Shown here: positions 1 through 64,000 of the stretch, piece by piece | Position numbering within the stretch: the first letter of the stretch is position 1 | How the letters are laid out: every line of letters begins with the position of its first letter | Assembly (NCBI RefSeq): GCF_036507355.1 | Contig: NZ_AP027877.1 | Reading direction: 5' to 3' (one strand) | DNA: 64,000 nucleotides | DNA from: Escherichia coli | Lineage (GTDB): Bacteria > Pseudomonadota > Gammaproteobacteria > Enterobacterales > Enterobacteriaceae | Program-made: the position numbers and the translations under genes | Notes under the pieces: generated by a model | Seen by the model: only the letters and a program-made list of their open reading frames with translations | The model's database searches: none | What the model was told of the DNA's origin: nothing

Positions 1-1
1 G

Positions 2-175
2 TTCGATTTTTCTGACACGCCCTATACCGAAGAACAGATTGAATCCTTCAGAAACTGGCCCTCCCTGGGCCGAGGCAACCATCGTAAATCCGCGTTCAAT
101 GTTGCGTATTTCTTTGTGGAAAAACGCAGCCCGCTGACACCCAGGAAAATCACCAGAAATATCCGCATCCGTTAA
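2..175 (+). CDS. 3' end of an unidentified CDS (57 codons; start lies outside the window)
   Basis: The frame is open from the window edge to TAA at 173-175 (...NVAYFFVEKRSPLTPRKITRNIRIR*). I recognise no motif. Confidence 0.25.
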   Translation, partial: FDFSDTPYTEEQIESFRNWPSLGRGNHRKSAFNVAYFFVEKRSPLTPRKITRNIRIR

Positions 176-228
176 CGGTAGCGCGCATAACGGATAATGA
201 AAACGTCAATGAAAGGAGATCACCGAAG

Positions 229-747
229 ATGAGGAAAACCGCTGCCATGTTGCTTCTGGCATTTTCAGGTTGTGCCGGGGCAAAAACACTCCCCGCAGAA
301 AATTTGCAGGGGCTGTATGAGGCTTATGCCACCCTGAATACCTGCCACCAGTATGGTTACACTGGCGATGAGGCCTTAACTGCACTGGACAAACTTATCC
401 GCAGCAATCGCTATCAGGATAATAGCGGCAACATCATGACATTAATGAAGGACAATATTAACTATTACCATTCCCTTCAGGACCGCTTTATTCTTGAGCA
501 GCAATTCAAAAGCGAAGGAATAAACCAGAGCGGTATCCGGCTCCAGATAAAAACCCTCTGCGACCAGATGAACGCCGCTGTTGGTGGGAAGTTGGGTGTG
601 AAAACCCGTGTTATTTCACCGGATGACCTTCCCACCAGCGCAAAACCTGTTTTTGACAAACCGGTCACTAACAGTGCCCCGGCAATTCCGGAAGACCGAC
701 CGATGACATGGGACAACAGTCCGGTCCAGGGTATTCCGGTTCAGTGA
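229..747 (+). CDS. Hypothetical lipoprotein (172 aa)
   Basis: The N-terminus MRKTAAMLLLAFSGC carries a lipobox (LAFSG-C). AAGGAG lies ~10 nt upstream of the ATG. The C-terminal third is proline-rich. Confidence 0.6.
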   Translation: MRKTAAMLLLAFSGCAGAKTLPAENLQGLYEAYATLNTCHQYGYTGDEALTALDKLIRSNRYQDNSGNIMTLMKDNINYYHSLQDRFILEQQFKSEGINQSGIRLQIKTLCDQMNAAVGGKLGVKTRVISPDDLPTSAKPVFDKPVTNSAPAIPEDRPMTWDNSPVQGIPVQ

Positions 748-758
748 GGGGTAACACC

Positions 759-1073
759 ATGAAGAAGCATATTATTACCGCACTGCTCATCACAACAGTA
801 TCCGCTCCGGCGCTGGCAGCGTACCCGGTAAGCCAGCCTGCTCAGGCCGCAGAAGTGATGGTCAGTATATGCCAGCAGCAGCGTTCGGGTATGGACAAGA
901 ACCAGGCCATCCGTAAAGTCTATGGCACCGTAAGCGACTGGCCCATAGCTTCAACAACTGAAGTTGCTGCTGCGATGGATGAAGGATGGAATTTTGCTGT
1001 ACAAAATCCAGAGATAAGTTGCGACAGAATTTATCTCATGATGATTGACATGCTGGATGGGAAAAAGGATTGA
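759..1073 (+). CDS. Hypothetical small secreted protein (104 aa)
   Basis: I chose the internal ATG at 759 because GAGGGG lies 7 nt upstream. The Sec-type signal peptide is MKKHIITALLITTVSAPALA/AY. The start sits 12 nt after the stop of the upstream lipoprotein gene (747), so the two are probably co-transcribed. Confidence 0.55.
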   Translation: MKKHIITALLITTVSAPALAAYPVSQPAQAAEVMVSICQQQRSGMDKNQAIRKVYGTVSDWPIASTTEVAAAMDEGWNFAVQNPEISCDRIYLMMIDMLDGKKD

Positions 1074-1379
1074 GAAACCAAGCTTAACTTAAGTTGGCAA
1101 AACTAATCTGCATCAATTAAAATTTTACATAGCAATGTGCCCTCCAGCAGGGCACAATTATTATAAACCGTCTGCTATGAGCTGTGAGTTCAATGGGTCG
1201 ATGCAACGCTATTCTTAAATGAGAAGGACATTGACCGACTACGGTCAATAAAACAGTTTGAAGCAAAATCAGATTGCCTCAGCCCCTATCGTTCAGCATG
1301 ATTTTCCTGGAGAAAAGCGGTTTTGTGGCGGACCTGAACGGGCCGCCAGGTAAAACTCTGCTGCGAGAAAGAGGCCACA

Positions 1380-2144
1380 TCAGGCGGTGTGGTTGCTATC
1401 ATCTTGCATGAGATGGTTGGCTCGAAAGACCATCATCCCTTTTTGTCGAATAGCGTCAATCCACAAATCTGCCATCCACGAGTTGATGCCATAATGCTGG
1501 ATACAACATTCACGTATCAGCCGGTGTTCGTTCGCAATGGTAGTTGGCATCAAGGCGCTGTCATCCGTATTTAAACACACCGCCAGCGGCCCGCTGCGCA
1601 GGCCGTATTGGTTAAATTTTCCGCCGGTCGCCAACCATTCTGGATTAGGTGGATTCCAGCGAAAAAGCGGGTGTTCGTGATATTTCTCAAACCGACCAAT
1701 ATAAATATTTGAGGTTGGGCAGGCTTCAAACACTAAACCAAGACGGCTGTATTTTTCGGTTAGGTAATCCTGAATGGCTTCATACAGCTTAAGCTCCCCC
1801 TGAGAAATGAAATCCTCATCTTCAGACAGGGGCGACAAATAGCTATCAGTATCGTTAGGACAACAGTTAATGCAAATAATCCGGTTGGCGGGCTCCTTTT
1901 CATGCAAACCGCTGTTGAGATAGCGTTGCCATAAACGATAAGCAGTGACATTTTTCACTGACGGCGTATGATCTTCTTGCAACGCATCCCAGTCAGGGGC
2001 CCATTCCAGCCTATTCGCGCTGACGGACTCCAAGTTAGCATAATCAGGCCAATTGCGGCGCAGCAGCCACGCCTGATAAAGTAAGTTAGGCGTATAGATA
2101 TCTTTAAATATCCGCTGCGACCAGTGATGAATTTTATCGCGCAA
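1380..2144 (-). pseudogene. C-terminal fragment (254 codons) of an adenosine/AMP-deaminase-family protein. The N-terminal part was removed at the IS1 junction. Possibly the remnant of a RADAR RdrB-type deaminase.
   Basis: The translation contains the metal-dependent deaminase motifs FEACPTSN (compare ADA hxxCPxSN) and CLNTDDSAL (compare ADA SLNTDDP). The ORF's first codon is 2 nt from the IS1 end at 2147. No N-terminal deaminase motifs (HxH, HAGE) are present. Confidence 0.6.
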
Positions 2145-2201
2145 TTGGTGATGCTGCCAACTTACTGATTTAGTGTATGATGGTGTTTTTGAGGTGCTCC
2201 A

Positions 2202-2477
2202 GTGGCTTCTGTTTCTATCAGCTGTCCCTCCTGTTCAGCTACTGACGGGGTGGTGCGTAACGGCAAAAGCACCGCCGGACATCAGCGCTATCTCTGCTCT
2301 CACTGCCGTAAAACATGGCAACTGCAGTTCACTTACACCGCTTCTCAACCCGGTACGCACCAGAAAATCATTGATATGGCCATGAATGGCGTTGGATGCC
2401 GGGCAACTGCCCGCATTATGGGCGTTGGCCTCAACACGGTTTTACGTCACTTAAAAAACTCAGGCCGCAGTCGGTAA
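2202..2477 (+). CDS. insA: IS1 InsA
   Basis: The 91-aa translation [43 protein letters not shown]... is the canonical IS1 InsA. Confidence 0.95.
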
Positions 2478-2899
2478 CCTCGCGCATACAACCGGGCAGT
2501 GATGTGATTGTCTGCGCTGAAATGGACGAACAGTGGGGCTACGTCGGTGCTAAATCACGTCAGCGCTGGCTGTTTTACGCGTATGACAGGATACGGAGGA
2601 CAGTTGTGGCGCACGTTTTCGGTGAACGCACTCTGGCCACACTGGAGCGTCTTCTGAGCCTGCTGTCGGCCTTTGAGGTCGTGGTATGGATGACGGATGG
2701 CTGGCCGCTGTATGAATCACGCCTGAAGGGAAAGCTGCACGTTATCAGCAAGCGTTACACTCAGCGCATTGAGCGACATAATCTGAATCTGAGACAACAT
2801 CTGGCAAGGCTGGGACGGAAGTCACTGTCGTTCTCAAAATCGGTGGAGCTGCATGACAAGGTCATCGGGCATTATCTGAACATAAAACACTATCAGTAA
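2396..2899 (+). CDS. insB: IS1 InsB' frame (expressed as the InsAB' transposase by -1 frameshift)
   Basis: The translation ...[27 protein letters not shown]...[19 protein letters not shown] matches IS1 InsB from memory. Confidence 0.9.
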
Positions 2900-3069
2900 G
2901 TTGGAGTCACTACCGTAGAAGTTAAATCAGGAAAATCGAAAAAAATGAAACGTTCGGCATTGTCGTCGAGTTCCGCTTAATGACGTATCCATCCCGTTTT
3001 CCCCTTCACGTTTTCATGTTTGATAGAGGGCAAAATTGAGCCCTCTCAATCAAGATAATGAGTGAAAAC

Positions 3070-6000
3070 CTATACCGTCCAGCTGTTCGACACCACTTCA
3101 GCCTGCTTCAGTATCAGTTCAACTGCATAAGGTGTTTTATCTGGCGGATACTTGTACTTACGCAGCGTCTGACGCACCAGAATACGTAACCGCGCACGCA
3201 CGCTTTCTCGCACCTGCCAGTCTACGGTTGTGGACTGGCGCAATTTTAACGTGACTTCGATAGCCAGTTTCTTAAGGACGTCATCACCCAGCTCCCGTAC
3301 CGCACTTTCGTTTTCTGCCAGCGCATCGTAGAACGCGATTTCGTCCGGGTTTAGCCCCAGCGCTTCATCACGCGCCATCGCTTCCTGAAACTCTTTTGCC
3401 ATCTGGATCAGTTCTTCAATCACCTGCGCAGTTTCAATGGCGCGGTTATTGTATTTGAGAAGCACGGCTTTCAGGCGATCTGAGTATTTCTTCTCCTGCA
3501 CCACGTTGTTTTTGGTGCGGGCATGAATGCCGTCGTTCAGCAGTTTCTCCAGCAACTCGACTGCCAGATTACGCTGCGGCAATTCGCGCACTTCTTCCAG
3601 AAACTCGTCTGACAACAATCCAATATTCGGCTTATCCAGACCCGCCAGCGCAAACACATCATCCACGCCCGTCGCAATAATGGCGTTATCGAGGATTTTA
3701 CCGAGTAGCGTATTTTTCTCTGACTGACTGAATTTTTTGTCGGTTGTCGTCAGCTTGATAATCGCCACTTTCACCGCCGACAAAAACGCGATCTCTTTTT
3801 GCAAGGGTTTAGCTTCATCTAACGTACTGCACAGCGACCAGGCTTTGTTCATCGCCAGCACGACATCGAAAAAGCGCTTCTTACCGTCATCAAGGCCCAG
3901 CACATAATCTGCGGCTTTGAGTAAAAACCGTTGGGGCACCTCTGCAAAACCGGTGTAATCAAACCCGGCGGCGGTTGGTGTTTTGGCAAACATTCCATGA
4001 ATCACATCCAGCTTTTCAAGCAGGATGGAGAACGCTTCATGAGCATCGACTGTCGTCTGTCCTTTACCTTTTGAATCGGTATAAGTTTTCAGCGCCTGTT
4101 TCAGTTCATTGGCGATACCGATGTAATCCACCACTAAACCGCCCGGTTTATCTTTGAAGACGCGGTTGACGCGCGCAATGGCCTGCATCAGATTATGCCC
4201 GCGCATCGGTTTGTCGATATACATGGTATGACAACATGGCGCATCAAACCCGGTAAGCCACATATCGCGCACAATCACCAGTTTCAACGGGTCGTTGAGA
4301 TCTTTAAAGCGCGCTTCAAGGCGTTTTTTGGTTTGCTTATTGTAGATGTGCGGCTGAAGGAATTTATTATCGGAGGCTGAGCCGGTCATGATGATTTTGA
4401 TTTCACCTTTCTCGACGTCATCACTGTGCCATTCCGGGCGTAGAGCCACCAGCGCATCATACAGCTTCACGCAGATCTCACGGCTCATGGCAACAATCAT
4501 TGCTTTGCCATTCATTGTGGCGTTACGTGCCTCAAAATGCTGAACCAGATCGGCGGCCACCTCATTGATACGAGGTTCAGAACCAACCAGTTTTTCCAGA
4601 CGGCTCCAGTCACTTTTGGTTTTCTCTTTCTGATCGGTCTCTTCATCTTCGACCAGCTCATCCACCTGATTAGACAGCGTTTCCAGCTCTTCGTGGTTGA
4701 GGTCGAGTTTTGCCAGGCGCGATTCATAGTAGATAGGCACGGTTGCGCCATCTTCCACCGCATCCTGTATATCGTAGATAGAGACGTAATCACCAAACAC
4801 CGCGCGGGTGTCTTTATCTTCGGAAGAAACCGGTGTTCCGGTAAAGCCCATAAACGACGCATTGGGTAACGCATCGCGCATATGTTTGGCGTAACCGTAT
4901 TTATAAGCGCCAGTCTCCCGGTTCAGCGTGGCGCTAAGACCATACTGGCTGCGGTGCGCTTCATCGGAAATGACGACGATATTGCTGCGCAGGTTTAGCG
5001 CCGGGTGAGTCTGTTCGCCATCAAGCGGGGCAAATTTTTGTACGGTGGTAAAAATAATCCCGCCTGATTCACGGACATTGAGCATCTCGCGGAGCTGGTC
5101 GCGATCGTTTGCCTGTAACGGTTCCTGCTTAAGCAAATCCTGTGCCTGGCAGAAGGTGGCATACAGTTGGCCGTCGAGATCGTTACGGTCGGTCACCACC
5201 ACGATGGTCGGGTTGTTCATTTCCGCTTGTTGTAGCAGTTTTCCGGCGTAACAACACATCGAGATACTCTTACCGGAACCCTGCGTATGCCACACCACAC
5301 CGGCTTTTTTACTGCCTGGCGTGATGTTGCTGCGCAGCGGCAAGTGTTTACCGGTAGAGGCCACAATCGTCGCCGTCACCGCTTCACGTACTGCGTGGAA
5401 TTGGTGGTAAGCGGCAATCTTTTTAATCAGTCGTTTGCCGTCGCTTTCAAACAGGATGAAGTAACGAATGTAGTCGAGCAGCAGTTCGCGGTTAAAGAAC
5501 CCTTTTACTACCGTTTCAAGCTGCCATTCAAACAGCGGTTTGTCGTCTTCATTAGACAGCGTTTTCCACGGCAAGAAGCGCTCTTCGTTCGCGGTGAGAG
5601 AGCCAATACGGGCGTTGTAGCCATCGCTGACCACCAGCGCTTCGTTGCAGATGAACAGATCGCTGAGTTCGTTTTTATAGGTCTGCAACTGATTAAATGC
5701 CGCCCAGATATCGGCATTAGCATCAATCGGGCTTTTCAGCTCAATCACTACTACTGGCAATCCGTTGATATAGCAGATAACGTCCGGGCGACGTACCTGC
5801 TTCGTTCCCTGGATGGCCACCTGATTCACCACCGTAAAGTGGTTATTATTTGGGTGGTTAAAATCCATCAGTAGCGCTTTGTCGTGGATAACTTTGTCAT
5901 CCTGCTTGTACTGCACCGGCACGCCGTCGAGCAGCAGGTGATGGAAGGCTTTGTTACTGACGACCAGATCCGGGCTTTGCGCATGGGCGATACGCAGTAT

Positions 6001-6204
6001 CACCTCATCCAGCACGGCAACCGGGAGATGTGGGTTAATCTTTTGCAACTGCTCCAGTAGCACCGGGCGCAAAAACACATCGTGGAACGACGCACGCAGC
6101 GGATTGTTGCCATCTGGCGCAATATCCGGCCCGTGCAATACTTCCCAGCCCAGTTCAGCAAACCATTGCAGGCTTTGCTGTTCTAAATCGTCTTCGCTCA
6201 GCAT
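3070..6204 (-). CDS. hsdR: Type I restriction enzyme R subunit (1044 aa)
   Basis: It has Walker A (WHTQGSGKS), a DEAH box ([13 protein letters not shown]) and a long helicase core. It is the last gene of the hsdM-hsdS-X-hsdR operon. Its ATG overlaps the upstream stop (cTGATGc). Confidence 0.95.
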
Positions 6205-7391
6205 CAGGTTTCCTCTGTCTCGGTTTCTTCCATTTCTTCGGGCACGTTTGAAATCTCTTTGAGCGCCATATTCAGTGGGGCAATAAAGGGATCTAACGCT
6301 TTTTCAAATGCCGTCAGGTTTACCAGTAGCCAGTCGATCATTTCAGGCCAGTTGGCTTCATCAAGGCTGATGGCCGGGCTGGCATAGGAAATTCGACACG
6401 ATTTTTTACCCGGCAGAGGTTCCCACTTAAGCGCATGGCCAAACGCGTTTTCAATTGCCTCTTTGCGTTCATGTAGCCAGTTAAAAGCAAAGGTATTGCT
6501 CTCTGCGGAAGCTTTGGCAATCCACAGCTCAACCCGAATCTCTTTTTTACTGAAAATCAGGTTATACGACACCGCGCTAATACCAGAGCCCGCACTGATC
6601 CAGTGATCGGTAGAGGGGCTGATATTGTTATATAAGTGGCAGGAGCTGGCTTTGAGGCGCTCCAGCATCTTTGTCCAGAAAGCTTTACGCATTAATTGGA
6701 CTGGCTTTACTCCGCCGCTGACGGATTGTTCTTCCGCCTCTTTTTGCGCCATACCGATCATGTAAGATTCTGCTTCCGGTGTGGGGATAACCTGACGGAT
6801 ATCAACGAATACATCGTCGTTGAACTTATAGGGTTTAACCTTAAAGCACTGTACCCGCAGACCAAATTGCATGAGCCACAGGGCAGTGTTGGTCACCTCT
6901 TTGCGAAAGTTGGCTGCGACCATGATGATTCGCTGTGTACGGCTCTGGTTGATTAAGGCTTCATCCAGCGTTTCATATTCGAGGAATTCAGCAAGCACCT
7001 CTGCCGCCGGGCGATTTTCCTCTGGGTCGTATTTATCCAGATAAAGCTGGAAGATCTGCAGAATTTGCTCTTTACGCAGGTTGGCGCAATACCCGGCATA
7101 TTTGAGCGCTTGCCAGACGACGTCGCGACCTGAATCATCGAGCTTATTCTCGATGATCACCAGATTGCCTTTTTTATCGATAGCCAGCAGGTCAAGGCGC
7201 TCTTTGGTGTCGTCAAAACCGGCGAACTCTTTCTGTATAATCAGTAGTTCATCGTCATTATCGCGAGTTAACGCTTGGGGATTCTGCGCCAGCCATTCCT
7301 GCAGATTGCCACGTTCGGTAAAACCAAGACTACTGAAAGAGACTTCCTGTAGGGAGTGTAAGCTGTTAGTCGGCGTATCAACTTTATACAT
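6204..7391 (-). CDS. 395-aa protein embedded in the type I R-M operon. It has an N-terminal PD-(D/E)xK (NucS/DUF91-like) motif and a C-terminal region reminiscent of DUF4268.
   Basis: The start at 7391 (MYKVDTP...) overlaps the hsdS stop (ATGTATAA). The motif [21 protein letters not shown] gives D...ExK. There is no P-loop. The stop overlaps the hsdR start. Confidence 0.7.
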
Positions 7392-8769
7392 TTTCCACCT
7401 CACTGACTGCCTGTTCTGCTTCCTGCAGGGTAATTTCACCCGAGAGAAGTTTGGGGAGAAGGGTGTCGCGGAGTTGGGTTAGTGATTCAGTTTGTACACT
7501 GAGCGATTTAATCTCATTAAATAAATGTGTACATTTGGCATGAAATAACTCCAATACTTTAGCATCAGGCTGAGCGATTTTAATTCCTGAGAAAGTAGAC
7601 GTATTGACATTTAAAGTTGCACTACCTGCGCTACCTAAAATGTGAAGATGATCTTTCAATCCCAACATACAAAAATAAAGATAATAGAGTAAGGAACTCT
7701 TATGAGGTGTAACAGAATTTATTTGCTGATTGGTATGAGATGGTTCATTGGTGATAGAAACAACACCAATAGTAGCTATACAACTAACACAGATAGAATT
7801 TGCGGGTACAAGTTTTTTTAGTTGCGACTTTGAACCGGCTTCGCTTAAATATTCATTAGTTTTAAGCACAAAAAGTTGCCCATGCATATCTGGTATCTTT
7901 ATGAATGGAACATCACTACCGTAATACTCTGGTTCTTTTTTTGACGGAGTTTTGCCACAAGTAACCTTCCCCATCTCACTAATTGACGCCACCCCCCATC
8001 CTTTAGGAATCGCCCCTAACTCACTGTCCTGCATCGCTGCCGGAAACAGTTCTGCCGTGGCTTTTAACTCGGCATATTGCTCAGGGTGTTCACGCTCAAA
8101 AACCGCCAGCGCATCCGCATCTTTCCCAGAAATGGCGGTCATGGCGGCAAGTGTTGCGTCTGCCTGCGAACCGCCCGCATCCAGTACTGCCATTTTGGCT
8201 TTTACGGGGTCAAAATCAACAAACCAACTTTTGAACAGGGCTTGTGCCATTTGTTCGAGGGTTTGGTTGATGCGATTATTACTATCAATTTTTTTACTTA
8301 ACGTAAAAATTAGCTTTGTACATCTTTTTTGATATTTTAAAGAAGGAATCTTTATTTTGTAGCTCAGCATGGCCCCTTTATCACCTCGAGGCATTTTTGC
8401 GCCCTTGGATGTAAGATGGCTATAATTAATAAAATCATCACTGCTTAAAATCAAATGTAAATATTCACTTGTGAGTTTTTCATGTGTAGTCCTAAATACT
8501 AGCACATCAGGAGAAACACCTCCGTAAAATGTGGCAAACCATACTTTTTTAAAGTACGTTCGAATATTAGAAAATAAAGTATCACCTATTTCAAAAGAAT
8601 TAAATTTGTTGACATCAGGGATGCCTGATGAAATAGTTACACCCTGACGGTCAGGCAACATATTTTCCGTGGAAATATAATTAGTAACATCTATAATAGA
8701 TGCATCACATTTTTTTGTGACTATCTCTACAAAGTTACCTAACTCAGTTTCGATGAACTCAAAACTCAT
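7384..8769 (-). CDS. hsdS: Type I R-M specificity subunit (461 aa)
   Basis: The start MSFEFIETELGNF at 8769 overlaps the hsdM end by 11 nt. Two variable target-recognition regions are separated by conserved helical spacers (LEQMAQALFKSWFVDFDPV ... LTQLRDTLLPKLLSGEI). Confidence 0.9.
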   Translation of the reverse strand: MSFEFIETELGNFVEIVTKKCDASIIDVTNYISTENMLPDRQGVTISSGIPDVNKFNSFEIGDTLFSNIRTYFKKVWFATFYGGVSPDVLVFRTTHEKLTSEYLHLILSSDDFINYSHLTSKGAKMPRGDKGAMLSYKIKIPSLKYQKRCTKLIFTLSKKIDSNNRINQTLEQMAQALFKSWFVDFDPVKAKMAVLDAGGSQADATLAAMTAISGKDADALAVFEREHPEQYAELKATAELFPAAMQDSELGAIPKGWGVASISEMGKVTCGKTPSKKEPEYYGSDVPFIKIPDMHGQLFVLKTNEYLSEAGSKSQLKKLVPANSICVSCIATIGVVSITNEPSHTNQQINSVTPHKSSLLYYLYFCMLGLKDHLHILGSAGSATLNVNTSTFSGIKIAQPDAKVLELFHAKCTHLFNEIKSLSVQTESLTQLRDTLLPKLLSGEITLQEAEQAVSEVENV

Positions 8770-10468
8770 AACCCAGCCCCCCCAGATTCGCCTTAATCTG
8801 CGCTTCCAACTTCGCGCTCTCTTCAAGCTGATCTTTAAGCTGCGCCGTCAGGCGCGCCATCTTCTCGGCAAACGGTTCATCATCTTCAGCTTGCTCGGCG
8901 GCACCAACGTAGCGCCCAGGGGTCAGCACAAAGTCGTTTTTCTGGATATCCTCCAGCGTTGCTGAGAAGCAGAATCCGGCTTCGTCTTCGTAGTCTTTAT
9001 CCGTCTGCCAGGCGTGGAAGGTATCGGCAATTCTGGCGATATCTTCGCGGGTAAAGTCGCGCAACACGCGATCTTTCATATAACCAATCTGGCGCGCGTC
9101 GATAAACAGCACTTCACCTTTACGGTGCGCTTTGCCGTTGCCACCGGATTTATCTTTGGTCAGGAACCAGATACAGGCTGGGATTTGGGTGTTGGTAAAC
9201 AGTTGCCCTGGCAGCGCCACCATACATTCCACCAGATCCGCTTCAATCAGGTTGCGGCGGATCTCGCCTTCATTGTTAGTGTTGGAACTCATCGAACCGT
9301 TCGCCAGCAGCAGCGCCATCGAACCTTTTGGCGCGAGGTGGTGGATCATGTGCTGCATCCACGCAAAGTTGGCGTTGCCCTGCGGCGGTGTGCCGTATTT
9401 CCAGCGCACGTCGTTTTCCAGCTTCGCGTTCCACCACTCCTTCATGTTGAACGGCGGGTTTGCCATCACGAAGTCAGCGCGCAGATCCGGGTGCTGGTCG
9501 TCTAGCAGGGTGTCGGCGTTTTTGGCACCAAAGTTAAAGTCGATACCGCGGATCGCCATGTTCATCGCCGCCAGCTTCCAGGTGGTCGGATTCGACTCCT
9601 GGCCGTAAACGGAAATATTGCGCTTCTGCTCAGCGGCGTTGTAATTCTTTTCGCCCGCGTGCTCTTCAATGAAACGGTCGCTGGAAACGAAGAACCCGCC
9701 GGAACCCATTGCCGGGTCATACACCCGCCCGTTGTACGGTTGCAGCATTTCGACAATCAGGGTCACGATGCTTTTTGGCGTGTAGTACTGACCTCCCTGT
9801 TTACCTTCCGCCAGCGCGAATTGCCCCAGGAAATATTCGTAAACGTGGCCGAGAATATCTTTGCTCTTTAAGCTGAGTTTCTCGCCGTTATATTCCGGGT
9901 TGCTGAAGTTTGCGTCAGAGAAGGTATTAATCAGCCCGGTCAGCACCTCGTTACTCAGTTGATACTGGCTGATGCGATTCAGAATACCTTTCAGTTTCGG
10001 GTTGGTTTTTTCGATTTCATCCAGCGCGTTATCCACCAGCCAGGAGACAGAGCGCAGCGTCACATCCTTGCCGGTGGTTTCATCCACCCACAGCACGGTG
10101 CCGGTCGGCAACATGGCTTTGTTTTTCAGCGTGTCCCAGCGCGCGGCTTTTGGCACCCAGAAGATGTTCTTTTCGGTGTAGTAATCTTCAACTTCCAGCT
10201 CTTCCTGGATAGCCTGAGCGTATTCTTCGTCGGAACCGTAATCATCGCGCGACATGGCGTAGATGTTGTCGGGATTACCGACATCGCGGAACAGGGTCGT
10301 CAGCTCCTGCTGACGCGCCTCGAAGGCATCAGAAACATACTTCAGGAAGATTAGCCCCAGCACCACATGCTTGTAGTTGGCGGCATCCATATTGGCGCGC
10401 AGTTTGTCGGCGGCCTTCCAGAATTTGTTATCCAGCTCGTTCAGAAATAGCTGTTCAGCGTTGTTCAT
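8759..10468 (-). CDS. hsdM: Type I R-M N6-adenine DNA methyltransferase subunit (569 aa)
   Basis: The start is MNNAEQLFLNELDNKFWKAADKLRANMDAANYKHVVLGLIFLKYVSDAF. The AdoMet motif is VYDPAMGSGGFF and the catalytic motif is VMANPPFN. Confidence 0.95.
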   Translation of the reverse strand: MNNAEQLFLNELDNKFWKAADKLRANMDAANYKHVVLGLIFLKYVSDAFEARQQELTTLFRDVGNPDNIYAMSRDDYGSDEEYAQAIQEELEVEDYYTEKNIFWVPKAARWDTLKNKAMLPTGTVLWVDETTGKDVTLRSVSWLVDNALDEIEKTNPKLKGILNRISQYQLSNEVLTGLINTFSDANFSNPEYNGEKLSLKSKDILGHVYEYFLGQFALAEGKQGGQYYTPKSIVTLIVEMLQPYNGRVYDPAMGSGGFFVSSDRFIEEHAGEKNYNAAEQKRNISVYGQESNPTTWKLAAMNMAIRGIDFNFGAKNADTLLDDQHPDLRADFVMANPPFNMKEWWNAKLENDVRWKYGTPPQGNANFAWMQHMIHHLAPKGSMALLLANGSMSSNTNNEGEIRRNLIEADLVECMVALPGQLFTNTQIPACIWFLTKDKSGGNGKAHRKGEVLFIDARQIGYMKDRVLRDFTREDIARIADTFHAWQTDKDYEDEAGFCFSATLEDIQKNDFVLTPGRYVGAAEQAEDDEPFAEKMARLTAQLKDQLEESAKLEAQIKANLGGLGYEF

Positions 10469-10830
10469 GTAAATCCTCGGGGTAGATCGCAGCGAAAGAG
10501 CAACCATGCCTTATCGCAAATTCAGTTTTGGAATGCAGTTCGCAAAATGATACCCGGTACACTTACGATTACAAATGCGCGGTATAAAGAAGTTTGCATT
10601 TGATCGGTGAATAATAGGAAACTCAGTCACTGTTTCGTCTGCAAAATCAGCCATTTCGCCTTCATACGTAGTTCTTCGGTTGAATAGTAAGGTCTATCAT
10701 GCTGCATCGAACGGTGATTTTGATGGATGTTGGAAGTGAGTAGCTGTACGTAATTTTTGATTAAAAGTAATCAAAATGTTGCCAATGGTTATGCTATCGT
10801 GTGTTTTTTGAATATATAACAGGTAAAACT

Positions 10831-11721
10831 ATGTCCTGGCTTAATTCTGTCTTATTGGCGCTTACCTCGGTGCAACCTTATATGGTACCGGCAACCGTTA
10901 TCGGCCTCGTCAGTTTTGCATTCCTCTGTTTTATTTTCTTTTATTTTTTTAGAGCAGTTAAAATTATTAACGGCCTGAAAAAATATACTCAGTCAATTAA
11001 TGGCATCGAAAATAATGAGCCTGGTAATCAGCTTCAGCATCTGCAAAGTTTGTTTGTACAGCCTGAGTTAAAGCACGCCTGGAATGAATTCGAAGAATCG
11101 TTGCACTCACAATATGAACTGGAGGACGGGGAAGAGAAAATCGTCCGTATTAGGGCTACTGCACCGAGCGCCAGTTTCTTCTCGGAGCAACAACTGGTCG
11201 ATATTCCGCTGAACACCGAATTTTTCAAACACCTGCCCGGTATTCTGACCGGTGTGGGGATTATCGGTACCTTCTACGGTCTGATGATTGGTCTCAACCA
11301 CTTCGACCCCAGCACACCAGAGCAGGTCTCCAGCAGCGTCAATAATCTGCTTCGCGATGTGCTGTACGCCTTCCTCGGTTCAGCATTTGCGATTACGTTC
11401 TCTATCCTTATCACCTGGCTGGAGAAATTCTGTCTGGCGAAATGCTACAAATATCTGGAAAAATTCACCGCAGCTCTCGACGCCCTCTATGACAGCGGTG
11501 TTGGCGAGGAGTACCTTGCCTCACTGGTAAAATCCAGTAATGAAAGCGCGACCCAGGCACGCCATCTGAAAGAGAGCCTGGTTACCGATTTACGCGATAT
11601 GCTGCTGCATCTGGCCAACAGCCAGAAAGTGGAAAACGAGCGGCTAGCGACCACCCTCAGCACCACCTATCGCGAAACAGGACAACAGTTTGCCGAGCAA
11701 GTCAGCGGTGCGATTGAAAAC
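10831..11721 (+). pseudogene. MotA/ExbB/TolQ-type proton-channel protein (ZorA-like N-terminal ~297 aa), truncated by IS629
   Basis: It has N-terminal TM helices, then LPGILTGVGIIGTFYGLMIGL and LYAFLGSAFAITFSILITW (MotA/ExbB-like TM pair), then the beginning of a long helical tail. The reading frame runs into the first bases (TGA) of IS629 at 11722. The start is ATG 10831 or the upstream GTG 10801. Confidence 0.6.
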
Positions 11722-11775
11722 TGAACCGCCCCGGGAATCCTGGAGACTAAACTTCCTGAGAAAGAGGTAAACAGG

Positions 11776-12102
11776 ATGACTAAAAATACTCGTTTTTCCC
11801 CCGAAGTCCGTCAACGGGCAGTCCGTATGGTTCTGGAAAGTCAGAGCGAATATGACTCACAATGGGCGACAATTTGTTCCATTGCTCCAAAGATTGGCTG
11901 TACGCCGGAGACTCTGCGTGTCTGGGTTCGCCAGCATGAGCGGGATACCGGGGGCGGTGATGGAGGGCTCACCACCGCTGAACGTCAGCGTCTGAAAGAG
12001 CTGGAACGTGAAAATCGTGAACTGCGCCGCAGTAACGATATCCTTCGCCAGGCTTCCGCTTATTTTGCGAAGGCGGAGTTCGACCGCCTCTGGAAAAAAT
12101 GA
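11776..12102 (+). CDS. IS629 OrfA (108 aa)
   Basis: The translation matches IS629/IS1203 OrfA from memory. It has an HTH and a leucine zipper, and ends in the A-rich slippery region (ggaaaaaatga). Confidence 0.9.
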
Positions 12103-12989
12103 TGCCACTGCTGGATAAGCTGCGTGAGCAGTACGGGGTCGGACCGCTATGCAGCGAACTGCATATTGCCCCGTCAACGTATTACCACTGTCAGCAACAG
12201 CGACATCATCCGGATAAACGCAGTGCCCGTGCGCAGCGCGATGACTGGCTGAAGAAAGAGATACAGCGCGTATACGATGAAAATCACAAGGTATACGGTG
12301 TGCGTAAAGTCTGGCGTCAGTTGTTACGGGAAGGTATCAGAGTGGCCAGATGCACTGTGGCACGTCTCATGGCGGTTATGGGACTTGCCGGTGTTCTCCG
12401 GGGTAAAAAGGTCCGTACGACCATCAGCCGGAAAGCCGTTGCCGCAGGCGACCGCGTAAACCGTCAGTTCGTGGCAGAACGACCTGACCAGCTGTGGGTG
12501 GCTGATTTTACTTACGCCAGCACATGGCGGGGCTTCGTCTATGTGGCGTTCATCATTGATGTGTTTGCCGGATACATCGTGGGGTGGCGGGTCTCATCGT
12601 CCATGGAAACGACATTCGTGCTGGATGCACTGGAGCAGGCGTTATGGGCCCGTCGACCGTCCGGCACGGTCCATCACAGTGATAAAGGTTCTCAGTATGT
12701 ATCGCTGGCCTACACACAGCGGCTTAAGGAAGCCGGATTACTGGCATCAACAGGAAGTACAGGCGACTCGTATGACAACGCGATGGCGGAGAGCATCAAT
12801 GGTCTTTACAAAGCGGAGGTAATACACCGTAAGAGCTGGAAAAACCGTGCAGAAGTGGAACTGGCCACACTCACGTGGGTGGACTGGTATAACAATCGAC
12901 GATTGCTGGAAAGGCTGGGCCATACTCCTCCGGCAGAAGCAGAAAAAGCTTATTATGCTTCCATCGGAAACGATGATCTGGCAGCCTGA
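12099..12989 (+). CDS. IS629 OrfB (DDE transposase catalytic part, 296 aa)
   Basis: DDE/rve-type motifs are present: WVADFTY..., [17 protein letters not shown]. Confidence 0.9.
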
Positions 12990-13153
12990 GTTCACAGATA
13001 AAACACTCTCCAGGAAACCCGGGGCGGTTCACACTATTATTTCTCCGGTTAGCCTACAACAACGTTTTTATCAGAAGCTCAACCAGCAGATAATAGAAAT
13101 GAAAAACCCATTGCAGTGAAATTATTTTTGACAACATACAGCAGGAGTAAAAA

Positions 13154-13999
13154 ATGTTACGTGGTTCAGAAAGAAAAGAAGCATTAGCCAGTCTCAAAAG
13201 TGCAACTAACCGTTATGAAGTACAGGCTAAAGACACCCAGGATGAGATCACTGCCCTCTTTCTGTTACGCCAGAAATGCAGTAAGGACCTGATTGCCCGT
13301 GGTGAAAATTTTGTTAATCGACTGGCGAATACACCGAAAGAGTTTGATAAATCCTGGAGCGAATTGAAAGCGGAAATCGCTGAATTTGATAACGTGGTGG
13401 AAAAACTGGAAGAAGAATACCGCGCATCACATATTGGTAAAGGAACGGCTGCTGCGGGGGTTGCCGTTGGGGCGGGGGTCGCCGCATTTGCCCCTACGGC
13501 TGCGCTGGCGGTCGCAACAACTTTTGGTACAGCATCCACGGGTACCGCTATTGCTACGTTAAGCGGAGCTGCCGCAACAAATGCAGCCCTGGCATGGCTC
13601 GGCGGCGGCGCACTGGCTGCGGGTGGCGGTGGCATGTCAGCAGGAAGCGCACTACTGGCTCTGGCGGGTCCAATAGGCTGGGGGATTGGTGCTGTAGGCA
13701 TCGCTGGCGGAACCTTACTAGCCCGTCGCAAAAACGGTAAAATCATTGATGAAGCACAACAGGAAGAGCGCCAGGTTCGCGCAAAAACCAGCGAACTTCG
13801 CGTGATGGAACGTGGTGCGCAAGAACTCAAGATGCTCACATCCGAGCACTATCATGGTACTGAAAGCATTATTGATGTGCTGGAAAAGGCTGCGCCTCAA
13901 GACTATTGCCAGTTTAATACCCATCAGAAAGATCAATTAGGGGCATTGATTAACCATATCAATGCATTATCAAAACTGATCAACAAGAAAATCCAGTAA
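13154..13999 (+). CDS. 281-aa coiled-coil protein with a central Gly/Ala-rich hydrophobic (glycine-zipper-like) region. Function unknown.
   Basis: AGGAG lies 7 nt upstream of the ATG. The N- and C-terminal thirds are charged and helical. The centre, GKGTAAAGVAVGAGVAAFAPTAALAVATTFG...LAGPIGWGIGAVGIAGGTLLARRK (~95 aa), is hydrophobic. Its stop overlaps the next start (TAATG). Confidence 0.75.
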   Translation: MLRGSERKEALASLKSATNRYEVQAKDTQDEITALFLLRQKCSKDLIARGENFVNRLANTPKEFDKSWSELKAEIAEFDNVVEKLEEEYRASHIGKGTAAAGVAVGAGVAAFAPTAALAVATTFGTASTGTAIATLSGAAATNAALAWLGGGALAAGGGGMSAGSALLALAGPIGWGIGAVGIAGGTLLARRKNGKIIDEAQQEERQVRAKTSELRVMERGAQELKMLTSEHYHGTESIIDVLEKAAPQDYCQFNTHQKDQLGALINHINALSKLINKKIQ

Positions 14000-15444
14000 T
14001 GAGCATTAACCATAATACAGTTGGCGACCAGCTTATCGGCAGCGCGGTTAACGCCATTAATCAGACCCGCATTGATAATGAACTGTTAAAACTATCGCAG
14101 CAGGATCGTGCATTTGAGTTGGCTGGCGAACAAATGCAAAAGGTGCGTGATTTCATCGCGTCACCGGGTAACATCCTGGGCTCAATGAGCACCAAACACG
14201 GTGAAATTGCTGAGCAGGTAGAAGTTGGCGTGCGCAATGCTCGCCAGGCAATAGAAGAAAGGGTTCAGGATGCCTCTGATCTTAGCGCCACGTTTGACGG
14301 AGTGGGTCGAACCGCTCCGGCGGATTATATGATAGATGGCGTTGACGTGCAGTCAAAGTTTATCAACGGAGTTAATAATAACCTGAACCATGTCCTTCAG
14401 CACATGGAAACCTATCCCAATTTCACCCGGGGAGAATCCTTTTACCATATCCCCAAAGACTCCTGGCAAACGATTCAGGATGTTATTGATGGGAAGCCGG
14501 TGGAGGGCTTGAGCGAAAAAACAATACAGGCTATCAGGGATAAAGTTGCAGAAATTGAAAGTACAACGGGAAGATCCTTTAATGATGTCGTGCGTCCTGG
14601 AGTTTCTGATTACAAAGATGTTCAGTGGGGAAAAATTGACGAAACTCTTGATAAACATGATCAGGAATTAGCGGAACAGAACGAGGCAAAAAAAGCAGAA
14701 ATTATTGACGATCACCAACCCTCCCTAAGTGAAGGCATGCGTGCAACCGCAATGGGAGCCGCTTTCGGTGGAACCTTTGCTCTTGTAACAGGTATATATA
14801 GCAAATACCGTGACGGTAAAAATATATTTCGTGGAGATTTCAACAGACAGGACTGGCAGGATGTCGGCTTAGATACATTGAAAGGTGCCGCTATTGGCGG
14901 TGTATCCGCCGGAGCAATTTATACCCTGACCAATTATGCCTCTCTGGGAGCACCGTTCGCCAGCGCGCTGGTCACTGCCGCTAAAGGTGTAAGCAATCTT
15001 GCTCTCTCCTATCAGCGCGGTGAGATTAATGCTGATGAATTTACCGATCTTGGCCTTATCATCTGCGCGGAATCGGCCATCGTTGGCGCAATGTCTGTCG
15101 CAGGTCAGGCAATCATCCCTGTGCCTGTTTTGGGGGCATTGGTTGGTTCTATCTCAGGGAAGTTTATGGTTACCGTAGCTAAAAATCTGGACAGTAAAGC
15201 ACGCCAATTGCTGGCGAAAAAAATGGAGCAATTTACATGTCGCTTAAGTGAGATTGAGCAGAAAGCACTCAACCGAATTTTGAACGAGTTCGCGGCGCTG
15301 GGTGAGCTTACCGCAGCTGCATTTAGCGTGGAAAACAATCGCCGGTTGCTGGAAGCAAGCATCACGCTTGCCCAAGCCCACGGTGTTGAAGAGGCGAAGA
15401 TAATCAAAAATGCGGATGATCTTGACACATTTATGATGGCGTAG
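13999..15444 (+). CDS. 481-aa protein with an N-terminal soluble domain (HG-x2-AE ... AD-x3-DG-x-DVQSKF) followed by a Gly-rich multi-helix membrane region. Function unknown.
   Basis: It is translationally coupled to the upstream gene. Hydrophobic Gly/Ala-rich segments span residues ~245-400. The soluble domain is paralogous to residues ~405-460 of the next protein. Confidence 0.75.
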   Translation: MSINHNTVGDQLIGSAVNAINQTRIDNELLKLSQQDRAFELAGEQMQKVRDFIASPGNILGSMSTKHGEIAEQVEVGVRNARQAIEERVQDASDLSATFDGVGRTAPADYMIDGVDVQSKFINGVNNNLNHVLQHMETYPNFTRGESFYHIPKDSWQTIQDVIDGKPVEGLSEKTIQAIRDKVAEIESTTGRSFNDVVRPGVSDYKDVQWGKIDETLDKHDQELAEQNEAKKAEIIDDHQPSLSEGMRATAMGAAFGGTFALVTGIYSKYRDGKNIFRGDFNRQDWQDVGLDTLKGAAIGGVSAGAIYTLTNYASLGAPFASALVTAAKGVSNLALSYQRGEINADEFTDLGLIICAESAIVGAMSVAGQAIIPVPVLGALVGSISGKFMVTVAKNLDSKARQLLAKKMEQFTCRLSEIEQKALNRILNEFAALGELTAAAFSVENNRRLLEASITLAQAHGVEEAKIIKNADDLDTFMMA

Positions 15445-15480
15445 CACTCGAATAAAAATTACAGCAAGGATAAAACCACA

Positions 15481-18003
15481 ATGCTACAGATAATTGGTGC
15501 GTTAATTTTACTGGTAATCGGTTTTGTTATTATAAAAGCGTTGTTTAAGGCATCTCTCAATATTCTAGGTGTGATATTAGGATTGGGTGCATTGATTGTT
15601 GCAGGCCCACCTTTATTGGCGGGCTATATTGTAGAGCGCGTAACCTATGCGCTTCACTCACGTTGGCTGCTGGGTGTACCTCTTGCCATAGCAGGAATGG
15701 TGATTAGCTTTATGTGGGGACTTGATGGTAAACATATTGCCTACGAAGCCTATTCATTTGATTCAATGAAGTTTATTTTAACCGCTGCATTTGCCAGTGG
15801 CCTGCTTGCAGTACCTGTACAAACCAAGGCTATTCTACAAAACGGGCTTATACCAGCCGATATCAATGCCAAACTTAAAGAGTATTATTGCTGTTTTTAT
15901 ACGTCTTACTTTTTGATGGCCTGCTCTGCGGCTACACCGTTTATAGCCTGGCAATATAATATCTCATCTTCACTGATGTGGTGGACAGGATTGCTATACT
16001 GGATAGCAGCCTTACTGACACAGTTCTATGCGGCAAACCAAATTCAGGAACTCAAGAAGTTAACTAATGCCATCAATACAGGGTTAAATGAGCAAAAAGC
16101 GATCAATAACCAACTTTGGCTGACGGAACTAAAAGAAGGAAGTAACCTCTCAGCAGAATTCGTAGAGACTATCTATCTTAAGTTGGTCTCACAGCATATT
16201 TTTCAGGGCGATACTCGAGAGCAGGATCTGGCTGGTGAAAACTGGCTTTTAAATGATGCCTGGTATGAAAGAAAGATGGCTGAATTTAATGAGCAGTTAA
16301 ACAGTAAAATTGTACACTCATCAGATGAGCTAAGAAGCCTTTTTGGTAATAGGCTGAATTTACCCTCTGCTGCGAATGATGATCTCCTGAACCGTTATCT
16401 TGATGGTGGGAACTATTATTCTTTTTCGGATGGTCGAAAATTTGTCTCGTTTCACTATGTCGACGAGCTTTGTACCTGCACTTCATGCGGTTTGAGCGAG
16501 ATTAAAAACGCAAAACACCAGGACGGTTGTGGGAGCCAGGAATGGTATTGCTCTGATATTTGCCGGGAAACGGAAAAACTCTGCATTGAAATTCACAAGC
16601 GACCACAGGCTGAATTTATTTCCAGTGCAGCAACAAACGGTCTGATTCTCATGACGCTCCCGGAGGCCTGGAATACTAACGAAAAAATGTTTGCAGTGGG
16701 AGGACAAGGACATGGTTTTGCAGCCGAACGGGGAAATCATCTTACTGACAAAATCCAACTAAAAGATGCACATATTCTCGGTGATGATAATGCGAAAAAT
16801 GGTGCAGACAGGCTGGTTAACGGTTCAGAGATTCAGACCAAATACTGTGCAACCGCTGCACGTAGCGTCGGTGCTGGTTTTGACGGACAAAACGGTAATT
16901 ATCGCTATTATGACAGTAACGGAACCCCAATGCAGTTAGAGGTTCCGAAAGACCAGTATTCGAAAGCGCTTGAAACGATGGAGAACAAAATTCGCGATGG
17001 CAAAGTCCCCGGCGTTACCGATCCTGCAGAAGCCACAAAACTTGTACGTCAGGGACACCTGACTTATAGCCAGGCACAAAACATTACTAAGTTTGGCACG
17101 TTCGAATCTATCACTTACGACATTGCGGAAGGATCTATCATCAGCCTCGCAGCTGGAGGTATCAGCTTCGGTCTGACAGCTTCTATTTTCTACCTCAATA
17201 CCGGCGATCGTAAGGCTGCGTTGCAAACGGCAGCAATACAGGCAGGTAAAACATTTACCCGCACACTGACAGTTTATGTGACGGTACAGCAATTACACCG
17301 TATCAGTGCCGTTCAGGGGTTACTTAAAAATATTGATTTTGCCGCTGCCAGCCCGACAGTTCGTAATGCGCTTCAACAGGGAGTCGGAGCTAACAATCTC
17401 AACTCCCTTAACAAGATGATGCGTGGCACACTGGTTACCTCTTTCGCACTGGTCGCCGTGACCACTGGTCCGGATATGATCAAAATGGTGCGAGGTCGTA
17501 TTTCTGGGGCACAGTTTATAAAAAATCTGGCAGTTACTTCATCTGGTGTGGCTGGGGGGGCAATTGGTTCTATTGCTGGCGGAATGATGCTTAGTCCATT
17601 AGGTCCTTTCGGTGCTTTAGCAGGACGCGCAGCTGGTGGCTTGTTAGGCGGTATGATTGCCACAGCGATTTCCAAAAAAATAGCGGGTGCACTGGTTGAA
17701 GACGACCGAGTAAAAGTGCTGGCTCTCATCCAGGAACAGGTTACATGGCTTGCAACAAGTTTCATGCTTACAGCACACGAACTTGAAAACCTGAACGCGA
17801 ATCTGGCAACAGTAATTGACCAAAAAACCCTGGAGGTTATCTTCGCCGCAAAAGAGCAAGACCGAGCAACGGCCAATATGCTGATTAAACCACTTGTAGT
17901 AAGTGTGGTTAAGCAACGACCGGTCCTGAGCTATGAACAATCGCAAATCTGCGAAATGGTCGATCAGCTTGATACATCGGTTTCATTATCTGCTGTTGCA
18001 TAA
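15481..18003 (+). CDS. 840-aa polytopic membrane protein. It has ~6 N-terminal TM helices, a Cys-rich (MYND/zinc-ribbon-like) segment, an HGFAAE...ADRLVNGSEIQTKY domain and a C-terminal Gly-rich membrane region. Function unknown.
   Basis: AAGGA lies ~10 nt upstream of the ATG. TM-like stretches span residues 1-185. The Cys cluster is CTCTSCG-x14-C-x6-YCSDIC-x6-C at residues 331-368. Unverified recollection: the N-terminus resembles YeeR-type inner-membrane proteins of E. coli CP4-44-like islands. Confidence 0.75.
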   Translation: MLQIIGALILLVIGFVIIKALFKASLNILGVILGLGALIVAGPPLLAGYIVERVTYALHSRWLLGVPLAIAGMVISFMWGLDGKHIAYEAYSFDSMKFILTAAFASGLLAVPVQTKAILQNGLIPADINAKLKEYYCCFYTSYFLMACSAATPFIAWQYNISSSLMWWTGLLYWIAALLTQFYAANQIQELKKLTNAINTGLNEQKAINNQLWLTELKEGSNLSAEFVETIYLKLVSQHIFQGDTREQDLAGENWLLNDAWYERKMAEFNEQLNSKIVHSSDELRSLFGNRLNLPSAANDDLLNRYLDGGNYYSFSDGRKFVSFHYVDELCTCTSCGLSEIKNAKHQDGCGSQEWYCSDICRETEKLCIEIHKRPQAEFISSAATNGLILMTLPEAWNTNEKMFAVGGQGHGFAAERGNHLTDKIQLKDAHILGDDNAKNGADRLVNGSEIQTKYCATAARSVGAGFDGQNGNYRYYDSNGTPMQLEVPKDQYSKALETMENKIRDGKVPGVTDPAEATKLVRQGHLTYSQAQNITKFGTFESITYDIAEGSIISLAAGGISFGLTASIFYLNTGDRKAALQTAAIQAGKTFTRTLTVYVTVQQLHRISAVQGLLKNIDFAAASPTVRNALQQGVGANNLNSLNKMMRGTLVTSFALVAVTTGPDMIKMVRGRISGAQFIKNLAVTSSGVAGGAIGSIAGGMMLSPLGPFGALAGRAAGGLLGGMIATAISKKIAGALVEDDRVKVLALIQEQVTWLATSFMLTAHELENLNANLATVIDQKTLEVIFAAKEQDRATANMLIKPLVVSVVKQRPVLSYEQSQICEMVDQLDTSVSLSAVA

Positions 18004-18159
18004 TGAAAGGTATAAATTCATTACCATCGTGATATGGTGCTTCAGACGAAGCAAACTTAAATACCATTAACCCCATGATACTATTGTAAAATCCAAAAAA
18101 AATAATAGTAATCATCATAATGAACTGGTTCGAACAGACTGCGGAAGAGTATGGAGAAT

Positions 18160-18187
18160 TAACAAATAAGGGGGCATTTGCCCCCTT
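18160..18187 (-). terminator. Rho-independent terminator downstream of arsC. It may also terminate the convergent 840-aa gene.
   Basis: AAGGGGGC-attt-GCCCCCTT forms an 8-bp GC-rich stem. On the minus strand it is followed by TATTTGTT. Confidence 0.7.
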
Positions 18188-18192
18188 CATCA

Positions 18193-18618
18193 TTATTTCA
18201 GTCGTTTACCTGCATCATCAACGACTTTCTCGCCGTCTTCCTTAGCAAATGCGCCTTTTTGCGCATCCGGAAGAATATCCAGTACCACTTCGGAAGGACG
18301 GCACAGACGCGTTCCCAATGGTGTCGCCACAATCGGGCGATTAATCAGGATCGGATACTGAAGCATAAAATCGACTAACTGATCGTCAGTAAACTTATCT
18401 TCCGCAAGCCCCAGTTCTTCATAAGGTTCAACATTTTTACGCAATAGTGCCCGTACCGTTATCCCCATATCTGCGATGAGTTTGAGCACCTCATCGCGTG
18501 AAGGTGGATTTTCAAGGTAAAGAATAACGTTCGGTTCAGTACCGCTGTTGCGGATCATCTCCAGCGTATTACGCGACGTGCCGCAGGCTGGGTTGTGATA
18601 AATAGTGATGTTGCTCAT
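18193..18618 (-). CDS. arsC: Arsenate reductase (glutaredoxin-type), 141 aa
   Basis: The translation MSNITIYHNPACGTSRNTLEMIRNSG...RLCRPSEVVLDILP matches E. coli ArsC from memory, including catalytic Cys12. Confidence 0.95.
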   Translation of the reverse strand: MSNITIYHNPACGTSRNTLEMIRNSGTEPNVILYLENPPSRDEVLKLIADMGITVRALLRKNVEPYEELGLAEDKFTDDQLVDFMLQYPILINRPIVATPLGTRLCRPSEVVLDILPDAQKGAFAKEDGEKVVDDAGKRLK

Positions 18619-18630
18619 ATCAATATCTCA

Positions 18631-18840
18631 TTACAAAGTGAAAGAGAGACGTAGCGCCAGCGCGGCCAGCGTTACAAACAGCACAGGCAGAGTCATGATG
18701 ATCCCGGTGCGGAAATAGTATCCCCAGGTGATGGTCATGCTCTTCTGTGAAAAGACATGCAGCCAGAGTAGCGTTGCCAGGCTACCAATAGGTGTAATTT
18801 TCGGCCCCAGATCGCAGCCAATCACGTTGGCATAAATCAT
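18631..18840 (-). pseudogene. arsB: 3'-terminal fragment (last ~69 codons) of the arsenite efflux pump gene arsB
   Basis: The translation ...[22 protein letters not shown]...[20 protein letters not shown] is the ArsB C-terminus (intact ArsB is ~429 aa). No arsB sequence or arsR lies further upstream (right of ~18841). Confidence 0.85.
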
Positions 18841-19072
18841 CGCCTCTTTGATAACGCATCATACTGCCAGCGGAATAACTCTCTTCGTCAATACGGCTCT
18901 CGCTGTACGCTTACCCATCTAGAGAGGTTTCAGGTGATTATCGATGTCAGAAGACTGAATGATTCAGTCGTTTACTTTGAGATAGATCAGAGGTTTTTCA
19001 CTACCTGTGTTCATCACATGGCTACGAATAGTAGAATCCAAGCATAAATTAACGCTTAGAAAAGTTGAGCTC

Positions 19073-22000
19073 ATGAGATTCCACCCTGAAGGGCCTTCCA
19101 TACCCGATATCCTCTTAGAACGCTGTGATACAGGTCGAGTTGTATTTCTCTGTGGCGCTGGGGTTTCATTACCTTCAGGGATGCCAAGCTTTGTAGAGCT
19201 TACCCAGCATGTAATTGAATACTTTGACCCACCACACGATTCAGAAATCATGGCAGCATTTCGCCCATGGCTTCACGACCAATCTTCAGCTAATGTCCCT
19301 CTCGACCAAATTTTCAACCTCCTACATCTGGAATATGGCAAGGATGAGGTGAATGCTTTGGTATCAAAGCGTCTGGGGACTGCAAGAACTGATATAGAGA
19401 TTGGACGTGAGCATGCCCTGATTAAAAGAATTTCCTCAAATCAGAGTGGTGTCCCACAGATTGTCACAACGAACTTTGACCGACTGTTCGAGGATAACCA
19501 AGCGCAAGATAATCTAACTCGATATGTGCCGCCAGCTTTCCCAAATCTGAATTTCGGTTCGACAATTGAGGGAATAACATATCTTCACGGCCGCCTGGTC
19601 GACGAAAATGCTGTAAACCATCCTTATGTGCTGAGCAGTGCAGACTTTGGAAGAGCATATCTTTCAGAAGGATGGGCGACCAATTTTATTAAGCTTCTTC
19701 TGGAACGATACATCGTTGTTTTGGTCGGTTATCAGGCAGAAGACCCACCAGTTAAATACCTCCTTCAGGGTCTCAATCATGATGGCCAGTATGATCGTTC
19801 CAGACTTTATGCATTTGATCGCGGCCTTGCCGAGGATATCGAAGCCAAATGGCGTGACAGAGGAGTTACAGCCATAGCCTATTCCGATCATCCAGCTCTT
19901 TGGAAGACTTTGGAAGCATGGGCTGAGCGAGTAGATGATCCACGTCGATGGCGAGCTTCTATTATCGCTAAAAGCCAGCAAGATCCGAAAGTTCTAGCAC
20001 CGTATGAACGTGGTCAACTTGCCCATATACTTCGCACTACACAAGGTGCGAAATTGTTCTCTGAAGCTGTTCCTCTTCCCCATCCAGAGTGGCTTTGTGT
20101 GATGGATGCAAATATTCGGTCAGCCAAACAGAAGAAAAGATACTACGAACTTGATGACAATGATGCAGAGACCTTCGATCCACAAGAAGCTTATGGGCTT
20201 GATGACGATCTGCAAGATATCGCTGATGATGAACGTAAACGTGGAGTGAGTAACGATAATCTCCTTGAATAGCGCGACGAAGATGATAACCCGTCAGATT
20301 ACCATCGCTTGGCTGGATGTTTGGAGACAATGCCGAAACGATTGAGCCATCTCATGGTCTGGTTCTGCAAATCTCTTGATAGCCCCGTGATGGCTTGGTG
20401 GGCTATCCGAAAAATCAGTATTCATCCTCTACTACTACAAAATATTGAACGCAATATTGAGCATTCAACATCAATCCACAAACGCGCTCGTCAACTGTGG
20501 GGCTTAATTCTTGAACATCATAAAGATCCCCGCAATCGTCGTTATGACGTCGATTGGTACGACTTAAAAGCTCGAATTACAAAACAAGGCTGGACAGCTG
20601 GTGTCTTACGAGAATTTCGTAGGGTAATGACACCCCGATTGGAAAAGAAGTTGCCGTATGGATTGGGTGAAGTCAGACCGCCAAGCGGCTCCTGGGAGGA
20701 AATTCAGTTCAGCGAATTTGGCCAATTTGAAGTTGTGTTCACCGAAAGACATGATGACGATTTAGACGTACCTGACAATGTATTACTACAAGTATTTAAT
20801 GCCTTAGAAGCGCAAATAATAATTGCCTCCGGAATGTTAGAGGATATTGATACGCACTACTTTCCAAGCCCAAGTTGTTATCCAGAACGTGCGGTTGAAG
20901 GAGAAGAACATTTCGCGAAAGGTGCGGAGGTATTAACTTGGTTTGTCCAACTTTTAGACCGAGTTGTTATGAAGTGGCCAGAATTGGCTAAGGCATAAGT
21001 AACAACTTGGCCAGTTAAGGAGCCATTTTTCTTCCGAAAGCTTAGACTTTATGCATTCAGTAAAAAAGGCGTCTTTGAGGCTGACCGTGTTGCCGAAGAG
21101 CTTTTGTCTTTGGATCAAAGTGGATTTTGGGACACAAATATTACCCGCGAACTTCTTTTTCTGCTCACTGATCGTTGGGAAGAATTCTCGCAAGAAAATC
21201 AGAATCGAATTATAGAGCATATATTAACCGGCCCGAACCATTTACTTTATTTGTCTGAGGAAGACATTCCAAAAGAAAGAGAGATATTAGCAGCTAGATA
21301 CGCTCGTTATCTCGAACTAAACGGCTGTAAAGTAACCACTATTCATCGTGACCAACTAACTGCGATGATTAAAAGAATTCCTGACTGGAATGATGGCTGG
21401 GCTACATCTGTTGTCATCAATTGGGGTTCACGGACAGGTTGGGTTCGTACAGACGAAAAGCCAGATATAATCTTAGATCTTCCAGCAAACGAAATAATCC
21501 CAAAAGTAAAAGAGATACTTAAACGAGAGGATGATAGCTTTACTAGTAGGCAACCCTTTGTCGGATTGATAAAAGAAAATCCGCGTAAAGCTTTGTCTGC
21601 ACTCGCTATTGCAGGGAGAGGCGGTGATTACCCTAAGGAATTTTGGTCGCCAATGATAAGTGAGTTACCTATAGATCTTAAACCAAGGGTGAGACGAGTA
21701 TTCCTGAACCGAATTGTGCGATTGCCAGTTACAGCTTTGGTCGAGTTACGACATACATTAAGTAACTGGCTTGAACAAAATTTAGCTGCGACTCTTGAAT
21801 TTGATGAGGATCTCGGGTGGGCAGTTTACGATCATGTCATAGCAGGCATACTGAGTGGTGGCGCCAGTGCAATACGGAGTAGTTTCGGAGAAGTTATCCG
21901 GAATGGAGAAGTTGTAATACAGTCTCGCCGCACGTTCAGTCATGCAATCAATGGTCCTGTCGGTAAATGTACTCAAGCGCTTTTTCAAGCAATGCCAAGT

Positions 22001-22882
22001 GAAGAGAAAAAAGCTGGTTCGCTTATTCCTTACTCTATTAAGTCTCGTATTGAACATCTTTTTACTGCACCAGGAGAAGGAGCGGACCACGCTATAGCTA
22101 TAACGTCTCGCAATCTAAATTGGCTAATGTTTGTTGATCCTGCATGGGTAAAGGAATGGCTTATACCCCTTTTGGATTTAAAACATCCTGCAGCAGAACC
22201 AGCATGGAATGGTTATCTTCAGTGCAATGCTATGCCTTCAATTGCAGTAGCTGAACTTATTAAACCAGCTTTTCTTAACCTTATCCCTTGGATCGAATCT
22301 CTTTCTTGGGAAAAAGATTATTCAGTTCGAGCTTCGCAATGGCTTGGCTTAATGAGAATGTTTCACCCTGATGAGCCCTCCAGTCCTTCCAGGAATGAAA
22401 TGCGCTCCATATTACGAGCATTATCTGACGAGGCTCGAAATCGTTTTATTTCCTGGTTAGGATTGGTCGGGCAGAAAAACGAGAGTGGCTGGGTTAAGTA
22501 TGTGATCCCATTAATCAGAGAGGACTGGCCCAAAGAACGCCAATATAGAACCACGAGCTCTGTAAAAGCATGGATTGGTTTACTTGACGATACTGGCGAT
22601 AAGTTTCCGGAGGTTTACGATTCAGTAAAAACATACTTAGTACCAATCGAGACAATTGATCATTTGTTCTACAGATTCACTCGGGAGCTCGGTGGTAAAG
22701 GAGCAATTGCGGCTATTTTTCCAGAAACCACGCTTGATTTAATGGACAAAATAACACCACTGATATTCACGCGTACATCAGGAGAGCTGCAGAAGATTCT
22801 TGAGCTAATTGAAGATACAGATACAAGTCTGATCAAGGATTCTCGGTACTTACGGCTTATTGCACTGGTTGAGAAAAATTAG
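19073..22882 (+). pseudogene. ~1270-codon SIR2-domain (DSR-like defence-associated sirtuin) ORF interrupted by two in-frame stop codons (TAG 20270-20272, TAA 20996-20998)
   Basis: Track ORFs 19007-20272, 20309-20998 and 21104-22882 are all in the same frame, and the frame stays open between them. The N-terminal SIR2-type motifs are VFLCGAGVSLPSGMPSF, QIVTTNFDRLFE, YLHGRL and VLVGYQAEDPPV. The rest is a long helical region. Confidence 0.75.
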
Positions 22883-23040
22883 CATTTATGGTTTTTTACC
22901 GTTGTTGATTACTCAGCAACACTTTTCGACATGCCGTAGCGCTTATCGCCTGTTCTTGACTAAGATGAGAAGCAGGCGTTAAAGTTTGGTTAAAGGAGAA
23001 CCTCTAACCATTCCTTCTGGAAGAAATAATCTTTGGAGTA

Positions 23041-23763
23041 TTATTGAAATTGCTCAAATATACCATGCAACCCAATAAATTTTATTTTTAGTGCAGGATC
23101 ATGCCTTAGAACAGTCTCAAGTGAGTTCCGCTCATAAATTATTGATTGTGCTTGTATTGAGCCGTTCCATGAAGGCAAAAGCAGTAAAGCAGATGTTTCC
23201 AAATCAATACCCCACCAATCGTTAACATAGCAATTTAAAAAATCAACAAGAGCCTTAATCGCAATAAAAGCATCTTTTTCGGTATATGTTTCAGGATCGA
23301 GGGATATACCTGATATATTACTTTTAGCTTGCTCGGAATTAATATTAGACTGGTGTTGATAAGCAATTTTTCCTTCACCCGGTTTAGTTTCTATTGTATC
23401 AGTGAAAATTTTAATCTTAGGATGCACCAATGCATTTCGTTGTGCTATTAATTCTTTTATTATTTGTGTTTGAGTGGTTCCACGAGGTAAAGACATGTCT
23501 TTATGCCATTGAAGAGTATAGTCAAATTTATCAAGTGAAGAGAACCTGTCAATTTGATCTTTTAACTTTTGCGTTATTTCTATAGAAGATAAAAATGAGT
23601 TAGCTGCAGCCTCAATAGCGTAGTTAATTGAAAGTACACTTGATTTGGCAAGTGTTTTTTTGATGTGTGATTTTTTTGTTGCAGCTGATAATTCATAAAG
23701 AGTTATTGCATCAGAAAAAAGCTCAAAAAAGCTGTTCTTGGTTATTTCAACTTTTCTTTTCAC
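23041..23763 (-). CDS. ~240-aa protein with a HEPN-type RNxxxH motif (putative RNase effector)
   Basis: The motif ELIAQRNALVHPK (R-N-x3-H) lies in a helical N-terminal half. The probable start is GTG 23763 (GAGGG 6 nt upstream); the track start is TTG 23769. It is the last gene of an AT-rich minus-strand operon. Confidence 0.6.
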   Translation of the reverse strand: MKRKVEITKNSFFELFSDAITLYELSAATKKSHIKKTLAKSSVLSINYAIEAAANSFLSSIEITQKLKDQIDRFSSLDKFDYTLQWHKDMSLPRGTTQTQIIKELIAQRNALVHPKIKIFTDTIETKPGEGKIAYQHQSNINSEQAKSNISGISLDPETYTEKDAFIAIKALVDFLNCYVNDWWGIDLETSALLLLPSWNGSIQAQSIIYERNSLETVLRHDPALKIKFIGLHGIFEQFQ

Positions 23764-23852
23764 ACGCAACCCTCTGCATAAAAAATAAAATCATATAGAC
23801 AGAATACAATTTCCTATAATCTTTACATTCTACTAATTGTGGATATAAATGG

Positions 23853-25325
23853 CTATCGAGAATAAGAACTGGGTTTAGGAAAACCACCTCTGACGACGAC
23901 AACAACAATTGCAACTTGAGATTGACCTGTTGGATGAGTGAATACTTCAATATCATCCTCTATTACTCCCACCGGCGCTGATTTTGACGTTGATTCCAGA
24001 ACAACCAAAATACCGATACGCTTACCTAATCCAATGGCATAAGCTGCTGTTTGATCGAAATATTTTTGAAAATCCTTGGGAAAAAGAACCTTATTATTTT
24101 CAACTTTTAGTTCTATCGGAATGTCTTCAAATGTGAGATCCGTTATCCCGCCAGCAGCCTCTGGATGGCCTTGTAATTTCTCGCCAATCTCATTCCTACT
24201 TCTAAGCATTTCGGCTATTTTACGCTGAAATTTTTGCTCTGATGTGCCAGCAATAAATAAACTAGCTTTAAGAGCTTGTGCTGCAACATTTCCTAAGCCG
24301 CCAAGTATAACCATTGTATTAGCAATGTCATCTGAGTGTAATCCAGGGAAAGCTCGTAATATGTTACGAATTTTTATAAGATGCCTATCGACGTTTGAAA
24401 ATCCAGTTAATGGAGCTTGAGCGGAATCACTCCCTTCAAGTAGTAAGCGCCTATGTCCTACGATAGCAATATTTTGGCAATTACTTAAATTGTCAAACTC
24501 GGCAGCATATAGGAATTCGTAAGGTCTCGAGCCAAATGAATTTGCCACTTCCAAGACGACACGACCGATCCCCTTCAGTGTGAAGGGGCCTTCCCCCTCT
24601 GGTTTCTCAAATCTAAAATCAGGCAACCAGTCTCGCTCACGAGCATCAATTGTCACTGGCTTTAATGAGAGGAAATTTGCACTTTTTGGCCAATTTGAAA
24701 CCCTGACCTCTATGTTAAGGTCATAAGCCGTACCCGGCTTAAGATAATTCCATTGCTGAGCTGGTTCCCCATCAATATCAAACTTTAGAAATGCAACTGT
24801 CGATTCTTGTGTTTTATTCTCTTTTGTCTCTTTACTAGATATTCCTTGCCTAATCTCCTCAATATTTTTATCGCGAAGATTTGCGAATAAGAGTAGTGGC
24901 AATGACCAGCTTGTTAACTGGTCTTGTATTTGTTTTAATGAATCTAATTTACTGATTGAACGGACTTGCTCTATAAATTCATTAAATTGTTTGTTCTCCG
25001 AGAGACTCGTCGTCATGTCGATCTCTGATGCTTTTAATTGTGCTGAATTTAAAAACCTTTGAGCATCAGTCTCAGCATTACGTATAGCATGTTTCCACTC
25101 AGCTAGAGTTACAAATATAGTCATTGCTATATAATATGCACGATATTGATCTTCAACATATCCCTGACCGAGCTCATCGAGCGTTTCATTGAGCTTTTGA
25201 CACGCTTCTTTAAGTTTCACCAAGTCATTCGGAATGGACTTGAGTGCACCATCCAACGCTGCTGCAATCTCAACCCTCGGAGAAAAAGCTTGGCGGAAAA
25301 TCTCGAAATTTGGCTCGTTCTTCAT
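23853..25325 (-). CDS. ~490-aa protein with a C-terminal PD-(D/E)xK nuclease-like domain carrying a RecB/Cas4-type QxxxY motif
   Basis: The start ATG 25325 is preceded by GGAG at 7 nt. The C-terminus reads GGITDLTFEDIPIELKV...YFDQTAAYAIGL (D ... ExK ... QxxxY). It has a helical N-terminus and a beta-rich middle. Confidence 0.65.
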   Translation of the reverse strand: MKNEPNFEIFRQAFSPRVEIAAALDGALKSIPNDLVKLKEACQKLNETLDELGQGYVEDQYRAYYIAMTIFVTLAEWKHAIRNAETDAQRFLNSAQLKASEIDMTTSLSENKQFNEFIEQVRSISKLDSLKQIQDQLTSWSLPLLLFANLRDKNIEEIRQGISSKETKENKTQESTVAFLKFDIDGEPAQQWNYLKPGTAYDLNIEVRVSNWPKSANFLSLKPVTIDARERDWLPDFRFEKPEGEGPFTLKGIGRVVLEVANSFGSRPYEFLYAAEFDNLSNCQNIAIVGHRRLLLEGSDSAQAPLTGFSNVDRHLIKIRNILRAFPGLHSDDIANTMVILGGLGNVAAQALKASLFIAGTSEQKFQRKIAEMLRSRNEIGEKLQGHPEAAGGITDLTFEDIPIELKVENNKVLFPKDFQKYFDQTAAYAIGLGKRIGILVVLESTSKSAPVGVIEDDIEVFTHPTGQSQVAIVVVVVRGGFPKPSSYSR

Positions 25326-27843
25326 ATTCTTTCTCCAACTCAGCCGTAAGACCATTCCATTTTTCAATTAAGTCATTATAGGGTTCGCAAACACTTATGG
25401 CATGTTCAATGCTAGCTGCTTCTGTAACTAAAGCAGCCTTAAGTTTCCATTGTGTATTTCTTTCATCATTTGGAATTTCTTCCAGTAGTTCCTTTAAACA
25501 AACATTTGCAGTTACGTTATCACCACACTTGCTTAACGCAGCCACGTACACTAATGCTTCAATAAATTGTTGAGGTTTAAATGGTTTCAGAGCATTGAAT
25601 GCTTTTTGGAGATCGTCTTTACAATTTCGAAGCTCATTATGTGGCGCTCTTAATATCACTGAGATGCAGTCATCAATAGAAATACTGCGAGTATACTCAT
25701 CCTGAATTGCTTTGAGTGCGACTTTGACAAAACCGGGAATATCATCAAAATGAAAACGCAATCGATTGATAGCATCATAAAGTGCACTTCCTTCTAAAAT
25801 TAATAATATATTAGAAAGAAGCAATCCAATTTTCCCCTTTCTCTCTTCATCTGATAAGCAAAGAGAAGAAAAAACGTCAATGCATTCTACAATGAAATTA
25901 TCTTTTTTATCTTGTTGAATATAATAGCAAATTAGATTCCATAGCCGGGATCTCACAAGTCCCCGTTTCTCCTCAGGAAAAGATCTACGGCTCAAAGCGC
26001 GAACAGCATACTGATGCACCATAACATATTGATCTAATAGCAAGACTGAATATGCTTCGAAGAATAAATCTGGGAAATTCTTCACTAAATCATAGGGAAC
26101 ATTTTCCCACGCTTGTACGGCACGTGCTCGAATCAATGTACTCTCATCCATAAGAGCACGATACCAATCGGAGAGCACTAGTGTTAGGCTGTCAATACCA
26201 GTTAATAACTTAGAAACATGGGCAATCATGTTCCCACGCATTTGAGTTTGTTCTTCTGGTAAGCTTCTATAGAGATGAAGAAAATCATCGATTCCTTCAC
26301 TCCCTCTAGATTTAGCTCCAATCGCAGCCCATTCAATCAATGCACCCTGTAAGCCATCAATAGCATTACGCTTATTACTTTTATCTAAATGATCTAGAAA
26401 ACTCTCATTTATTTCTATGATTTTTTCTTTATTCAACGCCTCAAATTTCTCGCTTAGCGTTGCAGCCGCTCCGATCAAATCGTCAAAATTATCAACTGCA
26501 AGCTCAGCAAATTCGTCCCAAGAGTGTCTAAAGAATTGTCCTGCATCATCCATGCTATCCTCTGGATTTTCCACAGCAGCCCAGAGCAAACGCCTAAAAG
26601 CTATTTTTTGTGTCTTTCCTGTTTTACTTTTTTTTCTATAGTTATTTCGCAGTACAGATCTGTAAGCTCTATTGGCCTCATGTCTCCCAATATCATCTTT
26701 GTCAGCAAGATAGGATTGAATAACTTTATCGCTTTCATCGGGAAATCTATCTAAGTATTTCGTAGCAGCCTCCCGAAGAAAGAAAAGAATGCTGCTATCT
26801 CTCCGCTCCTCCGGGAGTAGAGTCCGTCGACGCATCAGCTTAGCAAATATACTTCTAATATGTCTTAGAAGCAGCTCATCATCATCCGATGCAATAATTA
26901 TCTCAATAGCAAATTGAAATTTTCCCCGGTGAGTATCTTTTATGTATTCATCAACAACATCACAGATATCAGCTTGTCTTTTTTTAAAAAGTGACTGAAT
27001 GGGGCCTTTATTAAGTACTTTTCGCTCAAATGTGCCAATCATCATTCCAGGAGGAGATTCAACAGCCATTCTAACAAAGTGGTAAAGGACTTTTAAGAAA
27101 TCATCTTCAGATAGATTCTCTGCTTCCAAGAGGATTGCTTCTATAGCTGGTGGACAATATTCGAAGTTGTTTATTAAATATACTGAAATTGCCAGTTTTT
27201 CCGCTTGTGATAATTCAGTTCTTATTAAAGCTTTTGCTGCTGGCATTGAATATGGTAATTTCTCATGTAACACTGCAGGCAACAAGTGTTCAATTATTTT
27301 ACTTGTAAATGTCTCAGGTGCCAGATTAGCAAGTTGTTCCAAACGGGGATCGTTGTTCTCTATATCCTCTTGATCGAGTTCATCAAGCAAATCAAGCACA
27401 AACGTTTCTTCTAGAGTAAGTGAAAGACGTAATACTGCTCGTTCTTGTTGTCTATTGAGCTGCTTCTGCTTTCTCTGCCTTTCTTCTTCTTTGCGAGCCA
27501 AATTTCGTTCTTCGGCAGATTTTTCTCTTGGGCCTACAAACTCTAAAATATTGGGAAATCCCACCGGAACCCGTTGATTACAATGTTTACAGTTCTGTTT
27601 ATAGAAGCTGTAAACCGAGTCTTCCAGCAGCCAGCTAAGCATTGAACTTTGCTTAACAAATTTGCATTGAACTCCCATGTGACCAATGGGTAACCCTGTT
27701 TCAGCCTCAATCATGCCTCTCCCCTCTGATCGAATGAATTCAGAGTGAGAACACCAGTTACTAAGTAGGTGTACAGCACGGAGATTTCGTTGACCAGCTT
27801 CGATTGCCTCTTCAAATCTTTTTTTATCTTCAAAATCATCCAT
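25270..27843 (-). CDS. 857-aa all-helical (HEAT/ARM-like) protein with an N-terminal Cys/His cluster. Function unknown.
   Basis: The ATG is preceded by AAGGGTG at 8 nt. The N-terminal cluster is CSH...H-x4-C...CKHC (residues 31-88), followed by a K/R/E-rich coiled coil and ~700 aa of helical repeats. I found no P-loop, DEAD or other catalytic motif. Confidence 0.7.
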   Translation of the reverse strand: MDDFEDKKRFEEAIEAGQRNLRAVHLLSNWCSHSEFIRSEGRGMIEAETGLPIGHMGVQCKFVKQSSMLSWLLEDSVYSFYKQNCKHCNQRVPVGFPNILEFVGPREKSAEERNLARKEEERQRKQKQLNRQQERAVLRLSLTLEETFVLDLLDELDQEDIENNDPRLEQLANLAPETFTSKIIEHLLPAVLHEKLPYSMPAAKALIRTELSQAEKLAISVYLINNFEYCPPAIEAILLEAENLSEDDFLKVLYHFVRMAVESPPGMMIGTFERKVLNKGPIQSLFKKRQADICDVVDEYIKDTHRGKFQFAIEIIIASDDDELLLRHIRSIFAKLMRRRTLLPEERRDSSILFFLREAATKYLDRFPDESDKVIQSYLADKDDIGRHEANRAYRSVLRNNYRKKSKTGKTQKIAFRRLLWAAVENPEDSMDDAGQFFRHSWDEFAELAVDNFDDLIGAAATLSEKFEALNKEKIIEINESFLDHLDKSNKRNAIDGLQGALIEWAAIGAKSRGSEGIDDFLHLYRSLPEEQTQMRGNMIAHVSKLLTGIDSLTLVLSDWYRALMDESTLIRARAVQAWENVPYDLVKNFPDLFFEAYSVLLLDQYVMVHQYAVRALSRRSFPEEKRGLVRSRLWNLICYYIQQDKKDNFIVECIDVFSSLCLSDEERKGKIGLLLSNILLILEGSALYDAINRLRFHFDDIPGFVKVALKAIQDEYTRSISIDDCISVILRAPHNELRNCKDDLQKAFNALKPFKPQQFIEALVYVAALSKCGDNVTANVCLKELLEEIPNDERNTQWKLKAALVTEAASIEHAISVCEPYNDLIEKWNGLTAELEKEYEERAKFRDFPPSFFSEG

Positions 27844-27898
27844 TTAGATAACACCCTTATAAGGAACATGTACTCATCTAAAATGCTGTTACCGGATT

Positions 27899-27927
27899 AT
27901 TATACCTAAAACAATGAATGCTGTGTA
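27899..27927 (-). promoter_or_regulatory. Putative sigma70 promoter of the three-gene operon
   Basis: On the minus strand it reads TACACA (-35, 4/6) - 17 nt - TATAAT (perfect -10), ~50 nt upstream of ATG 27843. Confidence 0.35.
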
Positions 27928-28246
27928 TTATGAAATGTGATATAAGTCAATTAGTTACATATAAAAACCAACTCACATCCAAAAGGATAGTATTTCGAGG
28001 TTTGTAGCATCATTAAATGTGAACTTATTTATCGCCCCCTCAAGTTAACTAATAAATAAGTTATAATTTACATATACTTCTGGAATTTAGAAACCTTATA
28101 TCTAATAGTTGAGTAAGTTAATAATCAACTTGAGTGTGATTCATAAAAAAAATAATTATTATTTTCAGCCCCTCCATTATGGAGGAGCAATAATAGTATA
28201 GTTTTCCTGTATTCCTAACGATCCAGTTAGGCTTAGAGAAATCTAA

Positions 28247-29443
28247 TTATGAAGCACTCCTGAGAGCAACCCTTCCAACTTTATCAATATAATCCGCATA
28301 CCACTGCATCATCTCTCTCCTGCCTTCCAAATACAGCGCATGGTTGTACGTCCCGCGAATCGCATTCTTATCGACATGCGCAAGCTGGGTTTCAATCCAT
28401 GCGGTATTGAACCCTTCCTCATGCAAAATCGTACTCATCGTGTGGCGGAAACCATGCCCCGTTACCTTCCCCGTGTACCCAATCCGCTTAAACACCTGAT
28501 TAATACTCGCTTCGCTCATTGTTTTGCGGGGATCATTCCTCCCAGGAAACACCAGAGGATATTGCCCAGACATCACTTTGAGCTGCTGTACGATCTCCAG
28601 CGCTTGGGTAGAGAGGGGCACCAGGTGAGGCCGTTTCATCTTCATGCGCTCTGCAGGTATTTCCCACACCGCTTTTTCAAGATCAAACTCACTCCAGAAA
28701 GCACCTCGAAGCTCACCGGTGCGAACCCCCGTAAGGATCAGCAAACGTGCGGCAAGAACAACCAGCGGGCTGCCTGTATAGCCAGAAAGAGCTTTAAAGA
28801 AATCTGGTAACTCCTCAACGGTAAGGAAGGGATAATGCTTCGATTCATGCCCTGACATCGCGCTGGTTAGATCCGCAGCCGGATTGTATTCCGCACGACC
28901 GGTAACTATGGCGTAGCGAAAGACTTCGCTGCAGCGCTGGCGAACTTTCTTGGCCTTCTCTGTCGCACCACGGCTTTCCATTCGACGCAGTACATTCAAC
29001 AGAACAAGAGGCTTAATTTCATTGACTGGCTGCTGACCGATATAGGGAAAAATATCTTTATTTAAAGCTTCGATAATGTCCGATGCATACCCTTCTGACC
29101 ATCTGCTCACCTTCGTACCGTGCCACTCAAGCGCCACAGACTGGAACGTATTATTGAGCTGCACATCACGAACCAGCTTTTCTTCTTTCTTGGCAAACGA
29201 TGGATCGATACCCTCGGCCAGCTTTTTCTTGGCTTCATCGCGTAGTGCCCTCGCTTGAGCAAGGGACACTGCCGGATAAACGCCAAAAGCCATACGCTTC
29301 TCTTTTCCATTGAAGCGATATTTCATTCGCCAGTATCGAGAACCAGAGGGAACGACTTCAAGATACAAACCAGCACCATCTGCCAGCTTATAGGCTTTCT
29401 CTCTGGGTTTAGCTGCATCTACCTGTCGCGCATTTAGCTTCAT
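28247..29443 (-). CDS. P4-type tyrosine integrase (398 aa)
   Basis: The start MKLNARQVDAAKPREKAYKLADGAGLYLEVVPSGSRYWRMKYRF is a typical P4-integrase N-terminus. The catalytic residues are LTGVRTGELR, HGFRHT and LAH...GTY. Confidence 0.9.
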   Translation of the reverse strand: MKLNARQVDAAKPREKAYKLADGAGLYLEVVPSGSRYWRMKYRFNGKEKRMAFGVYPAVSLAQARALRDEAKKKLAEGIDPSFAKKEEKLVRDVQLNNTFQSVALEWHGTKVSRWSEGYASDIIEALNKDIFPYIGQQPVNEIKPLVLLNVLRRMESRGATEKAKKVRQRCSEVFRYAIVTGRAEYNPAADLTSAMSGHESKHYPFLTVEELPDFFKALSGYTGSPLVVLAARLLILTGVRTGELRGAFWSEFDLEKAVWEIPAERMKMKRPHLVPLSTQALEIVQQLKVMSGQYPLVFPGRNDPRKTMSEASINQVFKRIGYTGKVTGHGFRHTMSTILHEEGFNTAWIETQLAHVDKNAIRGTYNHALYLEGRREMMQWYADYIDKVGRVALRSAS

Positions 29444-29606
29444 TGGGGGCATCTCCCTGGACCGAACACAGAATGCCCCCACTTATGCCCCCAACTGTAA
29501 CTTGATTCCGGTTGAGTCCAGTTGATAACAGGAGATAAAATACGGGCTAGAAACCGCAGTATACGGGCTTTTAGTTGATTTCGGTAGACTTGGGAAGAGT
29601 TTGAAA

Positions 29607-29655
29607 TGGTGCCGATAATAGGAGTCGAACCTACGACCTTCGCATTACGAATGCG
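29607..29655 (-). tRNA. Truncated tRNA-Thr(CGU) (thrW-type): 3' 49 nt only (anticodon loop to CCA end). Not a functional tRNA; probably an att-site remnant.
   Basis: The minus strand reads CGCATTCGTAATGCGAAGGTCGTAGGTTCGACTCCTATTATCGGCACCA, identical to the 3' part of E. coli thrW as I remember it. Upstream of it, the sequence (…ctcattttcgaactggct) is unrelated to the tRNA's 5' half. Confidence 0.8.
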
Positions 29656-29815
29656 AGCCAGTTCGAAAATGAGTATAACTATGAGTACATAAAAAACAAA
29701 TAATTAATAAAAATATATTAATCAATATGATATCACATAAGTTACGGTTCAACGTCTAATTAATTTATTGTCTCATGAGGTTTCGCTAAATCTCATGAAG
29801 AGCGCAAAAGTATAT

Positions 29816-29841
29816 AAAATCCACGCAATTGCGTGGATTTT
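29816..29841. terminator. Perfect 26-bp palindrome (AAAATCCACGCAA/TTGCGTGGATTTT), an orphan bidirectional terminator-like hairpin
   Basis: Read directly from the sequence. A/T runs flank both sides. No adjacent ORF ends here. Confidence 0.4.
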
Positions 29842-30603
29842 TCATTTCACCGAGTCCTAATCATTCTTGTAACATCCTACACTTTTGTGCTTATTGCCTA
29901 CAGTGAACCACGAGAATAATTAAAGACATAAGTGTTCAGATGACGGATATCTCATTAGCAGTGATATAACGTCAGTTTTTGTTCCACTACACATCAGCCC
30001 CCTTCACAGCTGATCAATATTGATCACGCTCCAATATACTGGCGAGAAAAGGACTTACCTGAAGGGTAATATCCCGCAGATAAAGTCCCCGAATAACGTG
30101 ATTACGTGCGATCCTGGCAAGATGAAAATGATAACCAATAGCACGATAATAACGATATGCCAGAACATCCATTGATCAAAAATGAATATCGATGTTTTTT
30201 GCTTTTTCTTATTAGTAATGCAAAAATGGCGCATATTGTTTTTGTTATGCAGATACATCAAGCGAAAATCCCATAACTAATTAGGATTATTACCAAAAAA
30301 TATTCACCAAATTATTTAACCGCTGTTTGTTGTAATGTTTTTGTCATATTCATAGTAACGAATTGGAATAAGTAACGACAACTTAGGGAATAACTCGATC
30401 TAAACTTACCTTTGTAATGGGGATGTTAAATATATATTAATTCCTGTGTTTCTGATTTTACCCGGTAATAGAGAATTATTCTCATAGCAGCTCATCATGA
30501 TTGCACCATACAAATATCATGATGATAAGAGGATATTATTCATTGACTTAAACAAAATGACAAAATTCATAGACCCATAGCCTGGGTACTATATAGGAGT
30601 GGT

Positions 30604-31127
30604 ATGGGCATCAAACAACACAATGGGAATACCAAAGCCGATCGTCTCGCTGAATTAAAAATCCGTTCGCCCTCAATTCAACTGATAAAATTTGGCGCTA
30701 TTGGTTTGAATGCAATTATCTTTTCCCCCCTGCTGATAGCTGCTGATACAGGAAGTCAATATGGCACCAATATTACTATTAATGATGGTGACAGAATTAC
30801 AGGAGATACCGCCGATCCATCAGGAAACCTCTATGGTGTAATGACCCCAGCAGGAAACACGCCTGGCAATATCAACCTGGGTAATGATGTCACCGTCAAT
30901 GTCAACGACGCCTCTGGATATGCAAAAGGAATCATTATTCAGGGCAAAAACAGCTCCCTGACAGCTAACCGACTCACAGTAGATGTTGTTGGTCAAACCT
31001 CTGCCATCGGCATTAATTTAATTGGTGACTATACCCATGCTGACTTAGGCACAGGCAGCACCATTAAGAGTAACGATGACGGCATCATTATTGGGCATAG
31101 CTCAACACTAACAGCCACTCAATTAAC
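30604..31127 (+). pseudogene. ycgV: AIDA-I/YcgV-type autotransporter adhesin, N-terminal part (extended signal peptide plus start of passenger), interrupted by IS elements
   Basis: The translation MGIKQHNGNTKADRLAELKIRSPSIQLIKFGAIGLNAIIFSPLLIAADT... matches YcgV from memory. The frame runs into the IS end at 31128. Confidence 0.85.
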
Positions 31128-31145
31128 TGAATCGCCACGGATAAT

Positions 31146-31958
31146 CTAGACACTTCCGAGCCGTTGATAATACTGGTTTTCATATTCTGTCGGTGACATC
31201 TGATCGCTGGAACCATGCCGACGCTTACTGTTATAAAACATTTCGATGTAATCAAAAATATCGCTGCGGGCTTCTTCCCGCGTTCCGTAGATCTTTTTCT
31301 TTATCCGTTCGCGTTTCAACAACTGGAAAAAGCTTTCTGCAACCGCATTATCATGGCAGTTACCGCGACGGCTCATGCTGCCATCCAGGCCGTGTGATTT
31401 CAGGAACGACTGCCACTCATGGCTTGTGTACTGACTGCCCTGATCCGAATGAACCAGCACCTGTTTTTGGGGATTACGGCGCCATACAGCCATCAGCAGT
31501 GCGTTCAGGACAATGTCCTTTGTCATCCGGGATTGCATGGACCAGCCGATAATTTTGCGTGAGAACAGATCAACAACCACGGCAAGATACAGCCAGCCTT
31601 CGTGGGTCCTGATGTAGGTTATGTCCGTTACCCAACGCTTATCCGGAGCATCCGGATTGAACTGTCGCTGGAGCCTGTTGGGCGACACGATACTGGCCTC
31701 GCCTTTACGTGCCCGCGGGCTCCGGTATCCGACCTGAGCCTTTATCCCGACACGTTTCATCAGTCGCCAGACTCTGTTCACTCCGCACTGTTGCCCGCTG
31801 TCCCGCAGATCCAGATGGATTTTGCGATAACCATAGACGCATCCCGATTCCAGCCAGAACTGTTTAATCTGCCCTGTCAGCCTCAGGTCTGCCTGATGGC
31901 GTTGTGAATGCGGCTGCTGAAGCCAGGCGTAAAAACCACTGGGATGAACATCCAGCAC
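31146..31958 (-). CDS. IS3-family transposase OrfB (DDE domain)
   Basis: DDE motifs are present: WVTDITYIRT..., VHSDQGSQY, HDNAVAES. Confidence 0.85.
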   Translation of the reverse strand: MLDVHPSGFYAWLQQPHSQRHQADLRLTGQIKQFWLESGCVYGYRKIHLDLRDSGQQCGVNRVWRLMKRVGIKAQVGYRSPRARKGEASIVSPNRLQRQFNPDAPDKRWVTDITYIRTHEGWLYLAVVVDLFSRKIIGWSMQSRMTKDIVLNALLMAVWRRNPQKQVLVHSDQGSQYTSHEWQSFLKSHGLDGSMSRRGNCHDNAVAESFFQLLKRERIKKKIYGTREEARSDIFDYIEMFYNSKRRHGSSDQMSPTEYENQYYQRLGSV

Positions 31959-32014
31959 CCGACAGAGCAGGCGAACAGGCCAGCAACAGGTGTTGTCACG
32001 GATAAAGGCGTACC

Positions 32015-32299
32015 TCAGTCGGACAGCTTTGCGAAGTACGCCGCGGCTTTTTTTAATATGTCCCGTTCGTCGGTAACCCGCTTCAGCTCTTTCTGGAGAC
32101 GGCGGATCTCGGCCTGAGCATCTGACTGTTCTTTATTAGCGGAAGAATCCGGACCGTACTTCTTTATCCAGGCGTAAAGGCTGTGGGTGGTGATATCGAG
32201 ACGTGTTGCAACGCTGGCAACAGAATAACCGCGATCAACAACCTGTTTGACTGCTTCAATTTTAAACTCTTCGGGATAACGCTTACCGCTCATGGGCAC
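32015..32299 (-). CDS. IS3-family transposase OrfA (HTH, 94 aa)
   Basis: The translation is MPMSGKRYPEEFKIEAVKQVVDRGYSVASVATRLDITTHSLYAWIKKYG...ILKKAAAYFA. Confidence 0.85.
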   Translation of the reverse strand: MPMSGKRYPEEFKIEAVKQVVDRGYSVASVATRLDITTHSLYAWIKKYGPDSSANKEQSDAQAEIRRLQKELKRVTDERDILKKAAAYFAKLSD

Positions 32300-32396
32300 C
32301 TCTCTTTAAGCCATCTTAAATGACTCTGAGGTGTCTGTTAAACCCGTGGCGATTCAGGTGTACTGGCAATAGCGGACACTACCATTTGTTCTTTTT

Positions 32397-33215
32397 TTAA
32401 GCAGCCATCTGATGATATTTTTCCCTGAAGGCTGCCGGGGAGATATTCCCCAGACGAGAGTGACGACGCTGACGATTGTAGAAAATCTCAATGTATTCCC
32501 GTATTACTGAGATGGCTTCATCCCGGTTATTAAAACGATAGTGGCTCAGGCTCTCATTTTTCAGCGTTCCCCAGAAGCTTTCCAGCGGAGCGTTGTCGTA
32601 ACAGTTACCTTTACGCGACATTGATGTTTTCAGACCAAACTGCTCCTGTATGACCCGGTAATCGTATGCGCAGTACTGTGAACCTCGATCAGAGTGGTGG
32701 ATTAGCCCGGCAGGTGGGCGCTGGCTCCTGAGCGCCATAAACAGGGCTTTACCTGTCAGCTCTTTTGTCATGCGCTCTCCCATGGCGTAGCCGACAATTT
32801 CGCACGTATAAACATCTTTGATGCCAGCGAGGTACAACCATCCCTCCTGTGTGGCAACATACGTCAGGTCCGCCACCCAGACCTGATTTGGTGCTGTAGG
32901 AGCGAACGTCTGGTTCAGCAGATTTGGCGCAACTGGCAGATTGTGGTTCGAGTTCGTAGTCGCTCTGAACTTGCGTTTCTGCTTACAGCGTAGCCTTAGC
33001 TCCTTACGAAGACGTGCCAGTCGGTCACGACCAACGATGATGCCATTCTCTGCCAGCTCCGTCTGGAGCCGCCGGGTTCCATATGTTTCGCGAGTGCGGA
33101 TATGTGCCACCTTAATCTCCAGTTTTAGCCGCTCATCACTTTGTTTTCTGTCTGAGGGTTCATGCTGTACCCAGTTGTAATAACCGCTCCTGGATACACC
33201 AAATACCTGACACAT
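32397..33215 (-). CDS. IS600 OrfB (272 aa, DDE transposase part)
   Basis: DDE motifs are present: WVADLTYV..., HHSDRGSQY, YDNAPLES. Confidence 0.85.
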   Translation of the reverse strand: MCQVFGVSRSGYYNWVQHEPSDRKQSDERLKLEIKVAHIRTRETYGTRRLQTELAENGIIVGRDRLARLRKELRLRCKQKRKFRATTNSNHNLPVAPNLLNQTFAPTAPNQVWVADLTYVATQEGWLYLAGIKDVYTCEIVGYAMGERMTKELTGKALFMALRSQRPPAGLIHHSDRGSQYCAYDYRVIQEQFGLKTSMSRKGNCYDNAPLESFWGTLKNESLSHYRFNNRDEAISVIREYIEIFYNRQRRHSRLGNISPAAFREKYHQMAA

Positions 33216-33250
33216 CGCTTCAATGGGAAATTGTTGTCGCCATTGTTCGA

Positions 33251-33553
33251 TTAACGCGTATTTTTCAGCGACTCCTGTGCAAAATACGCTGTTGCTTTTT
33301 TTAATATATCTCGCTCAAGGCGAGCTTCATTTAACGCCTTACGCAGTTGCAGAATTTCAGATTCCAGTTCAGCCACCGTGCGGGAACCAGGAGTACCGAG
33401 CCCTTTTCTGGCGGCGGTAACCCATTGTCCTAAAGTGCCTTCAGGAAGAGATAATCGGGAAGCGCCTTCACTGATCGAAAGTTGATTTTCAAGAACCGTT
33501 CTGACAGCTTCGGCTTTGAACTCTTTAGAGTAACGTTGGGTTTTTCTGCTCAT
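33251..33553 (-). CDS. IS600 OrfA (100 aa)
   Basis: See the IS600 entry. It has HTH and leucine-zipper regions. Confidence 0.85.
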   Translation of the reverse strand: MSRKTQRYSKEFKAEAVRTVLENQLSISEGASRLSLPEGTLGQWVTAARKGLGTPGSRTVAELESEILQLRKALNEARLERDILKKATAYFAQESLKNTR

Positions 33554-33617
33554 TATTAGCTCCTTCTGATGCCATTCTATTTCAGGAAGGAGTGTCCGTT
33601 AAACTCAGGCTACCTCA

Positions 33618-35743
33618 CAAACAGTACCATTAAAACCAATGGCGATAATGCTCACGGCCTCTGGAGCTTTGGCCAGGTTAGCGCGAATGCACTCACTGTT
33701 GATGTAACTGGAGCCGCGGCCAATGGCGTCGAAGTTCGTGGTGGTACAACCACTATCGGTGCAGATAGCCATATTTCTTCCGCGCAGGGCGGTGGTCTCG
33801 TAGCCAGTGGTTCAGACGCGACAATCAATTTTTCTGGCACGGCAGCGCAACGAAACAGCATCTTTTCCGGCGGTTCTTATGGTGCCTCGGCCCAGACGGC
33901 AACGGCTGTTATCAACATGCAAAATACCGATATTACGGTTGATCGTAATGGCAGTCTGGCGCTGGGTTTGTGGGCGCTCAGCGGCGGTAGAATAACCGGA
34001 GACAGTTTGGCTATCACCGGCGCGGCAGGAGCCAGGGGGATTTATGCCATGACCAACAGCCAGATCGACCTCACGAGCGATCTGGTCATTGATATGAGTA
34101 CACCCGACCAGATGGCCATCGCAACGCAACATGACGATGGTTATGCCGCCAGCCGCATCAACGCTTCGGGTCGTATGCTTATCAACGGTAGCGTTCTCTC
34201 CAAAGGTGGGCTAATCAATCTGGATATGCACCCTGGGTCGGTTTGGACAGGTTCCTCCCTTAGCGATAATGTCAATGACGGGAAACTGGACGTTGCAATG
34301 AATAACAGCGTCTGGAACGTAACAAGTAATTCTAATCTCGACACGCTGGCGCTGAGCCATTCAACTGTCGATTTTGCCAGCCACGCATCAACTGCCGGCA
34401 CATTTACCACATTAAACGTAGAGAACCTGAGCGGTAACAGTACCTTTATTATGCGTGCTGATGTTGTTGGCGAGGGTAATGGCGTTAATAATAAAGGAGA
34501 TTTATTGAATATCAGCGGGAGTAGTGCTGGTAATCACGTATTGGCTATCCGCAACCAGGGCAGCGAGGCCACAACGGGAAATGAAGTTCTGACAGTGGTA
34601 AAAACCACTGACGGTGCGGCCTCGTTCAGCGCGTCTTCTCAGGTTGAGTTGGGGGGATATCTGTACGATGTGCGTAAAAATGGCACTAACTGGGAGCTTT
34701 ATGCTTCCGGGACAATTCCGGAGCCGACTCCAAATCCTGAACCAACGCCGGCTCCCGCTCAGCCTCCCATAGTCAACCCCGATCCTACGCCTGAACCCGA
34801 TCCTACGCCTACCCCCACTCCCACACCTAAACCCACCACGACCGCAGATGCTGGCGGCAATTATCTCAATGTTGGTTACTTATTGAACTATGTTGAAAAC
34901 CGTACGCTGATGCAACGGATGGGTGACCTGCGAAATCAGAGTAAAGACGGTAATATCTGGCTGCGCAGTTATGGGGGAAGCCTGGACTCCTTCGCCAGTA
35001 GCAAACTGAGCGGCTTTGACATGGGTTACAGCGGTATCCAGTTTGGTGGGGATAAACGTCTCTCTGATGAAATGCCGTTGTATGTCGGTCTGTATATTGG
35101 CTCAACACATGCATCGCCGGACTATAGCGGTGGCGACGGTACCGCACGTTCAGACTATATGGGAATGTACGCCAATTACATGGCACACAGCGGTTTTTAC
35201 AGCGATCTCGTTGTAAAAGCATCGCGCCAGAAAAATAGTTTCCACGTACGGGACAGTCAGAACAACGGCGTTAACGCCAACGGCACTGCGAATGGATTGA
35301 GCATCTCCCTGGAAGCCGGGCAGAGGTTCAACCTGACCCCTACTGGTTATGGGTTCTATATAGAGCCGCAAACCCAGCTCACATACAGCCACCAGAATGA
35401 GATGGCTATGAAGGCGAGTAATGGCCTCAATATACATCTGAATCACTACGAATCGCTGCTGGGGCGTGCCAGTATGATACTGGGATATGACATCACCGCA
35501 GGCAACAGCCAGCTGAATATGTATGTGAAGACTGGCGCTATCCACGAGTTTTCAGGGGATACAGAATATCTGTTGAACAACTCCCGGGAGAAGTACAGTT
35601 TCAAAGGTAATGGCTGGAATAACGGCGTGGGAGTCAGTGCACAGTATAACAAACAGCACACATTCTACCTCGAAGCGGATTACACGCAGGGTAACCTCTT
35701 TGATCAGAAACAAGTCAACGGAGGATATCGCTTCAGCTTTTAA
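33618..35743 (+). pseudogene. ycgV: Autotransporter adhesin, remainder of the passenger, a Pro-rich linker and the C-terminal beta-barrel translocator
   Basis: It reads ...NSTIKTNGDNAHGLWSFGQVSANALTVDV..., then the linker PEPTPNPEPTPAPAQPPIVNPDPTPEPDPTPTPTPTPKP, then a barrel ending ...VNGGYRFSF* with a terminal aromatic residue. Confidence 0.85.
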
Positions 35744-35842
35744 GTGCGGGATAGACAAGCCCTTAAACGATGCTGAAAAATGTTAGCGTGCGCCGGAATG
35801 AAATATAGATCACTCTGATGTACCAGAAATCGTCTCTGTCTT

Positions 35843-37762
35843 TCATACCCGGCGCTTAAACTGCCCTGCATCAATGCCATGTTGCTTCATTTTCCGCCAC
35901 AGCGTAGTGCGGCCGATTCCAAGTAAAGCCGACATTTCCTGAATGCGACCGCCTGTGACCTGGGCTGCGTTAATAATTGCCTCTTTTTCAACTTCCGCAA
36001 ATGACAGACTGGTGGAAAGGCGTGTGGCGCTGACATCATCTGTCGCCTGCTCGGTAAACAGATGTTCCGGCAAATCACTGACGCGAATGCGCCCATTATC
36101 ACTACTCAGAGCAAGATTCTCGATGACGCTGTAAAGTTCAAAATCGTTTCCTGGCCATGCACAAGAAACCAGGCGAGCGAGGGCATCGTCATCAATTTTC
36201 AGCCGCGTAGAGAAGCGTTTTTCAAGACTGCGTAATTTGTTATTCACCAACGCCGGAATGCTGCCACGCCGCATACGCAGAGGCGGGATGGTAATTTCAA
36301 ATGCATGCAGCGCGTAATACAGCTGGCGACTAAAGCGATTTTGTTCCACCAGCATTGCGAGGTCCGCGGTCGTTGTGGCAATCACTTTGACATCAATTGG
36401 TATTAAACGCCGCGCATCCAGTCGCGTGATAACACCCTGCTTGATAACCTGAAGCAAAGCAGACTGTAACTCCACCGCCAGATATTCAATCTTTTCAAGA
36501 AACAGCGTGCCACCGTGCGCCAGTTCCAGCCGACTCAGACGGCCATTTTCATTGTCCGTGCGATCGCCGCCAATAAATTCTTCCGCCAGCGCCGCATCAC
36601 CATATAACTCACAATTGACGGCGATATAAGGACCTGCAGCACACTCGCTTTCATTATGAATTGCCTGACTTAGCAGTGCCTTGCCCACGCCCTCTTCTCC
36701 ACAAAGCAGGACAGGAAAGCTACTGCGCGCCGCCTGGCGACCAAAATGAATCAAGCGGCGGGTTTGCGGATCGTCCTGTGGCATATGAGCGAAGGTATGG
36801 CTGACTTTTCCTAATTGACTGGTCATTAACTGCCGCATCTGTTCCACAGGATGGAGCAACAAAATAAAGCTGGTTCCCTGCGTTTCTATTATCGGTTTAA
36901 GGGTTATCACCGCATCAATAAACTGGTGCTGACTTTCAAAGGTTGCTTCTACGTGTTTGAGCGGATGTGCCTGTTTTATTGCTTGTTGCAATACGGCGGG
37001 TAACGTTAAGAGTTCAGTGATTGCCCGTCCCTGACTTGCCGTCGCGTCAAGGCGCAAGACCCGCGCCGCCTGGGCATTAATAAATTGCAAATTACCCTGC
37101 TCGTCCCAGCTAATCACGCCATCATCCATACTTTCTAACAGGGCATTAAGTTGATTTAAATGACGGTTAGTTTCAGCGAGCAGACTGTCCGTCAGCAGTA
37201 AATTTCCGACCTCGCGGGCGATTGCCAACGTCAACGGCAAATCAGCTGCGGTAGTTTGCTCAACCGGACACGCCAGCGCTATTGTTCCCGTCAATCGGCC
37301 CTTGCTGTCAAACAACGGCGTTGCACAAAAGGCCCAGTTCCAGAGTGCCTGTTTGAAATGTTGATCGGCCATCGTTTTCACGGCCTGACCAGAGATAGCC
37401 GCTAACGATAGCGCACAAGTACCAATAATTCCCTCGGCGCAATACGTGCCGTCATGGAATCCCAGTGTACTTAGCTGCTGCAAGGTTTGCGGATCGCCAT
37501 TACGGCTGAGAATGCAGGCGGATTCATCGAGAATAAACAGCGCACACTCTCGCGGTGCCATATATTCCCAGGCATCTTCCAGCGCAGCCTGCCCGAGCGT
37601 CAGCATAGCTTTCTTACGCCGATAAATAGAAGCAAATGTCACGCCCTGGGCCTGATGTGGTACGTTCCATGTCTCCCGTTTCATCAGTTTATTGCATCTC
37701 TCCCAGGAGGTTGCAATTAAGGGAGATATGCCCCGACCATCGTTGTTAAAAGCGCCACTCAT
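35843..37762 (-). CDS. dhaR: Dihydroxyacetone kinase operon transcriptional activator DhaR (639 aa)
   Basis: MSGAFNNDGRGISPLIATSWERCNKLMK... matches K-12 DhaR from memory. It has the AAA+ sigma54-interaction-type domain (LLCGEEGVGK) and a C-terminal HTH. Confidence 0.95.
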   Translation of the reverse strand: MSGAFNNDGRGISPLIATSWERCNKLMKRETWNVPHQAQGVTFASIYRRKKAMLTLGQAALEDAWEYMAPRECALFILDESACILSRNGDPQTLQQLSTLGFHDGTYCAEGIIGTCALSLAAISGQAVKTMADQHFKQALWNWAFCATPLFDSKGRLTGTIALACPVEQTTAADLPLTLAIAREVGNLLLTDSLLAETNRHLNQLNALLESMDDGVISWDEQGNLQFINAQAARVLRLDATASQGRAITELLTLPAVLQQAIKQAHPLKHVEATFESQHQFIDAVITLKPIIETQGTSFILLLHPVEQMRQLMTSQLGKVSHTFAHMPQDDPQTRRLIHFGRQAARSSFPVLLCGEEGVGKALLSQAIHNESECAAGPYIAVNCELYGDAALAEEFIGGDRTDNENGRLSRLELAHGGTLFLEKIEYLAVELQSALLQVIKQGVITRLDARRLIPIDVKVIATTTADLAMLVEQNRFSRQLYYALHAFEITIPPLRMRRGSIPALVNNKLRSLEKRFSTRLKIDDDALARLVSCAWPGNDFELYSVIENLALSSDNGRIRVSDLPEHLFTEQATDDVSATRLSTSLSFAEVEKEAIINAAQVTGGRIQEMSALLGIGRTTLWRKMKQHGIDAGQFKRRV

Positions 37763-37855
37763 ATCCCGCATCCCTTATGACAAAAGGTGTTCCGGCTCGC
37801 AATTTTAAGTATTAATACACGTAAAAGTTTCAATATGGAACATTCATTAAATCAT

Positions 37856-37874
37856 ATGTTTCACTATGAAACAT
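37856..37874. promoter_or_regulatory. Palindrome ATGTTTCA-cta-TGAAACAT in the dhaR-dhaK divergent intergenic region (possible DhaR operator/UAS)
   Basis: It has perfect 8-bp arms. A third GTTTCA half-site lies at ~37827. Assignment to DhaR is inferred only from the location. Confidence 0.3.
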
Positions 37875-37989
37875 AATTTGGGCTAATTTTCTTTTCCCTT
37901 GCCTGATGCACAATGGATTCATCGGCAGTCAGTGGTCGCCGTGTCGTTGAACATCATCCATGCCCTACCGTAATTGCTGGAGCAAAATA

Positions 37990-39060
37990 ATGAAAAAATT
38001 GATCAATGATGTGCAAGACGCACTGGACGAACAACTGGCAGGACTGGCGAAAGCGCATCCATCGCTGACACTGCATCAGGATCCGGTGTATGTCACCCGA
38101 GCTGATGCCCCTGTTGCAGGAAAAGTCGCCCTGCTGTCGGGTGGCGGCAGCGGACACGAGCCGATGCACTGTGGTTATATCGGTCAGGGGATGCTTTCGG
38201 GGGCCTGTCCGGGCGAAATTTTCACCTCACCGACGCCCGATAAAATCTTTGAATGCGCCATGCAAGTTGATGGCGGCGAAGGTGTACTGTTGATTATCAA
38301 AAATTACACCGGCGATATTCTTAACTTCGAAACAGCAACCGAGTTACTGCACGATAGCGGCGTAAAAGTGACCACTGTGGTCATTGATGACGACGTTGCA
38401 GTAAAAGACAGTCTTTATACCGCCGGGCGACGCGGCGTTGCCAACACCGTATTAATTGAAAAACTCGTAGGCGCAGCGGCGGAGCGTGGCGACTCACTGG
38501 ACGCCTGTGCGGAACTGGGGCGTAAGTTGAATAATCAAGGCCACTCAATAGGTATCGCTCTCGGTGCCTGTACCGTTCCTGCCGCGGGCAAACCTTCTTT
38601 TACCCTGGCGGACAATGAGATGGAGTTTGGCGTCGGTATTCATGGTGAGCCGGGTATTGACCGCCGCCCCTTCTCTTCCCTTGATCAAACCGTCGATGAA
38701 ATGTTCGACACCCTGCTGGAAAATGGCTCATACCATCGCACTTTGCGTTTCTGGGATTATCAACAAGGCAATTGGCAGGAAGAACCACAAACCAAACAAC
38801 CGCTCCAGTCTGGCGATAGGGTGATTGCGCTGGTTAACAATCTTGGCGCAACTCCACTTTCTGAGCTGTACGGCGTCTATAACCGCCTGACCACACGTTG
38901 CCAGCAAGCGGGATTGACTATCGAGCGTAATTTAATTGGCGCGTACTGCACCTCACTGGATATGACCGGTTTCTCAATCACCTTACTGAAAGTTGATGAC
39001 GAAACGCTGGCACTCTGGGACGCCCCGGTCCACACCCCGGCCCTTAACTGGGGTAAATAA
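37990..39060 (+). CDS. dhaK: PEP-dependent dihydroxyacetone kinase, DHA-binding subunit (356 aa)
   Basis: MKKLINDVQDALDEQLAGLAKAHPSLTLHQDPVYV... matches K-12 DhaK. Confidence 0.95.
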   Translation: MKKLINDVQDALDEQLAGLAKAHPSLTLHQDPVYVTRADAPVAGKVALLSGGGSGHEPMHCGYIGQGMLSGACPGEIFTSPTPDKIFECAMQVDGGEGVLLIIKNYTGDILNFETATELLHDSGVKVTTVVIDDDVAVKDSLYTAGRRGVANTVLIEKLVGAAAERGDSLDACAELGRKLNNQGHSIGIALGACTVPAAGKPSFTLADNEMEFGVGIHGEPGIDRRPFSSLDQTVDEMFDTLLENGSYHRTLRFWDYQQGNWQEEPQTKQPLQSGDRVIALVNNLGATPLSELYGVYNRLTTRCQQAGLTIERNLIGAYCTSLDMTGFSITLLKVDDETLALWDAPVHTPALNWGK

Positions 39061-39070
39061 GGAGAAAGCA

Positions 39071-39703
39071 ATGTCACTGAGCAGAACTCAAATTGTTAAC
39101 TGGCTCACTCGTTGTGGCGATATTTTCAACACCGAGAGCGAGTATCTTACCGGACTGGATCGCGAGATTGGCGACGCTGACCACGGGCTAAATATGAACC
39201 GAGGCTTTAGCAAAGTAGTGGAAAAACTCCCTGCTATCGCAGATAAAGATATCGGTTTCATTCTCAAGAATACCGGTATGACGCTGCTTTCCAGCGTCGG
39301 TGGTGCCAGTGGTCCGCTGTTCGGTACCTTCTTTATCCGCGCCGCACAGGCGACCCAGGCACGGCAAAGCCTGACGCTGGAAGAGCTTTATCAGATGTTC
39401 CGCGATGGCGCGGACGGCGTAATCAGTCGCGGGAAAGCCGAACCTGGCGATAAAACCATGTGTGATGTGTGGGTGCCGGTGGTGGAATCGTTACGTCAGT
39501 CCAGCGAGCAAAATCTCTCTGTTCCGGCGGCGCTCGAAGCTGCCAGTAGCATCGCCGAATCCGCTGCACAAAGTACGATTACGATGCAAGCCCGCAAAGG
39601 CCGCGCCAGTTATCTCGGTGAACGCAGTATTGGTCACCAGGATCCCGGCGCGACCTCGGTGATGTTTATGATGCAAATGTTGGCGTTAGCCGCAAAAGAG
39701 TAA
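39071..39703 (+). CDS. dhaL: Dihydroxyacetone kinase, ADP-binding subunit (210 aa)
   Basis: MSLSRTQIVNWLTRCGDIFNTESEYLTGLDREIGDADHG... matches K-12 DhaL. Confidence 0.95.
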   Translation: MSLSRTQIVNWLTRCGDIFNTESEYLTGLDREIGDADHGLNMNRGFSKVVEKLPAIADKDIGFILKNTGMTLLSSVGGASGPLFGTFFIRAAQATQARQSLTLEELYQMFRDGADGVISRGKAEPGDKTMCDVWVPVVESLRQSSEQNLSVPAALEAASSIAESAAQSTITMQARKGRASYLGERSIGHQDPGATSVMFMMQMLALAAKE

Positions 39704-39713
39704 GGAATTGGTG

Positions 39714-41132
39714 ATGGTAAACCTGGTCATAGTTTCACATAGCAGCCGACTGGGAGAAGGTGTCGGTGAATTAGCCCGTCAGATGTTAATGAGTGATAGT
39801 TGTAAAATCGCCATTGCCGCGGGAATTGACGATCCACAAAATCCCATTGGTACCGATGCCGTCAAAGTGATGGAGGCCATCGAATCTGTTGCTGATGCCG
39901 ACCATGTGCTGGTCATGATGGATATGGGTAGCGCATTATTGAGTGCTGAAACTGCGCTGGAATTGCTGGCTCCCGAGATCGCCGCAAAAGTACGTTTGTG
40001 TGCTGCGCCGTTGGTCGAAGGTACACTGGCAGCAACGGTCAGCGCGGCCTCGGGGGCGGATATCGACAAAGTTATCTTTGACGCCATGCATGCGCTGGAA
40101 GCCAAACGTGAACAACTGGGTTTACCGTCCTCCGACACTGAAATCTCTGACACATGTCCTCCGTACGATGAAGAAGCCCGTTCTCTGGCGGTGGTCATAA
40201 AGAACCGTAACGGCCTGCATGTACGTCCAGCCTCCCGGCTGGTTTATACCTTATCGACATTTAATGCCGATATGTTGCTGGAGAAAAACGGCAAATGCGT
40301 CACACCGGAGAGTATTAACCAGATTGCGTTACTACAAGTTCGCTATAACGATACGCTGCGCCTGATTGCGAAAGGGCCAGAAGCTGAAGAGGCACTGATC
40401 GCTTTCCGTCAGCTGGCTGAAGATAACTTTGGTGAAACGGAGGAAGTTGCTCCACCTACTCTGCGTCCCGTTCCGCCTGTTTCGGGTAAAGCCTTTTATT
40501 ATCAACCGGTTTTATGTACGGTACAGGCCAAATCAACCCTGACCGTGGAAGAAGAACAAGAACGATTACGCCAGGCCATTGACTTCACGTTATTAGATCT
40601 GATGACGTTAACAGCGAAAGCAGAAGCCAGCGGGCTTGACGATATTGCCGCAATCTTTTCTGGTCACCATACACTGTTAGATGATCCGGAACTGCTGGCG
40701 GCGGCAAGCGAACTCCTTCAGCACGAACATTGCACGGCAGAATATGCCTGGCAGCAAGTTCTTAAAGAACTTAGCCAGCAATACCAGCAACTGGATGATG
40801 AATATCTACAAGCTCGCTATATTGATGTGGACGATCTTCTGCATCGCGCCCTGGTCCACCTGACCCAAACGAAAGAAGAACTCCCGCAGTTTAACTCGCC
40901 AACTATTCTACTGGCGGAGAACATTTATCCTTCCACAGTACTGCAACTGGATCCGGCGGTTGTAAAAGGTATCTGCCTTAGCGCCGGAAGTCCGGTATCC
41001 CACAGCGCCCTGATCGCCCGTGAACTGGAGATTGGCTGGATTTGCCAGCAGGGTGAGAAACTGTATGCGATACAACCAGAAGAAAAGCTAACGCTGGACG
41101 TTAAAACGCAACGTTTCAACCGTCAGGGTTAA
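39714..41132 (+). CDS. dhaM: Dihydroxyacetone kinase phosphotransferase subunit (472 aa)
   Basis: MVNLVIVSHSSRLGEGVGELARQML... matches K-12 DhaM (EIIA-like, HPr-like and EI-like domains). Confidence 0.95.
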   Translation: MVNLVIVSHSSRLGEGVGELARQMLMSDSCKIAIAAGIDDPQNPIGTDAVKVMEAIESVADADHVLVMMDMGSALLSAETALELLAPEIAAKVRLCAAPLVEGTLAATVSAASGADIDKVIFDAMHALEAKREQLGLPSSDTEISDTCPPYDEEARSLAVVIKNRNGLHVRPASRLVYTLSTFNADMLLEKNGKCVTPESINQIALLQVRYNDTLRLIAKGPEAEEALIAFRQLAEDNFGETEEVAPPTLRPVPPVSGKAFYYQPVLCTVQAKSTLTVEEEQERLRQAIDFTLLDLMTLTAKAEASGLDDIAAIFSGHHTLLDDPELLAAASELLQHEHCTAEYAWQQVLKELSQQYQQLDDEYLQARYIDVDDLLHRALVHLTQTKEELPQFNSPTILLAENIYPSTVLQLDPAVVKGICLSAGSPVSHSALIARELEIGWICQQGEKLYAIQPEEKLTLDVKTQRFNRQG

Positions 41133-41451
41133 GCCACCGTTCGGATGGCATCGTTCTGATGTCATCCGGCAATTTACTCAGCACTAATGTTTTTTAACTA
41201 CCTGTTATATTTTTCACCAATTTATGATGATTTTTCTTCGCTAATCGCGAACCAAACGCCGCTGGCTGGCTAATAAACAGACGTTATTTGATCACTCTAT
41301 TTCGCCGTTATTTATCCCTTTAATTCCCTTTTCTAAAATGCCTGACAGTTCGCAGAATGAGATTTCGATCATGCAGCTAGTGCGATCCTGAACTAAGGTT
41401 TTCTGATACTTGAATACCGTTTTATTCGGTTTCGCCTAAGGAGAATGATTG

Positions 41452-43149
41452 ATGAAATCCCCCGCACCTTCTCGCCCGCAAAAAATGGCGTTAATTCCAG
41501 CCTGCATCTTTTTGTGTTTCGCTGCGCTATCGGTGCAGGCAGAAGAAACACCGGTAACGCCACAGCCGCCTGATATTTTATTAGGGCCGCTGTTTAATGA
41601 TGTGCAAAACGCCAAGCTTTTTCCGGACCAAAAAACCTTTGCCGATGCCGTGCCAAACAGCGATCCGCTGATGATCCTTGCTGATTATCGGATGCAGCAA
41701 AACCAGAGCGGATTTGATCTGCGCCATTTCGTTAACGTCAATTTCACCCTGCCGAAAGAGGGAGAGAAATATGTTCCGCCAGAGGGACAGTCACTGCGCG
41801 AACATATTGACGGACTTTGGCCGGTATTAACGCGTTCTACCGAAAACACCGAAAAATGGGATTCTCTGTTACCGCTGCCGGAACCTTATGTCGTGCCAGG
41901 CGGACGTTTTCGCGAGGTATATTACTGGGACAGTTACTTCACCATGTTAGGACTTACCGAAAGCGGTCACTGGGATAAAGTCGCGGATATGGTGGCCAAT
42001 TTTGCTCATGAAATAGACACTTACGGTCATATTCCCAACGGCAACCGCAGTTACTATTTAAGCCGCTCGCAGCCGCCCTTCTTTGCCCTGATGGTAGAGT
42101 TACTGGCGCAGCATGAAGGCGATGCCGCATTGAAGCAATACCTGCCGCAAATGCAAAAAGAATATGCTTACTGGATGGACGGTGTTGAAAACCTGCAAGC
42201 CGGACAACAGGAAAAACGCGTTGTAAAACTTCAGGATGGTACCCTTCTCAACCGCTACTGGGACGATCGCGATACGCCACGACCAGAGTCATGGGTGGAA
42301 GATATTGCCACCGCTAAAAGCAATCCGAATCGACCTGCCACTGAAATTTACCGCGACCTGCGCTCTGCTGCTGCGTCTGGCTGGGATTTCAGCTCGCGCT
42401 GGATGGACAATCCGCAGCAACTAAATACCTTACGCACCACCAGCATCGTACCGGTCGATCTGAACAGCCTGATGTTTAAAATGGAAAAAATCCTCGCCCG
42501 CGCCAGCAAAGCTGCCGGAGATAACGCGATGGCAAACCAGTACGAAACGCTGGCAAATGCCCGTCAAAAAGGGATCGAAAAATACCTGTGGAACGATCAA
42601 CAAGGCTGGTATGCCGATTACGACCTGAAAAGTCATAAAGTGCGCAATCAGTTAACCGCGGCCGCCCTGTTCCCGCTGTACGTCAATGCGGCAGCGAAAG
42701 ATCGCGCCAACAAAATGGCGACGGCGACGAAAACACATCTGCTGCAACCCGGCGGCCTGAACACCACGTCGGTGAAAAGTGGGCAACAATGGGATGCGCC
42801 AAATGGCTGGGCACCGTTACAGTGGGTCGCGACAGCAGGATTACAAAACTACGGGCAAAAAGAGGTGGCGATGGACATTAGCTGGCACTTCCTGACCAAT
42901 GTTCAGCACACCTATGACCGGGAGAAAAAGCTGGTGGAAAAATATGATGTCAGCACCACCGGAACGGGGGGCGGCGGTGGCGAATATCCATTACAGGATG
43001 GCTTTGGCTGGACCAATGGCGTGACGCTGAAAATGCTGGATTTGATCTGCCCGAAAGAGCAACCGTGTGACAATGTTCCGGCGACGCGTCCACTCAGTGA
43101 ATCAACAACACAGCCGGTAAAACAAAAAGAGGCGGAACCTACGCCTTAA
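41452..43149 (+). CDS. treA: Periplasmic trehalase (565 aa)
   Basis: [48 protein letters not shown]... matches K-12 TreA. Confidence 0.95.
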
Positions 43150-43176
43150 CTTTGCTGTATATCGAGGCTGTATATC

Positions 43177-43220
43177 GAGCAATGCCATTATGTGCATAAA
43201 ATTGGCATTGCTCTTTTTTC
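43177..43220 (+). terminator. Rho-independent terminator of treA
   Basis: GAGCAATGCCA-(15 nt)-TGGCATTGCTC forms an 11-bp stem, followed by TTTTTT. Confidence 0.75.
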
Positions 43221-43491
43221 GCCACGAAATGCCCCCCATTCTACGGTCTATGCCTTTATTTTCTTTTATCAGAGAAGATTTTAATTTTATTTTATCAATT
43301 TGTTAATCATTACACCTCTATTTATATTTTTCGCCACTCCGCCATTCTCCCTGACAATTTTCTTGTGGAACAAAGTGTTATTTAAGCAACAAGCAAATCA
43401 TTCTGTCTCTTTAGACAAATTTTGACATCAAACATGATTTTTTCGATATATATGTAAATATATAGCGGTTTTAATTATCAGGATATAACTT

Positions 43492-44514
43492 ATGTCACTA
43501 ACCAGACGGAGGTTTACACAGATTCTTGCGTCAACATTGTTCCTGCATCATCTGCCGTCCTTTGCACAATCAGTCAATTTCTGGGCCTCACTGACGCTTC
43601 CCGAAGCCCAAAACATTACACGCATCGTCAGCGCAGGCGCGCCCGCCGATTTGCTATTGCTGGCTGTCGCGCCAGAAAAAATGGTCGGTTTTTCCTCTTT
43701 TGATTTTGCCCGTCAGGCATTAATTCCATTGCCAGAGCACATTCGCCAGTTACCCAGGCTGGGACGACTCGCCGGGCGCGCCAGCACACTCTCGCTGGAA
43801 GGGCTTATGGCGTTACATCCCGATTTGGTCGTTGATTGCGGCAATACGGATGAAACCTGGATCTCCCAGGAACGGCAGGTTAGCGAACAGACACAAATAC
43901 CCTGGTTATTGCTTAACGGGAAACTGGAGCAATCAGCAGAACAGTTAACAACGCTTGGCAAAACGTTAGGCGAAGAGCATCGCGCCGCAGAACAAGCCAA
44001 TCTCGCCAGCCGCTTCGTTGGTGAAGCTCAGGCATTCGCCACCTCACCCGCCGCTAACCTCCGCTTTTATGCTGCGCGCGGTCCTCGAGGGCTGGAAACG
44101 GGCTTACAGGGTTCGTTGCATACCGAGGCGGCGGAATTATTAGGTTTGCACAACGTCGCGCAAATCGCCGATCGCCACGGCCTGACACAGGTTTCCATGG
44201 AAAATCTCCTGCGCTGGCAGCCGGATATTATTCTGGTTCAGGAGGCCGTTACTGCAGATTTTATTCGTCGTGATCCTCTCTGGCAGGGCGTGAAAGCCGT
44301 TGCGGAACAACGCATCTTATTTTTAAGTGGCTTGCCCTTTGGCTGGCTGGATGCCCCGCCGGGAATCAACCGTCTTCTGGGATTACGCAGACTTCACGCC
44401 TGGCTGGATCCCGCCATCAATCGCCAGTTTAAAAGTGACATGCAGCATTACGCCCAACTGTTCTGGCATTGTTCACTCAGTGACGCCGACTATCAAAAAT
44501 TGGTGGCGAGCTAA
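43492..44514 (+). CDS. Periplasmic substrate-binding protein of an iron-chelate/cobalamin-type (FecB/BtuF class) ABC importer (340 aa)
   Basis: It has a twin-arginine-like signal (MSLTRRRFTQILASTLFLHHLPSFAQS). It is the first gene of a cluster with a FecCD-type permease and an ATPase. The class assignment rests on context and general resemblance. Confidence 0.7.
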   Translation: MSLTRRRFTQILASTLFLHHLPSFAQSVNFWASLTLPEAQNITRIVSAGAPADLLLLAVAPEKMVGFSSFDFARQALIPLPEHIRQLPRLGRLAGRASTLSLEGLMALHPDLVVDCGNTDETWISQERQVSEQTQIPWLLLNGKLEQSAEQLTTLGKTLGEEHRAAEQANLASRFVGEAQAFATSPAANLRFYAARGPRGLETGLQGSLHTEAAELLGLHNVAQIADRHGLTQVSMENLLRWQPDIILVQEAVTADFIRRDPLWQGVKAVAEQRILFLSGLPFGWLDAPPGINRLLGLRRLHAWLDPAINRQFKSDMQHYAQLFWHCSLSDADYQKLVAS

Positions 44515-45494
44515 TGAGAATCGTAAACGGATGTATTTTGCTGCTGGCAGCTATCAGTATCACTTTTGCCGCCGTAAGTGGGGCTTATCATCTCGATATG
44601 CAGCAACTGCTGGCGCTAATTCTTCGTCAAGAAAATGTTCCTGTGCAGGAACAAATTGTCTTCTGGCAAATCCGCGTGCCGCGTATTCTTGCTGCGCTGT
44701 TACTGGGCGCGGCGCTGGCAGAAGCCGGAACCACCTATCAGGGAATGTTGCGTAATCCCTTAGTTTCACCGGATATTTTAGGCGTCTCCGCCGGTGCCGG
44801 ACTTGGTGCCTGCACGGCAATTCTGTGGGGATTATCCATTGTTTACATCCAGCTGTACGCATTTTGCGGCGGGCTGATGGTGGTCGCGGGCGTCTGGTTG
44901 ATTACGCGTCGGGTGACCCGCCACGATCCGATCTTAACCCTGGTGCTGGTAGGCATTACGTTAGGAACGTTGTGCGGTGCGGGGATATCGCTAATTAAAA
45001 CGCTGGCCGATCCTTACACCCAGTTACCGTCAATTACCTTCTGGTTGCTGGGGGGACTGTCCACCGTGACCTTACGCGATCTCTGCTATGCTGCACCGAT
45101 CATTCTCATAGGCTCCTTGCCCCTGTTTTTTCTCCGCTGGCGCATGAATTTACTCACGCTTTCCGACGACGAAGCCCGTTCGCTGGGACTGAACGTGACG
45201 CGTCTGCGCTTTGGATTGATTGTCTGCGCCACACTAATCACCGCCAGTACGGTAGCAATAGCGGGCATAATTGGTTGGGTCGTCCTGGTCGTTCCGCACA
45301 TTGCCCGCTTGTTGACCGGTCATAACCATCAGCAGCTGTTGCCCATGGCAATGTGTACTGGCGCGATTCTGCTCCTGCTTACCGATACGCTGGCACGCAG
45401 CATTGGAACAACAGAAATCCCACTTGGCATTCTGACCGCTTTTGTTGGCGCACCGTTTTTCCTGTTTTTGTTGTTACGCGGAGGTCGCCAGTGA
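44514..45494 (+). CDS. FecCD/BtuC-family ABC permease (326 aa)
   Basis: It is polytopic with the characteristic FecCD features ...RVPRILAALLLGAALA..AG..YQG..RNPLVSPDILGVSAGAGLG... Its start overlaps the upstream stop. Confidence 0.85.
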   Translation: MRIVNGCILLLAAISITFAAVSGAYHLDMQQLLALILRQENVPVQEQIVFWQIRVPRILAALLLGAALAEAGTTYQGMLRNPLVSPDILGVSAGAGLGACTAILWGLSIVYIQLYAFCGGLMVVAGVWLITRRVTRHDPILTLVLVGITLGTLCGAGISLIKTLADPYTQLPSITFWLLGGLSTVTLRDLCYAAPIILIGSLPLFFLRWRMNLLTLSDDEARSLGLNVTRLRFGLIVCATLITASTVAIAGIIGWVVLVVPHIARLLTGHNHQQLLPMAMCTGAILLLLTDTLARSIGTTEIPLGILTAFVGAPFFLFLLLRGGRQ

Positions 45495-46249
45495 CTTTGC
45501 TTGCCGTCCGTCATGCGTCTCTGGGTTACTCCCGCCATCCAGTGCTACGCGACGTGTCCTTCACCCTGTCGCAAGGAACAATTTGTTGTCTGCTTGGCGC
45601 GAATGGTTGCGGCAAAACCACACTCATGCGCTCCATTCTTGGCGTTATACCGTTATTAAAAGACGAGATCTTACTGGATAGCCTCCCTGTGCAGACACTC
45701 AGCCATCGCCAGCGTGCGCAGGCTATTGCCTGGGTGCCGCAGGCGCACGACGGTATTTTTGCTTTTAGTGTGCTGGATATGGCGTTGATGGGCCTGGCCC
45801 CCACCATAGGCGCTTTTTCCGTTCCCGGTAAGCAAGAACGCCTGAAAGCCACGGAGCAACTGGAAAAGCTGGGCATTTTGCATCTGGCGACACGACGCTG
45901 GAATACGCTTAGCGGCGGTGAACGTCAGCTGGCTTTAATCGCCCGTGCACTCGTCCAGCAACCGCGCTTGTTGTTACTGGATGAGCCTGCCTCCAGCCTC
46001 GATTTCGGTCATCAGATCCAACTACTGGACACGCTGGCACAGCTCAAAAATAACGGCATGACAATGTTAATGTCGACTCATCATCCGCTCCATGCCAACG
46101 CCATTGCCGACAGCATTATCCAGGTAGAGCCAGATGGACGAGTAACACAAGGCTTACCGACCGAACAGTTAACAACAAACAAACTGGCTGCCCTGTATCG
46201 GGTTTCTGCCGACCAGATTCATCATCACCTCTCTGCAATTAGCCACTAA
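45491..46249 (+). CDS. ABC transporter ATP-binding protein (252 aa)
   Basis: The GTG start overlaps the permease stop (GTGA). It has Walker A (GANGCGKTT), the signature motif (LSGGERQ) and Walker B (LLLLDEP). Confidence 0.85.
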   Translation: MTLLAVRHASLGYSRHPVLRDVSFTLSQGTICCLLGANGCGKTTLMRSILGVIPLLKDEILLDSLPVQTLSHRQRAQAIAWVPQAHDGIFAFSVLDMALMGLAPTIGAFSVPGKQERLKATEQLEKLGILHLATRRWNTLSGGERQLALIARALVQQPRLLLLDEPASSLDFGHQIQLLDTLAQLKNNGMTMLMSTHHPLHANAIADSIIQVEPDGRVTQGLPTEQLTTNKLAALYRVSADQIHHHLSAISH

Positions 46250-46258
46250 GGAAAAATC

Positions 46259-47071
46259 ATGCTCATTGATGATATTGATTTTGCAGACCTTTATCTGCAG
46301 CAACTCAAGCTGGCCCACCGCACAGAAAAAACGCCGGATCACTGGGATCAACGGGCGGAAAAAATGGCGGGAAATTGCGCCTCGCCTACGGACAGCTACC
46401 TGCAACAACTGATCGCTAAAATTGACCTACAAGGCGCTCAGACCTTATTCGATATGGGCTGCGGACCGGGTACCGTATCGCTGGCGCTGGCTGACAAACT
46501 CACGACGATTTATGGCGTTGATTACAGTCAGGGGATGCTGAACGTTGCCGCCCGTCGCGCCGCCGCGCTGAAGGCAGACAATGTCCACTGGATCCAGCGC
46601 GCCTGGGAAGAGGACTGGAGTGACCTGCCACGCTGCGATATTGCCGTGGCTTCCCGCTCCACTCTGGTGGCTGATATGCGCCAGGCAATGAGCAAACTGA
46701 ATAATCAGGCACGGCTTCGCGTCTATACGACTCATCTGGTCAGCACCTCGTTCGTCTCTCCAGCCATTCAGCGGGCGGCTGGTCGGGAAGTGATCGAATT
46801 ACCCAACTATATCTTTGCGCTCAACGTCCTGTATCAGATGGGAATTTATGCCCACGTTGATTTTATCCGTGGACAAAATTGCCAACAGGATAACAGCACC
46901 TGGGAACGTTTTGAGCAGAACGTCAGCTGGAGTCTTGGCGCGCTTAACGACGATGAGCGTGAGCGGTTATATCGCTGGTATCAACAACAAGATGCTCGTG
47001 CCCTCGCCCCTGCCAGCCGTGACTGGGCGCTCATCTGGTGGGATAGCGTACCGCAGGAGGCACTGCGATGA
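46259..47071 (+). CDS. Class I SAM-dependent methyltransferase (270 aa)
   Basis: Motif I is LFDMGCGPGTVSLALA. A downstream acidic residue (VDYS) is typical of the AdoMet-binding Rossmann fold. Confidence 0.7.
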   Translation: MLIDDIDFADLYLQQLKLAHRTEKTPDHWDQRAEKMAGNCASPTDSYLQQLIAKIDLQGAQTLFDMGCGPGTVSLALADKLTTIYGVDYSQGMLNVAARRAAALKADNVHWIQRAWEEDWSDLPRCDIAVASRSTLVADMRQAMSKLNNQARLRVYTTHLVSTSFVSPAIQRAAGREVIELPNYIFALNVLYQMGIYAHVDFIRGQNCQQDNSTWERFEQNVSWSLGALNDDERERLYRWYQQQDARALAPASRDWALIWWDSVPQEALR

Positions 47072-47922
47072 TTTTCCTTTCTCAGGCACAAATCGATGCG
47101 TTACTTCTGGAAGATATCCAGGGCGGTGACCTGACCACGAGAGCATTAAATATTGGACACCAGCATGGCTATATAGAGTTTTTTCTCCGTCAGGGCGGCT
47201 GCGTCAGCGGCGTTTCTGTCGCGTGTAAGATGTTAACTACGCTGGGATTAACTATTGATGACGCGGTCAGCGACGGTTCACAAGCGAACGCGGGTCAACG
47301 GCTAATCCGTGCGCAGGGTAATGCCGCAGCACTTCATCAGGGATGGAAGGCAGTCCAGAATGTGCTGGAGTGGAGTTGCGGTGTTTCTGATTATCTCGCT
47401 CAAATGCTGGCGTTGCTTCGTGTACGTTATCCTGACGGCAATATCGCCTGCACCCGAAAAGCAATTCCGGGCACCCGCTTACTGGCCTCGCAGGCAATTC
47501 TGGCTGCCGGAGGACTGATTCATCGTGCCGGATGTGCGGAAACCATATTATTGTTTGCCAACCACCGCCATTTTCTTCATGACAATCAGGACTGGTCAGG
47601 CGCAATCAATCAGTTACGTCGCCACGCACCCGAGAAGAAAATTGTTGTTGAAGCCGACACGTCGAAAGAGGCAATCGCCGCGTTACGCGCGCAACCAGAC
47701 GTACTTCAGCTCGACAAATTTAGTCCGCAACAGGCAACTGAAATTGCGCAAATAGCGCCGTCGCTGGCTCCCCACTGCACGCTGGCTCTGACCGGCGGAA
47801 TTAATCTGACGACACTCAAAAATTACCTCGACTGCGGCATTCGCCTCTTTATTACCTCCGCGCCTTATTACGCGGCACCGGCTGACATTAAAGTCAGTCT
47901 GCAACCCGCAGCCTCTATTTAA
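47068..47922 (+). CDS. modD: ModD-like protein (quinolinate/nicotinate-nucleotide phosphoribosyltransferase fold), 284 aa
   Basis: Its N-terminus (LLLEDIQGGDLTT) and overall layout resemble the NadC/ModD family. Its start overlaps the methyltransferase stop (ATGA). Confidence 0.6.
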   Translation: MIFLSQAQIDALLLEDIQGGDLTTRALNIGHQHGYIEFFLRQGGCVSGVSVACKMLTTLGLTIDDAVSDGSQANAGQRLIRAQGNAAALHQGWKAVQNVLEWSCGVSDYLAQMLALLRVRYPDGNIACTRKAIPGTRLLASQAILAAGGLIHRAGCAETILLFANHRHFLHDNQDWSGAINQLRRHAPEKKIVVEADTSKEAIAALRAQPDVLQLDKFSPQQATEIAQIAPSLAPHCTLALTGGINLTTLKNYLDCGIRLFITSAPYYAAPADIKVSLQPAASI

Positions 47923-47947
47923 TTCTTTGTTAAACGGAATTTATTCT

Positions 47948-49918
47948 ATGAGACTCAAAAAACATTATCTCTGCACAGCATTATCACTTGCCTTTACCCA
48001 GCAGGCCGTAGCGGCTCAGGAGAGCGACTCGCTGACCATATGGTCCAGTCCGGTATCATCGACGACGACCACCGTTCTCGATCAACCCACCATGAAGGCC
48101 CTGGATAAACAGAATGTCGCTCAGGCATTAAGTGTCGTCCCCGGCGTGGTGCTGCAAAAGTCAGGCAGCCGCAACGAAGAACAGGTAAAAGTTCGTGGCT
48201 TTGATAGTCGGCAGGTGCCGGTCTATTTCGACGGTGTGCCCATTTATGTTCCCTATGACGGCAACCTCGATCTGGCGCGGATTCTGACCAACAATCTGGG
48301 GGCAGTCGAAGTTTCCAAAGGGTATTCGTCGCTGCTTCAGGGGCCTAATCAGATGGGCGGAGCCATTAATATCACCACCCAGAAGCCAACAAAACCTCTG
48401 GAAGCAAGTCTGGGATATCGCCAGGGATGGAGCCGTAGCCAGGACAATGCCTACGATATGCATGCTTCATTTGCCGCCAGCAGCGATCTGGGGTATTTGC
48501 AAGTCAGCGGTAGCCAGCTAAAGCAGGATTTTCTCGGCCTGCCGCATGGTGTAAATAATGATATTGCAGGCAACCACGGCAAGATGATTAATTCATCGGC
48601 TGATGATAAACGCGGCATTGTGAAGCTCGGATTTACACCACGTGAAAACGATGAATACTCACTGACTTACATTAAGCAGGATGGTGAAAAAGATAACCCG
48701 CCATACAGCGGAAAAAGTGGTCAAAAATCACGCTACTGGCAGTGGCCAGAGTATGACAAAGAAAGTTTTTATTATCAGGGAACGACCCAACTAAACGATC
48801 GTTTTACCCTGAAAAGTCGGCTGTATCGCGACACCTTTGAAAATACGCTGATGATGTACAACTCGCTGGCTGATTTGAAAAATAAAAAAGGTAGCTACAG
48901 CCATTATTCCGATTACAGCGACGGTGCCGGATTACAACTGGCAGCCGATGTGCGTGAAAACGATCTGCTGTCGTTTGCCGTTAACTGGAAAGATGACGTA
49001 CACCGGGAAAAAGGTGCGCCGCACGCCGCTTACGATCGCTATGAAGATCGTACCTGGTCGCTCGCCAGTGAATATCAATGGGCTGCTGCTGATAATGTCG
49101 ATGTCGTGGCTGGAATCAGCTATGACTGGCGCGATAGCGTAGAAGCGAAAAAACACGAGAAAGATGGCAGCATCACCCATTATGACGACAACAATCAGTC
49201 AGCTTTTAACTGGCAAGTGATGGGGAAATACCACTTTGCCAATGAAGACACGCTGGCGCTTTCGTACTATGACCGCACACGCTTTCCGACGCTGAAAGAA
49301 CGCTATACCACATCCAAACCTGCGTATAACCAGATAGCGATTGTTAACCCGCAGCTCAAGCCGGAACGCGCTCGCGGGGTGGATTTAACCTGGAATGGTG
49401 CCTTCACGCGCGACTGGGGATTTGAGGTCAGCGTTTACTATAACCGGGTGAGTGATGCCATCCTCTCGCACAATATCGATGCCGATACCATTCAAAATCA
49501 GAACAGCGGCACGGTGGATTACAGCGGTCTGGATGCCGGTATTAAGGGGAAAATCAGCAATATACTGGATGTAGGATTGAGCTACGCCCTGATCCACGCT
49601 GACGCCAAACGCAAAGACATCGGCAAGATAACCGATCTGCCAACGCAGACAATGACCGCATGGATGACTCTCAAACCGTGGGAGCCGTTAAGCGTAACGC
49701 TGTCGGAAGAGGCGCGTTCCTCCAGCTACAGCAACAGTGACGGTTCACAAAAAGCCGCCGGTTTTGCGGTGACCCACATTCGAACCGATTACACCTTAGG
49801 TCATGGCTTCAGCGTCAATGCGTCGGTCAATAACCTGTTTGATACCCAATATGCCTACAGTGAAGGGTTTATTGAAGAAGGCCGCAATTTCTGGGCAGGT
49901 GTCGAGTATACGTTCTGA
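47948..49918 (+). CDS. TonB-dependent outer-membrane receptor (656 aa)
   Basis: It has a signal peptide (MRLKKHYLCTALSLAFTQQAVAA/QE), a plug-domain motif (VRGFDSRQVPVYFDGVPI) and a C-terminal barrel ending ...NFWAGVEYTF*. Confidence 0.85.
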   Translation: MRLKKHYLCTALSLAFTQQAVAAQESDSLTIWSSPVSSTTTTVLDQPTMKALDKQNVAQALSVVPGVVLQKSGSRNEEQVKVRGFDSRQVPVYFDGVPIYVPYDGNLDLARILTNNLGAVEVSKGYSSLLQGPNQMGGAINITTQKPTKPLEASLGYRQGWSRSQDNAYDMHASFAASSDLGYLQVSGSQLKQDFLGLPHGVNNDIAGNHGKMINSSADDKRGIVKLGFTPRENDEYSLTYIKQDGEKDNPPYSGKSGQKSRYWQWPEYDKESFYYQGTTQLNDRFTLKSRLYRDTFENTLMMYNSLADLKNKKGSYSHYSDYSDGAGLQLAADVRENDLLSFAVNWKDDVHREKGAPHAAYDRYEDRTWSLASEYQWAAADNVDVVAGISYDWRDSVEAKKHEKDGSITHYDDNNQSAFNWQVMGKYHFANEDTLALSYYDRTRFPTLKERYTTSKPAYNQIAIVNPQLKPERARGVDLTWNGAFTRDWGFEVSVYYNRVSDAILSHNIDADTIQNQNSGTVDYSGLDAGIKGKISNILDVGLSYALIHADAKRKDIGKITDLPTQTMTAWMTLKPWEPLSVTLSEEARSSSYSNSDGSQKAAGFAVTHIRTDYTLGHGFSVNASVNNLFDTQYAYSEGFIEEGRNFWAGVEYTF

Positions 49919-49967
49919 TGTGAAAGCGGATAGCGGCATCTGTATCGCTATCCGCCTTATGAAAATC

Positions 49968-64000: not shown

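What the first reader, a model, noticed from the sequence alone, without database searches (positions are those of the whole stretch)
1..29655. Mosaic defence island in which recognisable systems are decayed while two unknown operons and the type I R-M remain intact
Reading left to right, the island contains:
- small secreted/lipoprotein genes;
- a deaminase remnant plus IS1;
- a complete type I R-M with an embedded nuclease-fold gene;
- a MotA/ZorA-like remnant plus IS629;
- an intact 3-gene membrane operon;
- an arsB'C scar;
- a SIR2 pseudogene with 2 nonsense codons;
- an intact AT-rich 3-gene HEPN/nuclease operon;
- the integrase and a tRNA fragment.

There are at least three visibly different base compositions. 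Both ISs lack target duplications. The pattern of intact unknown genes surrounded by dead known defence genes argues that the unknown operons are under current selection. From memory of K-12 gene order (pth-ychF-ycgV-dhaR), the whole block is an insertion upstream of ycgV.
Basis: partly seen in the sequence, partly recalled or inferred. Interest (0 to 1): 0.5.

Follow-up and report, generated by a model that had tools for sequence, protein, structure and literature searches.

The report
Eroding mosaic defence island at ychF–ycgV
This is a patchwork anti-phage defence island at a known E. coli insertion hotspot; its two "unknown" operons are a listed candidate system (PDC-M09) and the known Olokun system, and insertion sequences and point mutations are wearing the island down at random rather than sparing those operons.

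Summary
The region is the right-hand 30 kb of a ~46-53 kb island between ychF and ycgV. That site is empty in K-12 and in 4078 of 5426 complete E. coli genomes, and it is already published as defence hotspot #22.

Every module could be named:
- an RdrB (RADAR) remnant cut by IS1;
- an intact type I R-M with an embedded DUF4268 gene (PADLOC candidate PDC-S11);
- the first 297 codons of Zorya zorA, left by a 7.2-kb deletion next to an IS629-like element;
- PDC-M09 A and B plus a lineage-specific third gene;
- arsC plus an arsB fragment;
- DSR1 with two in-frame stop codons;
- Olokun (oloA-oloB) followed by a separate HEPN gene;
- a P4-type integrase with a 48-nt thrW attachment fragment.

So the "unknown" operons are a listed candidate and a validated system.

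This is an ordinary, well-documented kind of locus. The only real unknown is what PDC-M09 does.

The parts
229..747 (+). Small secreted or lipoprotein gene (172 aa). It belongs to the ancestral RADAR-type island of this hotspot.
   Evidence: ORF and signal peptide. No Pfam, PADLOC or NCBIfam match. It lies next to an intact rdrB in 23 other genomes at 99.6-99.7% identity.
759..1073 (+). Small secreted protein gene (104 aa).
   Evidence: Annotated as WP_076487237.1 in ET826.
1380..2144 (-). 3' remnant of rdrB, the RADAR adenosine deaminase (C-terminal 248 of ~855 residues). Its 5' part is cut off by IS1.
   Evidence: PADLOC RdrB 1.2e-142, profile 606-853 of 855. NCBIfam RdrB 2.1e-96.
2147..2914 (+). 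IS1 (768 bp) without a target-site duplication. It forms the junction between the RADAR island and the R-M/Zorya block.
   Evidence: Ends and flanks read. The left flank is the same in ET826 and ET881, but the right flank differs in ET881 (joined to window 20573), which marks an IS1-adjacent deletion.
3070..6204 (-). hsdR, type I restriction subunit (1044 aa, intact).
   Evidence: Pfam HSDR_N, SWI2_SNF2 and T1RH-like_C; PADLOC REase_I, 1202 bits. 100% identical in at least 12 other E. coli.
6204..7391 (-). DUF4268 gene embedded in the R-M operon (PADLOC candidate PDC-S11). Its N-terminal part carries a D...ExK nuclease-like motif.
   Evidence: Pfam DUF4268 2.3e-36; PADLOC PDC-S11 3e-173. Weak NucS hit at residues 63-106. 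The motif LDLLAID...VIIENK is read.
7384..8769 (-). hsdS, specificity subunit with two target-recognition domains. GC 0.39.
   Evidence: Pfam Methylase_S in two stretches; PADLOC Specificity_I 2.9e-113.
8759..10468 (-). hsdM, methyltransferase subunit.
   Evidence: Pfam N6_Mtase 6e-116 and HsdM_N.
10831..11721 (+). zorA' : the first 297 codons of type I Zorya ZorA. The rest of zorA and all of zorBCD are deleted.
   Evidence: PADLOC ZorA1 5.2e-162, profile 1-295 of 727. ET826 has intact zorABCD here; the difference is a 7174-bp deletion ending at the IS629 left end.
11722..13031 (+). IS629-like IS3-family element (1310 bp) without a 3-bp duplication. It forms the junction between the Zorya block and the thrW-type block.
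   Evidence: Ends read. The right flank is constant, but there are three different left flanks in the window, ET826 and ET729. The IS629 name is from my own knowledge of its ends and length.
13154..13999 (+). PDC-M09A: coiled-coil protein with a central Gly/Ala-zipper membrane region.
   Evidence: PADLOC 2.4e-120. dN/dS 0.04-0.07. AF2 model of helical hairpins, with residues 92-188 at low confidence.
13999..15444 (+). PDC-M09B: N-terminal soluble domain with invariant polar residues, followed by a multi-helix glycine-zipper membrane domain.
   Evidence: PADLOC 2.9e-214. dN/dS 0.05-0.13. Invariant columns. No fold match.
15481..18003 (+). Third gene, 'M09C' (840 aa): N-terminal membrane helices, a Cys-rich stretch, and a C-terminal module (~405-820) shared with a large uncharacterised family.
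   Evidence: Weak PADLOC M09B hits, 6e-5 and 6e-4. Present with A-B in L006-L008, decayed in L009 and L010, and absent from L011 and from Aeromonas, Vibrio and Klebsiella loci. dN/dS 0.05-0.10. 1202 representative clusters, some fused to Sel1 or TPR repeats.
18168..18187 (.). Bidirectional terminator-like hairpin between M09C and arsC.
   Evidence: 8-bp stem with 6 GC pairs, reported on both strands.
18193..18840 (-). Intact arsC (141 aa) plus a 69-codon C-terminal fragment of arsB. The scar is already present in the thrW-site copies.
19073..22882 (+). DSR1 (defence-associated sirtuin 1) pseudogene with in-frame stops TAG at 20270-20272 and TAA at 20996-20998.
   Evidence: PADLOC Dsr1 N-terminal part 1.6e-44 and C-terminal part 2.3e-44, all in one frame. 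Relatives have TGG and TAC (or CAC) at these codons.
23041..23766 (-). Stand-alone HEPN-like gene (240 aa) downstream of oloB.
   Evidence: Invariant R110 and H115 with near-invariant N111, i.e. an R-N-x3-H motif. Weak hits to several Pfam HEPN families. Homologues sit alone in other contexts.
23853..25325 (-). oloB, the Olokun nuclease subunit, with a C-terminal PD-(D/E)xK-type motif (TDL...IELKVE).
   Evidence: PADLOC OloB 5.5e-58; LmuA C-terminus 5.9e-14. dN/dS 0.13. Nuclease role from bioRxiv 10.1101/2025.07.10.664194.
25270..27843 (-). oloA, the large helical (adaptin-like) Olokun subunit.
   Evidence: PADLOC OloA 7.5e-77. oloA-oloB order is kept in L016-L018 and L020-L022, and L019 holds the 3' part of oloA. 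Interrupted by ISKpn26 at 27326-27329 in ET826.
28247..29443 (-). P4-type tyrosine integrase of the thrW-type element.
29609..29656 (-). 48-nt 3' fragment of tRNA-Thr (thrW): the attachment core of the thrW-type element.
29748..29851 (+). attR of the whole island: the native ychF 3' end plus terminator. ET826 has a ~104-bp imperfect direct repeat of it (attL) just after ychF.

Best explanation
Window 1-29747 is the right-hand part of a composite integrative island sitting in the 3' end of ychF. This site is E. coli defence hotspot #22.

**How it was built (three sources).**
1. A resident RADAR-type island of this hotspot supplied the small secreted genes and the rdrB remnant. It also carries a pseudo-tRNA-Thr site 90 bp inside its right end.
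2. A type I R-M + DUF4268 + Zorya I block circulates 100% identical in an integrase island near paoD/ykgL in other strains. It is joined here on the left through IS1.
3. The integrase-proximal 16.6 kb of a thrW-type (CP4-6-site) element carries PDC-M09, arsC, DSR1, HEPN and Olokun. Its right junction lies exactly in the att core, so I infer that the integrase made it. Its left junction is the IS629-like element.

**How it is being lost.** The island is eroding through IS-adjacent deletions, IS insertions and single nonsense mutations. These fall on known and candidate systems alike.

**What still looks functional in this strain.**
- The type I R-M, which methylates and restricts DNA.
- Olokun, an OloA-OloB nuclease complex.
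- The stand-alone HEPN gene, a probable RNase toxin or defence gene.
- PDC-M09. I infer that it acts at the inner membrane through glycine-zipper proteins and kills or arrests infected cells. That mechanism is inference only.

Which systems are intact is a snapshot of recent random hits, not a sign of differential selection.
For: **Location.**
- ET826, ET881 and ET729 show pth-ychF-[integrase ... integrase]-ycgV.
- K-12 is empty at this site, as are 4078 of 5426 genomes.
- Hochhauser et al. 2023, S1 Table, list ychF-ycgV as hotspot #22, occupied in 99 of 1231 genomes.
- The attL/attR repeat is shown.

**Module identities.**

**Sources of the blocks.**
- Window 1-2146 lies next to intact RADAR in 23 genomes at the same hotspot.
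- Window 2915-11721 is 100% identical in EA7 and others, near ykgL/paoD.
- The junction inside the att core is shown.

**IS-driven erosion.**
- Neither IS has a target duplication.
- The IS629-like element has one constant flank and three different flanks on the other side.
- ET881 has a deletion starting at IS1.

**Events recorded across the eight copies.**
- Window: Zorya deleted (7174 bp); DSR1 second stop.
- ET826: oloA::ISKpn26 with a 4-bp duplication.
- ET881: everything from the R-M to mid-DSR1 deleted.
- ET729: rdrB' through Zorya deleted, M09C truncated, arsC through oloB deleted.
- EC2641: M09A::IS110, DSR1::IS903B, int::IS3.

**Family-level purifying selection, on dead and live genes alike.**

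| Gene | dN/dS |
|---|---|
| M09A, B, C | 0.04-0.13 |
| OloA, OloB | ~0.13 |
| HEPN | 0.05-0.15 |
| DSR1 | 0.17-0.20 |

Against: - The order and mechanism of assembly are inferred from end-points only. No circular form, no second att copy of the thrW-type element and no intermediate genome was found.
- With only about eight copies, several of them from one farm site, the event counts cannot exclude modest differences in selection between systems.
- Activity of the R-M, Olokun, HEPN and M09 genes in this strain is assumed from intact reading frames. Expression was not assessed, and the promoter scan was no better than chance.
- PDC-M09 has never been shown to defend against phage. I found no paper that names it.
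Confidence: 0.8

Rival explanations
1. One reading: the two intact operons are kept by ongoing selection, for example against locally abundant phages, while the recognisable systems have become useless and decay.
For: In this one strain, M09 and Olokun are intact while RADAR, Zorya and DSR1 are dead. Both operons show strong purifying selection at family level, with dN/dS 0.04-0.14.
Against: - All E. coli copies are at least 99.9% identical, so intactness is the default state.
- M09 is hit in 3 relatives and Olokun in 2.
- DSR1 has the same low dN/dS as the intact genes.
Confidence: 0.12
2. Loss of Zorya, DSR1 and RADAR is adaptive. These systems are costly, autoimmune or incompatible with each other or with resident prophages and plasmids, so inactivating mutations are selected for rather than neutral.
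For: - DSR1 acquired two independent nonsense mutations in one lineage, with no other change among about 3800 nt relative to ET826.
- The TAA stop is shared by all three ychF-site copies.
- NAD-depleting and abortive-infection systems are known to be toxic when mis-activated (established knowledge).
Against: - Once the first stop exists, a second stop is neutral.
- The deletions are all anchored at IS ends and remove whatever lies next to them, including the R-M and M09.
- There is no recurrent independent loss of the same system by different mechanisms beyond what its target size predicts.
Confidence: 0.15
3. The M09 operon is not a defence system. It is a membrane module of the mobile element itself, for example for element maintenance, exclusion or toxin-like addiction, and it sits among defence genes only because both are island cargo.
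For: - No experimental support for defence exists.
- There are no enzymatic domains.
- It always lies next to AlpA, YagK/YfjJ and DUF932 backbone genes of integrative elements.
Against: - PADLOC lists it as a phage-defence candidate.
- Its neighbours include Gabija, an Abi_2 protein, SNF2-PLD genes, DSR1 and Olokun.
- It is lost without loss of the element in ET881.
Confidence: 0.3

Closest known systems
E. coli defence hotspot #22 (ychF-ycgV) of Hochhauser et al. 2023, PLoS Genet (PMC10121019)
   Same: Same chromosomal site, flanked by the same core genes. It is variably occupied by integrase-bearing islands that carry defence systems.
   Different: This cargo combination occurs in this form in only one other complete genome (ET826). 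Occupancy in my count is about 25% of genomes for any insertion or rearrangement, against 8% for defence-carrying islands in the paper.
[not shown]
   Same: The same integrase, att core and cargo order (M09-arsC-DSR1-HEPN-Olokun-int) at 99.9% identity.
   Different: Here only the integrase-proximal 16.6 kb is present. It lies at ychF rather than thrW, is joined on its left to an IS629-like element, and its DSR1 is broken.
Olokun (OloA/OloB; Millman et al. 2022; complex described in bioRxiv 10.1101/2025.07.10.664194)
   Same: Two adjacent genes match both PADLOC profiles. OloB ends in a PD-(D/E)xK-type motif.
   Different: OloA is 857 aa against a 596-position profile. A HEPN gene follows in this sub-lineage only.
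PADLOC phage-defence candidate PDC-M09
   Same: The A and B genes match at 2e-120 and 3e-214 and overlap by their stop and start codons.
   Different: A third 840-aa gene follows in a subset of Enterobacterales. It is not part of the PADLOC definition and is absent in Aeromonas, Vibrio and Klebsiella.
DSR1, RADAR and type I Zorya
   Same: Clear homology of the remnants.
   Different: None is complete here: DSR1 has two stops, RADAR is reduced to 29% of RdrB, and Zorya is reduced to 41% of ZorA.

Membership tests
Defence island at hotspot #22 | Insertion between the core genes ychF and ycgV, absent from K-12 | tested here: met
Defence island at hotspot #22 | Carries at least one recognised defence system and mobility genes | tested here: met
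   Type I R-M and Olokun, plus integrases at both ends.
Olokun | Adjacent OloA and OloB homologues | tested here: met
   PADLOC 7.5e-77 and 5.5e-58. The genes overlap by 56 nt.
Olokun | PD-(D/E)xK nuclease active site in OloB | tested here: inconclusive
   The motif TDL...IELKVE is visible and there is an LmuA C-terminus hit at 5.9e-14. No structural or catalytic test was made.
Olokun | Protects against phage | not testable with these tools
   Needs phage-challenge assays.
PDC-M09 (candidate) | Adjacent M09A and M09B homologues | tested here: met
   Synteny is kept in 6 genome loci and 6 further loci.
PDC-M09 (candidate) | Anti-phage activity | not testable with these tools
   No paper names PDC-M09.
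DSR1 | Single ~1250-aa protein with an N-terminal SIR2 domain | tested here: not met
   Homology spans the whole length, but two in-frame stops split it into 399 (from M23), 229 and 592 codons.
Type I Zorya | zorA, zorB, zorC and zorD all present | tested here: not met
   Only ZorA residues 1-297 remain. ET826 has all four genes.
RADAR | rdrA ATPase plus full rdrB deaminase | tested here: not met
   Only the C-terminal 248 residues of RdrB remain, and there is no rdrA.
Type I restriction-modification | Full-length hsdR, hsdM and hsdS with their domains | tested here: met
   The proteins are identical to those in at least 12 genomes.
HEPN domain proteins | Conserved Rx4-6H motif in a helical domain | tested here: met
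   R110 and H115 are invariant and N111 is at least 90% conserved across 19 homologues down to 38% identity.
HEPN domain proteins | Significant match to a HEPN profile | tested here: inconclusive
   Only weak hits (0.003-0.1) to HEPN_Apea, HepT-like, RiboL-PSP and Swt1 in a few members.
ClyA/XaxA-type alpha-pore-forming toxins (considered for M09A) | Sequence or fold match to the family | tested here: not met
   NCBIfam alph_xenorhab_A scores 21.6 bits against a cut-off of 125. Foldseek hits to ClyA, AhlB and SmhB have E about 1 and TM 0.25-0.33.
tRNA-targeting integrative element (thrW type) | Tyrosine integrase next to an att core equal to the tRNA 3' end | tested here: met
tRNA-targeting integrative element (thrW type) | Second att copy at the distal end, so that the element can excise | tested here: not met
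   No second copy of the core was found in the window, ET826, ET881 or ET729.

The most novel reading that the evidence does not exclude
PDC-M09, here in a three-gene form, may be a genuine anti-phage system that works by an undescribed membrane mechanism.

- A and B are glycine-zipper membrane proteins under strong purifying selection, with no detectable enzyme fold.
- B carries a set of invariant polar residues (K66, H67, E69, E72, R104, D109, Q118, K120, H135 and others) that look like a ligand or catalytic site.
- The C-terminal ~415 residues of the third gene define a family of at least 1200 representative clusters, some fused to Sel1 or TPR sensor-like repeats.

If this is right, the conserved module would be a widespread membrane effector.
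Probability: 0.35. Interest if true: 0.55.

Novelty: new member of a known kind. Interest (0 to 1): 0.25.

Why it matters
- **A natural deletion series.** Together with ET826, ET881 and ET729 (all from one frog-farm site), the window gives a series of one island in which each defence system has been hit by a different IS event or point mutation. This illustrates how fast defence islands turn over. It also shows that "intact next to dead" in a single genome is not evidence of selection.
- **Targets for experiment.** PDC-M09 (±M09C) and the HEPN gene beside Olokun are cheap to clone and test.
- **Otherwise ordinary.** The hotspot, the element types, the erosion mechanisms and four of the six systems are already described.

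Tried and rejected
1. **M09A as a ClyA/XaxA-type pore-forming toxin.** The NCBIfam hit is weak. The AF2 model has mean pLDDT 63, and Foldseek against the PDB gives nothing at E ≤ 0.001. This is a lead only.
3. **A PD-(D/E)xK reading of the M09B motif D109...Q118-x-K120.** This is unsupported. M09A shares the flanking TAPxDY...NH motif without that insert.
4. **M09C as a paralogue of M09B.** Only weak PADLOC hits support it, and hhalign gives a probability of 3%.
5. **HEPN as an obligate third Olokun gene.** Rejected. Its homologues are a Vibrio integron-type cassette and lone genes in Budviciaceae and Pseudomonas. A 62%-identical Olokun locus (L021) lacks it.
6. **Promoter scan.** Fewer sites were found than in shuffled sequence, so it is uninformative.
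7. **A second thrW att copy or an IS1 at the same junction in other strains.** Neither was found.
8. **dN/dS within E. coli.** Not possible, because all copies are at least 99.9% identical. I used other genera and metagenome contigs instead.
9. **Literature search for 'PDC-M09' and for ychF/ycgV islands.** Nothing beyond the Hochhauser supplementary table.

Full report
**What the region is.** Window 1-25000 is 100% identical to E. coli ET826 (NZ_CP100901.1), apart from one large gap. In ET826, ET881 and ET729 the gene order is pth-ychF-[integrase ... island ... integrase]-ycgV-dhaR. K-12 has ychF and ycgV 768 bp apart.

A query spanning the K-12 junction is contiguous in 4078 of 5426 complete genomes. 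The site is therefore empty in about 75% of strains. The ychF-ycgV interval is listed as defence hotspot #22 by Hochhauser et al. 2023, occupied in 99 of 1231 genomes (PMC10121019, S1 Table).

The island ends at about 29747. From 29748 the window is identical to the K-12 sequence that starts at the last 12 nt of ychF. ET826 carries a diverged ~104-bp copy of that stretch directly after ychF, as expected for attL/attR of an element that targets the ychF 3' end. The left limit of the finding (position 1) is only the window edge. In ET826 a further ~14 kb of island lies to the left.

**Check of the listed items.** All are present.

| Window coordinates | Identity | Main evidence |
|---|---|---|
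| 229-747, 759-1073 | Two small genes with signal peptides, no family match | |
| 1380-2144(-) | C-terminal 248 residues of RADAR RdrB | PADLOC 1.2e-142; NCBIfam 2e-96 |
| 2147-2914 | IS1, 768 bp, 9-bp flanks differ | |
| 3070-10468(-) | hsdR, hsdS, hsdM full-length, with DUF4268 (PDC-S11, 3e-173) between hsdR and hsdS | |
| 10831-11721 | ZorA1 residues 1-297 of 727 | |
| 11722-13031 | IS629-like element, 1310 bp, 3-bp flanks differ | |
| 18193-18840(-) | arsC intact plus 69 codons of arsB | |
| 19073-22882 | DSR1 in one frame with TAG at 20270 and TAA at 20996 | |
| 28247-29443(-) | P4-type integrase | |
| 29609-29656 | 48-nt fragment matching the 3' part of thrW | |

Module GC ranges from 0.33 (HEPN gene) to 0.54 (hsdM, IS629-like element).

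**The two "unknown" operons.**

*13154-15444* matches PADLOC phage-defence candidate PDC-M09 (A 2.4e-120, B 2.9e-214). The third gene (15481-18003) gives only weak M09B-like hits.
- In other genomes the A-B pair is constant.
- The third gene is present in Enterobacter and Cedecea (L006-L008).
- It is decayed in Yersinia and Serratia (L009, L010).
- It is absent from a myxobacterial MAG and from Aeromonas, Vibrio and Klebsiella loci. There the pair sits in AlpA/YagK/DUF932 islands beside Gabija, an Abi_2 protein or SNF2-PLD genes.

*23853-27843(-)* is Olokun (OloA 7.5e-77, OloB 5.5e-58). Olokun is a published system, described as a 2:2 complex of an adaptin-like OloA and a PD-(D/E)xK nuclease OloB (bioRxiv 10.1101/2025.07.10.664194).

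*The 240-aa gene downstream of oloB* has an invariant R-N-x3-H motif across homologues down to 38% identity, and weak hits to several HEPN Pfam families. Its homologues stand alone elsewhere, for example as a Vibrio cassette among many short ORFs and as lone genes in Budviciaceae and Pseudomonas. An Olokun locus at 62% identity lacks it. It is therefore a neighbour of Olokun, not a subunit.

**Where the blocks come from.**
- Window 1-2146 lies next to intact rdrB-rdrA in 23 genomes at this same hotspot.
- Window 2915-11721 (R-M plus zorA) is 100% identical in at least 12 genomes. There it belongs to an integrase island near paoD/ykgL, with complete zorABCD.

RADAR-type islands of the hotspot carry a variant pseudo-tRNA-Thr fragment at the same spot, 90 bp left of attR. 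Their identity with the window begins inside the att core. I infer that the right junction of the thrW-type block was made by site-specific recombination. Its left junction is the IS629-like element.

**Erosion.** The IS629-like element has the same right flank in the window, ET826 and ET729, but three different left flanks:
- ET826 keeps all of Zorya.
- The window has lost 7174 bp (zorA codon 298 through zorD).
- ET729 has lost everything from the rdrB remnant to zorD.

IS1 keeps its left flank. In ET881 its right side is joined to window position 20573, which removes the R-M, Zorya, M09, arsC and half of DSR1.

Other events:
- ISKpn26 in oloA of ET826, with a 4-bp duplication at 27326-27329.
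- In ET729, IS1B in oloA, ISKpn26 upstream of oloA, and a deletion from M09C to oloA.
- In EC2641, IS110 in M09A, IS903B in DSR1 and IS3 in the integrase gene.
- The DSR1 TAA stop is shared by the three ychF-site copies. The TAG stop is unique to the window.

**Selection.** The M09 operon occurs in 6 of 5426 E. coli genomes and the Olokun cluster in 7, all at ≥99.9% identity. The island is therefore a recent arrival, and intact frames are the default.

Against diverged relatives, every gene shows purifying selection (Nei-Gojobori estimates):

| Gene | dN/dS | Divergence (dS) |
|---|---|---|
| M09A | 0.04-0.07 | 0.17-1.2 |
| M09B | 0.05-0.13 | 0.14-2.0 |
| M09C | 0.05-0.10 | 0.11-1.3 |
| OloA | 0.14 | 0.7 |
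| OloB | 0.13 | 0.7 |
| HEPN | 0.05-0.15 | 0.03-0.19 |
| DSR1 | 0.17-0.20 | 0.06-0.12 |

These are real genes. The dead DSR1 looks no different from the live ones, so its stops are very recent. Every system is hit in some relative. The claim that the intact operons are specifically protected by selection is therefore not supported.

**Mechanism.**
- *Shown:* the identities, junctions and events above.
- *From established knowledge:* type I R-M methylates and cleaves DNA; Olokun needs its nuclease site; DSR1 depletes NAD+; RADAR and Zorya need all their subunits.
- *Inferred:* PDC-M09 acts at the membrane.

The basis for the M09 inference is as follows.
- M09A is a coiled coil with a central Gly/Ala-zipper region.
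- M09B has a soluble N-terminal domain with many invariant polar residues, followed by five or more hydrophobic helices.
- The C-terminal ~415 residues of M09C match at least 1200 representative clusters. Some are fused to Sel1 or TPR repeats.
- No fold or family match was obtained, so this remains a hypothesis.

**Verdict.** This is a new instance of a known kind of locus at a known hotspot. Its modest value lies in the natural deletion series and in pointing to PDC-M09 as an untested candidate.

Noticed in passing
window 30604-35743: ycgV is split by two tandem IS3-family elements. One is at about 31127-32357 with 39-nt inverted ends; the second is at about 32358-33590. ET826 and ET881 have an intact ycgV.
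   Followed up: partly
L002 5996-6043 (IDR1900005638-01-02) versus window 29609-29656: RADAR-type islands at the same hotspot carry a variant pseudo-tRNA-Thr 3' fragment (TGGGACAATAGGAGTCGAACC...). It lies next to a cbtA remnant and has no integrase. This looks like a secondary attachment site inside the island.
   Followed up: partly
L025 22315-26217 (ET881): ET881 keeps a 1300-aa P-loop NTPase gene in the left part of the island. ET826 and ET729 have lost it next to another IS1, so erosion also affects the part of the island outside the window.
   Followed up: no
L027 9589-11979 and L035 5132-8979: In its usual location near paoD/ykgL, the R-M/Zorya block is preceded by a UvrD-helicase gene (plus a small ORF in one strain). 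This may be a further defence gene. It is missing from the window, where IS1 sits at that boundary.
   Followed up: no
L013 and L014 (Vibrio parahaemolyticus), 9001-9723: The HEPN-gene homologue (54% identity) lies among dozens of short ORFs separated by ~30-codon micro-ORFs, the look of a chromosomal integron cassette array.
   Followed up: no
L009 9478-9906 and L010 9477-11050: The third M09 gene is reduced to fragments in Yersinia proxima and truncated or frameshifted in Serratia sp. PL17, while A and B stay intact. The third gene is therefore dispensable for keeping the pair.
   Followed up: partly
L022 1899-3079; L017 922-3492; L020 3442-6006: In metagenome relatives the integrase matches in two frames (probable frameshift, L022). 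My translations of oloA in L017 and L020 each contained one stop codon. I did not check whether these are internal stops or coordinate effects.
   Followed up: no
window 13999-15444 (M09B residues 60-155): A cluster of invariant polar residues (K66, H67, G68, E69, E72, R104, D109, Y110, Q118, K120, N123, H135, Y139, Y149, P152, K153) lies in a region that AF2 models poorly. M09A shares the TAPxDY...NH part of this motif (hhalign E 8e-4).
   Followed up: partly
window 18168-18187: A strong bidirectional terminator-like hairpin lies between the convergent M09C and arsC genes.
   Followed up: no

Follow-up and report, generated by a model that had tools for sequence, protein, structure and literature searches.

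A PDC-S11 gene embedded between hsdS and hsdR of an Escherichia coli type I restriction-modification operon encodes a candidate modification-dependent nuclease

The type I operon and its embedded gene

The stretch of Escherichia coli DNA that we analysed (the window, 64,000 nucleotides of contig NZ_AP027877.1) carries on its minus strand a type I restriction-modification (R-M) operon, consisting of four intact same-strand genes in the order hsdM-hsdS-X-hsdR. The methyltransferase subunit is encoded by hsdM at 8759-10468, as delimited by the start that RefSeq gives in strains ET826 and SK1144 (the longest open reading frame extends to 10507), and its product matches the Pfam families N6_Mtase (E=6e-116) and HsdM_N. 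The specificity subunit of 461 amino acids, annotated as such in RefSeq and matched by Pfam Methylase_S in two stretches, is encoded by hsdS at 7384-8769. At the downstream end, hsdR (3070-6204) encodes a restriction subunit of 1044 amino acids, with matches to Pfam HSDR_N, SWI2_SNF2, T1R_D3-like and T1RH-like_C and to TIGR00348 (E=1e-193). The additional gene, X, occupies positions 6204-7391 on the same strand, starting with an ATG at 7391, and encodes a protein of 395 amino acids that combines a NucS-like PD-(D/E)xK nuclease with a DUF4268 domain (WP_021579902.1; PDC-S11 in PADLOC). The region of the locus is chromosomal, and is 100% identical to the corresponding DNA of E. coli strains SK1144 and ET826.

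Inspection of the junctions revealed that every gene of the operon overlaps the next. The overlap is 11 nt between hsdM and hsdS (8759-8769) and 8 nt between hsdS and X (ATGTATAA, 7384-7391), whereas X and hsdR are joined through TGATG, in which the nucleotide at 6204 is common to the TGA stop of X and the ATG of hsdR. A previous sequence-only reading of this DNA had described this gene order and these junctions (11 nt, ATGTATAA and TGATG), and all of them can be read in the letters. When positions 2900-10900 were scanned for promoters and terminators, shuffled sequence yielded as many sites, and no signal for a terminator within the operon was detected.

The HsdR of the window was compared with that of EcoR124I, a type IC enzyme of solved structure, and gave a distant match only (E~1e-30), in the motor domain. 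EcoprrI, the partner R-M system of the nuclease PrrC, is also of type IC. On the basis of this remote match, which is restricted to the motor domain, the possibility that the operon belongs to the type IC kind of R-M that hosts PrrC was rejected. The operon lies in a defence island, where the remains of a Zorya system adjoin it. In E. coli generally, X is borne on islands, and its neighbours include Zorya and SIR2 genes as well as integrases.

X is a real gene and not a chance open reading frame, because its product is 100% identical to the RefSeq protein WP_021579902.1, a 'DUF4268 domain-containing protein' of E. coli genomes, and because it has thousands of homologues (at least 6927 matches at 90% clustering, and 5064 clusters at 50% identity). 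The N-terminal module (amino acids 1-205; 6777-7391, minus strand) has a RecB/NucS-type core formed by E55, D67, E81, K83, Q94 and Y98. These residues make up the PD-(D/E)xK motif set E55, D67, E81-x-K83 and Q94-x3-Y98, which is invariant in an alignment of close homologues (alignment A1), including the catalytic segment D67...E81-N-K83 (amino acids 67-83; 7143-7193, minus strand). Among 150 sequences, each representing a cluster at 50% identity, the catalytic residues are at least 94% conserved, with the aspartate present in 130 of 133, the glutamate in 132 of 135 and the lysine in 132 of 135. The ExK glutamate is residue 81 in X, and residue 77 in 81 of the 135 family representatives (60%). 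The PDDEXK_4 and NucS profiles match X below threshold only, while more distant relatives exceed the Pfam NucS_C threshold. X is predicted to adopt a restriction-endonuclease-like fold, for which NucS is the nearest solved structure.

The C-terminal half contains DUF4268 (PF14088; amino acids 234-369; 6285-6692, minus strand), which is matched at E=2.3e-36 and with 125.3 bits, where the cut-off is 27. A structure model of full-length X was of moderate confidence (pLDDT 73). When modelled alone, DUF4268 reached a pLDDT of 93.5 and showed an alpha-beta3-alpha2-beta2-alpha arrangement, of the fold type of YktB, type III secretion chaperones and YbjN. These relatives are protein-binding or of unknown role. 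The model showed no likeness to the known modified-base readers SRA, EVE, PUA or winged helix, and a role of DUF4268 in sensing DNA modification is therefore without structural support. Some variants of the family carry 3-5 tandem copies of DUF4268. A sequence search of the PDB with the family profile returned nothing meaningful (best E=0.23), and a Foldseek comparison of the DUF4268 model with viral structures (BFVD) gave no match at E<=0.001; the search of PHROGs gave a single match for DUF4268, to one unannotated family. We found no Walker A motif ([AG]x4GK[ST]) in X and no ATPase family among its Pfam, NCBIfam and PADLOC matches, and Pfam gave no match to DUF262 or DUF1524. Taken together, the N-terminal module is a NucS/RecB-type PD-(D/E)xK nuclease whose active site is complete and conserved, and DUF4268 is a separate module. 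The sequence-only reading had anticipated much of this protein: it placed a NucS-like PD-(D/E)xK signature in the N-terminal half, saw DUF4268 in the C-terminal half, and excluded PrrC and RloC for want of a P-loop. Each of these points agrees with the motifs, profile matches and motif scan given above, and the conservation of the catalytic residues disposes of its reservation that they might vary among homologues.

Boundaries of the insertion and genomic context of relatives

To delimit the extra gene, we used a sister operon of E. coli (AREA_C483), whose hsdR has 82% nucleotide identity to that of the window and whose genes run hsdM-hsdS-hsdR without X, with hsdS overlapping hsdR directly. 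The homology of hsdS between the two operons ends right after ...AGYGAGG. In the window this GAGG, at 7398-7401 on the minus strand, forms the left boundary of the insertion; it belongs to the last codons of hsdS and precedes the ATG of X by 6 nt, in a Shine-Dalgarno-like position. A second GAGG, at 6212-6215 on the minus strand, lies within the last codons of X and is followed by AAACCTGATG, forming the right boundary. This end of X, GAGG-AAACCTGATG, matches the junction of hsdS end and hsdR start in the operon without X, GAGGAAGCCTGATG. What lies between the two copies of GAGG, roughly 1186 bases, is missing from the sister operon. The ancestral junction between the end of hsdS and the start of hsdR is thus recreated downstream of X, and therefore both X and hsdR retain a Shine-Dalgarno-like GAGG and an overlapping stop and start. 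X is accordingly an optional, precisely inserted cassette that is dispensable for the architecture of the operon.

Within E. coli, the distribution of X is patchy, the gene being present in about 1-2% of genomes. This allele is carried by about 59 E. coli genomes. In about 55 further ones hsdR has just 60-80% nucleotide identity; the only one of these that was inspected, SA186, has a 397-amino-acid variant of X in an hsdM-hsdS-X-hsdR operon located in the leuX island.

The context of X outside this operon was determined in 80 loci, taken as one genome per species, that encode relatives with 49-91% identity to X, and in which hsd genes were mapped by phmmer and Pfam. X lies within or beside a type I operon at 62 of the 80 loci, and between hsdS and hsdR at 55. 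The direct order hsdS-X-hsdR, usually with the same 8-nt overlap of hsdS and X, was found at 31 loci, and three truncated contigs are compatible with it. At 16 loci one or two other genes follow X before hsdR, and those sampled encode RhuM/Fic or Schlafen-AlbA_2/HATPase_c_4 proteins. Elsewhere, X occurs at another place within the operon (5/80), after hsdR in the order hsdM-hsdS-hsdR-X (4/80), or beside the operon (3/80). The remaining 18 loci have no hsd gene within 8 kb of X. The type I enrichment among these close relatives amounts to 69-78%. The prospect that homologues might occur mostly outside R-M loci, which the sequence-only reading had held against its own proposal, does not apply to relatives in this range of identity, given the 62 of 80 found in or beside type I operons. 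The operons that host X fall into two or more widely divergent type I families, one with an HsdM of about 570 amino acids (E~0 to the HsdM of the window) and another with an HsdM of about 794 amino acids (E~1e-25).

More distant relatives were also surveyed. Because an alignment of 34 distant representatives was too divergent for a locus scan, it was substituted by a nine-sequence alignment of one clade, sampled from metagenomes, whose members are about 31-34% identical to X and share the motif RRIDLL...ELKR...GGHMxLQAxRYAAM. Among the loci of this clade with adequate flanking sequence, hsd genes were present at 17 of 44 and absent from 27. The solitary genes have no constant company in either sample. 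The neighbours of the 18 solitary close relatives are heterogeneous, any one Pfam family being limited to 2 of 118 adjacent open reading frames at most, and over both samples at most 2-3 of 105-118 neighbouring frames share a Pfam family. A second conserved partner gene at solitary loci was considered as a candidate and rejected, as no neighbour family recurred in either sample. The solitary homologues retain intact active sites.

Relation to catalogued families and characterized systems

Comparison with PADLOC revealed that X is covered nearly from end to end by the PDC-S11 model PDLC04913 (E=3e-173, amino acids 1-379 aligned to positions 1-373 of the 375-position profile), and seven other PDC-S11 HMMs match it as well. 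The PDC (phage defence candidate) families were defined by Payne et al. (2024) through 'guilt-by-embedding', from genes that lie inside BREX, DISARM and type I R-M loci, and are presented there as untested candidates. X also runs in the direction of the type I R-M genes around it, and thus resembles PDC-S11 both in its full-length match and in the type of embedding that defined the family, with no structural difference. This profile match places X in PDC-S11, and both the family and its habit of embedding in type I loci were already published, hence are not new.

Several better-known proteins share features with X. The slot between hsdS and hsdR is the one occupied by PrrC and RloC, as the sequence-only reading had correctly pointed out for PrrC. 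PrrC, however, combines an ABC-ATPase N-domain with a tRNA-cleaving C-domain, whereas X has no P-loop, has a DNA-nuclease fold and is often solitary. An identity of X with PrrC or RloC was rejected in the light of the missing Walker A motif and ATPase domain and of the loci without hsd genes (18/80 and 27/44). NucS/EndoMS differs from X in its N-terminus, and X adds DUF4268 and occurs in a defence-island rather than a housekeeping context. The NCBIfam equivalog model of NucS aligns with amino acids 63-106 of X only, and its score of 15.2 bits, far short of the 216 required, led us to reject X as a NucS/EndoMS orthologue. X was also rejected as a GmrSD enzyme, since DUF262 and DUF1524 are absent.

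MdgA (modification defence gene A) is similar in design. Like X, it is a single-gene nuclease with DUF4268 that is widespread across phyla. Its catalytic glutamate, Glu 77, has the position that the ExK glutamate takes in 60% of the X-family representatives, where X itself has E81. Unlike X, MdgA originates from a metagenomic insert and was not described as embedded in an R-M locus. MdgA and MdgB were obtained by functional selection as single-gene DUF4268 nucleases, and protect E. coli against T4, whereas they give no protection from the unmodified T4-GT7 (PMC12366544). Purified MdgA was much more effective at degrading the DNA of T4 than that of T4-GT7, an activity that the E77A mutation abolished (PMC12366544). 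In the literature we found no follow-up papers on MdgA. The link between X and MdgA is circumstantial, drawn by analogy from architecture, distribution and a matching residue number.

In terms of genomic setting, X can be likened, from the genes alone, to TgvAB and BrxU, which are modification-dependent systems embedded in a type I or BREX operon that act independently of it and complement it. TgvAB is an embedded type IV system in a type I operon of V. cholerae, and works independently of the restriction activity of HsdR; BrxU is a modification-dependent nuclease within BREX, independent of and complementary to the surrounding system. Their chemistry is of the GmrSD kind, with DUF262 (a ParB-like NTPase domain) and DUF1524 (HNH-type), whereas X is a PD-(D/E)xK protein with neither domain. 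TgvAB, moreover, needs two proteins, and X is one.

Proposed function and alternative explanations

On the basis of these comparisons, we propose that X is an autonomous single-gene PDC-S11 cassette and probably an endonuclease of a type IV-like, modification-dependent kind, complementary to the type I enzyme; we put the probability of this reading at about 0.6. That X is an autonomous cassette is far better secured than that it depends on modification. Independence from a partner is indicated by the solitary loci with their heterogeneous neighbours, by the divergent type I families that host X, also in the order hsdM-hsdS-hsdR-X, by the sister operon without X and by the precise boundaries of the insertion. 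Modification dependence is suggested for X because type IV enzymes of the GmrSD kind have been reported to carry DUF4268 as an extra domain (Machnicka et al.), because of the behaviour of MdgA and MdgB and the match at residue 77, and because TgvAB and BrxU provide precedents for embedded systems of this kind. Insertion at the hsdS/hsdR junction would have brought X under co-transcription and translational coupling with the R-M operon, and would allow the two to be transferred together. The type I enzyme would restrict unmodified foreign DNA, and X would catch the hypermodified phages that evade it, by cutting phage DNA with hypermodified bases such as the glucosyl-hmC of T-even phages. Host DNA with m6A or m5C would be ignored, so that no immunity partner would be needed. 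The discrimination of substrates may be supplied by DUF4268 or by base flipping in the NucS-like nuclease domain. Embedding, for its part, would provide co-regulation and co-transfer.

A different view of X was offered by the sequence-only reading, which suggested that it is a second-line effector guarded by the R-M system in analogy to PrrC. In this case X would be kept latent on the HsdMS/HsdR complex, and released when anti-restriction proteins of the Ocr, ArdA, Stp or DarA type inactivate the type I enzyme. The position of X in the prrC slot with translational coupling on both sides, its strong enrichment in type I operons and the PrrC precedent itself (cited in Payne et al. 2024) are in line with such a guard, and the DUF4268 model, whose closest folds are the protein-binding type III secretion chaperones, suggests that the domain could be a protein-interaction module. 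Yet many members of the family are solitary without a conserved partner (18/80 of the close relatives and 27/44 in the distant clade), whereas PrrC is almost exclusively embedded (Payne et al. 2024). X accompanies type I systems of widely differing families, can follow hsdR or stand beside other cargo genes, and the same R-M family exists without it. It has no ABC-ATPase sensor domain, the HsdR of the window is only distantly related to that of the type IC enzyme EcoR124I, and the DUF4268 nucleases tested so far protect E. coli as single genes (mdgA; PMC12366544), just as TgvAB acts independently of HsdR. We therefore regard the guard as decidedly improbable. From the earlier suggestion, a second-line effector that complements the R-M system is still plausible, but guarding by that system finds no support in view of the solitary homologues, the divergent R-M hosts and the sister operon without X. 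A broader form of the same principle, in which DUF4268 could be a protein-binding sensor and X, at least in the R-M-embedded clade, would become active on meeting a phage protein or on losing contact with the Hsd complex, as a PD-(D/E)xK counterpart to guarding by PrrC, is improbable as well, if slightly less so. Given the enrichment of 69-78% in type I operons and the tight translational coupling, some functional interplay is still conceivable.

Solitary occurrence suits any self-contained sensor-effector, and X could thus be an autonomous nuclease whose trigger is something other than modification. DUF4268 would then respond to a protein of the phage or to some structure in DNA, and the DNA degraded might include that of the host, resulting in abortive infection. 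The chaperone- or YbjN-like fold of DUF4268, which is no known DNA-reader fold, and the variants with 3-5 tandem copies, which suggest a ligand-binding repeat, speak for such a trigger. On the other hand, the sole experimental data on nucleases with DUF4268 show the purified protein cleaving DNA directly, in a modification-dependent manner and with no phage protein (PMC12366544), and DUF4268 has otherwise been reported on GmrSD enzymes of type IV (Machnicka et al.). We consider this explanation possible though unlikely. It is very improbable that X serves the type I enzyme as an accessory subunit, whether a recruitment or specificity factor, as the sequence-only reading had also entertained, or a processing nuclease that extends cleavage by HsdR. 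Membership of the operon, the overlapping reading frames and the 8-nt overlap with hsdS in most close relatives would be expected of a subunit, but the sister operon is annotated as hsdM-hsdS-hsdR without X, solitary homologues keep intact active sites, at least two divergent and unrelated type I families host X, and unrelated cargo genes occupy the same slot. The suggestion of a recruitment or specificity factor is thus left unsupported. Nor does a function outside defence seem at all likely, either as a NucS/EndoMS-like repair nuclease or as a selfish nuclease cassette. NucS is the nearest solved fold and the insertion is precise and cassette-like, as these possibilities would have it; against them stand the 15 bits scored on the NucS equivalog model with its cut-off of 216, the patchy, island-borne distribution in about 1-2% of E. 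coli genomes, and the strong linkage to R-M and defence genes.

For X as an autonomous, probably modification-dependent cassette, the residual interest is in what DUF4268 senses; otherwise the finding is a routine annotation of an embedded PDC-S11 gene. If DUF4268 reads modified DNA, it would represent a new reader fold, and if it binds proteins, the guard hypothesis would be reopened. The E. coli allele is a convenient native model for PDC-S11 and for recognition by DUF4268. E. coli strains that carry the operon probably restrict both unmodified and hypermodified DNA, which matters for the host range of phages in therapy and for cloning.

Boundaries and conserved residues of X

The X cassette is flanked by a direct repeat of GAGG, located at window positions 6212-6215 and 7398-7401. 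The last codons of X (…EET*) repeat the C-terminal codons (…EEA*) that hsdS has in the X-less sister operon of E. coli AREA_C483, together with its stop/start junction. Because of this match, the end of the acidic tail of X may have been derived from hsdS.

Two cysteines of DUF4268, C251 and C332 (C26 and C107 in alignment A3), do not vary among close homologues; they are encoded at about 6639-6641 and 6396-6398, respectively. Four tryptophans (W239, W323, W348, and W354) are likewise invariant among close homologues. In the nuclease module, C182 is retained in 142 of 148 representatives.

Insertion elements and the flanking island

The closest genomes, those of E. coli ET826 and SK1144, carry a type I Zorya system (zorA1-zorB1-zorC-zorD) adjoining hsdM, whereas most of this system is absent from the window (10830-12989). 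The zorA frame ends at about 11724, after roughly 300 of 729 codons, and is followed directly by an IS3-family element (orfA, 11776-12102; orfB, 12099-12989). Therefore, we can conclude that about 7.2 kb is deleted beside the IS3-family element, relative to ET826 and SK1144. On the other side of the operon, an IS1-family element (2202-2899) lies directly downstream of hsdR; at this position SK1144 has genes for a UvrD-helicase-domain protein, a hypothetical protein, and a tyrosine integrase.

The remaining island (13154-18003 and about 19007-23000) looks like further defence-island content. It contains three co-oriented, unannotated ORFs of 281, 481, and 840 amino acids, the first of which has a long Gly/Ala-rich segment. 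Beyond these lie a gene for a SIR2-family protein and more hypothetical genes, which are followed in ET826 by IS5 and then an integrase gene.

Variation of X and its operon among relatives

Some X-family members (536-739 amino acids; P0211, P0214, and P0246) contain DUF4268 in tandem, in three to five copies. A distinct clade (P0223 and P0231-P0264; loci L085-L164), frequent in soil and freshwater metagenomes, is marked by the motif RRIDLL...VVIELKR..DGGHMxLQAxRYAAM, which replaces the one beginning with ERLDLL. Embedding in R-M loci is rarer in this clade (17 of 44 loci).

In Citrobacter murliniae (locus L018, 6648-12322), hsdS, X, and hsdR are each broken into two or three ORFs, which suggests decay of the entire operon. 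In marine Gammaproteobacteria, more cargo lies between X and hsdR, encoding either RhuM/Fic proteins or Schlafen-AlbA_2 plus HATPase_c_4 proteins; among the fetched loci, genes of these kinds are located at L021 9157-10188, L027 5839-7782, L044 2711-4102, and L067 9180-10652. An AlbA_2/HATPase_c_4 gene also directly follows X in two loci without any R-M genes, which hints that X and AlbA_2 form a pair.

What the first reader, a model, noticed from the sequence alone, without database searches (positions are those of the whole stretch)
13154..18003. Intact three-gene operon of membrane-associated proteins of unknown function (281 aa glycine-zipper/coiled-coil, 481 aa, 840 aa): second candidate novel system
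Seen in sequence:
- Three plus-strand genes have strong SDs, a TAATG stop/start overlap (13999) and a 36-nt gap. They end at a shared terminator. They are intact even though the IS-decayed neighbours are not.
- P281 is two charged coiled-coil arms around a ~95-aa Gly/Ala-rich hydrophobic core (GVAVGAGVAAFAPTAALAVATTFG...IGWGIGAVGIAGGTLL). This layout resembles alpha-helical pore-forming or membrane-remodelling proteins.
- P481 and P840 each combine a soluble domain with Gly-rich membrane helices.
- P840 adds ~6 N-terminal TM helices and a Cys-rich zinc-finger-like segment (CTCTSCG...WYCSDIC...C).
- No enzymatic motif (P-loop, nuclease, protease) is evident.

Inference: a membrane-disrupting effector module in a defence-island context, or a toxin/secretion-related module. 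Unverified recollection: the P840 N-terminus resembles E. coli YeeR-type island proteins, which themselves have no known function.
Basis: partly seen in the sequence, partly recalled or inferred. Interest (0 to 1): 0.75.

Follow-up and report, generated by a model that had tools for sequence, protein, structure and literature searches.

The report
Two adjacent uncharacterised membrane-protein modules
The three genes are real and intact, but they are two separable modules of unknown function rather than one new system: a two-gene cassette already listed as an untested phage-defence candidate (PADLOC PDC-M09), followed by a full-length copy of the common E. coli island gene yeeR.

Summary
The three ORFs (281, 481 and 840 aa) exist as described. 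Genes 1 and 2 match the PADLOC models PDC-M09A and PDC-M09B (E 2e-120 and 3e-214). PDC-M09 is an untested 'guilt-by-embedding' defence candidate (Payne et al., bioRxiv 2024). A sits directly upstream of B in 76 of 77 evaluable loci across several phyla, and natural A-B fusion proteins exist. Gene 3 is a full-length YeeR-family protein (PF27347). YeeR stands alone in all 8 relatives inspected. It is present in 48% of complete E. coli genomes, usually as agn43-yeeR-irmA. A-B plus YeeR occurs only in a small enterobacterial island lineage, behind a BrxR/CapW-type WYL regulator. In this window an IS3 element has removed all but about 28 codons of that regulator.

Three further results came out of the analysis:
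- M09A recurrently and weakly resembles the XaxA subunit of binary alpha-pore-forming toxins (14 of 27 family members).
- M09B and the YeeR C-terminal module share a collinear conserved polar motif set (HGxxAE, D, QxK, PKD) followed by glycine-zipper helices. They are probably distant homologues.
- No solved structure matches the soluble domain.

The most likely function is an inward-acting membrane-permeabilising or exclusion effector carried on mobile elements. This is inferred, not shown. The pair is a new member of a catalogued but uncharacterised kind.

The parts
11776..13028 (+). IS3-family insertion sequence (orfA 11776-12102, orfB 12099-12989). It has replaced most of the WYL regulator gene, and in this window it also abuts a deletion of zorA'-zorD.
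   Evidence: ORFs. Annotated as an IS3 family transposase in ET826. Homology to strains without the IS starts at window 13029. The 7.17-kb deletion relative to ET826 is.
13029..13119 (+). 3' remnant (about the last 28 codons plus the stop) of the HTH-WYL-WCX regulator gene that precedes the cassette in intact relatives.
13154..13999 (+). PDC-M09A (P281): N- and C-terminal helical arms around a nearly invariant Gly/Ala/Thr-rich hydrophobic core (aa 97-190 = nt 13442-13723).
   Evidence: PADLOC PDLC04407 E 2.4e-120. Alignment A3. Hydropathy. XaxA model hit in 14/27 members.
13999..15444 (+). PDC-M09B (P481). Soluble alpha/beta domain at aa ~55-215 (nt 14161-14643) with invariant H67 G68 E72 D109 Q118 K120 P152 K153. 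Glycine-zipper membrane helices at aa ~245-395 (nt 14731-15183). C-terminal helical domain.
15481..18003 (+). Full-length YeeR-family protein (P840). N-terminal 5-6 TM helices (aa 1-204, nt 15481-16092). Beta-hairpin/helix domains plus a Cys4-5 zinc-ribbon-like cluster (aa 333-368, nt 16477-16584). YeeR_C soluble domain (aa ~400-545, nt 16678-17115). Glycine-zipper helices (aa ~548-740, nt 17122-17700). C-terminal helical domain.
   Evidence: PF27347 on the 99%-identical cluster P0001, with UniRef names 'Inner membrane protein YeeR'. Alignment A2. Model. About 68% nt identity to the 838-aa E. coli yeeR.
18168..18187 (.). GC-rich hairpin between the convergent P840 and arsC genes. It is probably the arsC terminator and possibly bidirectional.

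Best explanation
The segment holds two adjacent, separable membrane-protein modules carried as cargo of a CP4-type integrative island.

Module 1 is the two-gene cassette PDC-M09.
- M09A is a small protein with two helical arms and a highly conserved glycine-zipper hydrophobic hairpin region. It is weakly XaxA-like.
- M09B has a cytoplasmic alpha/beta domain with a conserved polar pocket, followed by glycine-zipper membrane helices.
- The two act as one physical unit.

Module 2 is a full-length YeeR protein. It carries the same kind of soluble domain plus glycine-zipper module as M09B, fused to its own N-terminal polytopic membrane domain and a zinc ribbon. It works on its own.

In intact relatives a BrxR/CapW-type WYL repressor sits upstream. 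Here an IS3 element has destroyed it.

Inferred mechanism. The soluble domain senses or processes a cue from an invading element. The glycine-zipper helices, together with M09A in module 1, then reorganise in the inner membrane from the cytoplasmic side and permeabilise or depolarise it. This aborts the infection or excludes the invader.

Status of each step. Shown: the identities, the pairing, the separability, the regulator and the context. Inferred: homology between M09B and YeeR_C. Not shown: the pore-forming activity and the defence role.
For: Identity of the three genes:
- PADLOC hits at E 2.4e-120 and 2.9e-214.
- PDC-M09 is cassette CAS_00055, 'assign as candidate', one of 145 untested candidates.
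- YeeR family assignment.

A-B unit:
- A lies directly upstream of B in 76/77 evaluable loci. These span Enterobacterales, Vibrio, Aeromonas, Pseudomonas, Acinetobacter, many cyanobacteria, an actinobacterial MAG, Aerococcaceae and a Cetobacterium plasmid.
- The start/stop codons overlap.
- Natural A-B fusion proteins exist: P0457 (A part E 2e-44) and P0480.

Separability:
- A-B occurs without YeeR in all non-enterobacterial loci and on Klebsiella IncFIB plasmids.
- YeeR occurs without A-B in 8/8 diverse loci and in the usual E. coli agn43-yeeR-irmA context.
- Decay goes both ways: L008 keeps YeeR plus a B remnant, while L014 and L018 keep A-B plus YeeR remnants.

M09B and YeeR_C relatedness:
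- PADLOC M09B models hit P840 collinearly (441-733 to 103-395, E 6e-4; 577-740 to 251-409, E 6e-5).
- Domain-level hhalign gives P 2.4e-4, against 0.03-0.3 for mismatched control pairs.
- The invariant residues are shared and the predicted secondary-structure order is identical.

Membrane-acting reading:
- The XaxA model is hit by 14/27 M09A members, and no other family is hit by more than 2. MakA and NheB are weakly hit in the PDB.
- The hydrophobic core is the most conserved part of M09A.

Context:
- The cassette sits between Zorya/type I RM and a SIR2 gene.
- In Vibrio it sits in an ICE hotspot beside a Gabija-like pair and Abi_2.
- Neighbours elsewhere include DpdF, PsyrT, type I MTase and integrases.
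- YeeR lies next to a CBASS system, type I RM and TA modules.
- YeeR_C proteins occupy moron positions in prophages.

Regulator: the upstream gene has HTH, WYL and WCX domains.
Against: - No experiment on PDC-M09 or YeeR function was found in the literature.
- The XaxA hits are far below the curated cut-off (21.6 against 125 bits) and could reflect coiled-coil plus hydrophobic composition.
- hhalign probability for M09B against YeeR_C is only 12-43%.
- Many neighbours of M09AB in other genomes are housekeeping genes.
- An invariant polar constellation in the soluble domain suggests an enzyme rather than a mere sensor.
- The cassette tolerates loss of its presumed repressor in this strain, which argues against strong constitutive toxicity.
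Confidence: 0.55

Rival explanations
1. One integrated three-component system. A, B and the YeeR-like protein would work together under the WYL regulator, with YeeR as a third membrane subunit.
For: - The genes are co-oriented, the gap is 36 nt and holds no terminator.
- The order WYL-A-B-YeeR is conserved in E. coli, Enterobacter, Cedecea and an Enterobacter MAG (L001, L011-L013), with remnants in Yersinia and Serratia.
- B and YeeR_C look distantly related, so hetero-oligomers are conceivable.
Against: - The arrangement is confined to one enterobacterial island lineage. 70+ A-B loci lack YeeR, and 8/8 YeeR loci plus about 1,800 E. coli genomes with a near-full-length YeeR-family match (inspected in one, L116, which lacks A-B) lack A-B.
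- Each module survives loss of the other (L008, L014, L016, L018).
- The trio is present in only 5-6 of 5,426 complete E. coli genomes.
Confidence: 0.12
2. The conserved soluble domain of M09B and YeeR is a divergent PD-(D/E)xK-type (Mrr-like D...QxK) nuclease held at the inner membrane by the glycine-zipper helices. The modules would then exclude incoming phage or plasmid DNA by cutting it at the entry site, rather than by permeabilising the membrane.
For: - Residues E72/E416 (in a helix), D109/D443 (at the start of a strand) and Q118-x-K120 / Q452-x-K454 (in the next strand) are invariant. D and K are spaced 11 residues apart.
- The predicted order helix-strand-strand-strand-helix-strand matches the canonical core.
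- The QxK variant of the motif in Mrr is recalled from the literature and was not checked here.
- A restriction endonuclease (ThaI, 3ndh) appears in the Foldseek list.
Against: - No Pfam, NCBIfam or PDB sequence hit to any nuclease family was found, even at E up to 10.
- The first beta-strand of the core is not predicted in P481.
Confidence: 0.2
3. A function unrelated to immunity. Examples are a membrane-stress or envelope-remodelling function, or a maintenance, entry-exclusion or host-interaction function of the mobile element. YeeR, for instance, is co-transcribed with the Ag43 adhesin and IrmA.
For: - YeeR normally sits in the flu-yeeR-irmA unit, which is under phase-variable OxyR/Dam control.
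- One YeeR locus and many M09AB flanks are housekeeping genes.
- M09AB lies about 2.3 kb from psiA on Klebsiella plasmids.
- Both modules are rare in viral contigs.
Against: - Both modules have a patchy, horizontally transferred distribution and recur next to RM, Zorya, Gabija-like, CBASS, Dpd and TA genes and integrases.
- The WYL regulator has the BrxR/CapW architecture, which typically accompanies defence operons (the typicality is established knowledge).
- The cassette was selected by guilt-by-embedding inside BREX, DISARM or type I RM loci.
Confidence: 0.1
4. An exported binary cytolysin of the XaxAB/YaxAB type that acts on eukaryotic or competing cells.
Against: - The scores are far below the family cut-offs.
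- P481 has no NCBIfam hit at all.
- No secretion or release genes are adjacent.
- The hosts are mostly free-living cyanobacteria and environmental proteobacteria.
- M09B has predicted integral membrane helices, so it should stay in the producer's own membrane.
Confidence: 0.03

Closest known systems
PADLOC phage-defence candidate PDC-M09 (cassette CAS_00055, FAM_02775>>FAM_02807; Payne et al., bioRxiv 10.1101/2024.01.29.577857)
   Same: Genes 1 and 2 match the A and B models end to end (E 2.4e-120 and 2.9e-214), in the same order and on the same strand.
   Different: PDC-M09 is a two-gene, untested candidate with no proposed mechanism. Here it is followed by a YeeR gene and, in intact relatives, preceded by a WYL regulator. 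Neither is part of the catalogued cassette.
E. coli YeeR (CP4-44 island; Pfam PF27347 YeeR_C)
   Same: P840 is collinear over its full length with the 838-aa YeeR of many E. coli strains (67% aa, ~68% nt). It has the same TM, zinc-ribbon, YeeR_C and glycine-zipper architecture.
   Different: It is a divergent paralogue found at >99% identity in only 6 genomes. It lies after M09B instead of between agn43 and irmA. The K-12 reference YeeR (510 aa) is only the N-terminal 60%, because the 3' part is deleted up to yeeS. Its function is unknown in all cases.
Binary alpha-pore-forming toxins of the ClyA superfamily (XaxAB/YaxAB; also MakA, NheB)
   Same: It is a two-protein unit. The small subunit has long helical arms flanking a hydrophobic hairpin. 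The XaxA model is hit by 14/27 M09A members, best E 3.3e-6.
   Different: The scores are far below the family threshold. M09A is shorter (281 against ~340-400 aa). The partner is not XaxB-like. There is no export context, and the protein presumably acts on the producer's own inner membrane.
Tim17/Tim22/Tim23-OEP16 (PRAT) and Romo1-type glycine-zipper membrane proteins
   Different: They are eukaryotic organellar proteins, and no sequence relationship was shown. The model confidence in this region is low. This is a resemblance of helix packing, not membership.
WYL-regulated defence operons (BrxR of BREX, CapW of CBASS)
   Same: An HTH-WYL-WCX regulator gene lies immediately upstream on the same strand in intact relatives.
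   Different: The regulated genes are unrelated to BREX or CBASS. In this window IS3 has destroyed the regulator.

Membership tests
PADLOC PDC-M09 candidate system | The first protein matches the PDC-M09A profile over its full length. | tested here: met
   PDLC04407 E 2.4e-120, residues 1-280 to profile 1-280/282.
PADLOC PDC-M09 candidate system | The second protein matches the PDC-M09B profile over its full length. | tested here: met
   PDLC04409 E 2.9e-214, residues 2-480 to profile 2-479/480.
PADLOC PDC-M09 candidate system | A lies directly upstream of B on the same strand. | tested here: met
   1-nt overlap in the window. The same arrangement holds in 76/77 evaluable loci. L082 is the one exception.
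PADLOC PDC-M09 candidate system | Protection against phage. | not testable with these tools
   The source paper lists the 145 PDC systems as untested. No later report was found.
YeeR family (PF27347 YeeR_C) | Match to the family model. | tested here: met
   PF27347 is precomputed for the 99%-identical cluster P0001 and for nearly all of the 120 listed homologues. The local Pfam copy lacks this model.
YeeR family (PF27347 YeeR_C) | Full-length collinearity with E. coli YeeR. | tested here: met
   P0013 is 67% identical over 99% of the length. blastn covers 93% at 68% identity to the 838-aa gene between agn43 and irmA.
YeeR family (PF27347 YeeR_C) | The usual agn43(flu)-yeeR-irmA context. | tested here: not met
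   Here the gene is flanked by M09B and arsC. Context is not a defining feature of the protein family, but it is its usual setting.
Alpha-xenorhabdolysin/ClyA-type binary toxin, subunit A (NF033928) | Score at or above the curated cut-off (125 bits). | tested here: not met
   21.6 bits, E 1.1e-4.
Alpha-xenorhabdolysin/ClyA-type binary toxin, subunit A (NF033928) | The similarity is reproducible across the family rather than a single chance hit. | tested here: inconclusive
   14 of 27 diverse M09A members hit the model at E <= 0.1 (best 3.3e-6), and no other family is hit by more than 2 members. PDB hits to MakA and NheB reach only E 0.2-0.3.
Alpha-xenorhabdolysin/ClyA-type binary toxin, subunit A (NF033928) | ClyA-like fold, and a XaxB-type partner. 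| not tested
   [not shown]
PD-(D/E)xK nuclease superfamily | Conserved acidic residue plus (D/E/Q)xK on adjacent strands of an alpha-beta-beta-beta-alpha-beta core. | tested here: inconclusive
   The invariant residues and predicted secondary-structure order fit this pattern in both families.
PD-(D/E)xK nuclease superfamily | Detectable structural or profile similarity to a known member. | tested here: not met
   [not shown]
SLATT 2TM effector domain (PF18181) | Match to the model in the family, not in one member only. | tested here: not met
   Only the window protein hits, at E 0.029. That is 1 of 26 members.
WYL (BrxR/CapW-type) regulated operon | An HTH-WYL-WCX regulator gene lies directly upstream. 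| tested here: met
   This is met in relatives (L001, L011-14, L016, L018). In the window only about 28 codons survive, at 13029-13119.

The most novel reading that the evidence does not exclude
M09B and YeeR_C define a previously unrecognised superfamily of membrane-anchored effectors. They are built from a new alpha/beta domain with an H-E-D-QxK-PKD pocket plus a glycine-zipper membrane module. The module is deployed in three ways: with a XaxA-like partner (PDC-M09), fused to a polytopic domain (YeeR), or with other N-termini in Gram-positive prophages. If so, YeeR would be an immunity or exclusion protein. YeeR-family DNA is present in about half of complete E. coli genomes, near full length in about a third, and the gene has been unexplained since the K-12 genome. 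M09A would then be the first ClyA/XaxA-type pore-former used from the inside for abortive infection.
Probability: 0.22. Interest if true: 0.75.

Novelty: new member of a known kind. Interest (0 to 1): 0.45.

Why it matters
- The probable kinship between M09B and the C-terminal module of YeeR gives a concrete, testable hypothesis for YeeR. YeeR is one of the commonest E. coli island genes still without a function.
- The shared invariant residues supply ready-made mutants.
- If the XaxA-like reading of M09A holds, it would link alpha-pore-forming toxins to intracellular immunity. Gasdermins are the established precedent for pore-formers in that role.

Tried and rejected
- BLASTP of P481 against P840 found nothing. 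Full-length hhalign gave only probability 12%. The relationship rests on the PADLOC profiles, the domain-level hhalign and the shared motifs.
- Pfam, NCBIfam and PHROGs gave no family for P481 or P840.
- PDB sequence searches with single sequences and with profiles found nothing below E 0.003. The best hits were glycine-zipper segments.
- The SLATT_1 hit of P840 was rejected as chance, since only 1 of 26 members hits.
- PHROG tape-measure hits of the Gly-rich segments were judged compositional.
- The idea that the YeeR N-terminus is a fused M09A was tested by hhalign and found no support.
- The 283-aa ORF upstream of the Aliarcobacter YeeR is not an M09A relative.
- I first assumed that K-12 YeeR was the C-terminal part of the protein. 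It is in fact the N-terminal 60%.
- Literature searches for PDC-M09, the protein accessions, and YeeR together with defence found no functional data.
- The promoter-like site at 13128-13155 overlaps the start codon and was not taken as a promoter.


Full report
**Observation**

The three + strand ORFs are present exactly as reported: 13154-13999 (281 aa), 13999-15444 (481 aa) and 15481-18003 (840 aa). Genes 1 and 2 overlap in TAATG. Gene 3 follows after 36 nt with no terminator-like site in between.

Only gene 1 has a strong Shine-Dalgarno sequence (GGAG). Gene 2 appears to depend on translational coupling, and gene 3 has AAGGA.

The nearest hairpin, at 18168-18187, lies 165 nt past the stop codon of gene 3. 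It abuts the stop codon of the convergent arsC, so 'shared terminator' is only partly apt.

Hydropathy and family alignments confirm the protein features:
- P281 has an uncharged Gly/Ala/Thr-rich core (aa 97-190) between charged helical arms.
- P481 and P840 have Gly-rich hydrophobic helices.
- P840 has 5-6 N-terminal TM helices.
- P840 has a Cys cluster whose five cysteines are invariant in 26 homologues down to 35% identity.

**Where it sits**

The DNA is E. coli, 100% identical to strain ET826 over the finding. The trio occurs in only 5-6 of 5,426 complete E. coli genomes.

In the window an IS3 element has replaced all but about the last 28 codons of this regulator (window 13029-13119). The surroundings are defence genes in various states of decay:
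- a type I RM system;
- a Zorya system, reduced here to the first 307 codons of zorA by a 7.17-kb deletion next to the IS3;
- a fragmented SIR2 gene;
- arsC with a truncated arsB.

**What genes 1 and 2 are**

Both match PADLOC models end to end: PDC-M09A (E 2.4e-120) and PDC-M09B (E 2.9e-214). PDC-M09 is cassette CAS_00055 (FAM_02775>>FAM_02807). It was 'assigned as candidate' in the guilt-by-embedding study of Payne et al. (bioRxiv 10.1101/2024.01.29.577857). That study states that its 145 PDC systems are untested. I found no later functional report.

A scan of one genome per species found M09B relatives in 249 stretches. In the 80 best loci, M09A lies directly upstream in 76. Three of the remaining four lack upstream sequence, and one Nostoc locus has B alone. 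The hosts span Enterobacterales, Vibrio, Aeromonas, Pseudomonas, Acinetobacter, many cyanobacteria, an actinobacterial MAG, an Aerococcaceae genome and a Cetobacterium plasmid.

A profile search of 1.84 billion representative proteins found 325 clusters at E <= 1e-30 and 920 at E <= 1e-3. It also found natural fusions in the order A then B. P0457 (876 aa) has an A part that is 45% identical (E 2e-44). P0480 (758 aa) has a divergent A part.

Strict synteny, start/stop overlap and fusion proteins together show that A and B form one functional unit.

**What gene 3 is**

P840 belongs to the YeeR family. Pfam PF27347 (YeeR_C) is recorded for the 99%-identical cluster and for nearly all of the 120 listed homologues. 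Several sources name these proteins 'Inner membrane protein YeeR'.

About 830-aa homologues occur in Pseudomonas, Methylomonas, Shewanella, Herbaspirillum, Cupriavidus, Dyella, Alcaligenes and Aliarcobacter. In all eight loci inspected, the gene stands alone with no M09A or M09B nearby.

The K-12 yeeR (510 aa) is only the N-terminal 60%. Its 3' part and the next four genes are deleted up to yeeS.

**Are the three genes one system?**

A-B plus YeeR is found complete only in E. coli, an Enterobacter, a Cedecea and an Enterobacter MAG (L001, L011-L013).
- Yersinia proxima and Serratia PL17 keep WYL-A-B with YeeR remnants.
- Enterobacter soli keeps WYL-A-B with no YeeR.
- Serratia UGAL515B keeps an 85%-identical YeeR, with only the last 78 codons of B beside it.
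- Klebsiella IncFIB plasmids carry A-B alone at 73% nt identity.

Each module therefore persists without the other. Co-transcription in this lineage remains plausible.

**A link between the modules**

The PADLOC M09B profiles also hit P840, collinearly:
- P840 441-733 to profile 103-395, E 6e-4;
- P840 577-740 to profile 251-409, E 6e-5.

BLASTP sees nothing, and full-length hhalign gives only probability 12%. Domain-level hhalign of P481 55-215 against P840 400-545 gives P 2.4e-4, compared with 0.03-0.3 for mismatched control pairs.

A joint alignment shows the same invariant residues in the same order in both families: HG-x-x-AE, D, Q-x-K followed by an aromatic residue, Y, PKD, and G-x-x-x-Y.

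The two AlphaFold models predict the same order of elements (helix, hairpin, helix, strand, helices). This is followed by glycine-zipper helices and a C-terminal helical domain.

I conclude that M09B and the YeeR C-terminal module are probably distant homologues. This is an inference with moderate support.

Shorter YeeR_C proteins with other N-termini, or with none, occur in prophages. One lies between an endolysin and a serine recombinase (a Firmicutes-type prophage, judged from its lysis genes). Another lies next to tail-fibre genes (a high-G+C, actinobacterial-type prophage). Both are moron-like positions.

**Structure and family searches**

P481 gave a confident N-terminal domain (pLDDT ~90) and low-confidence membrane helices.
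- Foldseek against the PDB found nothing below E 0.17.

No solved structure is related by sequence. The soluble domain therefore has no recognisable relative.

Its invariant E, D and QxK on a helix and two adjacent strands fit the canonical PD-(D/E)xK layout. The only nuclease match (ThaI, probability 0.11) is not significant, so I keep this reading as a rival at about 0.2.

For M09A, the NCBIfam model of alpha-xenorhabdolysin subunit A is hit by the window protein (E 1.1e-4, 21.6 bits against a cut-off of 125). It is also hit by 14 of 27 diverse family members (best E 3.3e-6), while no other model is hit by more than two. MakA and NheB appear weakly in the PDB searches.

This is a reproducible resemblance to the stalk-plus-hydrophobic-foot part of ClyA-type pore formers, not family membership.

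**Context elsewhere**

For M09AB:
- It lies in a Vibrio ICE variable region beside an OLD-TOPRIM/UvrD (Gabija-like) pair and Abi_2.
- It lies in Aeromonas integrase islands.
- Among 111 neighbouring ORFs from 30 non-enterobacterial loci, hits include integrases (5), helicases, type I methyltransferases, DpdF, PsyrT, WYL regulators and dynamins. Many plain housekeeping genes also appear.

For YeeR:
- It lies next to RES-Xre and HicAB modules, a TIR protein, a type I RM system, a type II CBASS and integrases.
- In two loci it lies among housekeeping genes.

Both families are rare in viral contigs (5 and 8 loci out of 2.9 million). The context favours mobile-element cargo with a conflict-related role, but it does not prove this.

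**Mechanism**

Shown:
- the identities of the three genes;
- the A-B unit;
- the independence of YeeR;
- the WYL regulator and its loss in this window;
- the membrane character of all three proteins.

Inferred:
- the soluble domain receives or processes a signal;
- the glycine-zipper helices, with M09A in module 1, permeabilise the inner membrane from within, giving abortive infection or exclusion.

Against a strongly toxic constitutive effector: the genes are intact and identical in strains that have lost the presumed repressor.

**Novelty and score**

The pair is already catalogued as a candidate, and the third gene belongs to a named family. This is therefore a new member of a known but uncharacterised kind, not a categorically new system.

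Three points add interest. The cassette sits in E. coli and is directly testable. M09B is probably related to YeeR, one of the commonest unexplained E. coli island genes. M09A has a XaxA-like signal.

Interest is 0.45. The most novel reading not excluded is a new effector superfamily that explains YeeR. I give it a probability of about 0.22 and an interest of 0.75 if true.

Noticed in passing
window 10801-11724 and 11776-13028: zorA is cut after codon 307 at the left end of the IS3 element. Relative to the otherwise ~99.98%-identical strain ET826, the window lacks 7.17 kb (the rest of zorA, plus zorB, zorC and zorD). This looks like an IS3-mediated adjacent deletion of a complete type I Zorya system. 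The window also lacks the ISKpn26 copy present in ET826.
   Followed up: partly
[not shown]
   Followed up: partly
window 18193-18840: arsC is intact, but it is followed by only a 69-aa C-terminal fragment of arsB. This stranded arsenic-resistance remnant sits between the YeeR-like gene and the SIR2 gene in all strains that carry the trio.
   Followed up: no
window 3070-10507: The type I RM operon (hsdR, hsdS, hsdM) has a DUF4268 gene embedded between hsdR and hsdS. This is the kind of embedded gene that the guilt-by-embedding approach exploits.
   Followed up: no
[not shown]
   Followed up: partly
L115 (E. coli DH1, K-12 lineage) 3878-5410: The reference K-12 yeeR (510 aa) is a 3'-truncated remnant of an 838-aa gene. 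The deletion also removed irmA, DUF905, DUF932 and the antirestriction gene, and it joins yeeR to yeeS with a 4-nt overlap.
   Followed up: yes
P0457 (876 aa) and P0480 (758 aa), from the representative search: These are natural single-chain fusions of M09A and M09B. In P0480 the A part keeps the helical arms, but its hydrophobic core is not Gly/Ala-rich.
   Followed up: partly
L105 5401-7353 and L103 6001-7506 (IMG/VR prophage contigs): YeeR_C-type modules occur in what look like Gram-positive prophages, with a different N-terminal domain (650 aa) or none (501 aa). They lie between the lysis or tail genes and a serine recombinase.
   Followed up: partly
P281 aa 154-190, P840 aa 690-725, and phage tape-measure PHROGs: The glycine-zipper hairpin with a central G-P turn (AGxALLxLAGPxGxxxG) is shared by M09A and YeeR (hhalign P 0.0012). 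It also hits the hydrophobic segments of phage tape-measure protein families (E 1e-5 to 5e-7). This is probably compositional but was not resolved.
   Followed up: partly
L027 (Psychrobacter) 2115-15991 and L022 (Thiothrix) 9503-14635: M09AB is flanked on the same strand by very large ORFs (1,661, 2,161 and 1,710 aa). Two of the surveyed neighbours match DpdF models, which suggests the cassette is embedded in Dpd-type DNA-modification loci.
   Followed up: no

Follow-up and report, generated by a model that had tools for sequence, protein, structure and literature searches.

A remote-homology module shared by PDC-M09B and an adjoining YeeR-family protein in an Escherichia coli island

Layout of the cassette and its island

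Here we describe a three-gene cassette (P281, P481 and P840) within a window of 64,000 nt, by which we mean the whole stretch of DNA analysed, from Escherichia coli contig NZ_AP027877.1 (GCF_036507355.1). The products compared below are encoded by the open reading frames at 13999-15444 (P481, 481 aa) and 15481-18003 (P840, 840 aa). The stop codon of P281 and the start of P481 overlap by 1 nt, the gap between P481 and P840 measures 36 nt, and no terminator-like site was found within that gap. The features, in order along the window, are as follows.

11776-12989: IS3 ORFs, in place of the remainder of the regulator
13033..13119, + strand: remnant of a wHTH-WYL-WCX regulator gene, comprising its final 28 codons and the stop (100% identical to L001:8213-9088 at residues 265-292)
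13154..13999, + strand: P281, PDC-M09A (PADLOC PDLC04407, E 2.4e-120, model match 1-280 of 282)
13999..15444, + strand: P481, PDC-M09B (PADLOC PDLC04409, E 2.9e-214, residues 2-480 of the 480-position model)
14167..14661, + strand: P481 residues 57-221, shared alpha/beta domain (AF2 pLDDT ~90; hhalign 96.8% to P840 401-545)
14725..15180, + strand: P481 residues 243-394, glycine-zipper region with five hydrophobic helices, predicted and rich in Gly/Ala
15193..15441, + strand: P481 residues 399-481, helical C-terminal tail (AF2 secondary structure)
15481..18003, + strand: P840, full-length YeeR-family protein (homologues named 'Inner membrane protein YeeR', with precomputed PF27347 YeeR_C)
15481..16092, + strand: P840 residues 1-204, five long hydrophobic helices forming an N-terminal membrane domain (AF2 pLDDT 73-93)
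16093..16584, + strand: P840 residues 205-368, two winged-helix-like units followed by a Cys cluster (AF2 strands and helices)
16681..17115, + strand: P840 residues 401-545, shared alpha/beta domain (hhalign, merged alignment, matching DSSP strings)
17122..17670, + strand: P840 residues 548-730, Gly-rich hydrophobic helices (hhalign; AF2 helices of low to moderate pLDDT)
17704..18000, + strand: P840 residues 742-840, helical C-terminal tail (AF2 secondary structure)
18168..18187, strand not assigned: terminator-like hairpin of bidirectional type, with 8 pairs of which 6 are G-C; it closes both the P281-P481-P840 unit and arsC, which is convergent

In the window, the cassette is flanked by type I R-M, a ZorA fragment and Dsr1. 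By sequence identity, 13033..13119 is what is left of the regulator found ahead of the cassette in intact islands; IS3 has replaced the remainder. The L001:8213-9088 product carries HTH, WYL and WCX Pfam domains, and a WYL gene lies upstream of the cassette in 7 enterobacterial loci. CapW/BrxR-type regulators, which have this wHTH-WYL-WCX architecture, are known to control defence systems (PMC9122588, PMC11662680). We also observed that the order of WYL-family regulator, PDC-M09 and then a YeeR gene 36 nt downstream, with no terminator-like site in between, occurs in one enterobacterial mobile-island lineage.

P281 and P481, adjacent and both on the + strand, fit the A and B models of PADLOC system PDC-M09, respectively, each over its full length. 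In 75 of the 76 loci with room for it (informative genomes), the A gene directly precedes the B gene, and A-B fusion proteins exist (P0339 and P0367); given this adjacency and these fusions, the obligate genomic partner of P481 is P281, not P840. P281 is helical, with a hydrophobic hairpin region rich in Gly and Ala at its centre, and has weak sub-threshold matches to XaxA, LeoBC and tape-measure families; against the XaxA model NF033928 it scores 21.6 bits, below the cut-off of 125. All three cassette proteins have predicted hydrophobic helices rich in Gly, and none of them shows a signal peptide in its sequence. The PDC systems of PADLOC are described as unpublished candidates, and our literature search returned no paper, published function or validation for PDC-M09. 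This cassette departs from PDC-M09 in that a third gene follows, as also happens in a few Enterobacteriaceae, its product P840 being a YeeR-family protein and remote paralogue of B, and in that IS3 has deleted the WYL regulator of intact islands.

P840 is 63% identical to K-12 YeeR (b2001) over residues 1-509. In stored annotations, PF27347 is precomputed on its 99%-identical cluster representative (P0121) and on nearly all homologues; none of the 120 P481 homologues listed carries this domain. We found 780 such P481 homologues, and among the matches listed a Pfam domain is recorded for only one. K-12 YeeR resembles P840 in its N-terminal membrane domain, winged-helix units, Cys cluster and HGFAAE, ADRLV..IQTKY and EVPxDQY motifs, but ends at residue 510, without the glycine-zipper region and tail common to P840 and P481. 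The invariant cysteines of P840 (C333, C336, C357, C361, C368) have a zinc-ribbon-like look. Foldseek matched its winged-helix units to paired winged helices of ESCRT-II at a probability of 0.96-0.98, although with E-values of 0.1-0.2, and its N-terminal membrane domain, which P481 does not have, matches SLATT_1 weakly (E 0.029). P840 is not itself a PDC-M09 member, since its match to the PDC-M09B models reaches only E 6e-5 and 6e-4. We rejected the idea that its N-terminal half is a diverged PDC-M09A, as in an A-B fusion (hhalign 1.5% against residues 1-390); the P281 match to the P840 Gly-rich region is likewise at the level of composition only (11%, hhalign). As a separate observation, genuine A-B fusions look unlike P840.

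Remote homology of P481 and the C-terminal half of P840

A sequence-only reading of this locus had proposed that P481 resembles the C-terminal ~440 aa of P840. Translation confirms the motifs on which that proposal rested, namely KHGEIAE (14194-14214) and ADYMIDGVDVQSKF (14320-14361) in P481, and GHGFAAE (16708-16728) and ADRLVNGSEIQTKY (16804-16845) in P840; the wider resemblance also held, as judged by broad-profile hhalign and matching predicted secondary structure, with an alignment that reaches beyond the two motifs (P481 108-389 against P840 442-721). The relation between P481 and YeeR is visible only in profile-profile comparison. Pairwise BLASTP of P481 against P840 gave no significant match (best E 0.85, in the wrong register), and hhalign with profiles of close homologues alone gave two weak collinear matches, of 52% and 24% probability, within an overall weak range of 15-52%; both outscore 150 of 150 column shuffles. 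The strong signal came from adding 50%-cluster representatives, which yielded broad profiles of 222 PDC-M09B-family and 104 YeeR-family sequences. With these, the soluble domain (P481 57-221 against P840 401-545) aligns at 96.8% probability (P 2.7e-10, score 68; shuffle maximum 19.6, reversed control 15.8), the glycine-rich region (P481 334-389 against P840 665-721) at 92.9% (score 53.6; shuffle maximum 20.2, reversed control 29.3), and the end-to-end alignment reaches 98.3% (E 2.5e-14). Furthermore, the PADLOC M09B models match P840 441-733 in register at the E-values given above, a YeeR-family HMM matches one Pseudomonas PDC-M09B protein (E 1e-5), and MAFFT by itself lines up all motifs over 28 diverse members. 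The two independent AF2 models carry the same DSSP state at 80% of 137 aligned positions, compared with 30-44% in shifted registers, and the helices and strands of the shared domain follow one another in identical order, at a sequence identity of 16-18%.

Could chance and a common Gly/Ala-rich composition account for this? The blank BLASTP result and the reversed control of the Gly-rich region, which still scores 29, would point that way, but the soluble domain, which is not Gly-rich, far exceeds its own controls, and eleven invariant or near-invariant residues align over 140 positions with secondary-structure elements in the same order; we regard this explanation as effectively refuted. The profile alignments and structure models together show P481 and the C-terminal ~440 residues of P840 as ancient paralogues with one collinear module of ~330 residues, predicted to comprise an alpha/beta domain of ~150 residues, a glycine-zipper-like bundle of hydrophobic helices and a helical tail. 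Aligned alone, the C-terminal tails of P481 and P840 gave no significant match.

A comparable hydrophobic region does follow the Q-x-K motif in both proteins, as had been noted, but the first helix begins ~127 residues on in P481 and ~93 in P840 rather than at the ~130-140 residues originally given; the distance is shorter in P840 because it has no helical insert. Best conserved is the RG.I...F/Gly-zipper stretch, which lies at equal spacing past the motif (220 residues in P481, 217 in P840); in it, RGRISGAQF and GG..GS.AGG of P840 (671-721) align with P481 340-389. Pfam gives weak Romo1, Gly-zipper and SLATT matches, including one of the P840 Gly-rich helices to Gly-zipper_Omp (E 0.029). Set beside the glycine-zipper proteins Tim17/Tim22/OEP16/Romo1-Mgr2, the corresponding part of the model has a pLDDT of 40-69 with scores typical of generic helical bundles; the Pfam match falls under the gathering threshold, and no evolutionary link is indicated.

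The shared alpha/beta domain and the nuclease question

Conserved residues of the domain are H67, G68, A71, E72, D109, Q118-x-K120, P152, K153, D154 and Y205 in P481, and H411, G412, A415, E416, D443, Q452-x-K454, P489, K490, D491 and Y529 in P840. In the merged alignment G, E, D, Q, K and P are invariant across both families, and H, A, Q and Y nearly so. H-G-x-x-A-E sits in helix 1, D at the start of strand 2, Q-x-K in strand 3, P-K-D after strand 4, and Y distally. Thus the motif originally described stands in its H-G, A-E, D and Q-x-K elements, whereas the [DE] two residues before Q is not conserved. DSSP assignments from the AF2 models (P481: H66-86, E97-98, E110-112, E115-119, H125-138, E148-151; P840: H410-425, E430-432, E444-446, E449-453, H459-464, E485-488) give both proteins the predicted alpha-beta-beta-beta-alpha-beta core of the PD-(D/E)xK fold; written in full, the P481 topology is alpha-beta-beta-beta-alpha-beta-alpha.

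E72/E416, D109/D443 and K120/K454 are invariant, but an invariant Gln (Q118/Q452) occupies the canonical acidic (D/E) position, which counts against a PD-(D/E)xK reading. In the models, this constellation fits a PD-(D/E)xK-like site of E/D/QxK type. Q-x-K variants occur in active PD-(D/E)xK enzymes, e.g., Tn7 TnsA and Mrr. The likeness is to the fold in general and lies in the predicted core, in an invariant Glu of helix 1, in an Asp that opens strand 2 and in the Q-x-K of strand 3. The earlier suggestion of a degenerate PD-(D/E)xK-like site agrees with the predicted topology and with the canonical placement of E, D and QxK, but fold and profile searches link the domain to no known nuclease. 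Foldseek with either AF2 model gave no significant match (ThaI was the only nuclease, at E 2.3); Pfam, NCBIfam and PDB sequence searches returned nothing for the shared domain; PDB profile searches with each family, the P481 domain and the merged domain returned nothing below E 0.01; and Pfam-A, NCBIfam and PHROGs hold no above-threshold family for P481 or P840. Kinship to Mrr_cat was considered and dropped (score 12, no relation, against a shallow Mrr profile of Neff 2).

It is conceivable that the domain is itself the effector, an active membrane-tethered nuclease of E/D/QxK type for which the helices are merely an anchor or oligomerisation device. The predicted topology, the canonically placed E, D, Q and K and the appearance of ThaI as sole nuclease would agree with this; against it stand the lack of any significant nuclease match by structure or profile, the H-G and P-K-D invariants, which are non-standard for nucleases, and a Gly-zipper region constrained as strongly as the domain. 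Moreover, in one member of the family (P0377) a lipoprotein signal and PASTA repeats come immediately ahead of the shared domain, which predicts a domain lying outside the cytoplasm, a poor fit to intracellular nucleic-acid sensing. We consider a nuclease effector unlikely.

Probable family juxtaposition and proposed membrane function

Of 80 genome loci, 5 have a YeeR-like gene after PDC-M09B, as does one separately fetched E. coli locus; all six are from Enterobacteriaceae, and two of the YeeR copies are fragments. The two further genera checked, Pseudomonas and Aliarcobacter, have islands that carry the YeeR gene alone, with no PDC-M09 neighbour; there YeeR adjoins type I R-M and toxin-antitoxin genes. 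A 283-aa gene upstream of the Aliarcobacter YeeR was rejected as a P281 homologue (E 0.44).

These distributions bear on the original proposal of a duplication in the operon and a hetero-oligomeric assembly, taken here to mean that the C-terminal half of P840 stems from a tandem duplication of P481 and that the paralogues now form an obligatory hetero-oligomer. The genes do lie close together on one strand with no terminator-like site between them, the homology is real, and the three-gene order is kept over several enterobacterial genera (P481 identity 81-99%). However, the shared domain is only 16-18% identical, the two proteins fall into different families, both of wide distribution, YeeR stands alone in Pseudomonas and Aliarcobacter, at least 70 PDC-M09 loci have no YeeR gene, and in some enterobacterial PDC-M09 loci (L005-L009) YeeR is fragmented or missing. 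Because PDC-M09 and YeeR are separate families that are neighbours in few Enterobacteriaceae only, duplication in place is unsupported and, in our estimate, very improbable. The evidence strongly suggests that P840 groups with other YeeR proteins, far from its neighbour P481, and we infer that the arrangement arose through juxtaposition of two already diverged family members. The best overall explanation (probability roughly 0.6) is that of an ancient paralogous module, in which the PDC-M09 pair and a separate YeeR protein have been juxtaposed.

How these proteins might act is more tentative. We suggest, with low confidence, that P481 and P840 are membrane-acting abortive-infection effectors gated by the alpha/beta domain. 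Its PD-(D/E)xK-shaped pocket (E/D/QxK), cytoplasmic in this proposal, would bind, or perhaps cut, a nucleic acid or nucleotide cue; the domain would thereby gate the glycine-zipper helices, which on inserting or opening would depolarise the inner membrane, P281 serving as co-pore partner of P481 and P840 acting alone via its built-in membrane domain. The P0377 variant and the blank nuclease searches count against this proposal. Gly-rich helices in all three proteins and the weak Romo1/Gly-zipper/SLATT matches favour a membrane effector, and the type I R-M, ZorA fragment and Dsr1 flanks, along with the upstream wHTH-WYL-WCX regulator of intact islands, favour a defence context. Membrane-disrupting Abi effectors (RexB, SLATT-type 2TM, transmembrane CBASS) likewise combine hydrophobic helices with a cytoplasmic domain in a defence island under regulator-controlled expression, and sub-threshold SLATT_1 (E 0.029) and RexB (E 0.15) matches occur in P840 and the ZorA fragment; they differ in that no signalling enzyme (cyclase, SMODS) is encoded near this cassette, for which a function is here only proposed.

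The module might instead provide a membrane or envelope function of a mobile element, such as an XaxAB-like binary alpha-helical pore-forming toxin, a channel, or a factor involved in exclusion or at the cell surface; its defence-island place would be incidental to the CP4-44-like island that carries it. The XaxA match of P281, the lipoprotein and PASTA variants and the setting of K-12 yeeR in the flu-yeeR-yeeS island (CP4-44 cryptic prophage), beside adhesin and toxin-antitoxin genes, are compatible with such a role, as is a literature holding no experimental defence data on PDC-M09 or YeeR and, in our search, no paper connecting YeeR with phage defence. Yet P281, P481 and P840 have no signal peptides, the regulator is WYL-type, R-M, Zorya and Dsr1 are neighbours, YeeR keeps company with type I R-M and toxin-antitoxin genes elsewhere, and PADLOC curators chose the A-B pair as a defence candidate; a non-immune role thus seems doubtful. 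Less probable still is a bolder extension, in which the YeeR_C-type domain would be a highly diverged, unrecognised PD-(D/E)xK branch serving as a nucleic-acid- or nucleotide-sensing gate on a Tim17/OEP16-like glycine-zipper channel, PDC-M09 and YeeR would form one new class of ligand-gated suicide pore, and P281, P481 and P840 would meet in a mixed pore.

The juxtaposed-module reading links two catalogued, functionally blank families, PADLOC PDC-M09 and YeeR, a y-gene of the K-12 CP4-44 prophage, through a common module with invariant residues E72, D109, Q118, K120 and D154 in P481 and E416, D443, Q452, K454 and D491 in P840. Should the cassette prove to be a defence system, the module would represent another coupling of a sensor to membrane permeabilisation; otherwise the link between the annotations still holds, a useful if incremental and unsurprising piece of remote-homology annotation. 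K-12 YeeR also proves to be a C-terminally truncated copy, and this truncation may explain the absence of a phenotype for the K-12 gene.

Cassette layout and gene identities

P281, P481 and P840 are encoded by co-oriented ORFs with no terminator-like site between them, and a strong bidirectional hairpin closes this unit against the convergent arsC.

Features of the cassette (window positions)
13154-13999, plus strand: ORF of P281, the PDC-M09A protein of the PADLOC candidate defence pair PDC-M09
13999-15444, plus strand: ORF of P481, the PDC-M09B protein of that pair; its start overlaps the P281 stop by one base
15481-18003, plus strand: ORF of P840, a YeeR-family protein
18168-18187: strong bidirectional hairpin

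All three genes are annotated in RefSeq as hypothetical proteins, and of 5,426 complete E. coli genomes only 6 have the cassette. PADLOC returns full-length matches of P281 to the PDC-M09A model (E 2.4e-120) and of P481 to the PDC-M09B model (E 2.9e-214). Neither P481 nor P840 has an above-threshold family in Pfam-A, NCBIfam or PHROGs; homologues of P840 carry the label "Inner membrane protein YeeR" together with a precomputed Pfam assignment, PF27347 (YeeR_C). Residues 1-509 of P840 share 63% identity with E. coli K-12 YeeR (510 aa; yeeR at L086:8780-10312), which is without the last 330 residues of P840 and resembles a shortened version of the ~830-850 aa proteins common to most species. The K-12 protein ends, where yeeS overlaps it, inside the alpha/beta domain region that P840 shares with P481, so that the glycine-zipper region and tail are missing from this reference copy.

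Homology between P481 and the C-terminal part of P840

The resemblance of P481 to the C-terminal ~440 aa of P840, proposed in a sequence-only reading from four short motifs that the translations reproduce exactly in place, is upheld by broad-profile hhalign with its controls, by MAFFT and by predicted secondary structure. Pairwise BLASTP gave no significant match; its best hit (E 0.85) lies in an unrelated register. PADLOC M09B models match P840 441-733 weakly (E 6e-5 and 6e-4), in register with model positions 103-395, and a YeeR-family HMM matches one Pseudomonas PDC-M09B protein (E 1e-5). Profiles of close homologues (Neff ~2.5) gave two short collinear hhalign matches of 52% and 24% probability, each of which individually beat 150 of 150 column shuffles. 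We widened the P481 family by searching 1.84 billion cluster representatives with the domain profile, which brought in 381 clusters at E <= 1e-3, and rebuilt broad profiles from 222 sequences for P481 and 104 for P840. With these, hhalign aligns the soluble domain (P481 57-221 with P840 401-545; 96.8% probability, P 2.7e-10, score 68), the Gly-rich stretch (P481 334-389 with P840 665-721; 92.9%, score 53.6) and, as a single continuous alignment, P481 108-389 with P840 442-721 (98.3%, E 2.5e-14). Column-shuffle controls reached a maximum score of 20.2; with reversed sequences the domain scored 15.8, the Gly-rich region 29.3 and the full alignment 33.1. Furthermore, every motif was aligned by MAFFT on its own, run on the 14 most diverse members of each family; in the cross-family columns G, E, D, Q, K and P do not vary, and H, A, Q and Y are near-invariant.

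AlphaFold2 models, built independently with one per family alignment, have a mean pLDDT of 71.5 for P481 (~90 in its N-terminal domain) and 76.4 for P840. When their DSSP strings are compared along the hhalign alignment, 80% of the 137 positions have the same state, a share that falls to 30-44% in shifted registers, and every strand is matched. The common order is a helix opening with H-G-x-x-A-E, a strand, a strand preceded by the invariant D, a strand carrying Q-x-K, a helix, a strand followed by P-K-D, helices, a strand and then the hydrophobic helices. Invariant pairs (P481/P840) fall in helix 1 (H67/H411, G68/G412, A71/A415, E72/E416), in the rest of the domain (D109/D443, Q118/Q452, K120/K454, P152/P489, K153/K490, D154/D491, Y205/Y529) and in the membrane part (G341/G672, F348/F679, G369/G700, G379/G711, G383/G715, G387/G719). 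A hydrophobic region does follow the motif in both proteins, but not at the comparable distance first proposed: its first helix begins ~127 residues past QxK in P481 and ~93 in P840, the gap being shorter in P840 because a helical insert (~P481 171-192) is missing from it in the merged alignment. The conserved RG.I...F/Gly-zipper block is equally spaced, 220 and 217 residues past the motif, respectively.

Since PF27347 is on none of the 120 P481 homologues listed, the connection of PDC-M09B to YeeR_C seems not to have been recorded so far. It is an incremental remote homology between two uncharacterised families, useful for annotation and mutant design.

Origin of the pair and nature of the shared domain

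Duplication inside the operon, the origin suggested along with the resemblance, does not fit the genomic distribution. Eighty genome loci were collected through the P481 family, from Proteobacteria, Cyanobacteria, Firmicutes, a Fusobacterium plasmid and others. In 75 of them the gene directly upstream encodes a P281 homologue, and a contig end cuts four of the remaining five. Only five of the 80 have a YeeR-like gene downstream; these and the E. coli locus all belong to Enterobacteriaceae, and two of the copies are fragments. Solitary YeeR genes occur in Pseudomonas nunensis, near a RES-Xre toxin-antitoxin pair, and in Aliarcobacter butzleri, adjoining a type I restriction-modification system within an integrative element. 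Given this rare co-occurrence, the solitary genes and a domain identity of 16-18%, P481 and P840 are ancient paralogues, probably juxtaposed in one lineage of CP4-44-like islands, in which Ag43, a YeeP-like GTPase and DUF932 are also encoded. Beyond close relatives, no other neighbour is conserved across the loci save an upstream WYL-family regulator in the enterobacterial ones.

The real genomic partner of P481 is P281, as adjacency, the overlapping stop and start and natural A-B fusion proteins (P0339, 876 aa; P0367, 758 aa) attest. Other PDC-M09B-family proteins vary in architecture: a lipoprotein signal precedes the module in P0359 and P0377, with or without PASTA repeats; in P0322 (1410 aa) a long low-complexity repeat interrupts the alpha/beta domain; and in P0366 the domain lacks the membrane part and is fused to a beta-helix-like repeat region.

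The sequence-only reading also raised a degenerate PD-(D/E)xK-like site. The [DE] two residues ahead of Q is conserved in neither family; a PD-(D/E)xK-type site is nonetheless plausible from the modelled topology, with the invariant Glu in helix 1, Asp at the start of strand 2 and Gln-x-Lys in strand 3. Gln stands here at the second acidic position, a variant that occurs in TnsA and Mrr. For neither model did Foldseek against the PDB return a match at E <= 0.001, ThaI being the only nuclease among the hits (E 2.3); PDB-sequence profile searches and per-member Pfam scans were empty, and a shallow Mrr catalytic-domain profile showed no relation to the domain. In P0377, whose module comes directly after a lipoprotein signal and PASTA domain, the shared domain would be extracytoplasmic, an awkward location for an intracellular nucleic-acid sensor.

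The N-terminal half of P840 shows no similarity to P281; it is made up of five long hydrophobic helices, a pair of winged-helix-like units and a cluster of five invariant Cys.

High-confidence AlphaFold2 region in P840
16093-16584, plus strand: P840 205-368, a region with two winged-helix-like units

These units match ESCRT-II winged-helix pairs with Foldseek probabilities of 0.96-0.98, but E values of 0.1-0.2, and are followed by the cluster (C-x2-C ... W-Y-C-S-x2-C-x6-C; zinc ribbon- or MYND-like). This points to a unit for binding nucleic acid or protein, placed between the membrane domain at the N terminus and the module shared with P481.

Defence setting and possible function

The cassette sits in a defence island with a type I restriction-modification system, an IS3-truncated ZorA1 gene and a Dsr1 gene split into three ORFs.

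Type I restriction-modification locus (3070-10507, minus strand)
3070-6204, minus strand: presumed hsdR, 1044 aa
6204-7439, minus strand: DUF4268 gene, 411 aa, between presumed hsdR and hsdS; the family-library scan covered this ORF alone
7384-8826, minus strand: presumed hsdS

Intact islands have a wHTH-WYL-WCX regulator upstream of the cassette, and such regulators control CBASS and BREX (PMC9122588, PMC11662680). Only its last 28 codons are left in the window, owing to IS3, so the cassette here may be deregulated or silent. P281, P481 and P840 all have Gly/Ala-rich hydrophobic helices, which weakly match Romo1, glycine-zipper, SLATT, LeoBC, XaxA and phage tape-measure segments. Our literature search found no experiment on PDC-M09 or YeeR. 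From the island setting, the upstream regulator and the hydrophobic helices we favour, tentatively, abortive-infection effectors that permeabilise the membrane, with the conserved alpha/beta pocket as a putative gate for the hydrophobic helices; P281 would serve P481 as co-factor, and P840 would be a relative complete in itself. To this combination as a whole we give a probability of roughly 0.3.

The tape-measure likeness is seen for P281 against PHROG 1533 (E 7e-6) and for P840 685-730 (window 17533-17670) against PDB 9ki1_g (E 0.013); it could be compositional or hint at a shared membrane-inserting glycine-zipper element.

Follow-up and report, generated by a model that had tools for sequence, protein, structure and literature searches.

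The described systems closest to the locus considered here are the defence-associated sirtuins DSR1 and DSR2. For DSR1 (defence-associated sirtuin 1; Gao et al. 2020; Garb et al. 2022, bioRxiv 10.1101/2021.12.14.472415), the one tested protein gave protection without growth arrest and with merely transient loss of NAD+, and the system was reported to be non-abortive. For DSR2 of B. subtilis, cryo-EM structures (8XFE, 8WYA, 8WY8 and 8WKT; PMC11850899, PMC10973363) are available, and in the mechanism derived for this protein binding of a phage protein to the sensor opens the NAD+ pocket allosterically. Little homology is reported between the C-termini of DSR1 and DSR2, and so something other than a tail tube protein may trigger a DSR1-type protein. 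Our search of the literature found no report of a DSR1 structure or trigger.

The locus at 19073..22882 (+) of the window, by which we mean the whole stretch of 64,000 nucleotides of Escherichia coli DNA that was analysed, is very probably a DSR1-family sirtuin pseudogene, knocked out by Y642* and then by W400*, whose phage-triggered defence has been lost. When 19007-22882 (+) is translated, a single frame runs through to the natural stop at 22880-22882, broken internally by two stops and no more. The three listed open reading frames (19007-20272, 20309-20998 and 21104-22882) all lie in this frame, as the preliminary description of the locus had proposed. The coding sequence starts with the ATG at 19073, comprises 1,269 codons plus a stop ending at 22882, and is interrupted solely by TAG at 20270-20272 and TAA at 20996-20998. 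A stop is expected every ~21 codons in a random frame, and ~1,270 open codons with two stops are therefore far beyond chance. The start at ATG 19073 agrees with homologues that begin MRFHP and are 1,265-1,272 aa long, and the GTG at 19007 used in some annotations would add 22 residues unsupported by these proteins. Each stop is one base away from the sense codon of near-identical E. coli copies: a G>A change at 20271 turned TGG (Trp400) into TAG, and a C>A change at 20998 turned TAC (Tyr642) into TAA. Translation and comparison with the near-identical copies thus bear out the suggestion that inactivation occurred by two in-frame nonsense substitutions, with neither frameshift nor deletion in the window copy. 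An uninterrupted polypeptide of ~1,200-1,300 aa is a feature of DSR1; since the ancestor and relatives are uninterrupted whereas codons 400 and 642 are stops in the window copy, the latter represents a family member that has become a pseudogene. A promoter and terminator scan of 18600-23200 was uninformative, with 5 promoter-like sites against 8.9 in shuffled sequence.

The intact allele matches the PADLOC Dsr1 profiles PDLC04167 (E 8e-86) and PDLC02183 (E 3e-79), and the fragments of the window copy fall on the Dsr1 profiles collinearly at both ends, the N-terminal one covering positions 1-354 and the C-terminal one 640-1242. The earlier placement in a single-protein SIR2 defence family is thereby narrowed to a DSR1-like protein. 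Against the NCBIfam Dsr1 equivalog model NF041818 the protein scores 379 bits, spanning positions 449-1261 of 1,263, far under the 1,400-bit cut-off. The equivalog label was dropped, and judged by its profile matches the gene is a relative of the DSR1 family and not an equivalog. With a score so far below the cut-off, its function is assigned by extrapolation from a protein only distantly related. DSR2 membership was rejected: no DSR2 model occurs among the PADLOC matches of the window genes, a sequence comparison of the intact protein with all PDB chains found no similarity, and the likeness at the level of fold is weak. Thoeris ThsA and Aga_SIR2 gave marginal matches confined to the SIR2 domain (E 1e-3 and E 4e-3, respectively). 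SIR2-HerA, SIR2-pAgo and Avs5 were also discarded, as neither the gene nor its neighbours carry SLOG, HerA, Argonaute or STAND NTPase domains.

The predicted SIR2 NADase domain spans approximately residues 1-345 (19073..20107 (+); Pfam SIR2_2 E 3e-14; Dsr1 profile 1-354). The motifs first noticed in the N-terminus are all found there, with GAGVS at codons 28-32 (19154-19168), Asn134 of TTNFD at 19472-19474 and His172 of LHG at 19586-19588. GAGVS, Asn134 and His172 are invariant in 68 of 68 homologues, and the catalytic and NAD-binding residues are still intact in the window DNA. An acidic linker follows (residues 346-419, 20108..20329 (+)), which is probably flexible judging from the model of protein P0039 (80% identical), in which these residues have a pLDDT under 50. 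The linker carries a conserved NLLxWRDEDDxP motif in which position 400 is Trp in 65 of 68 homologues, D404 is found in 67 and P407 in 62, and the first stop falls inside it. Between the two stops, codons 401-641 (20273..20995 (+)) form a middle region that is mostly helical in the model and that alone matched nothing in the Pfam or PADLOC profiles. The remainder, codons 643-1269 (20999..22882 (+); Dsr1 profile 640-1242, E 1e-47), is predicted to be an all-alpha solenoid, nearly all helix in an AlphaFold model with a pLDDT of 84.5, and by analogy is presumed to be the phage-sensing domain. Foldseek returned generic HEAT/ARM solenoids for this model (E >=2e-3, TM <=0.34), from which no sensor specificity can be inferred. 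The model of the N-terminal and middle parts is poor (pLDDT 62), and its top PDB matches, which are DSR2 structures, serve as a lead only. Tyr642 is a variable site at the domain boundary; beyond it W646 is invariant and F654 and Y660 are highly conserved among the homologues.

Comparison with homologues establishes that the ancestral locus was a single gene. The typical length among 2,781 homologues is 1,269 aa (range 1,265-1,272 aa, with 100% coverage), and of 80 loci from species representatives 67 consist of one uninterrupted reading frame, the gene being broken in roughly 6-12% of the representatives. A 99.9%-identical intact allele in E. coli PSJ-29 is annotated as a single CDS, and the DNA of Z226-5/6 is identical except for 3-4 SNPs. 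The alignment recovers TGG and TAC as the ancestral codons; a native organisation as three genes, which would have overturned the original interpretation, was looked for and not found among the homologues, which are single reading frames. Neighbouring genes are unrelated across the E. coli, P. aeruginosa and Microbulbifer loci, and the Pseudomonas and Microbulbifer contexts in particular mark the gene as standalone.

The order of the two mutations can be read from sister genomes. Y642* is the earlier event and an established allele, shared by ET826 and ET881 and found in no fewer than 24 other public contigs, the runs behind them coming from several archives, while codon 642 is TAC in PSJ-29, Z226-5/6 and EC2641 and CAC in E. 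hormaechei. W400* is the later event and is private to this strain: position 20271 is G in ET826, PSJ-29, Z226-5/6, EC2641 and 10 Logan/ENA contigs, and A in the window. The order is readable because one carrier (L010) has TAA on an otherwise ancestral haplotype, and the SNP table gives the succession Y642*, 22711 A>G, 24856 C>T, W400*. The description of the inactivation as recent accordingly holds for W400*, but not for Y642*, which is older, predates at least two further substitutions and is spread over several archives. The Y642* carriers are nearly identical, with ~9 variable sites in 11 kb, and being otherwise clean in most of these carriers the widespread allele could represent a tolerated split system. 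In DRR827115 TGA replaces TAA at codon 642, which remains a stop; this would not be expected from simple neutral decay.

If DSR1 and DSR2 are taken as a guide, the intact protein of ~1,269 aa would combine a SIR2 NAD+ glycohydrolase, an acidic linker, a helical middle and an alpha-solenoid. The solenoid would sense a phage component and allosterically activate the hydrolysis of NAD+, so that the phage is deprived of it. The change of TAC to TAA at codon 642 cut off the whole solenoid in an allele that then spread to many isolates, and the change of TGG to TAG at the near-invariant Trp400 followed in this strain alone. The efficiently translatable remainder would be a SIR2-only fragment of 399 aa, a product on record as WP_338387635.1, and with the sensor gone from this fragment we infer that phage-triggered defence by this gene has been lost.

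The gene lies in a defence island that is itself turning over. Upstream on the plus strand are the candidate defence system PDC-M09 (A at 13154-13999, PADLOC PDC-M09A E 2e-120; B at 13999-15444, PDC-M09B E 3e-214) and, beside it, an 840-aa gene at 15481-18003 (+) that is weakly M09B-like. Downstream on the minus strand is an Olokun system at 23853..27843 (OloB 23853-25367, E 6e-58; OloA 25270-27843, E 8e-77, both PADLOC). The end of the island is marked by a tyrosine integrase with an Arm-type DNA-binding domain (28247..29482 (-); Pfam Arm-DNA-bind_3, Phage_int_M and Phage_integrase), which in PSJ-29 and Z226 adjoins tRNA-Thr/proA. The island also holds a type I RM system and a remnant of Zorya, most of which was removed in this strain by a 7.17-kb IS3-adjacent deletion. 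In other strains the DSR1 gene is broken by IS903B (EC2641), IS1 (ET881, where the lesion is an IS1-mediated 5' deletion) or ISSen4/IS3 (E. hormaechei). Neighbouring systems are hit as well, OloA by ISKpn26 in ET826 and both PDC-M09A and the integrase in EC2641. The loss most likely came about because selection on this horizontally acquired defence gene had relaxed or because carrying it was costly; the island around it is visibly decaying.

The leading alternative is that inactivation was itself selected. The preliminary description had pointed to recent counter-selection of a toxic NADase, and in its fuller form this explanation supposes a costly or autoimmune DSR1, triggered for example by a resident prophage or plasmid protein, with the sensor-less SIR2 fragment left by Y642* being harmful and driving W400* here and the IS1-mediated deletion in ET881. 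It would account for an excess of nonsense changes: 2 of 4-7 substitutions are nonsense where ~4.4% is expected under random mutation (P ~0.01-0.035), a marginal and post hoc result, since the locus was picked for having stops, and one drawn from a tiny sample. It would also fit the at least four independent lesions in seven E. coli copies and one Enterobacter copy, well above the proportion broken among species representatives. W400* is moreover one of just 3 SNPs over the ~27 kb shared with ET826, and two of the three complete-genome Y642* lineages have a second lesion upstream of codon 642. However, such a lesion is missing in most Y642* carriers, erosion affects OloA, PDC-M09A, the integrase and Zorya across the island, and W400* spares the entire SIR2 domain (1-345), leaving the putatively toxic NADase in place. 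The premise of toxicity is further weakened because the sole tested DSR1, neither abortive nor toxic, protected without arresting growth. N:S counts of 5:1 in DSR1 and ~10:7 in the rest of the island are too small for a meaningful test, and our literature search on defence-gene pseudogenisation found nothing specific to DSR1. Counter-selection is possible, but the data fall short of demonstrating it, and we regard selected inactivation as the less likely cause, at something like one chance in a few.

A more elaborate version is an adaptive series in which Y642* was kept as an off, leaky or split state in a widely distributed E. coli lineage, and W400* and the IS1 deletion were then selected to silence the SIR2 fragment. 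It is the replacement of TAA by TGA in DRR827115, keeping codon 642 a stop, that points to this series, which we consider improbable. If true, it would provide a natural allelic series in which one could see what a DSR1 NADase costs in fitness and by what route bacteria adjust or discard it.

Somewhat less probable again is a gene that is split but functional, such that a fragment comprising the SIR2 and middle regions reassociates with a separately translated solenoid, and W400* alone killed a working Y642* system. Such an arrangement would account for the wide distribution of Y642*, found in the at least 24 contigs and two complete genomes mostly free of further lesions, and it would be in keeping with the variability of codon 642, its position at a domain boundary and the retention of the stop as TGA in one carrier. 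However, so little sequence variation separates these carriers that the spread can reflect recent clonal descent or hitchhiking with the island; neither the 67 intact loci from species representatives nor the 2,781 homologues inspected include one with a native break at codon 642. A search for restarts after TAA found no ATG for 100 codons, the first candidates being TTG at 21104 and 21110 (codons 678 and 680), the second preceded 9 nt upstream by a weak Shine-Dalgarno-like GAAGAG. A C-terminal fragment could be produced from TTG 21110. Starts at codons 678 and 680 would nevertheless lose residues 643-679, including W646, F654 and Y660.

Sequencing or assembly error in the deposited genome is very improbable as the origin of one or both stops. 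W400* is seen solely here and in one SRA run that may come from the same isolate, but the Logan contig built from the raw reads of that run (SRR26926489) matches at 100% identity along 10,832 nt, TAG and TAA included, TAA recurs in ET826, ET881 and independent assemblies of runs from several archives, and both changes are substitutions and not homopolymer indels. Both stops are real.

Least likely of all is that the locus natively comprises several genes, or that its stops are suppressed or read through in a programmed way, for despite the listing of the fragments as ordinary CDSs in RefSeq and the C after TAG, a context in which termination is comparatively weak, homologues are single reading frames, the fragments have neither Shine-Dalgarno sequences nor ATG starts, 99.9%-identical copies have sense codons at both positions, and two stops in succession, one of them TAA-G, would leave negligible full-length product. 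The three-gene reading was rejected because neither stop has a downstream ATG with a Shine-Dalgarno sequence, the first in-frame start candidates after TAG also having none. Recoding with selenocysteine or pyrrolysine was likewise set aside, the codons being TAG and TAA in E. coli with the ancestral sense codons observed; a search for tRNA genes in the window found none.

The practical consequences are modest, and the current understanding of SIR2 defence is unchanged. RefSeq and the predictors of defence systems at present give the fragments as ordinary CDSs, 'SIR2 family protein' or 'hypothetical protein', and on that annotation the strain would wrongly be scored as carrying, or partly carrying, DSR1. 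The near-identical islands form an allelic series (intact, Y642*, Y642* with W400*, the TGA variant and IS-disrupted copies) that could be used to test the contribution of each DSR1 region and the harm done by sensor-less SIR2 fragments. Loss of DSR1 and deletion of Zorya in one strain point to fast erosion of defence islands among near-clonal isolates.

With DSR2 the locus shares its layout, namely SIR2, a flexible linker, a helical middle and a HEAT-like alpha-solenoid sensor, as predicted from the models, although the structural match is weak (E ~2e-4, TM 0.12) and comes from the model with a pLDDT of 62. The likeness to DSR1 is closer, encompassing one large protein of ~1,250-1,270 aa in which an N-terminal SIR2 domain is followed by a long non-catalytic C-terminal part, a standalone gene with no conserved partner, and location in a defence island. 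Phage-triggered NAD+ depletion and resistance are known from the tested DSR1 and are only predicted for the clade of the window gene, which is Proteobacterial and distant from that protein, the characterised DSR1 having been assayed in B. subtilis. The window copy also differs from DSR1 in being a pseudogene with two nonsense codons. In this it resembles the defence genes eroded to pseudogenes by IS elements and point mutations in mobile islands, and turnover of this kind is seen throughout the island. Compared with those cases, the present one stands out because its lesions are two clean nonsense substitutions and sister genomes reveal which came first, but it is the same kind of event, the ordinary decay of a defence gene within a mobile defence island.

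Translation of the plus strand across 19007-22882 gives one reading frame that is broken internally only twice, by TAG at 20270-20272 (W400*) and TAA at 20996-20998 (Y642*), ahead of the natural stop at 22880-22882, and the three mechanical ORFs named in the preliminary description all share it. Some 1,270 open codons with two interruptions are far beyond chance. The SIR2 motifs described at the N-terminus are all present (GAGVS at nt 19154-19168, TTNFD and LHG), and this region matches Pfam SIR2_2 (E 3e-14). Homologues retrieved by protein search all start at the equivalent of ATG 19073. RefSeq genomes disagree on the CDS start for identical DNA (19007 or 19250): the annotations of PSJ-29 and ET826 call the GTG equivalent to 19007, and those of Z226-5, Z226-6 and EC2641 call the equivalent of 19250, which would delete the GAGVS motif; the homologues favour ATG 19073.

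The mutations were read by base-by-base comparison of near-identical copies. Position 20271 is A in the window and G in every other copy, a change of TGG (Trp400) to TAG. Position 20998 is A in the window, in the sister strains ET826 and ET881 and in ten fetched Logan/ENA contigs, and C in PSJ-29, Z226-5, Z226-6 and EC2641, a change of TAC (Tyr642) to TAA; the E. hormaechei codon is CAC. Among 68 homologues (36-90% identity) residue 400 is Trp in 65, residue 642 is variable (His in 51, Tyr in 9), and all 68 keep catalytic Asn134 and His172 as well as GAGVS. TAA stands on an otherwise ancestral background in contig L010 (22711 A, 24856 C), and contig L017 is intermediate, which places Y642* first, followed by 22711 A>G and next 24856 C>T, with W400* last. 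Y642* is an established allele: 25 blocks of the collection contain its 641-aa product exactly (24 contigs read), with runs carrying ERR, SRR and DRR prefixes, and a 663-aa annotation variant occurs in 10 further contigs. W400* is private to this strain; the 399-aa protein that it leaves is catalogued as WP_338387635.1, from an E. coli contig of 4.64 Mb. In a Logan contig of run DRR827115, codon 642 (equivalent to 20996-20998) is TGA instead of TAA (A>G at 20997). It would be the codon's second hit in a lineage where only ~9 sites vary over 11 kb, and may reflect a read error, chance or a move towards leakier termination.

Three of seven E. coli copies of the DSR1 gene are intact and four are broken, the latter representing two primary events (Y642* and, in EC2641, insertion of IS903B close to codon 1069) and two secondary ones (W400* and a deletion in ET881 in which the 5' 1.5 kb is lost at an IS1 and TAA is retained). 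ISSen4 cuts the copy on the E. hormaechei replicon, and a further IS3-family element interrupts it. Neighbouring genes carry lesions of their own: OloA is split by ISKpn26 in ET826 (20330-21527 of its contig, L001), L017 has lost 1 nt, at the equivalent of 23367, from the 242-aa gene that follows DSR1, and IS elements interrupt PDC-M09A and the integrase in EC2641.

The DSR1 gene sits in an integrase-bearing island found at tRNA-Thr/proA in PSJ-29, Z226 and EC2641 and beside ycgV/dhaR in the window strain, ET826 and ET881; the latter position indicates a secondary integration site or rearrangement. In the window a type I RM system (3070-10507) is followed by a zorA1 stub and an IS3 element (10801-12989), by PDC-M09A and PDC-M09B (PADLOC E 2e-120 and 3e-214) and directly by an 840-aa gene (15481-18003). 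On the opposite strand, arsC and a 225-nt arsB remnant (18193-18855) lie between PDC-M09 and the DSR1 pseudogene (19073-22882), after which come a 242-aa gene of unassigned family, OloB and OloA of Olokun (PADLOC E 6e-58 and 8e-77) and the integrase (28247-29482). At the integrase end (29607-29655) only ~49 nt match the 3' part of tRNA-Thr, and no complete tRNA gene was found within the window. The ars genes are the leftover of an ars operon, and the arrangement points to assembly of the defence genes by insertion into cargo already present. The 840-aa protein weakly resembles PDC-M09B (E 6e-5) and is listed with a precomputed Pfam match to YeeR_C, and since its gene travels with PDC-M09A/B in every island copy it may be a third component of this candidate system.

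The window and ET826 are nearly clonal, with 3 SNPs and one homopolymer indel in ~27 kb. Relative to ET826 the window lacks 7,170 bp comprising the 3' part of zorA1 plus zorB, zorC and zorD. The junction lies exactly at the IS3 end (~11721/11722), and only the first ~297 codons of zorA1 remain, joined directly to the left end of the IS3 element, apparently by a deletion next to it. The type I Zorya of this strain is destroyed and, taken with the DSR1 stops, two defence systems have been lost relative to ET826. ET826 lacks a ~2.5-kb segment (31124-33617) in which two IS3-family transposase genes (31146-31958 and 32397-33215) stand in tandem on the minus strand; they are immediately upstream of the ycgV autotransporter ORF (33569-35743), which is shortened to 724 aa and appears interrupted. 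At 2453 the IS1 programmed-frameshift A-run has six A in the window and five in ET826, which reflects a homopolymer sequencing error in one of the two assemblies or else a difference affecting IS1 transposase frameshifting.

Relaxed selection or general cost-driven erosion is more likely than selected inactivation to explain the loss of DSR1. The gene identity, the single ORF and the two in-frame stops of the preliminary description stand, but its proposal that a toxic NADase was counter-selected is doubtful. A random substitution in this gene is nonsense ~4.4% of the time, and two nonsense changes among 4-7 observed substitutions have P ~0.01-0.035, an excess that favours selection weakly and is post hoc since the locus was selected for its stops. 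Against it, W400* leaves the whole SIR2 domain intact, the second hit is absent from most Y642* carriers, neighbouring systems are eroding too, and the only tested DSR1 reportedly protected without growth arrest, its NAD+ depletion being transient. That the stops are sequencing errors, as had also been considered, is not borne out: the 399-aa product recurs in the Logan assembly of SRR26926489, whose contig is 100% identical to window 18802-29633 with both stops included, and the TAA is common to sister copies. Although this run may derive from the same isolate, its contig makes assembly error very unlikely.

A native organization as three genes is refuted by the homologues, which are single ORFs: the 99.9%-identical DNA of PSJ-29 is annotated as one 3,876-nt CDS, the Z226-5 and Z226-6 copies are likewise uninterrupted, and 67 of 80 species-representative genomes have an uninterrupted ORF of ~3.8 kb, the other loci being contig-end cuts or sporadic lesions. 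Comparison with intact homologues thus confirms a single ORF, with TGG and TAC as the ancestral codons. The N fragment matches positions 1-354 of 1,275 in the PADLOC Dsr1 profile (E 1e-44) and the C fragment positions 640-1242 of 1,248 in the Dsr1 family (E 1e-47), so that the matches are collinear; the middle fragment alone gave no Pfam or PADLOC match, and the intact allele matches Dsr1 profiles at E 8e-86 and 3e-79. Protein search returned 2,781 homologues, those listed typically 1,265-1,272 aa with 100% coverage, from Salmonella, Citrobacter, Serratia, Yersinia, Pseudomonas and many other Proteobacteria. By megablast the gene is present in only six of 5,426 complete E. coli genomes. The P. 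aeruginosa copy lies in an integrase island and adjoins a Gabija-like OLD/UvrD pair and the Microbulbifer copy adjoins guaA, unrelated flanks that mark the gene as a standalone system. The exact 1,269-aa PSJ-29 protein also has a MULTISPECIES record under Citrobacter, and Salmonella has copies at 96% identity, which indicates recent between-genera transfer of the gene or island.

Against the NCBIfam Dsr1 equivalog model the match is collinear but scores 379 bits, where the cut-off is 1,400. By these matches the locus appears to be a decayed member of the known DSR1 family (Gao et al. 2020; Garb et al. 2022, 10.1101/2021.12.14.472415), from a distant, experimentally uncharacterised clade that is probably not equivalog to the tested DSR1 protein. 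Point-mutation pseudogenisation in a defence island is an ordinary event. The ordered allelic series and parallel Zorya loss are mildly useful for experimental dissection of DSR1, and matter for annotation because RefSeq lists the fragments as normal CDSs, not pseudogenes.

Translation in the window would end at codon 400 and yield a SIR2-only fragment. No Shine-Dalgarno was found before in-frame starts after the TAG, and no ATG within 100 codons after the TAA, where TTG codons 678 and 680, preceded by a weak GAAGAG, are the only candidate starts; initiation there would drop W646, which is invariant, and F654 and Y660, which are highly conserved. With no credible restart after either stop, loss of phage-triggered defence is the expected outcome. 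The C-terminal 627 residues were modelled with good confidence as an all-alpha solenoid (pLDDT 84.5) with only generic HEAT/ARM matches in the PDB, and no sequence match to any PDB chain was found. A homologue with 80% identity, modelled over residues 1-1030, gave a poor result (pLDDT 62), with residues 346-419, the acidic linker containing W400, as low-confidence coil; the best PDB matches of this model, albeit weak (E 2e-4, TM 0.12), are B. subtilis DSR2 cryo-EM structures. DSR1 is described as having an N-terminal SIR2 that switches on once the C-terminal domain detects phage, and in DSR2 capture of a phage tail tube protein by the solenoid allosterically widens the NAD+ pocket in a SIR2 tetramer (PMC11850899, PMC10973363). 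By analogy the intact ancestor, which shares with DSR2 a SIR2 domain followed by a flexible linker, a helical middle and a HEAT-like solenoid, would have hydrolysed NAD+ upon phage sensing.

Follow-up and report, generated by a model that had tools for sequence, protein, structure and literature searches.

The question raised by this locus is whether three low-G+C genes lying beside an integrase constitute one undescribed defence system, as proposed in a preliminary description made from the DNA sequence. The window analysed here is a 64,000-nucleotide stretch of Escherichia coli DNA (contig NZ_AP027877.1), and its ORF listing confirmed three co-directional minus-strand ORFs within 23041-27843. 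Gene 1 (25270..27843) encodes 857 aa from an ATG start. Gene 2 (23853..25325) encodes 490 aa from the ATG at 25325, and gene 3 (23041..23763) encodes 240 aa from the GTG at 23763; for these two genes the ORF list gave TTG starts at 25367 (a 504-aa ORF) and 23769, respectively, but homologues and RefSeq favour the starts used here. Genes 1 and 2 overlap by 56 nt, and genes 2 and 3 are separated by an 89-nt spacer (23764..23852, minus strand). The G+C content was 0.34-0.40 over 23000-28000, when compared to 0.42-0.52 on either side. On one flank lies a minus-strand tyrosine integrase of the P4/CP4 arm-binding type (28247 to about 29443-29482) with Arm-DNA-bind_3, Phage_int_M and Phage_integrase domains, and on the other a broken SIR2-family gene, DSR1 (19073..22882, plus strand), convergent with gene 3. 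No tRNA was detected by a tRNA scan of the window. The gene order, the composition, both flanks and the placement of the locus as defence cargo beside an island integrase thus agreed with the preliminary description. The interval is best regarded, with good though not full confidence, as the named system Olokun and an independent HEPN gene, side by side in a decaying, integrase-borne defence island.

The expression signals previously pointed out were also found, and they are to be read as consensus matches. Shine-Dalgarno-like sequences preceded all three starts by reading of the sequence. The TATAAT upstream of gene 1 was present together with TACACA at a 17-nt distance (27899..27927, minus strand, 10/12 matching positions, approximately 55 nt upstream of the gene), while promoter-like sites over the region numbered 17 against 17.1 expected from shuffled sequence. 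The spacer between genes 2 and 3 carries a weak promoter-like site (23855-23827) and a GAGGG Shine-Dalgarno sequence, and no minus-strand terminator-like site was found in it.

Searches of Pfam, NCBIfam and PHROGs gave no significant match for any of the three proteins. Olokun is listed as a validated E. coli defence system by Hochhauser et al. 2023 (PMC10121019), who attribute it to their reference 7. In the PADLOC search, the gene 1 product matched the OloA model PDLC03925 with an E-value of 7.5e-77, residues 43-854 being aligned to positions 17-576 of a 596-position profile. The gene 2 product matched the OloB model PDLC03926 with an E-value of 5.5e-58, and here residues 22-504 of the listed ORF were aligned to positions 2-551 of a 556-position profile. 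As both family models were matched at these levels, genes 1 and 2 can be identified from their sequences as a copy of Olokun, an anti-phage system of two genes that has already been named and tested, and are referred to as oloA and oloB. The preliminary description had set a profile search in advance as a check on its own proposal, and the assignment of these two genes to Olokun overturned the view that the system was undescribed. The reference credited with the discovery is Millman et al. 2022. As the name Olokun is not used in the Millman preprint (10.1101/2022.05.11.491447), PMC10121019 is the source followed here for the attribution. The two genes formed a consistent unit elsewhere: oloA was located directly upstream of oloB, co-directional and with an overlap of 50-56 nt, in 25 of 25 loci from other genomes belonging to many phyla, and in the sampled loci the unit was carried as island or satellite cargo. 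The clade was strongly conserved, with 58-71% identity between the E. coli proteins and those of distant phyla.

The work on an Olokun homologue, PfOlokun, gives a framework for reading the two proteins. An adaptin-like OloA and a PD-(D/E)xK nuclease OloB form a 2:2 complex, in which two PD-(D/E)xK domains are predicted side by side; in vitro, some phage DNAs were degraded and plasmid was nicked while E. coli DNA was uncut, and nuclease activity and active-site mutants of OloB were reported (bioRxiv 10.1101/2025.07.10.664194). Gene 1 had been described as a large helical protein with an N-terminal Cys/His cluster and no NTPase motif, and this held. A comparison of 22 OloA sequences, which came from several phyla, showed C31, H55, C60, C85 and C88 to be invariant and H33 to be 86% conserved; H87 was not conserved. 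The protein is helical with a K/R/E-rich segment, and the Walker-A pattern was absent from it as well as from the gene 2 and gene 3 products. The N-terminal 134 residues alone gave no match in Pfam. OloA is regarded as the non-catalytic partner in Olokun.

OloB consists of an N-terminal helical region, a middle region predicted to be rich in beta-strands, and a C-terminal PD-(D/E)xK-type module (D396, E405-x-K407, Q425-x3-Y429). Two observations agree with the nuclease assignment made earlier for gene 2. All five motif residues were invariant in 22 OloB sequences, which is by itself a weak test as this set was as much as 65-88% identical to the window copy; and the C-terminal 128 residues (376-503 in the numbering of the 504-aa ORF) matched the nuclease region of a LmuA model with an E-value of 5.9e-14. 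The C-terminal 121 residues alone had no match in Pfam. In an AF2 model that was poor overall (pLDDT 54.7), the C-terminal part contained a strand at 404-409, a helix at 416-432 and three further strands, a predicted arrangement compatible with a PD-(D/E)xK-type nuclease module. A sequence search of the PDB found no solved-structure relative for the OloB profile, for the gene 3 profile or for OloA.

Gene 3 had been called a HEPN protein on the strength of the sequence AQRNALVHP, in which R109-N-A-L-V-H114 fits the HEPN Rx4-6H motif. R109 and H114 were invariant in each of three alignments, with 23, 35 and 28 sequences. The 28-sequence alignment extended to 19-28% identity, and E51, N55, K79 and F175 were also invariant in it. 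The AF2 model was helical with a pLDDT of 86.7, and its top structural matches were HEPN domains, including those of HepT, LsoA, Csm6, AbiA and AbiV, with Z below 8. After the Rx4H motif the model contained an extra segment of approximately 45 residues with a beta-hairpin. Yet a Foldseek search against the PDB gave no significant match (best E-value 0.44, with HEPN toxins at the top), and the window protein had no match in Pfam, where several relatives gave sub-threshold matches to HEPN_RiboL-PSP, HEPN_Apea, HepT-like and HEPN_Swt1 models (best E-value 0.003). We therefore regard gene 3 as HEPN-like with moderate confidence. No NCBIfam or PHROG model matched it; in PADLOC, gene 3 had no match at E ≤ 1 and 13 relatives had none at E ≤ 0.01. 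This family of approximately 240-aa HEPN-like proteins is not represented by any model in Pfam, NCBIfam, PHROGs or PADLOC v2. Its members are stand-alone proteins of approximately 230-250 aa, which formed 107 clusters when grouped at 90% identity and 619 when grouped at 50%, and ten distant relatives were all annotated as 'hypothetical protein'. Gene 3 was found in none of 50,697 phage records in phage collections; IMG/VR contained one distant match for gene 3 and none for OloB. The dN/dS of gene 3 was 0.13 at a dS of 0.81, indicative of purifying selection.

Homologues of gene 3 were found apart from oloAB in at least 15 loci. No OloA or OloB gene was within reach of the homologues in Vibrio parahaemolyticus, Pseudomonas viridiflava, Alkalimonas, Shewanella (two contexts) and Budviciaceae, nor of those on several metagenome contigs or of a common E. 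coli paralogue. In V. parahaemolyticus, gene 3 is a single-gene integron cassette, bounded by attC-like repeats of approximately 120 nt that lie 857 nt apart with nothing else between them. Another homologue was located inside a HicAB/RelB-ParE cluster, and another in an array together with two ORFs, one resembling an aminoglycoside nucleotidyltransferase and the other a reverse transcriptase. Within a few kb of homologues in several independent contexts there were genes for a helicase-PLD protein and a KAP NTPase, a protein fusing AAA_21 and DUF4435, an AAA_15/21 ATPase, a TIR protein and an MmeI-type restriction-modification gene, where neighbours were judged by eye and carry no enrichment statistic. 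These distributions showed that gene 3 occurs independently of OloAB, as a single-gene integron cassette and in other islands. Gene 3 was also considered as half of a HEPN/MNT toxin-antitoxin pair. This was rejected, as no adjacent MNT nucleotidyltransferase gene was called and the Vibrio cassette contains gene 3 alone; in the window, neither the interval separating oloB from gene 3 nor the one separating gene 3 from DSR1 contained an ORF of at least 60 aa.

The association of gene 3 with oloAB was correspondingly narrow. Among 24 assessable OloAB loci, gene 3 was located beside oloAB in two (Serratia L002 and Yersinia L003) and was absent from the other 22, across phyla, including the closest OloAB relatives in Enterobacteriaceae (OloB 84% identical) and Serratia (75%). 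The adjacency was seen solely within one Enterobacterales block of approximately 9 kb, in which oloA-oloB-gene 3 faces DSR1; window positions 18994-28468 were 95% identical to the Serratia copy and 19002-28012 were 82% identical to the Yersinia copy. The proposal that the trio is one system accordingly failed on synteny, the more so as most gene 3 homologues had no OloAB nearby, and the reading as a new three-gene system does not hold. The flanking DSR1 gene in this block is a third, now inactive system. Two of the three fragments of the window copy matched PADLOC Dsr1 models (E-values 1.6e-44 and 2.3e-44), and an intact 1269-aa copy in Serratia matched these models over the full length. The window copy contains two in-frame stops (TAG at 20270-20272 and TAA at 20996-20998), by which it is predicted to have been inactivated.

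A narrower claim would be that the trio is a lineage-specific, three-component Olokun, in which gene 3 would share a transcript with oloAB and the HEPN protein would either add an RNase effector to the nuclease or regulate the OloAB complex. As gene 3 follows oloB on the same strand after 89 nt with no terminator-like site between them, and this arrangement was kept over a dS of approximately 0.7-0.8, co-transcription and a lineage-specific functional tie are possible. The order was retained in all block copies examined, which came from E. coli, from Serratia and Yersinia and from three metagenome contigs; dS and dN/dS were alike for the three genes between block copies, and the 89-nt spacer was alignable in all block-carrying loci, with lower conservation in L003 and L051, which are more distant. 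In addition to the absence of gene 3 from 22 of the 24 OloAB loci and its autonomous occurrence in many contexts, an integron cassette included, three observations within the block spoke against such a tie. The linkage of gene 3 to oloAB was no tighter than that to the convergent DSR1, located 158 nt past the gene 3 stop in every block copy with enough sequence, and the whole block had diverged together; since DSR1 was kept equally well, the linkage was not specific to oloAB. In the locus L041, gene 3 and its downstream spacer were 90-95% identical, when compared to 97-99% for oloAB, which suggests a recombination history of gene 3 apart from oloAB. Moreover, a record from Enterobacter hormaechei has lost oloAB and kept gene 3 at 95% identity. 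A three-component Olokun is thus improbable in our estimation. If it were true, OloA would control a DNase (OloB) paired with an RNase, and the locus would be a new three-gene variant. The constant DSR1 neighbour raises a different pairing, in which gene 3 would work with DSR1 instead of Olokun, and the E. hormaechei gene 3, still beside a DSR1 remnant after the loss of oloAB, agrees with it. However, the two genes are not co-transcribed as they are convergent, gene 3 is intact beside a DSR1 with two nonsense codons, and tblastn found no DSR1 near the gene 3 homologues of the other sampled contexts. DSR1 was reportedly described as a single-gene system by Gao et al. in 2020. A partnership with DSR1 was rejected on the convergent orientation and the missing DSR1 elsewhere, and we give it hardly any weight. 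Gene 3 is hence judged from its genomic distribution to be an independent neighbour of Olokun rather than a subunit.

Such an independent gene does not need to serve in defence. Gene 3 may be a selfish or housekeeping HEPN-like protein (an addiction toxin, an RNA-processing factor or an inactive HEPN protein) hitch-hiking in the island, which would leave Olokun as the sole working defence system. No defence-family model matched gene 3 or its relatives, many non-defence genes ride integron cassettes and islands, and some contexts have toxin-antitoxin neighbours instead of defence genes. Against this, several independent contexts had known or candidate defence genes at a distance of a few kb, the window copy itself lies between Olokun and DSR1, and the invariant Rx4H motif together with strong purifying selection argues for a catalytically active protein. 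There is also a precedent in Esos, a single-gene cassette of V. cholerae described as having a HEPN-like domain only and shown to protect against phage (bioRxiv 10.1101/2024.07.02.601686). We consider a role outside defence unlikely, but by no means negligible. Gene 3 may instead be a single-gene defence, on the basis of neighbourhoods judged by eye, and it is a tentative proposal, held at somewhat below even odds, that it founds a new family of HEPN abortive-infection proteins, each encoded by an autonomous single gene, for which Pfam has no model and which comprises approximately 600 clusters at 50% identity.

For the interval as Olokun beside an independent HEPN gene, the following mode of action can be envisaged. 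OloA, with its conserved N-terminal Cys/His cluster, would be the sensing or regulating subunit and would license OloB to cut phage DNA upon infection. Gene 3 would encode an abortive-infection RNase that is complete in itself, is triggered by infection and does not depend on OloAB. For Olokun, the window locus adds little, being a further copy of a system that already has a name and is found by standard tools; the invariant Cys/His cluster of OloA, the oloA-oloB overlap kept across phyla and the strong conservation of the clade may help in the search for its trigger. The gene 3 family is the more useful by-product, as it is sizeable, under purifying selection, and mobile, travelling both in single-gene integron cassettes and in the cargo of islands next to known defence genes. 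Should one of its members protect against phage, the family would provide a new and compact single-gene system, and a handy one in which to study how a HEPN RNase on its own is held silent without an antitoxin.

Among the known systems, DSR1 resembles only the neighbouring gene, whose window copy is broken and stands outside the three-gene finding. The Lamassu likeness concerns the C-terminus of OloB, which aligned to the C-terminal nuclease region of a LmuA variant (PADLOC PDLC03853); in contrast to Lamassu, the window has no SMC-like LmuB and no LmuC, the partner of OloB is OloA, and the rest of OloB is unrelated to LmuA. Gene 3 shares the Rx4H motif with AbiV, HepT, LsoA/RnlA and Esos, but matched no sequence model of AbiV, HepT, LsoA or RnlA in PADLOC or Pfam, and it differs from HEPN/MNT pairs in that no MNT or other antitoxin gene was called next to it. 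It resembles stand-alone HEPN proteins in a predicted helical fold nearest to HEPN domains and in its occurrence as a lone small gene in integron cassettes and defence islands, and is set apart from them by the beta-hairpin segment after the motif; the comparison with Esos was made by description. The closest counterpart of the locus is Olokun itself, shared in the strong model matches of both proteins, the unit of two co-directional and overlapping genes, the large, helical, adaptin-like OloA and the C-terminal PD-(D/E)xK motif of OloB. The window copy differs from it in the length of OloA, where 857 aa against a 596-position profile imply long insertions, in its membership of a very conserved clade, and in the additional HEPN-like gene 89 nt downstream, which canonical Olokun does not carry.

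The three co-directional minus-strand genes, proposed in the preliminary description to form an undescribed three-gene defence operon at 23041-27927, were present in the ORF table. Gene 1 (oloA, 857 aa) occupies 27843-25270, and gene 2 (oloB, 490 aa) and gene 3 (240 aa) were assigned start codons at ATG 25325 and GTG 23763, respectively, on the basis of homologue lengths and of the way RefSeq annotates identical E. coli DNA; the starts in the ORF table, TTG 25367 and TTG 23769, gave longer products. With the real starts, genes 1 and 2 overlap by 56 nt and genes 2 and 3 are separated by 89 nt. The reported AT-richness was confirmed by a G+C content of 0.34-0.40 over the three genes versus 0.42-0.52 on both flanks, as was the position between an arm-type tyrosine integrase (28247-29482) and a decayed SIR2 gene, identified as DSR1 (19073-22882, plus strand), with two in-frame stop codons in the window copy. 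The TATAAT element upstream of gene 1 is part of a TACACA-17-TATAAT site at 27927-27899, but promoter-like sites in the region showed no surplus over shuffled sequence, and the site was thus regarded as a consensus match only.

The trio had been thought to match no named system. The profile search against PADLOC-DB corrected this view, as gene 1 matched OloA (E 7.5e-77) and gene 2 matched OloB (E 5.5e-58), with a further match of its C-terminal 128 residues to the nuclease end of an LmuA model (E 5.9e-14). Genes 1 and 2 make up Olokun, an anti-phage system of two genes that already bears a name, for which reference 7 of the paper mapping defence islands is reportedly Millman et al. 2022. Olokun is among the validated systems used in that mapping of E. 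coli defence islands, where it is credited to reference 7 (PMC10121019).

Scanning of one genome per species with the OloB alignment detected 25 loci in Enterobacterales, Nitrospirota, Chlorobiaceae, Campylobacterota, Sphaerochaeta, Synergistaceae, Arenicellales and others, all 25 with an OloA homologue directly upstream of oloB. The overlap of the two genes (window 25270-25325) was 50-56 nt in every locus with a complete oloA, from E. coli to Nitrospirota and Campylobacterota, and both reading frames were conserved within it, which suggests translational coupling of oloA and oloB. The D / ExK / QxxxY motif recognized earlier in gene 2 corresponds to D396, E405-x-K407 and Q425-x3-Y429, invariant in OloB among aligned sequences that were all at least 65% identical to the window copy. 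The N-terminal Cys/His cluster of gene 1 was likewise retained, with C31, H55, C60, C85 and C88 (residues 31-88, window 27580-27753) invariant in 22 OloA sequences, and is probably a metal-binding cluster. The absence of an NTPase motif from gene 1 was also upheld, as no Walker-A pattern occurs in any of the three proteins. The E. coli proteins shared 65-71% (OloB) and 58-66% (OloA) identity with those of Nitrospirota, Chlorobiaceae, Sulfurospirillum, Sphaerochaeta and Synergistaceae, and OloB was 67% identical to a Synechocystis copy. Judged from these sequences, the Olokun clade of the window (other-phyla loci L004-L026) is conserved to an unusual degree for a defence system, and the high identity across phyla would imply wide horizontal transfer under strong constraint.

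In the Olokun passages considered from a 2025 preprint (10.1101/2025.07.10.664194), PfOlokun, an Olokun homologue, is reported to have been purified and to have given approximately 278 kDa in mass photometry, read by its authors as a 2:2 complex. According to the same passages, the complex degraded DNA of T7, SECphi17 and SPO1 and apparently nicked plasmid, E. coli genomic or plasmid DNA was uncut, activity was seen at 1 uM only, and no complex formed once the active site of OloB had been mutated; the OloA Cys/His cluster is not mentioned in them. From this literature, Olokun would act as a 2:2 complex with selective DNA cleavage, in which OloA may serve as sensor or regulator and OloB may cut phage DNA. 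The conserved features of OloA and OloB are possibly useful, with modest novelty.

Gene 3 was found downstream of oloAB in only two of 24 assessable genome loci, those of Serratia bockelmannii and Yersinia proxima, and the sequence following oloB differed from locus to locus where gene 3 was missing. No gene 3 was detected by tblastn in the closest other OloAB copies. An Enterobacteriaceae element (L036-L038, 3319-12339) carries oloAB (OloB 84% identical) as cargo without gene 3. One flank of this cargo holds an arm-type integrase and a 214-aa ORF, the opposite flank AlpA and DUF927 genes, and by our reading of the gene layout the element resembles a P4-like satellite. Serratia sp. JSRIV001 also lacks gene 3 at its oloAB (OloB 75% identical), which has an HTH gene on one flank and an integrase on the other. 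Synteny of the trio across genomes, proposed in the preliminary description as a check, was not supported by these loci.

Gene 3 and oloAB occurred together only in one block of approximately 9 kb, present in E. coli, Serratia, Yersinia and the metagenome contigs L040, L041 and L051, in the order oloA-oloB-gene 3 facing DSR1, which was present wherever the contig was long enough. Window 18994-28468 was 95% identical to the Serratia locus, and 19002-28012 was 82% identical to the Yersinia locus. The linkage of gene 3 to oloAB is thus no tighter than that to DSR1, a convergent and unrelated defence gene. Gene 3 of L041 and the spacer downstream of it were 90-95% identical versus 97-99% for oloAB, and this greater divergence hints at separate recombination histories. 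A natural deletion was found in Enterobacter hormaechei (pRHBSTW-00844_2, 7009-10110), where oloAB is gone, the breakpoints corresponding to 27775 and 23876 of the window and the two alignments sharing 12 nt at the junction. Gene 3 (95% identical) was retained and now directly follows the oloA promoter region. DSR1 of this locus is interrupted by IS3-family elements.

It could be argued that gene 3 is functionally coupled to oloAB in this lineage. The 89-nt spacer between oloB and gene 3 contained no terminator-like site on the minus strand and only a weak promoter-like site, so gene 3 may be transcribed together with oloAB, and these features also speak for coupling. Given the distribution of gene 3 among oloAB loci, we consider such coupling improbable. 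Gene 3 does not belong to the conserved make-up of Olokun and is an independent neighbour; the three genes of the proposed operon are real, two of them are a known system, and the proposal of an undescribed three-gene system was not supported.

The homologues of gene 3 elsewhere occupied diverse contexts, and tblastn detected no OloA or OloB in reach of those with at most 77% identity. In Vibrio parahaemolyticus (L027, 7861-8842), a 54% identical homologue is the sole gene between two attC-like repeats of approximately 120 nt, 857 nt apart within a repeat array, and is thus a single-gene integron cassette. This array has also been deposited as a 57-kb 'plasmid'. A Budviciaceae homologue has a helicase-PLD protein on one side and a KAP NTPase on the other. 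That of Alkalimonas lies near a protein with AAA_21 and DUF4435 domains, those of Shewanella in two different contexts and that of P. viridiflava within a few kb of a TIR-domain protein, and another is flanked by HicAB and RelB/ParE gene pairs. A gut-metagenome homologue (79% identical) is located downstream of ORFs resembling, by eye, an aminoglycoside nucleotidyltransferase and a group II intron reverse transcriptase. E. coli itself has a 49% identical paralogue (L057-L060, 8001-8723; 340 blocks in the index), much commoner than gene 3, in an int-AlpA-DUF927-SSB-RecD-like helicase element, adjoining an MmeI-type restriction-modification gene and a T5orf172 protein.

The trio, rare in E. coli (7/5,426 complete genomes) and annotated there as three hypothetical proteins, sits in a decaying defence island. 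Four large minus-strand ORFs at 3070-10507 (1044, 411, 480 and 582 aa) correspond by size and order to hsdR, a DUF4268 gene, hsdS and hsdM (type I restriction-modification) of strain ET826. A plus-strand ZorA1 fragment (10801-11724, the N-terminal 295 of 727 positions) is cut off by an IS3-family transposase ORF with an rve domain (12099-12989, plus). As the same position in ET826 is occupied by a type I Zorya with all of zorA-D, Zorya has been lost from the window. The following plus-strand genes matched the PADLOC candidate system components PDC-M09A (13154-13999, E 2.4e-120) and PDC-M09B (13999-15444, E 2.9e-214), and an 840-aa ORF (15481-18003, plus) has no Pfam domain and a weak PDC-M09B-like region (E 6e-5); 13154-18003 may represent a candidate defence system, unvalidated so far, in which the third gene is paralogue-like. 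Also in the island are an arsC remnant and DSR1 with its two nonsense codons, together with gene 3, Olokun and the integrase.

Gene 3 had no significant match in PADLOC, Pfam, NCBIfam or PHROGs. Its family is compact and comprises proteins of approximately 240 aa, with 45 clusters found by single sequence and 107 by profile, mainly from Gammaproteobacteria, and 619 (E <= 0.001) found when 1.84 billion representatives were searched in full with an HMM, nearly all of the last being 220-260 aa and matching end to end; none of ten sampled distant members matched Pfam or PADLOC. The only invariant residues, in an alignment down to 19-28% identity, were E51, N55, K79, R109, H114 and F175. The R-N-x3-H motif noted earlier in gene 3 was indeed present, and with R109 and H114 among these few residues, no other feature of the family is as well conserved. 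The predicted structure of gene 3 gave Z values, all below 8, of 7.8 with the AF0298 HEPN protein (2hsb), 7.2 with ST0689 (1wol), 7.2 with the sacsin HEPN domain (3o10), 6.9 with the HepT toxin (5yep), 6.7 with Csm6, 5.9 with LsoA, 5.7 with AbiA and 5.4 with AbiV. Foldseek against PDB ranked HEPN toxins at the top with no significant E-value, and some family members had sub-threshold Pfam matches to four different HEPN families. Gene 3 is likely, though not proven, to be a HEPN protein. Purifying selection acts on gene 3, whose comparison with the Yersinia copy gave a dN/dS of 0.13 at dS 0.81, equal to that of oloA and oloB. The product may be a self-contained RNase that would switch on during infection, like the single-gene HEPN Abi proteins. 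The family represents unannotated HEPN-like single genes of modest novelty, worth a phage-challenge test. Esos, a phage-protective V. cholerae integron cassette with a HEPN-like domain only (10.1101/2024.07.02.601686), provides a precedent, likened by its description, for gene 3 as a candidate single-gene HEPN-like defence.
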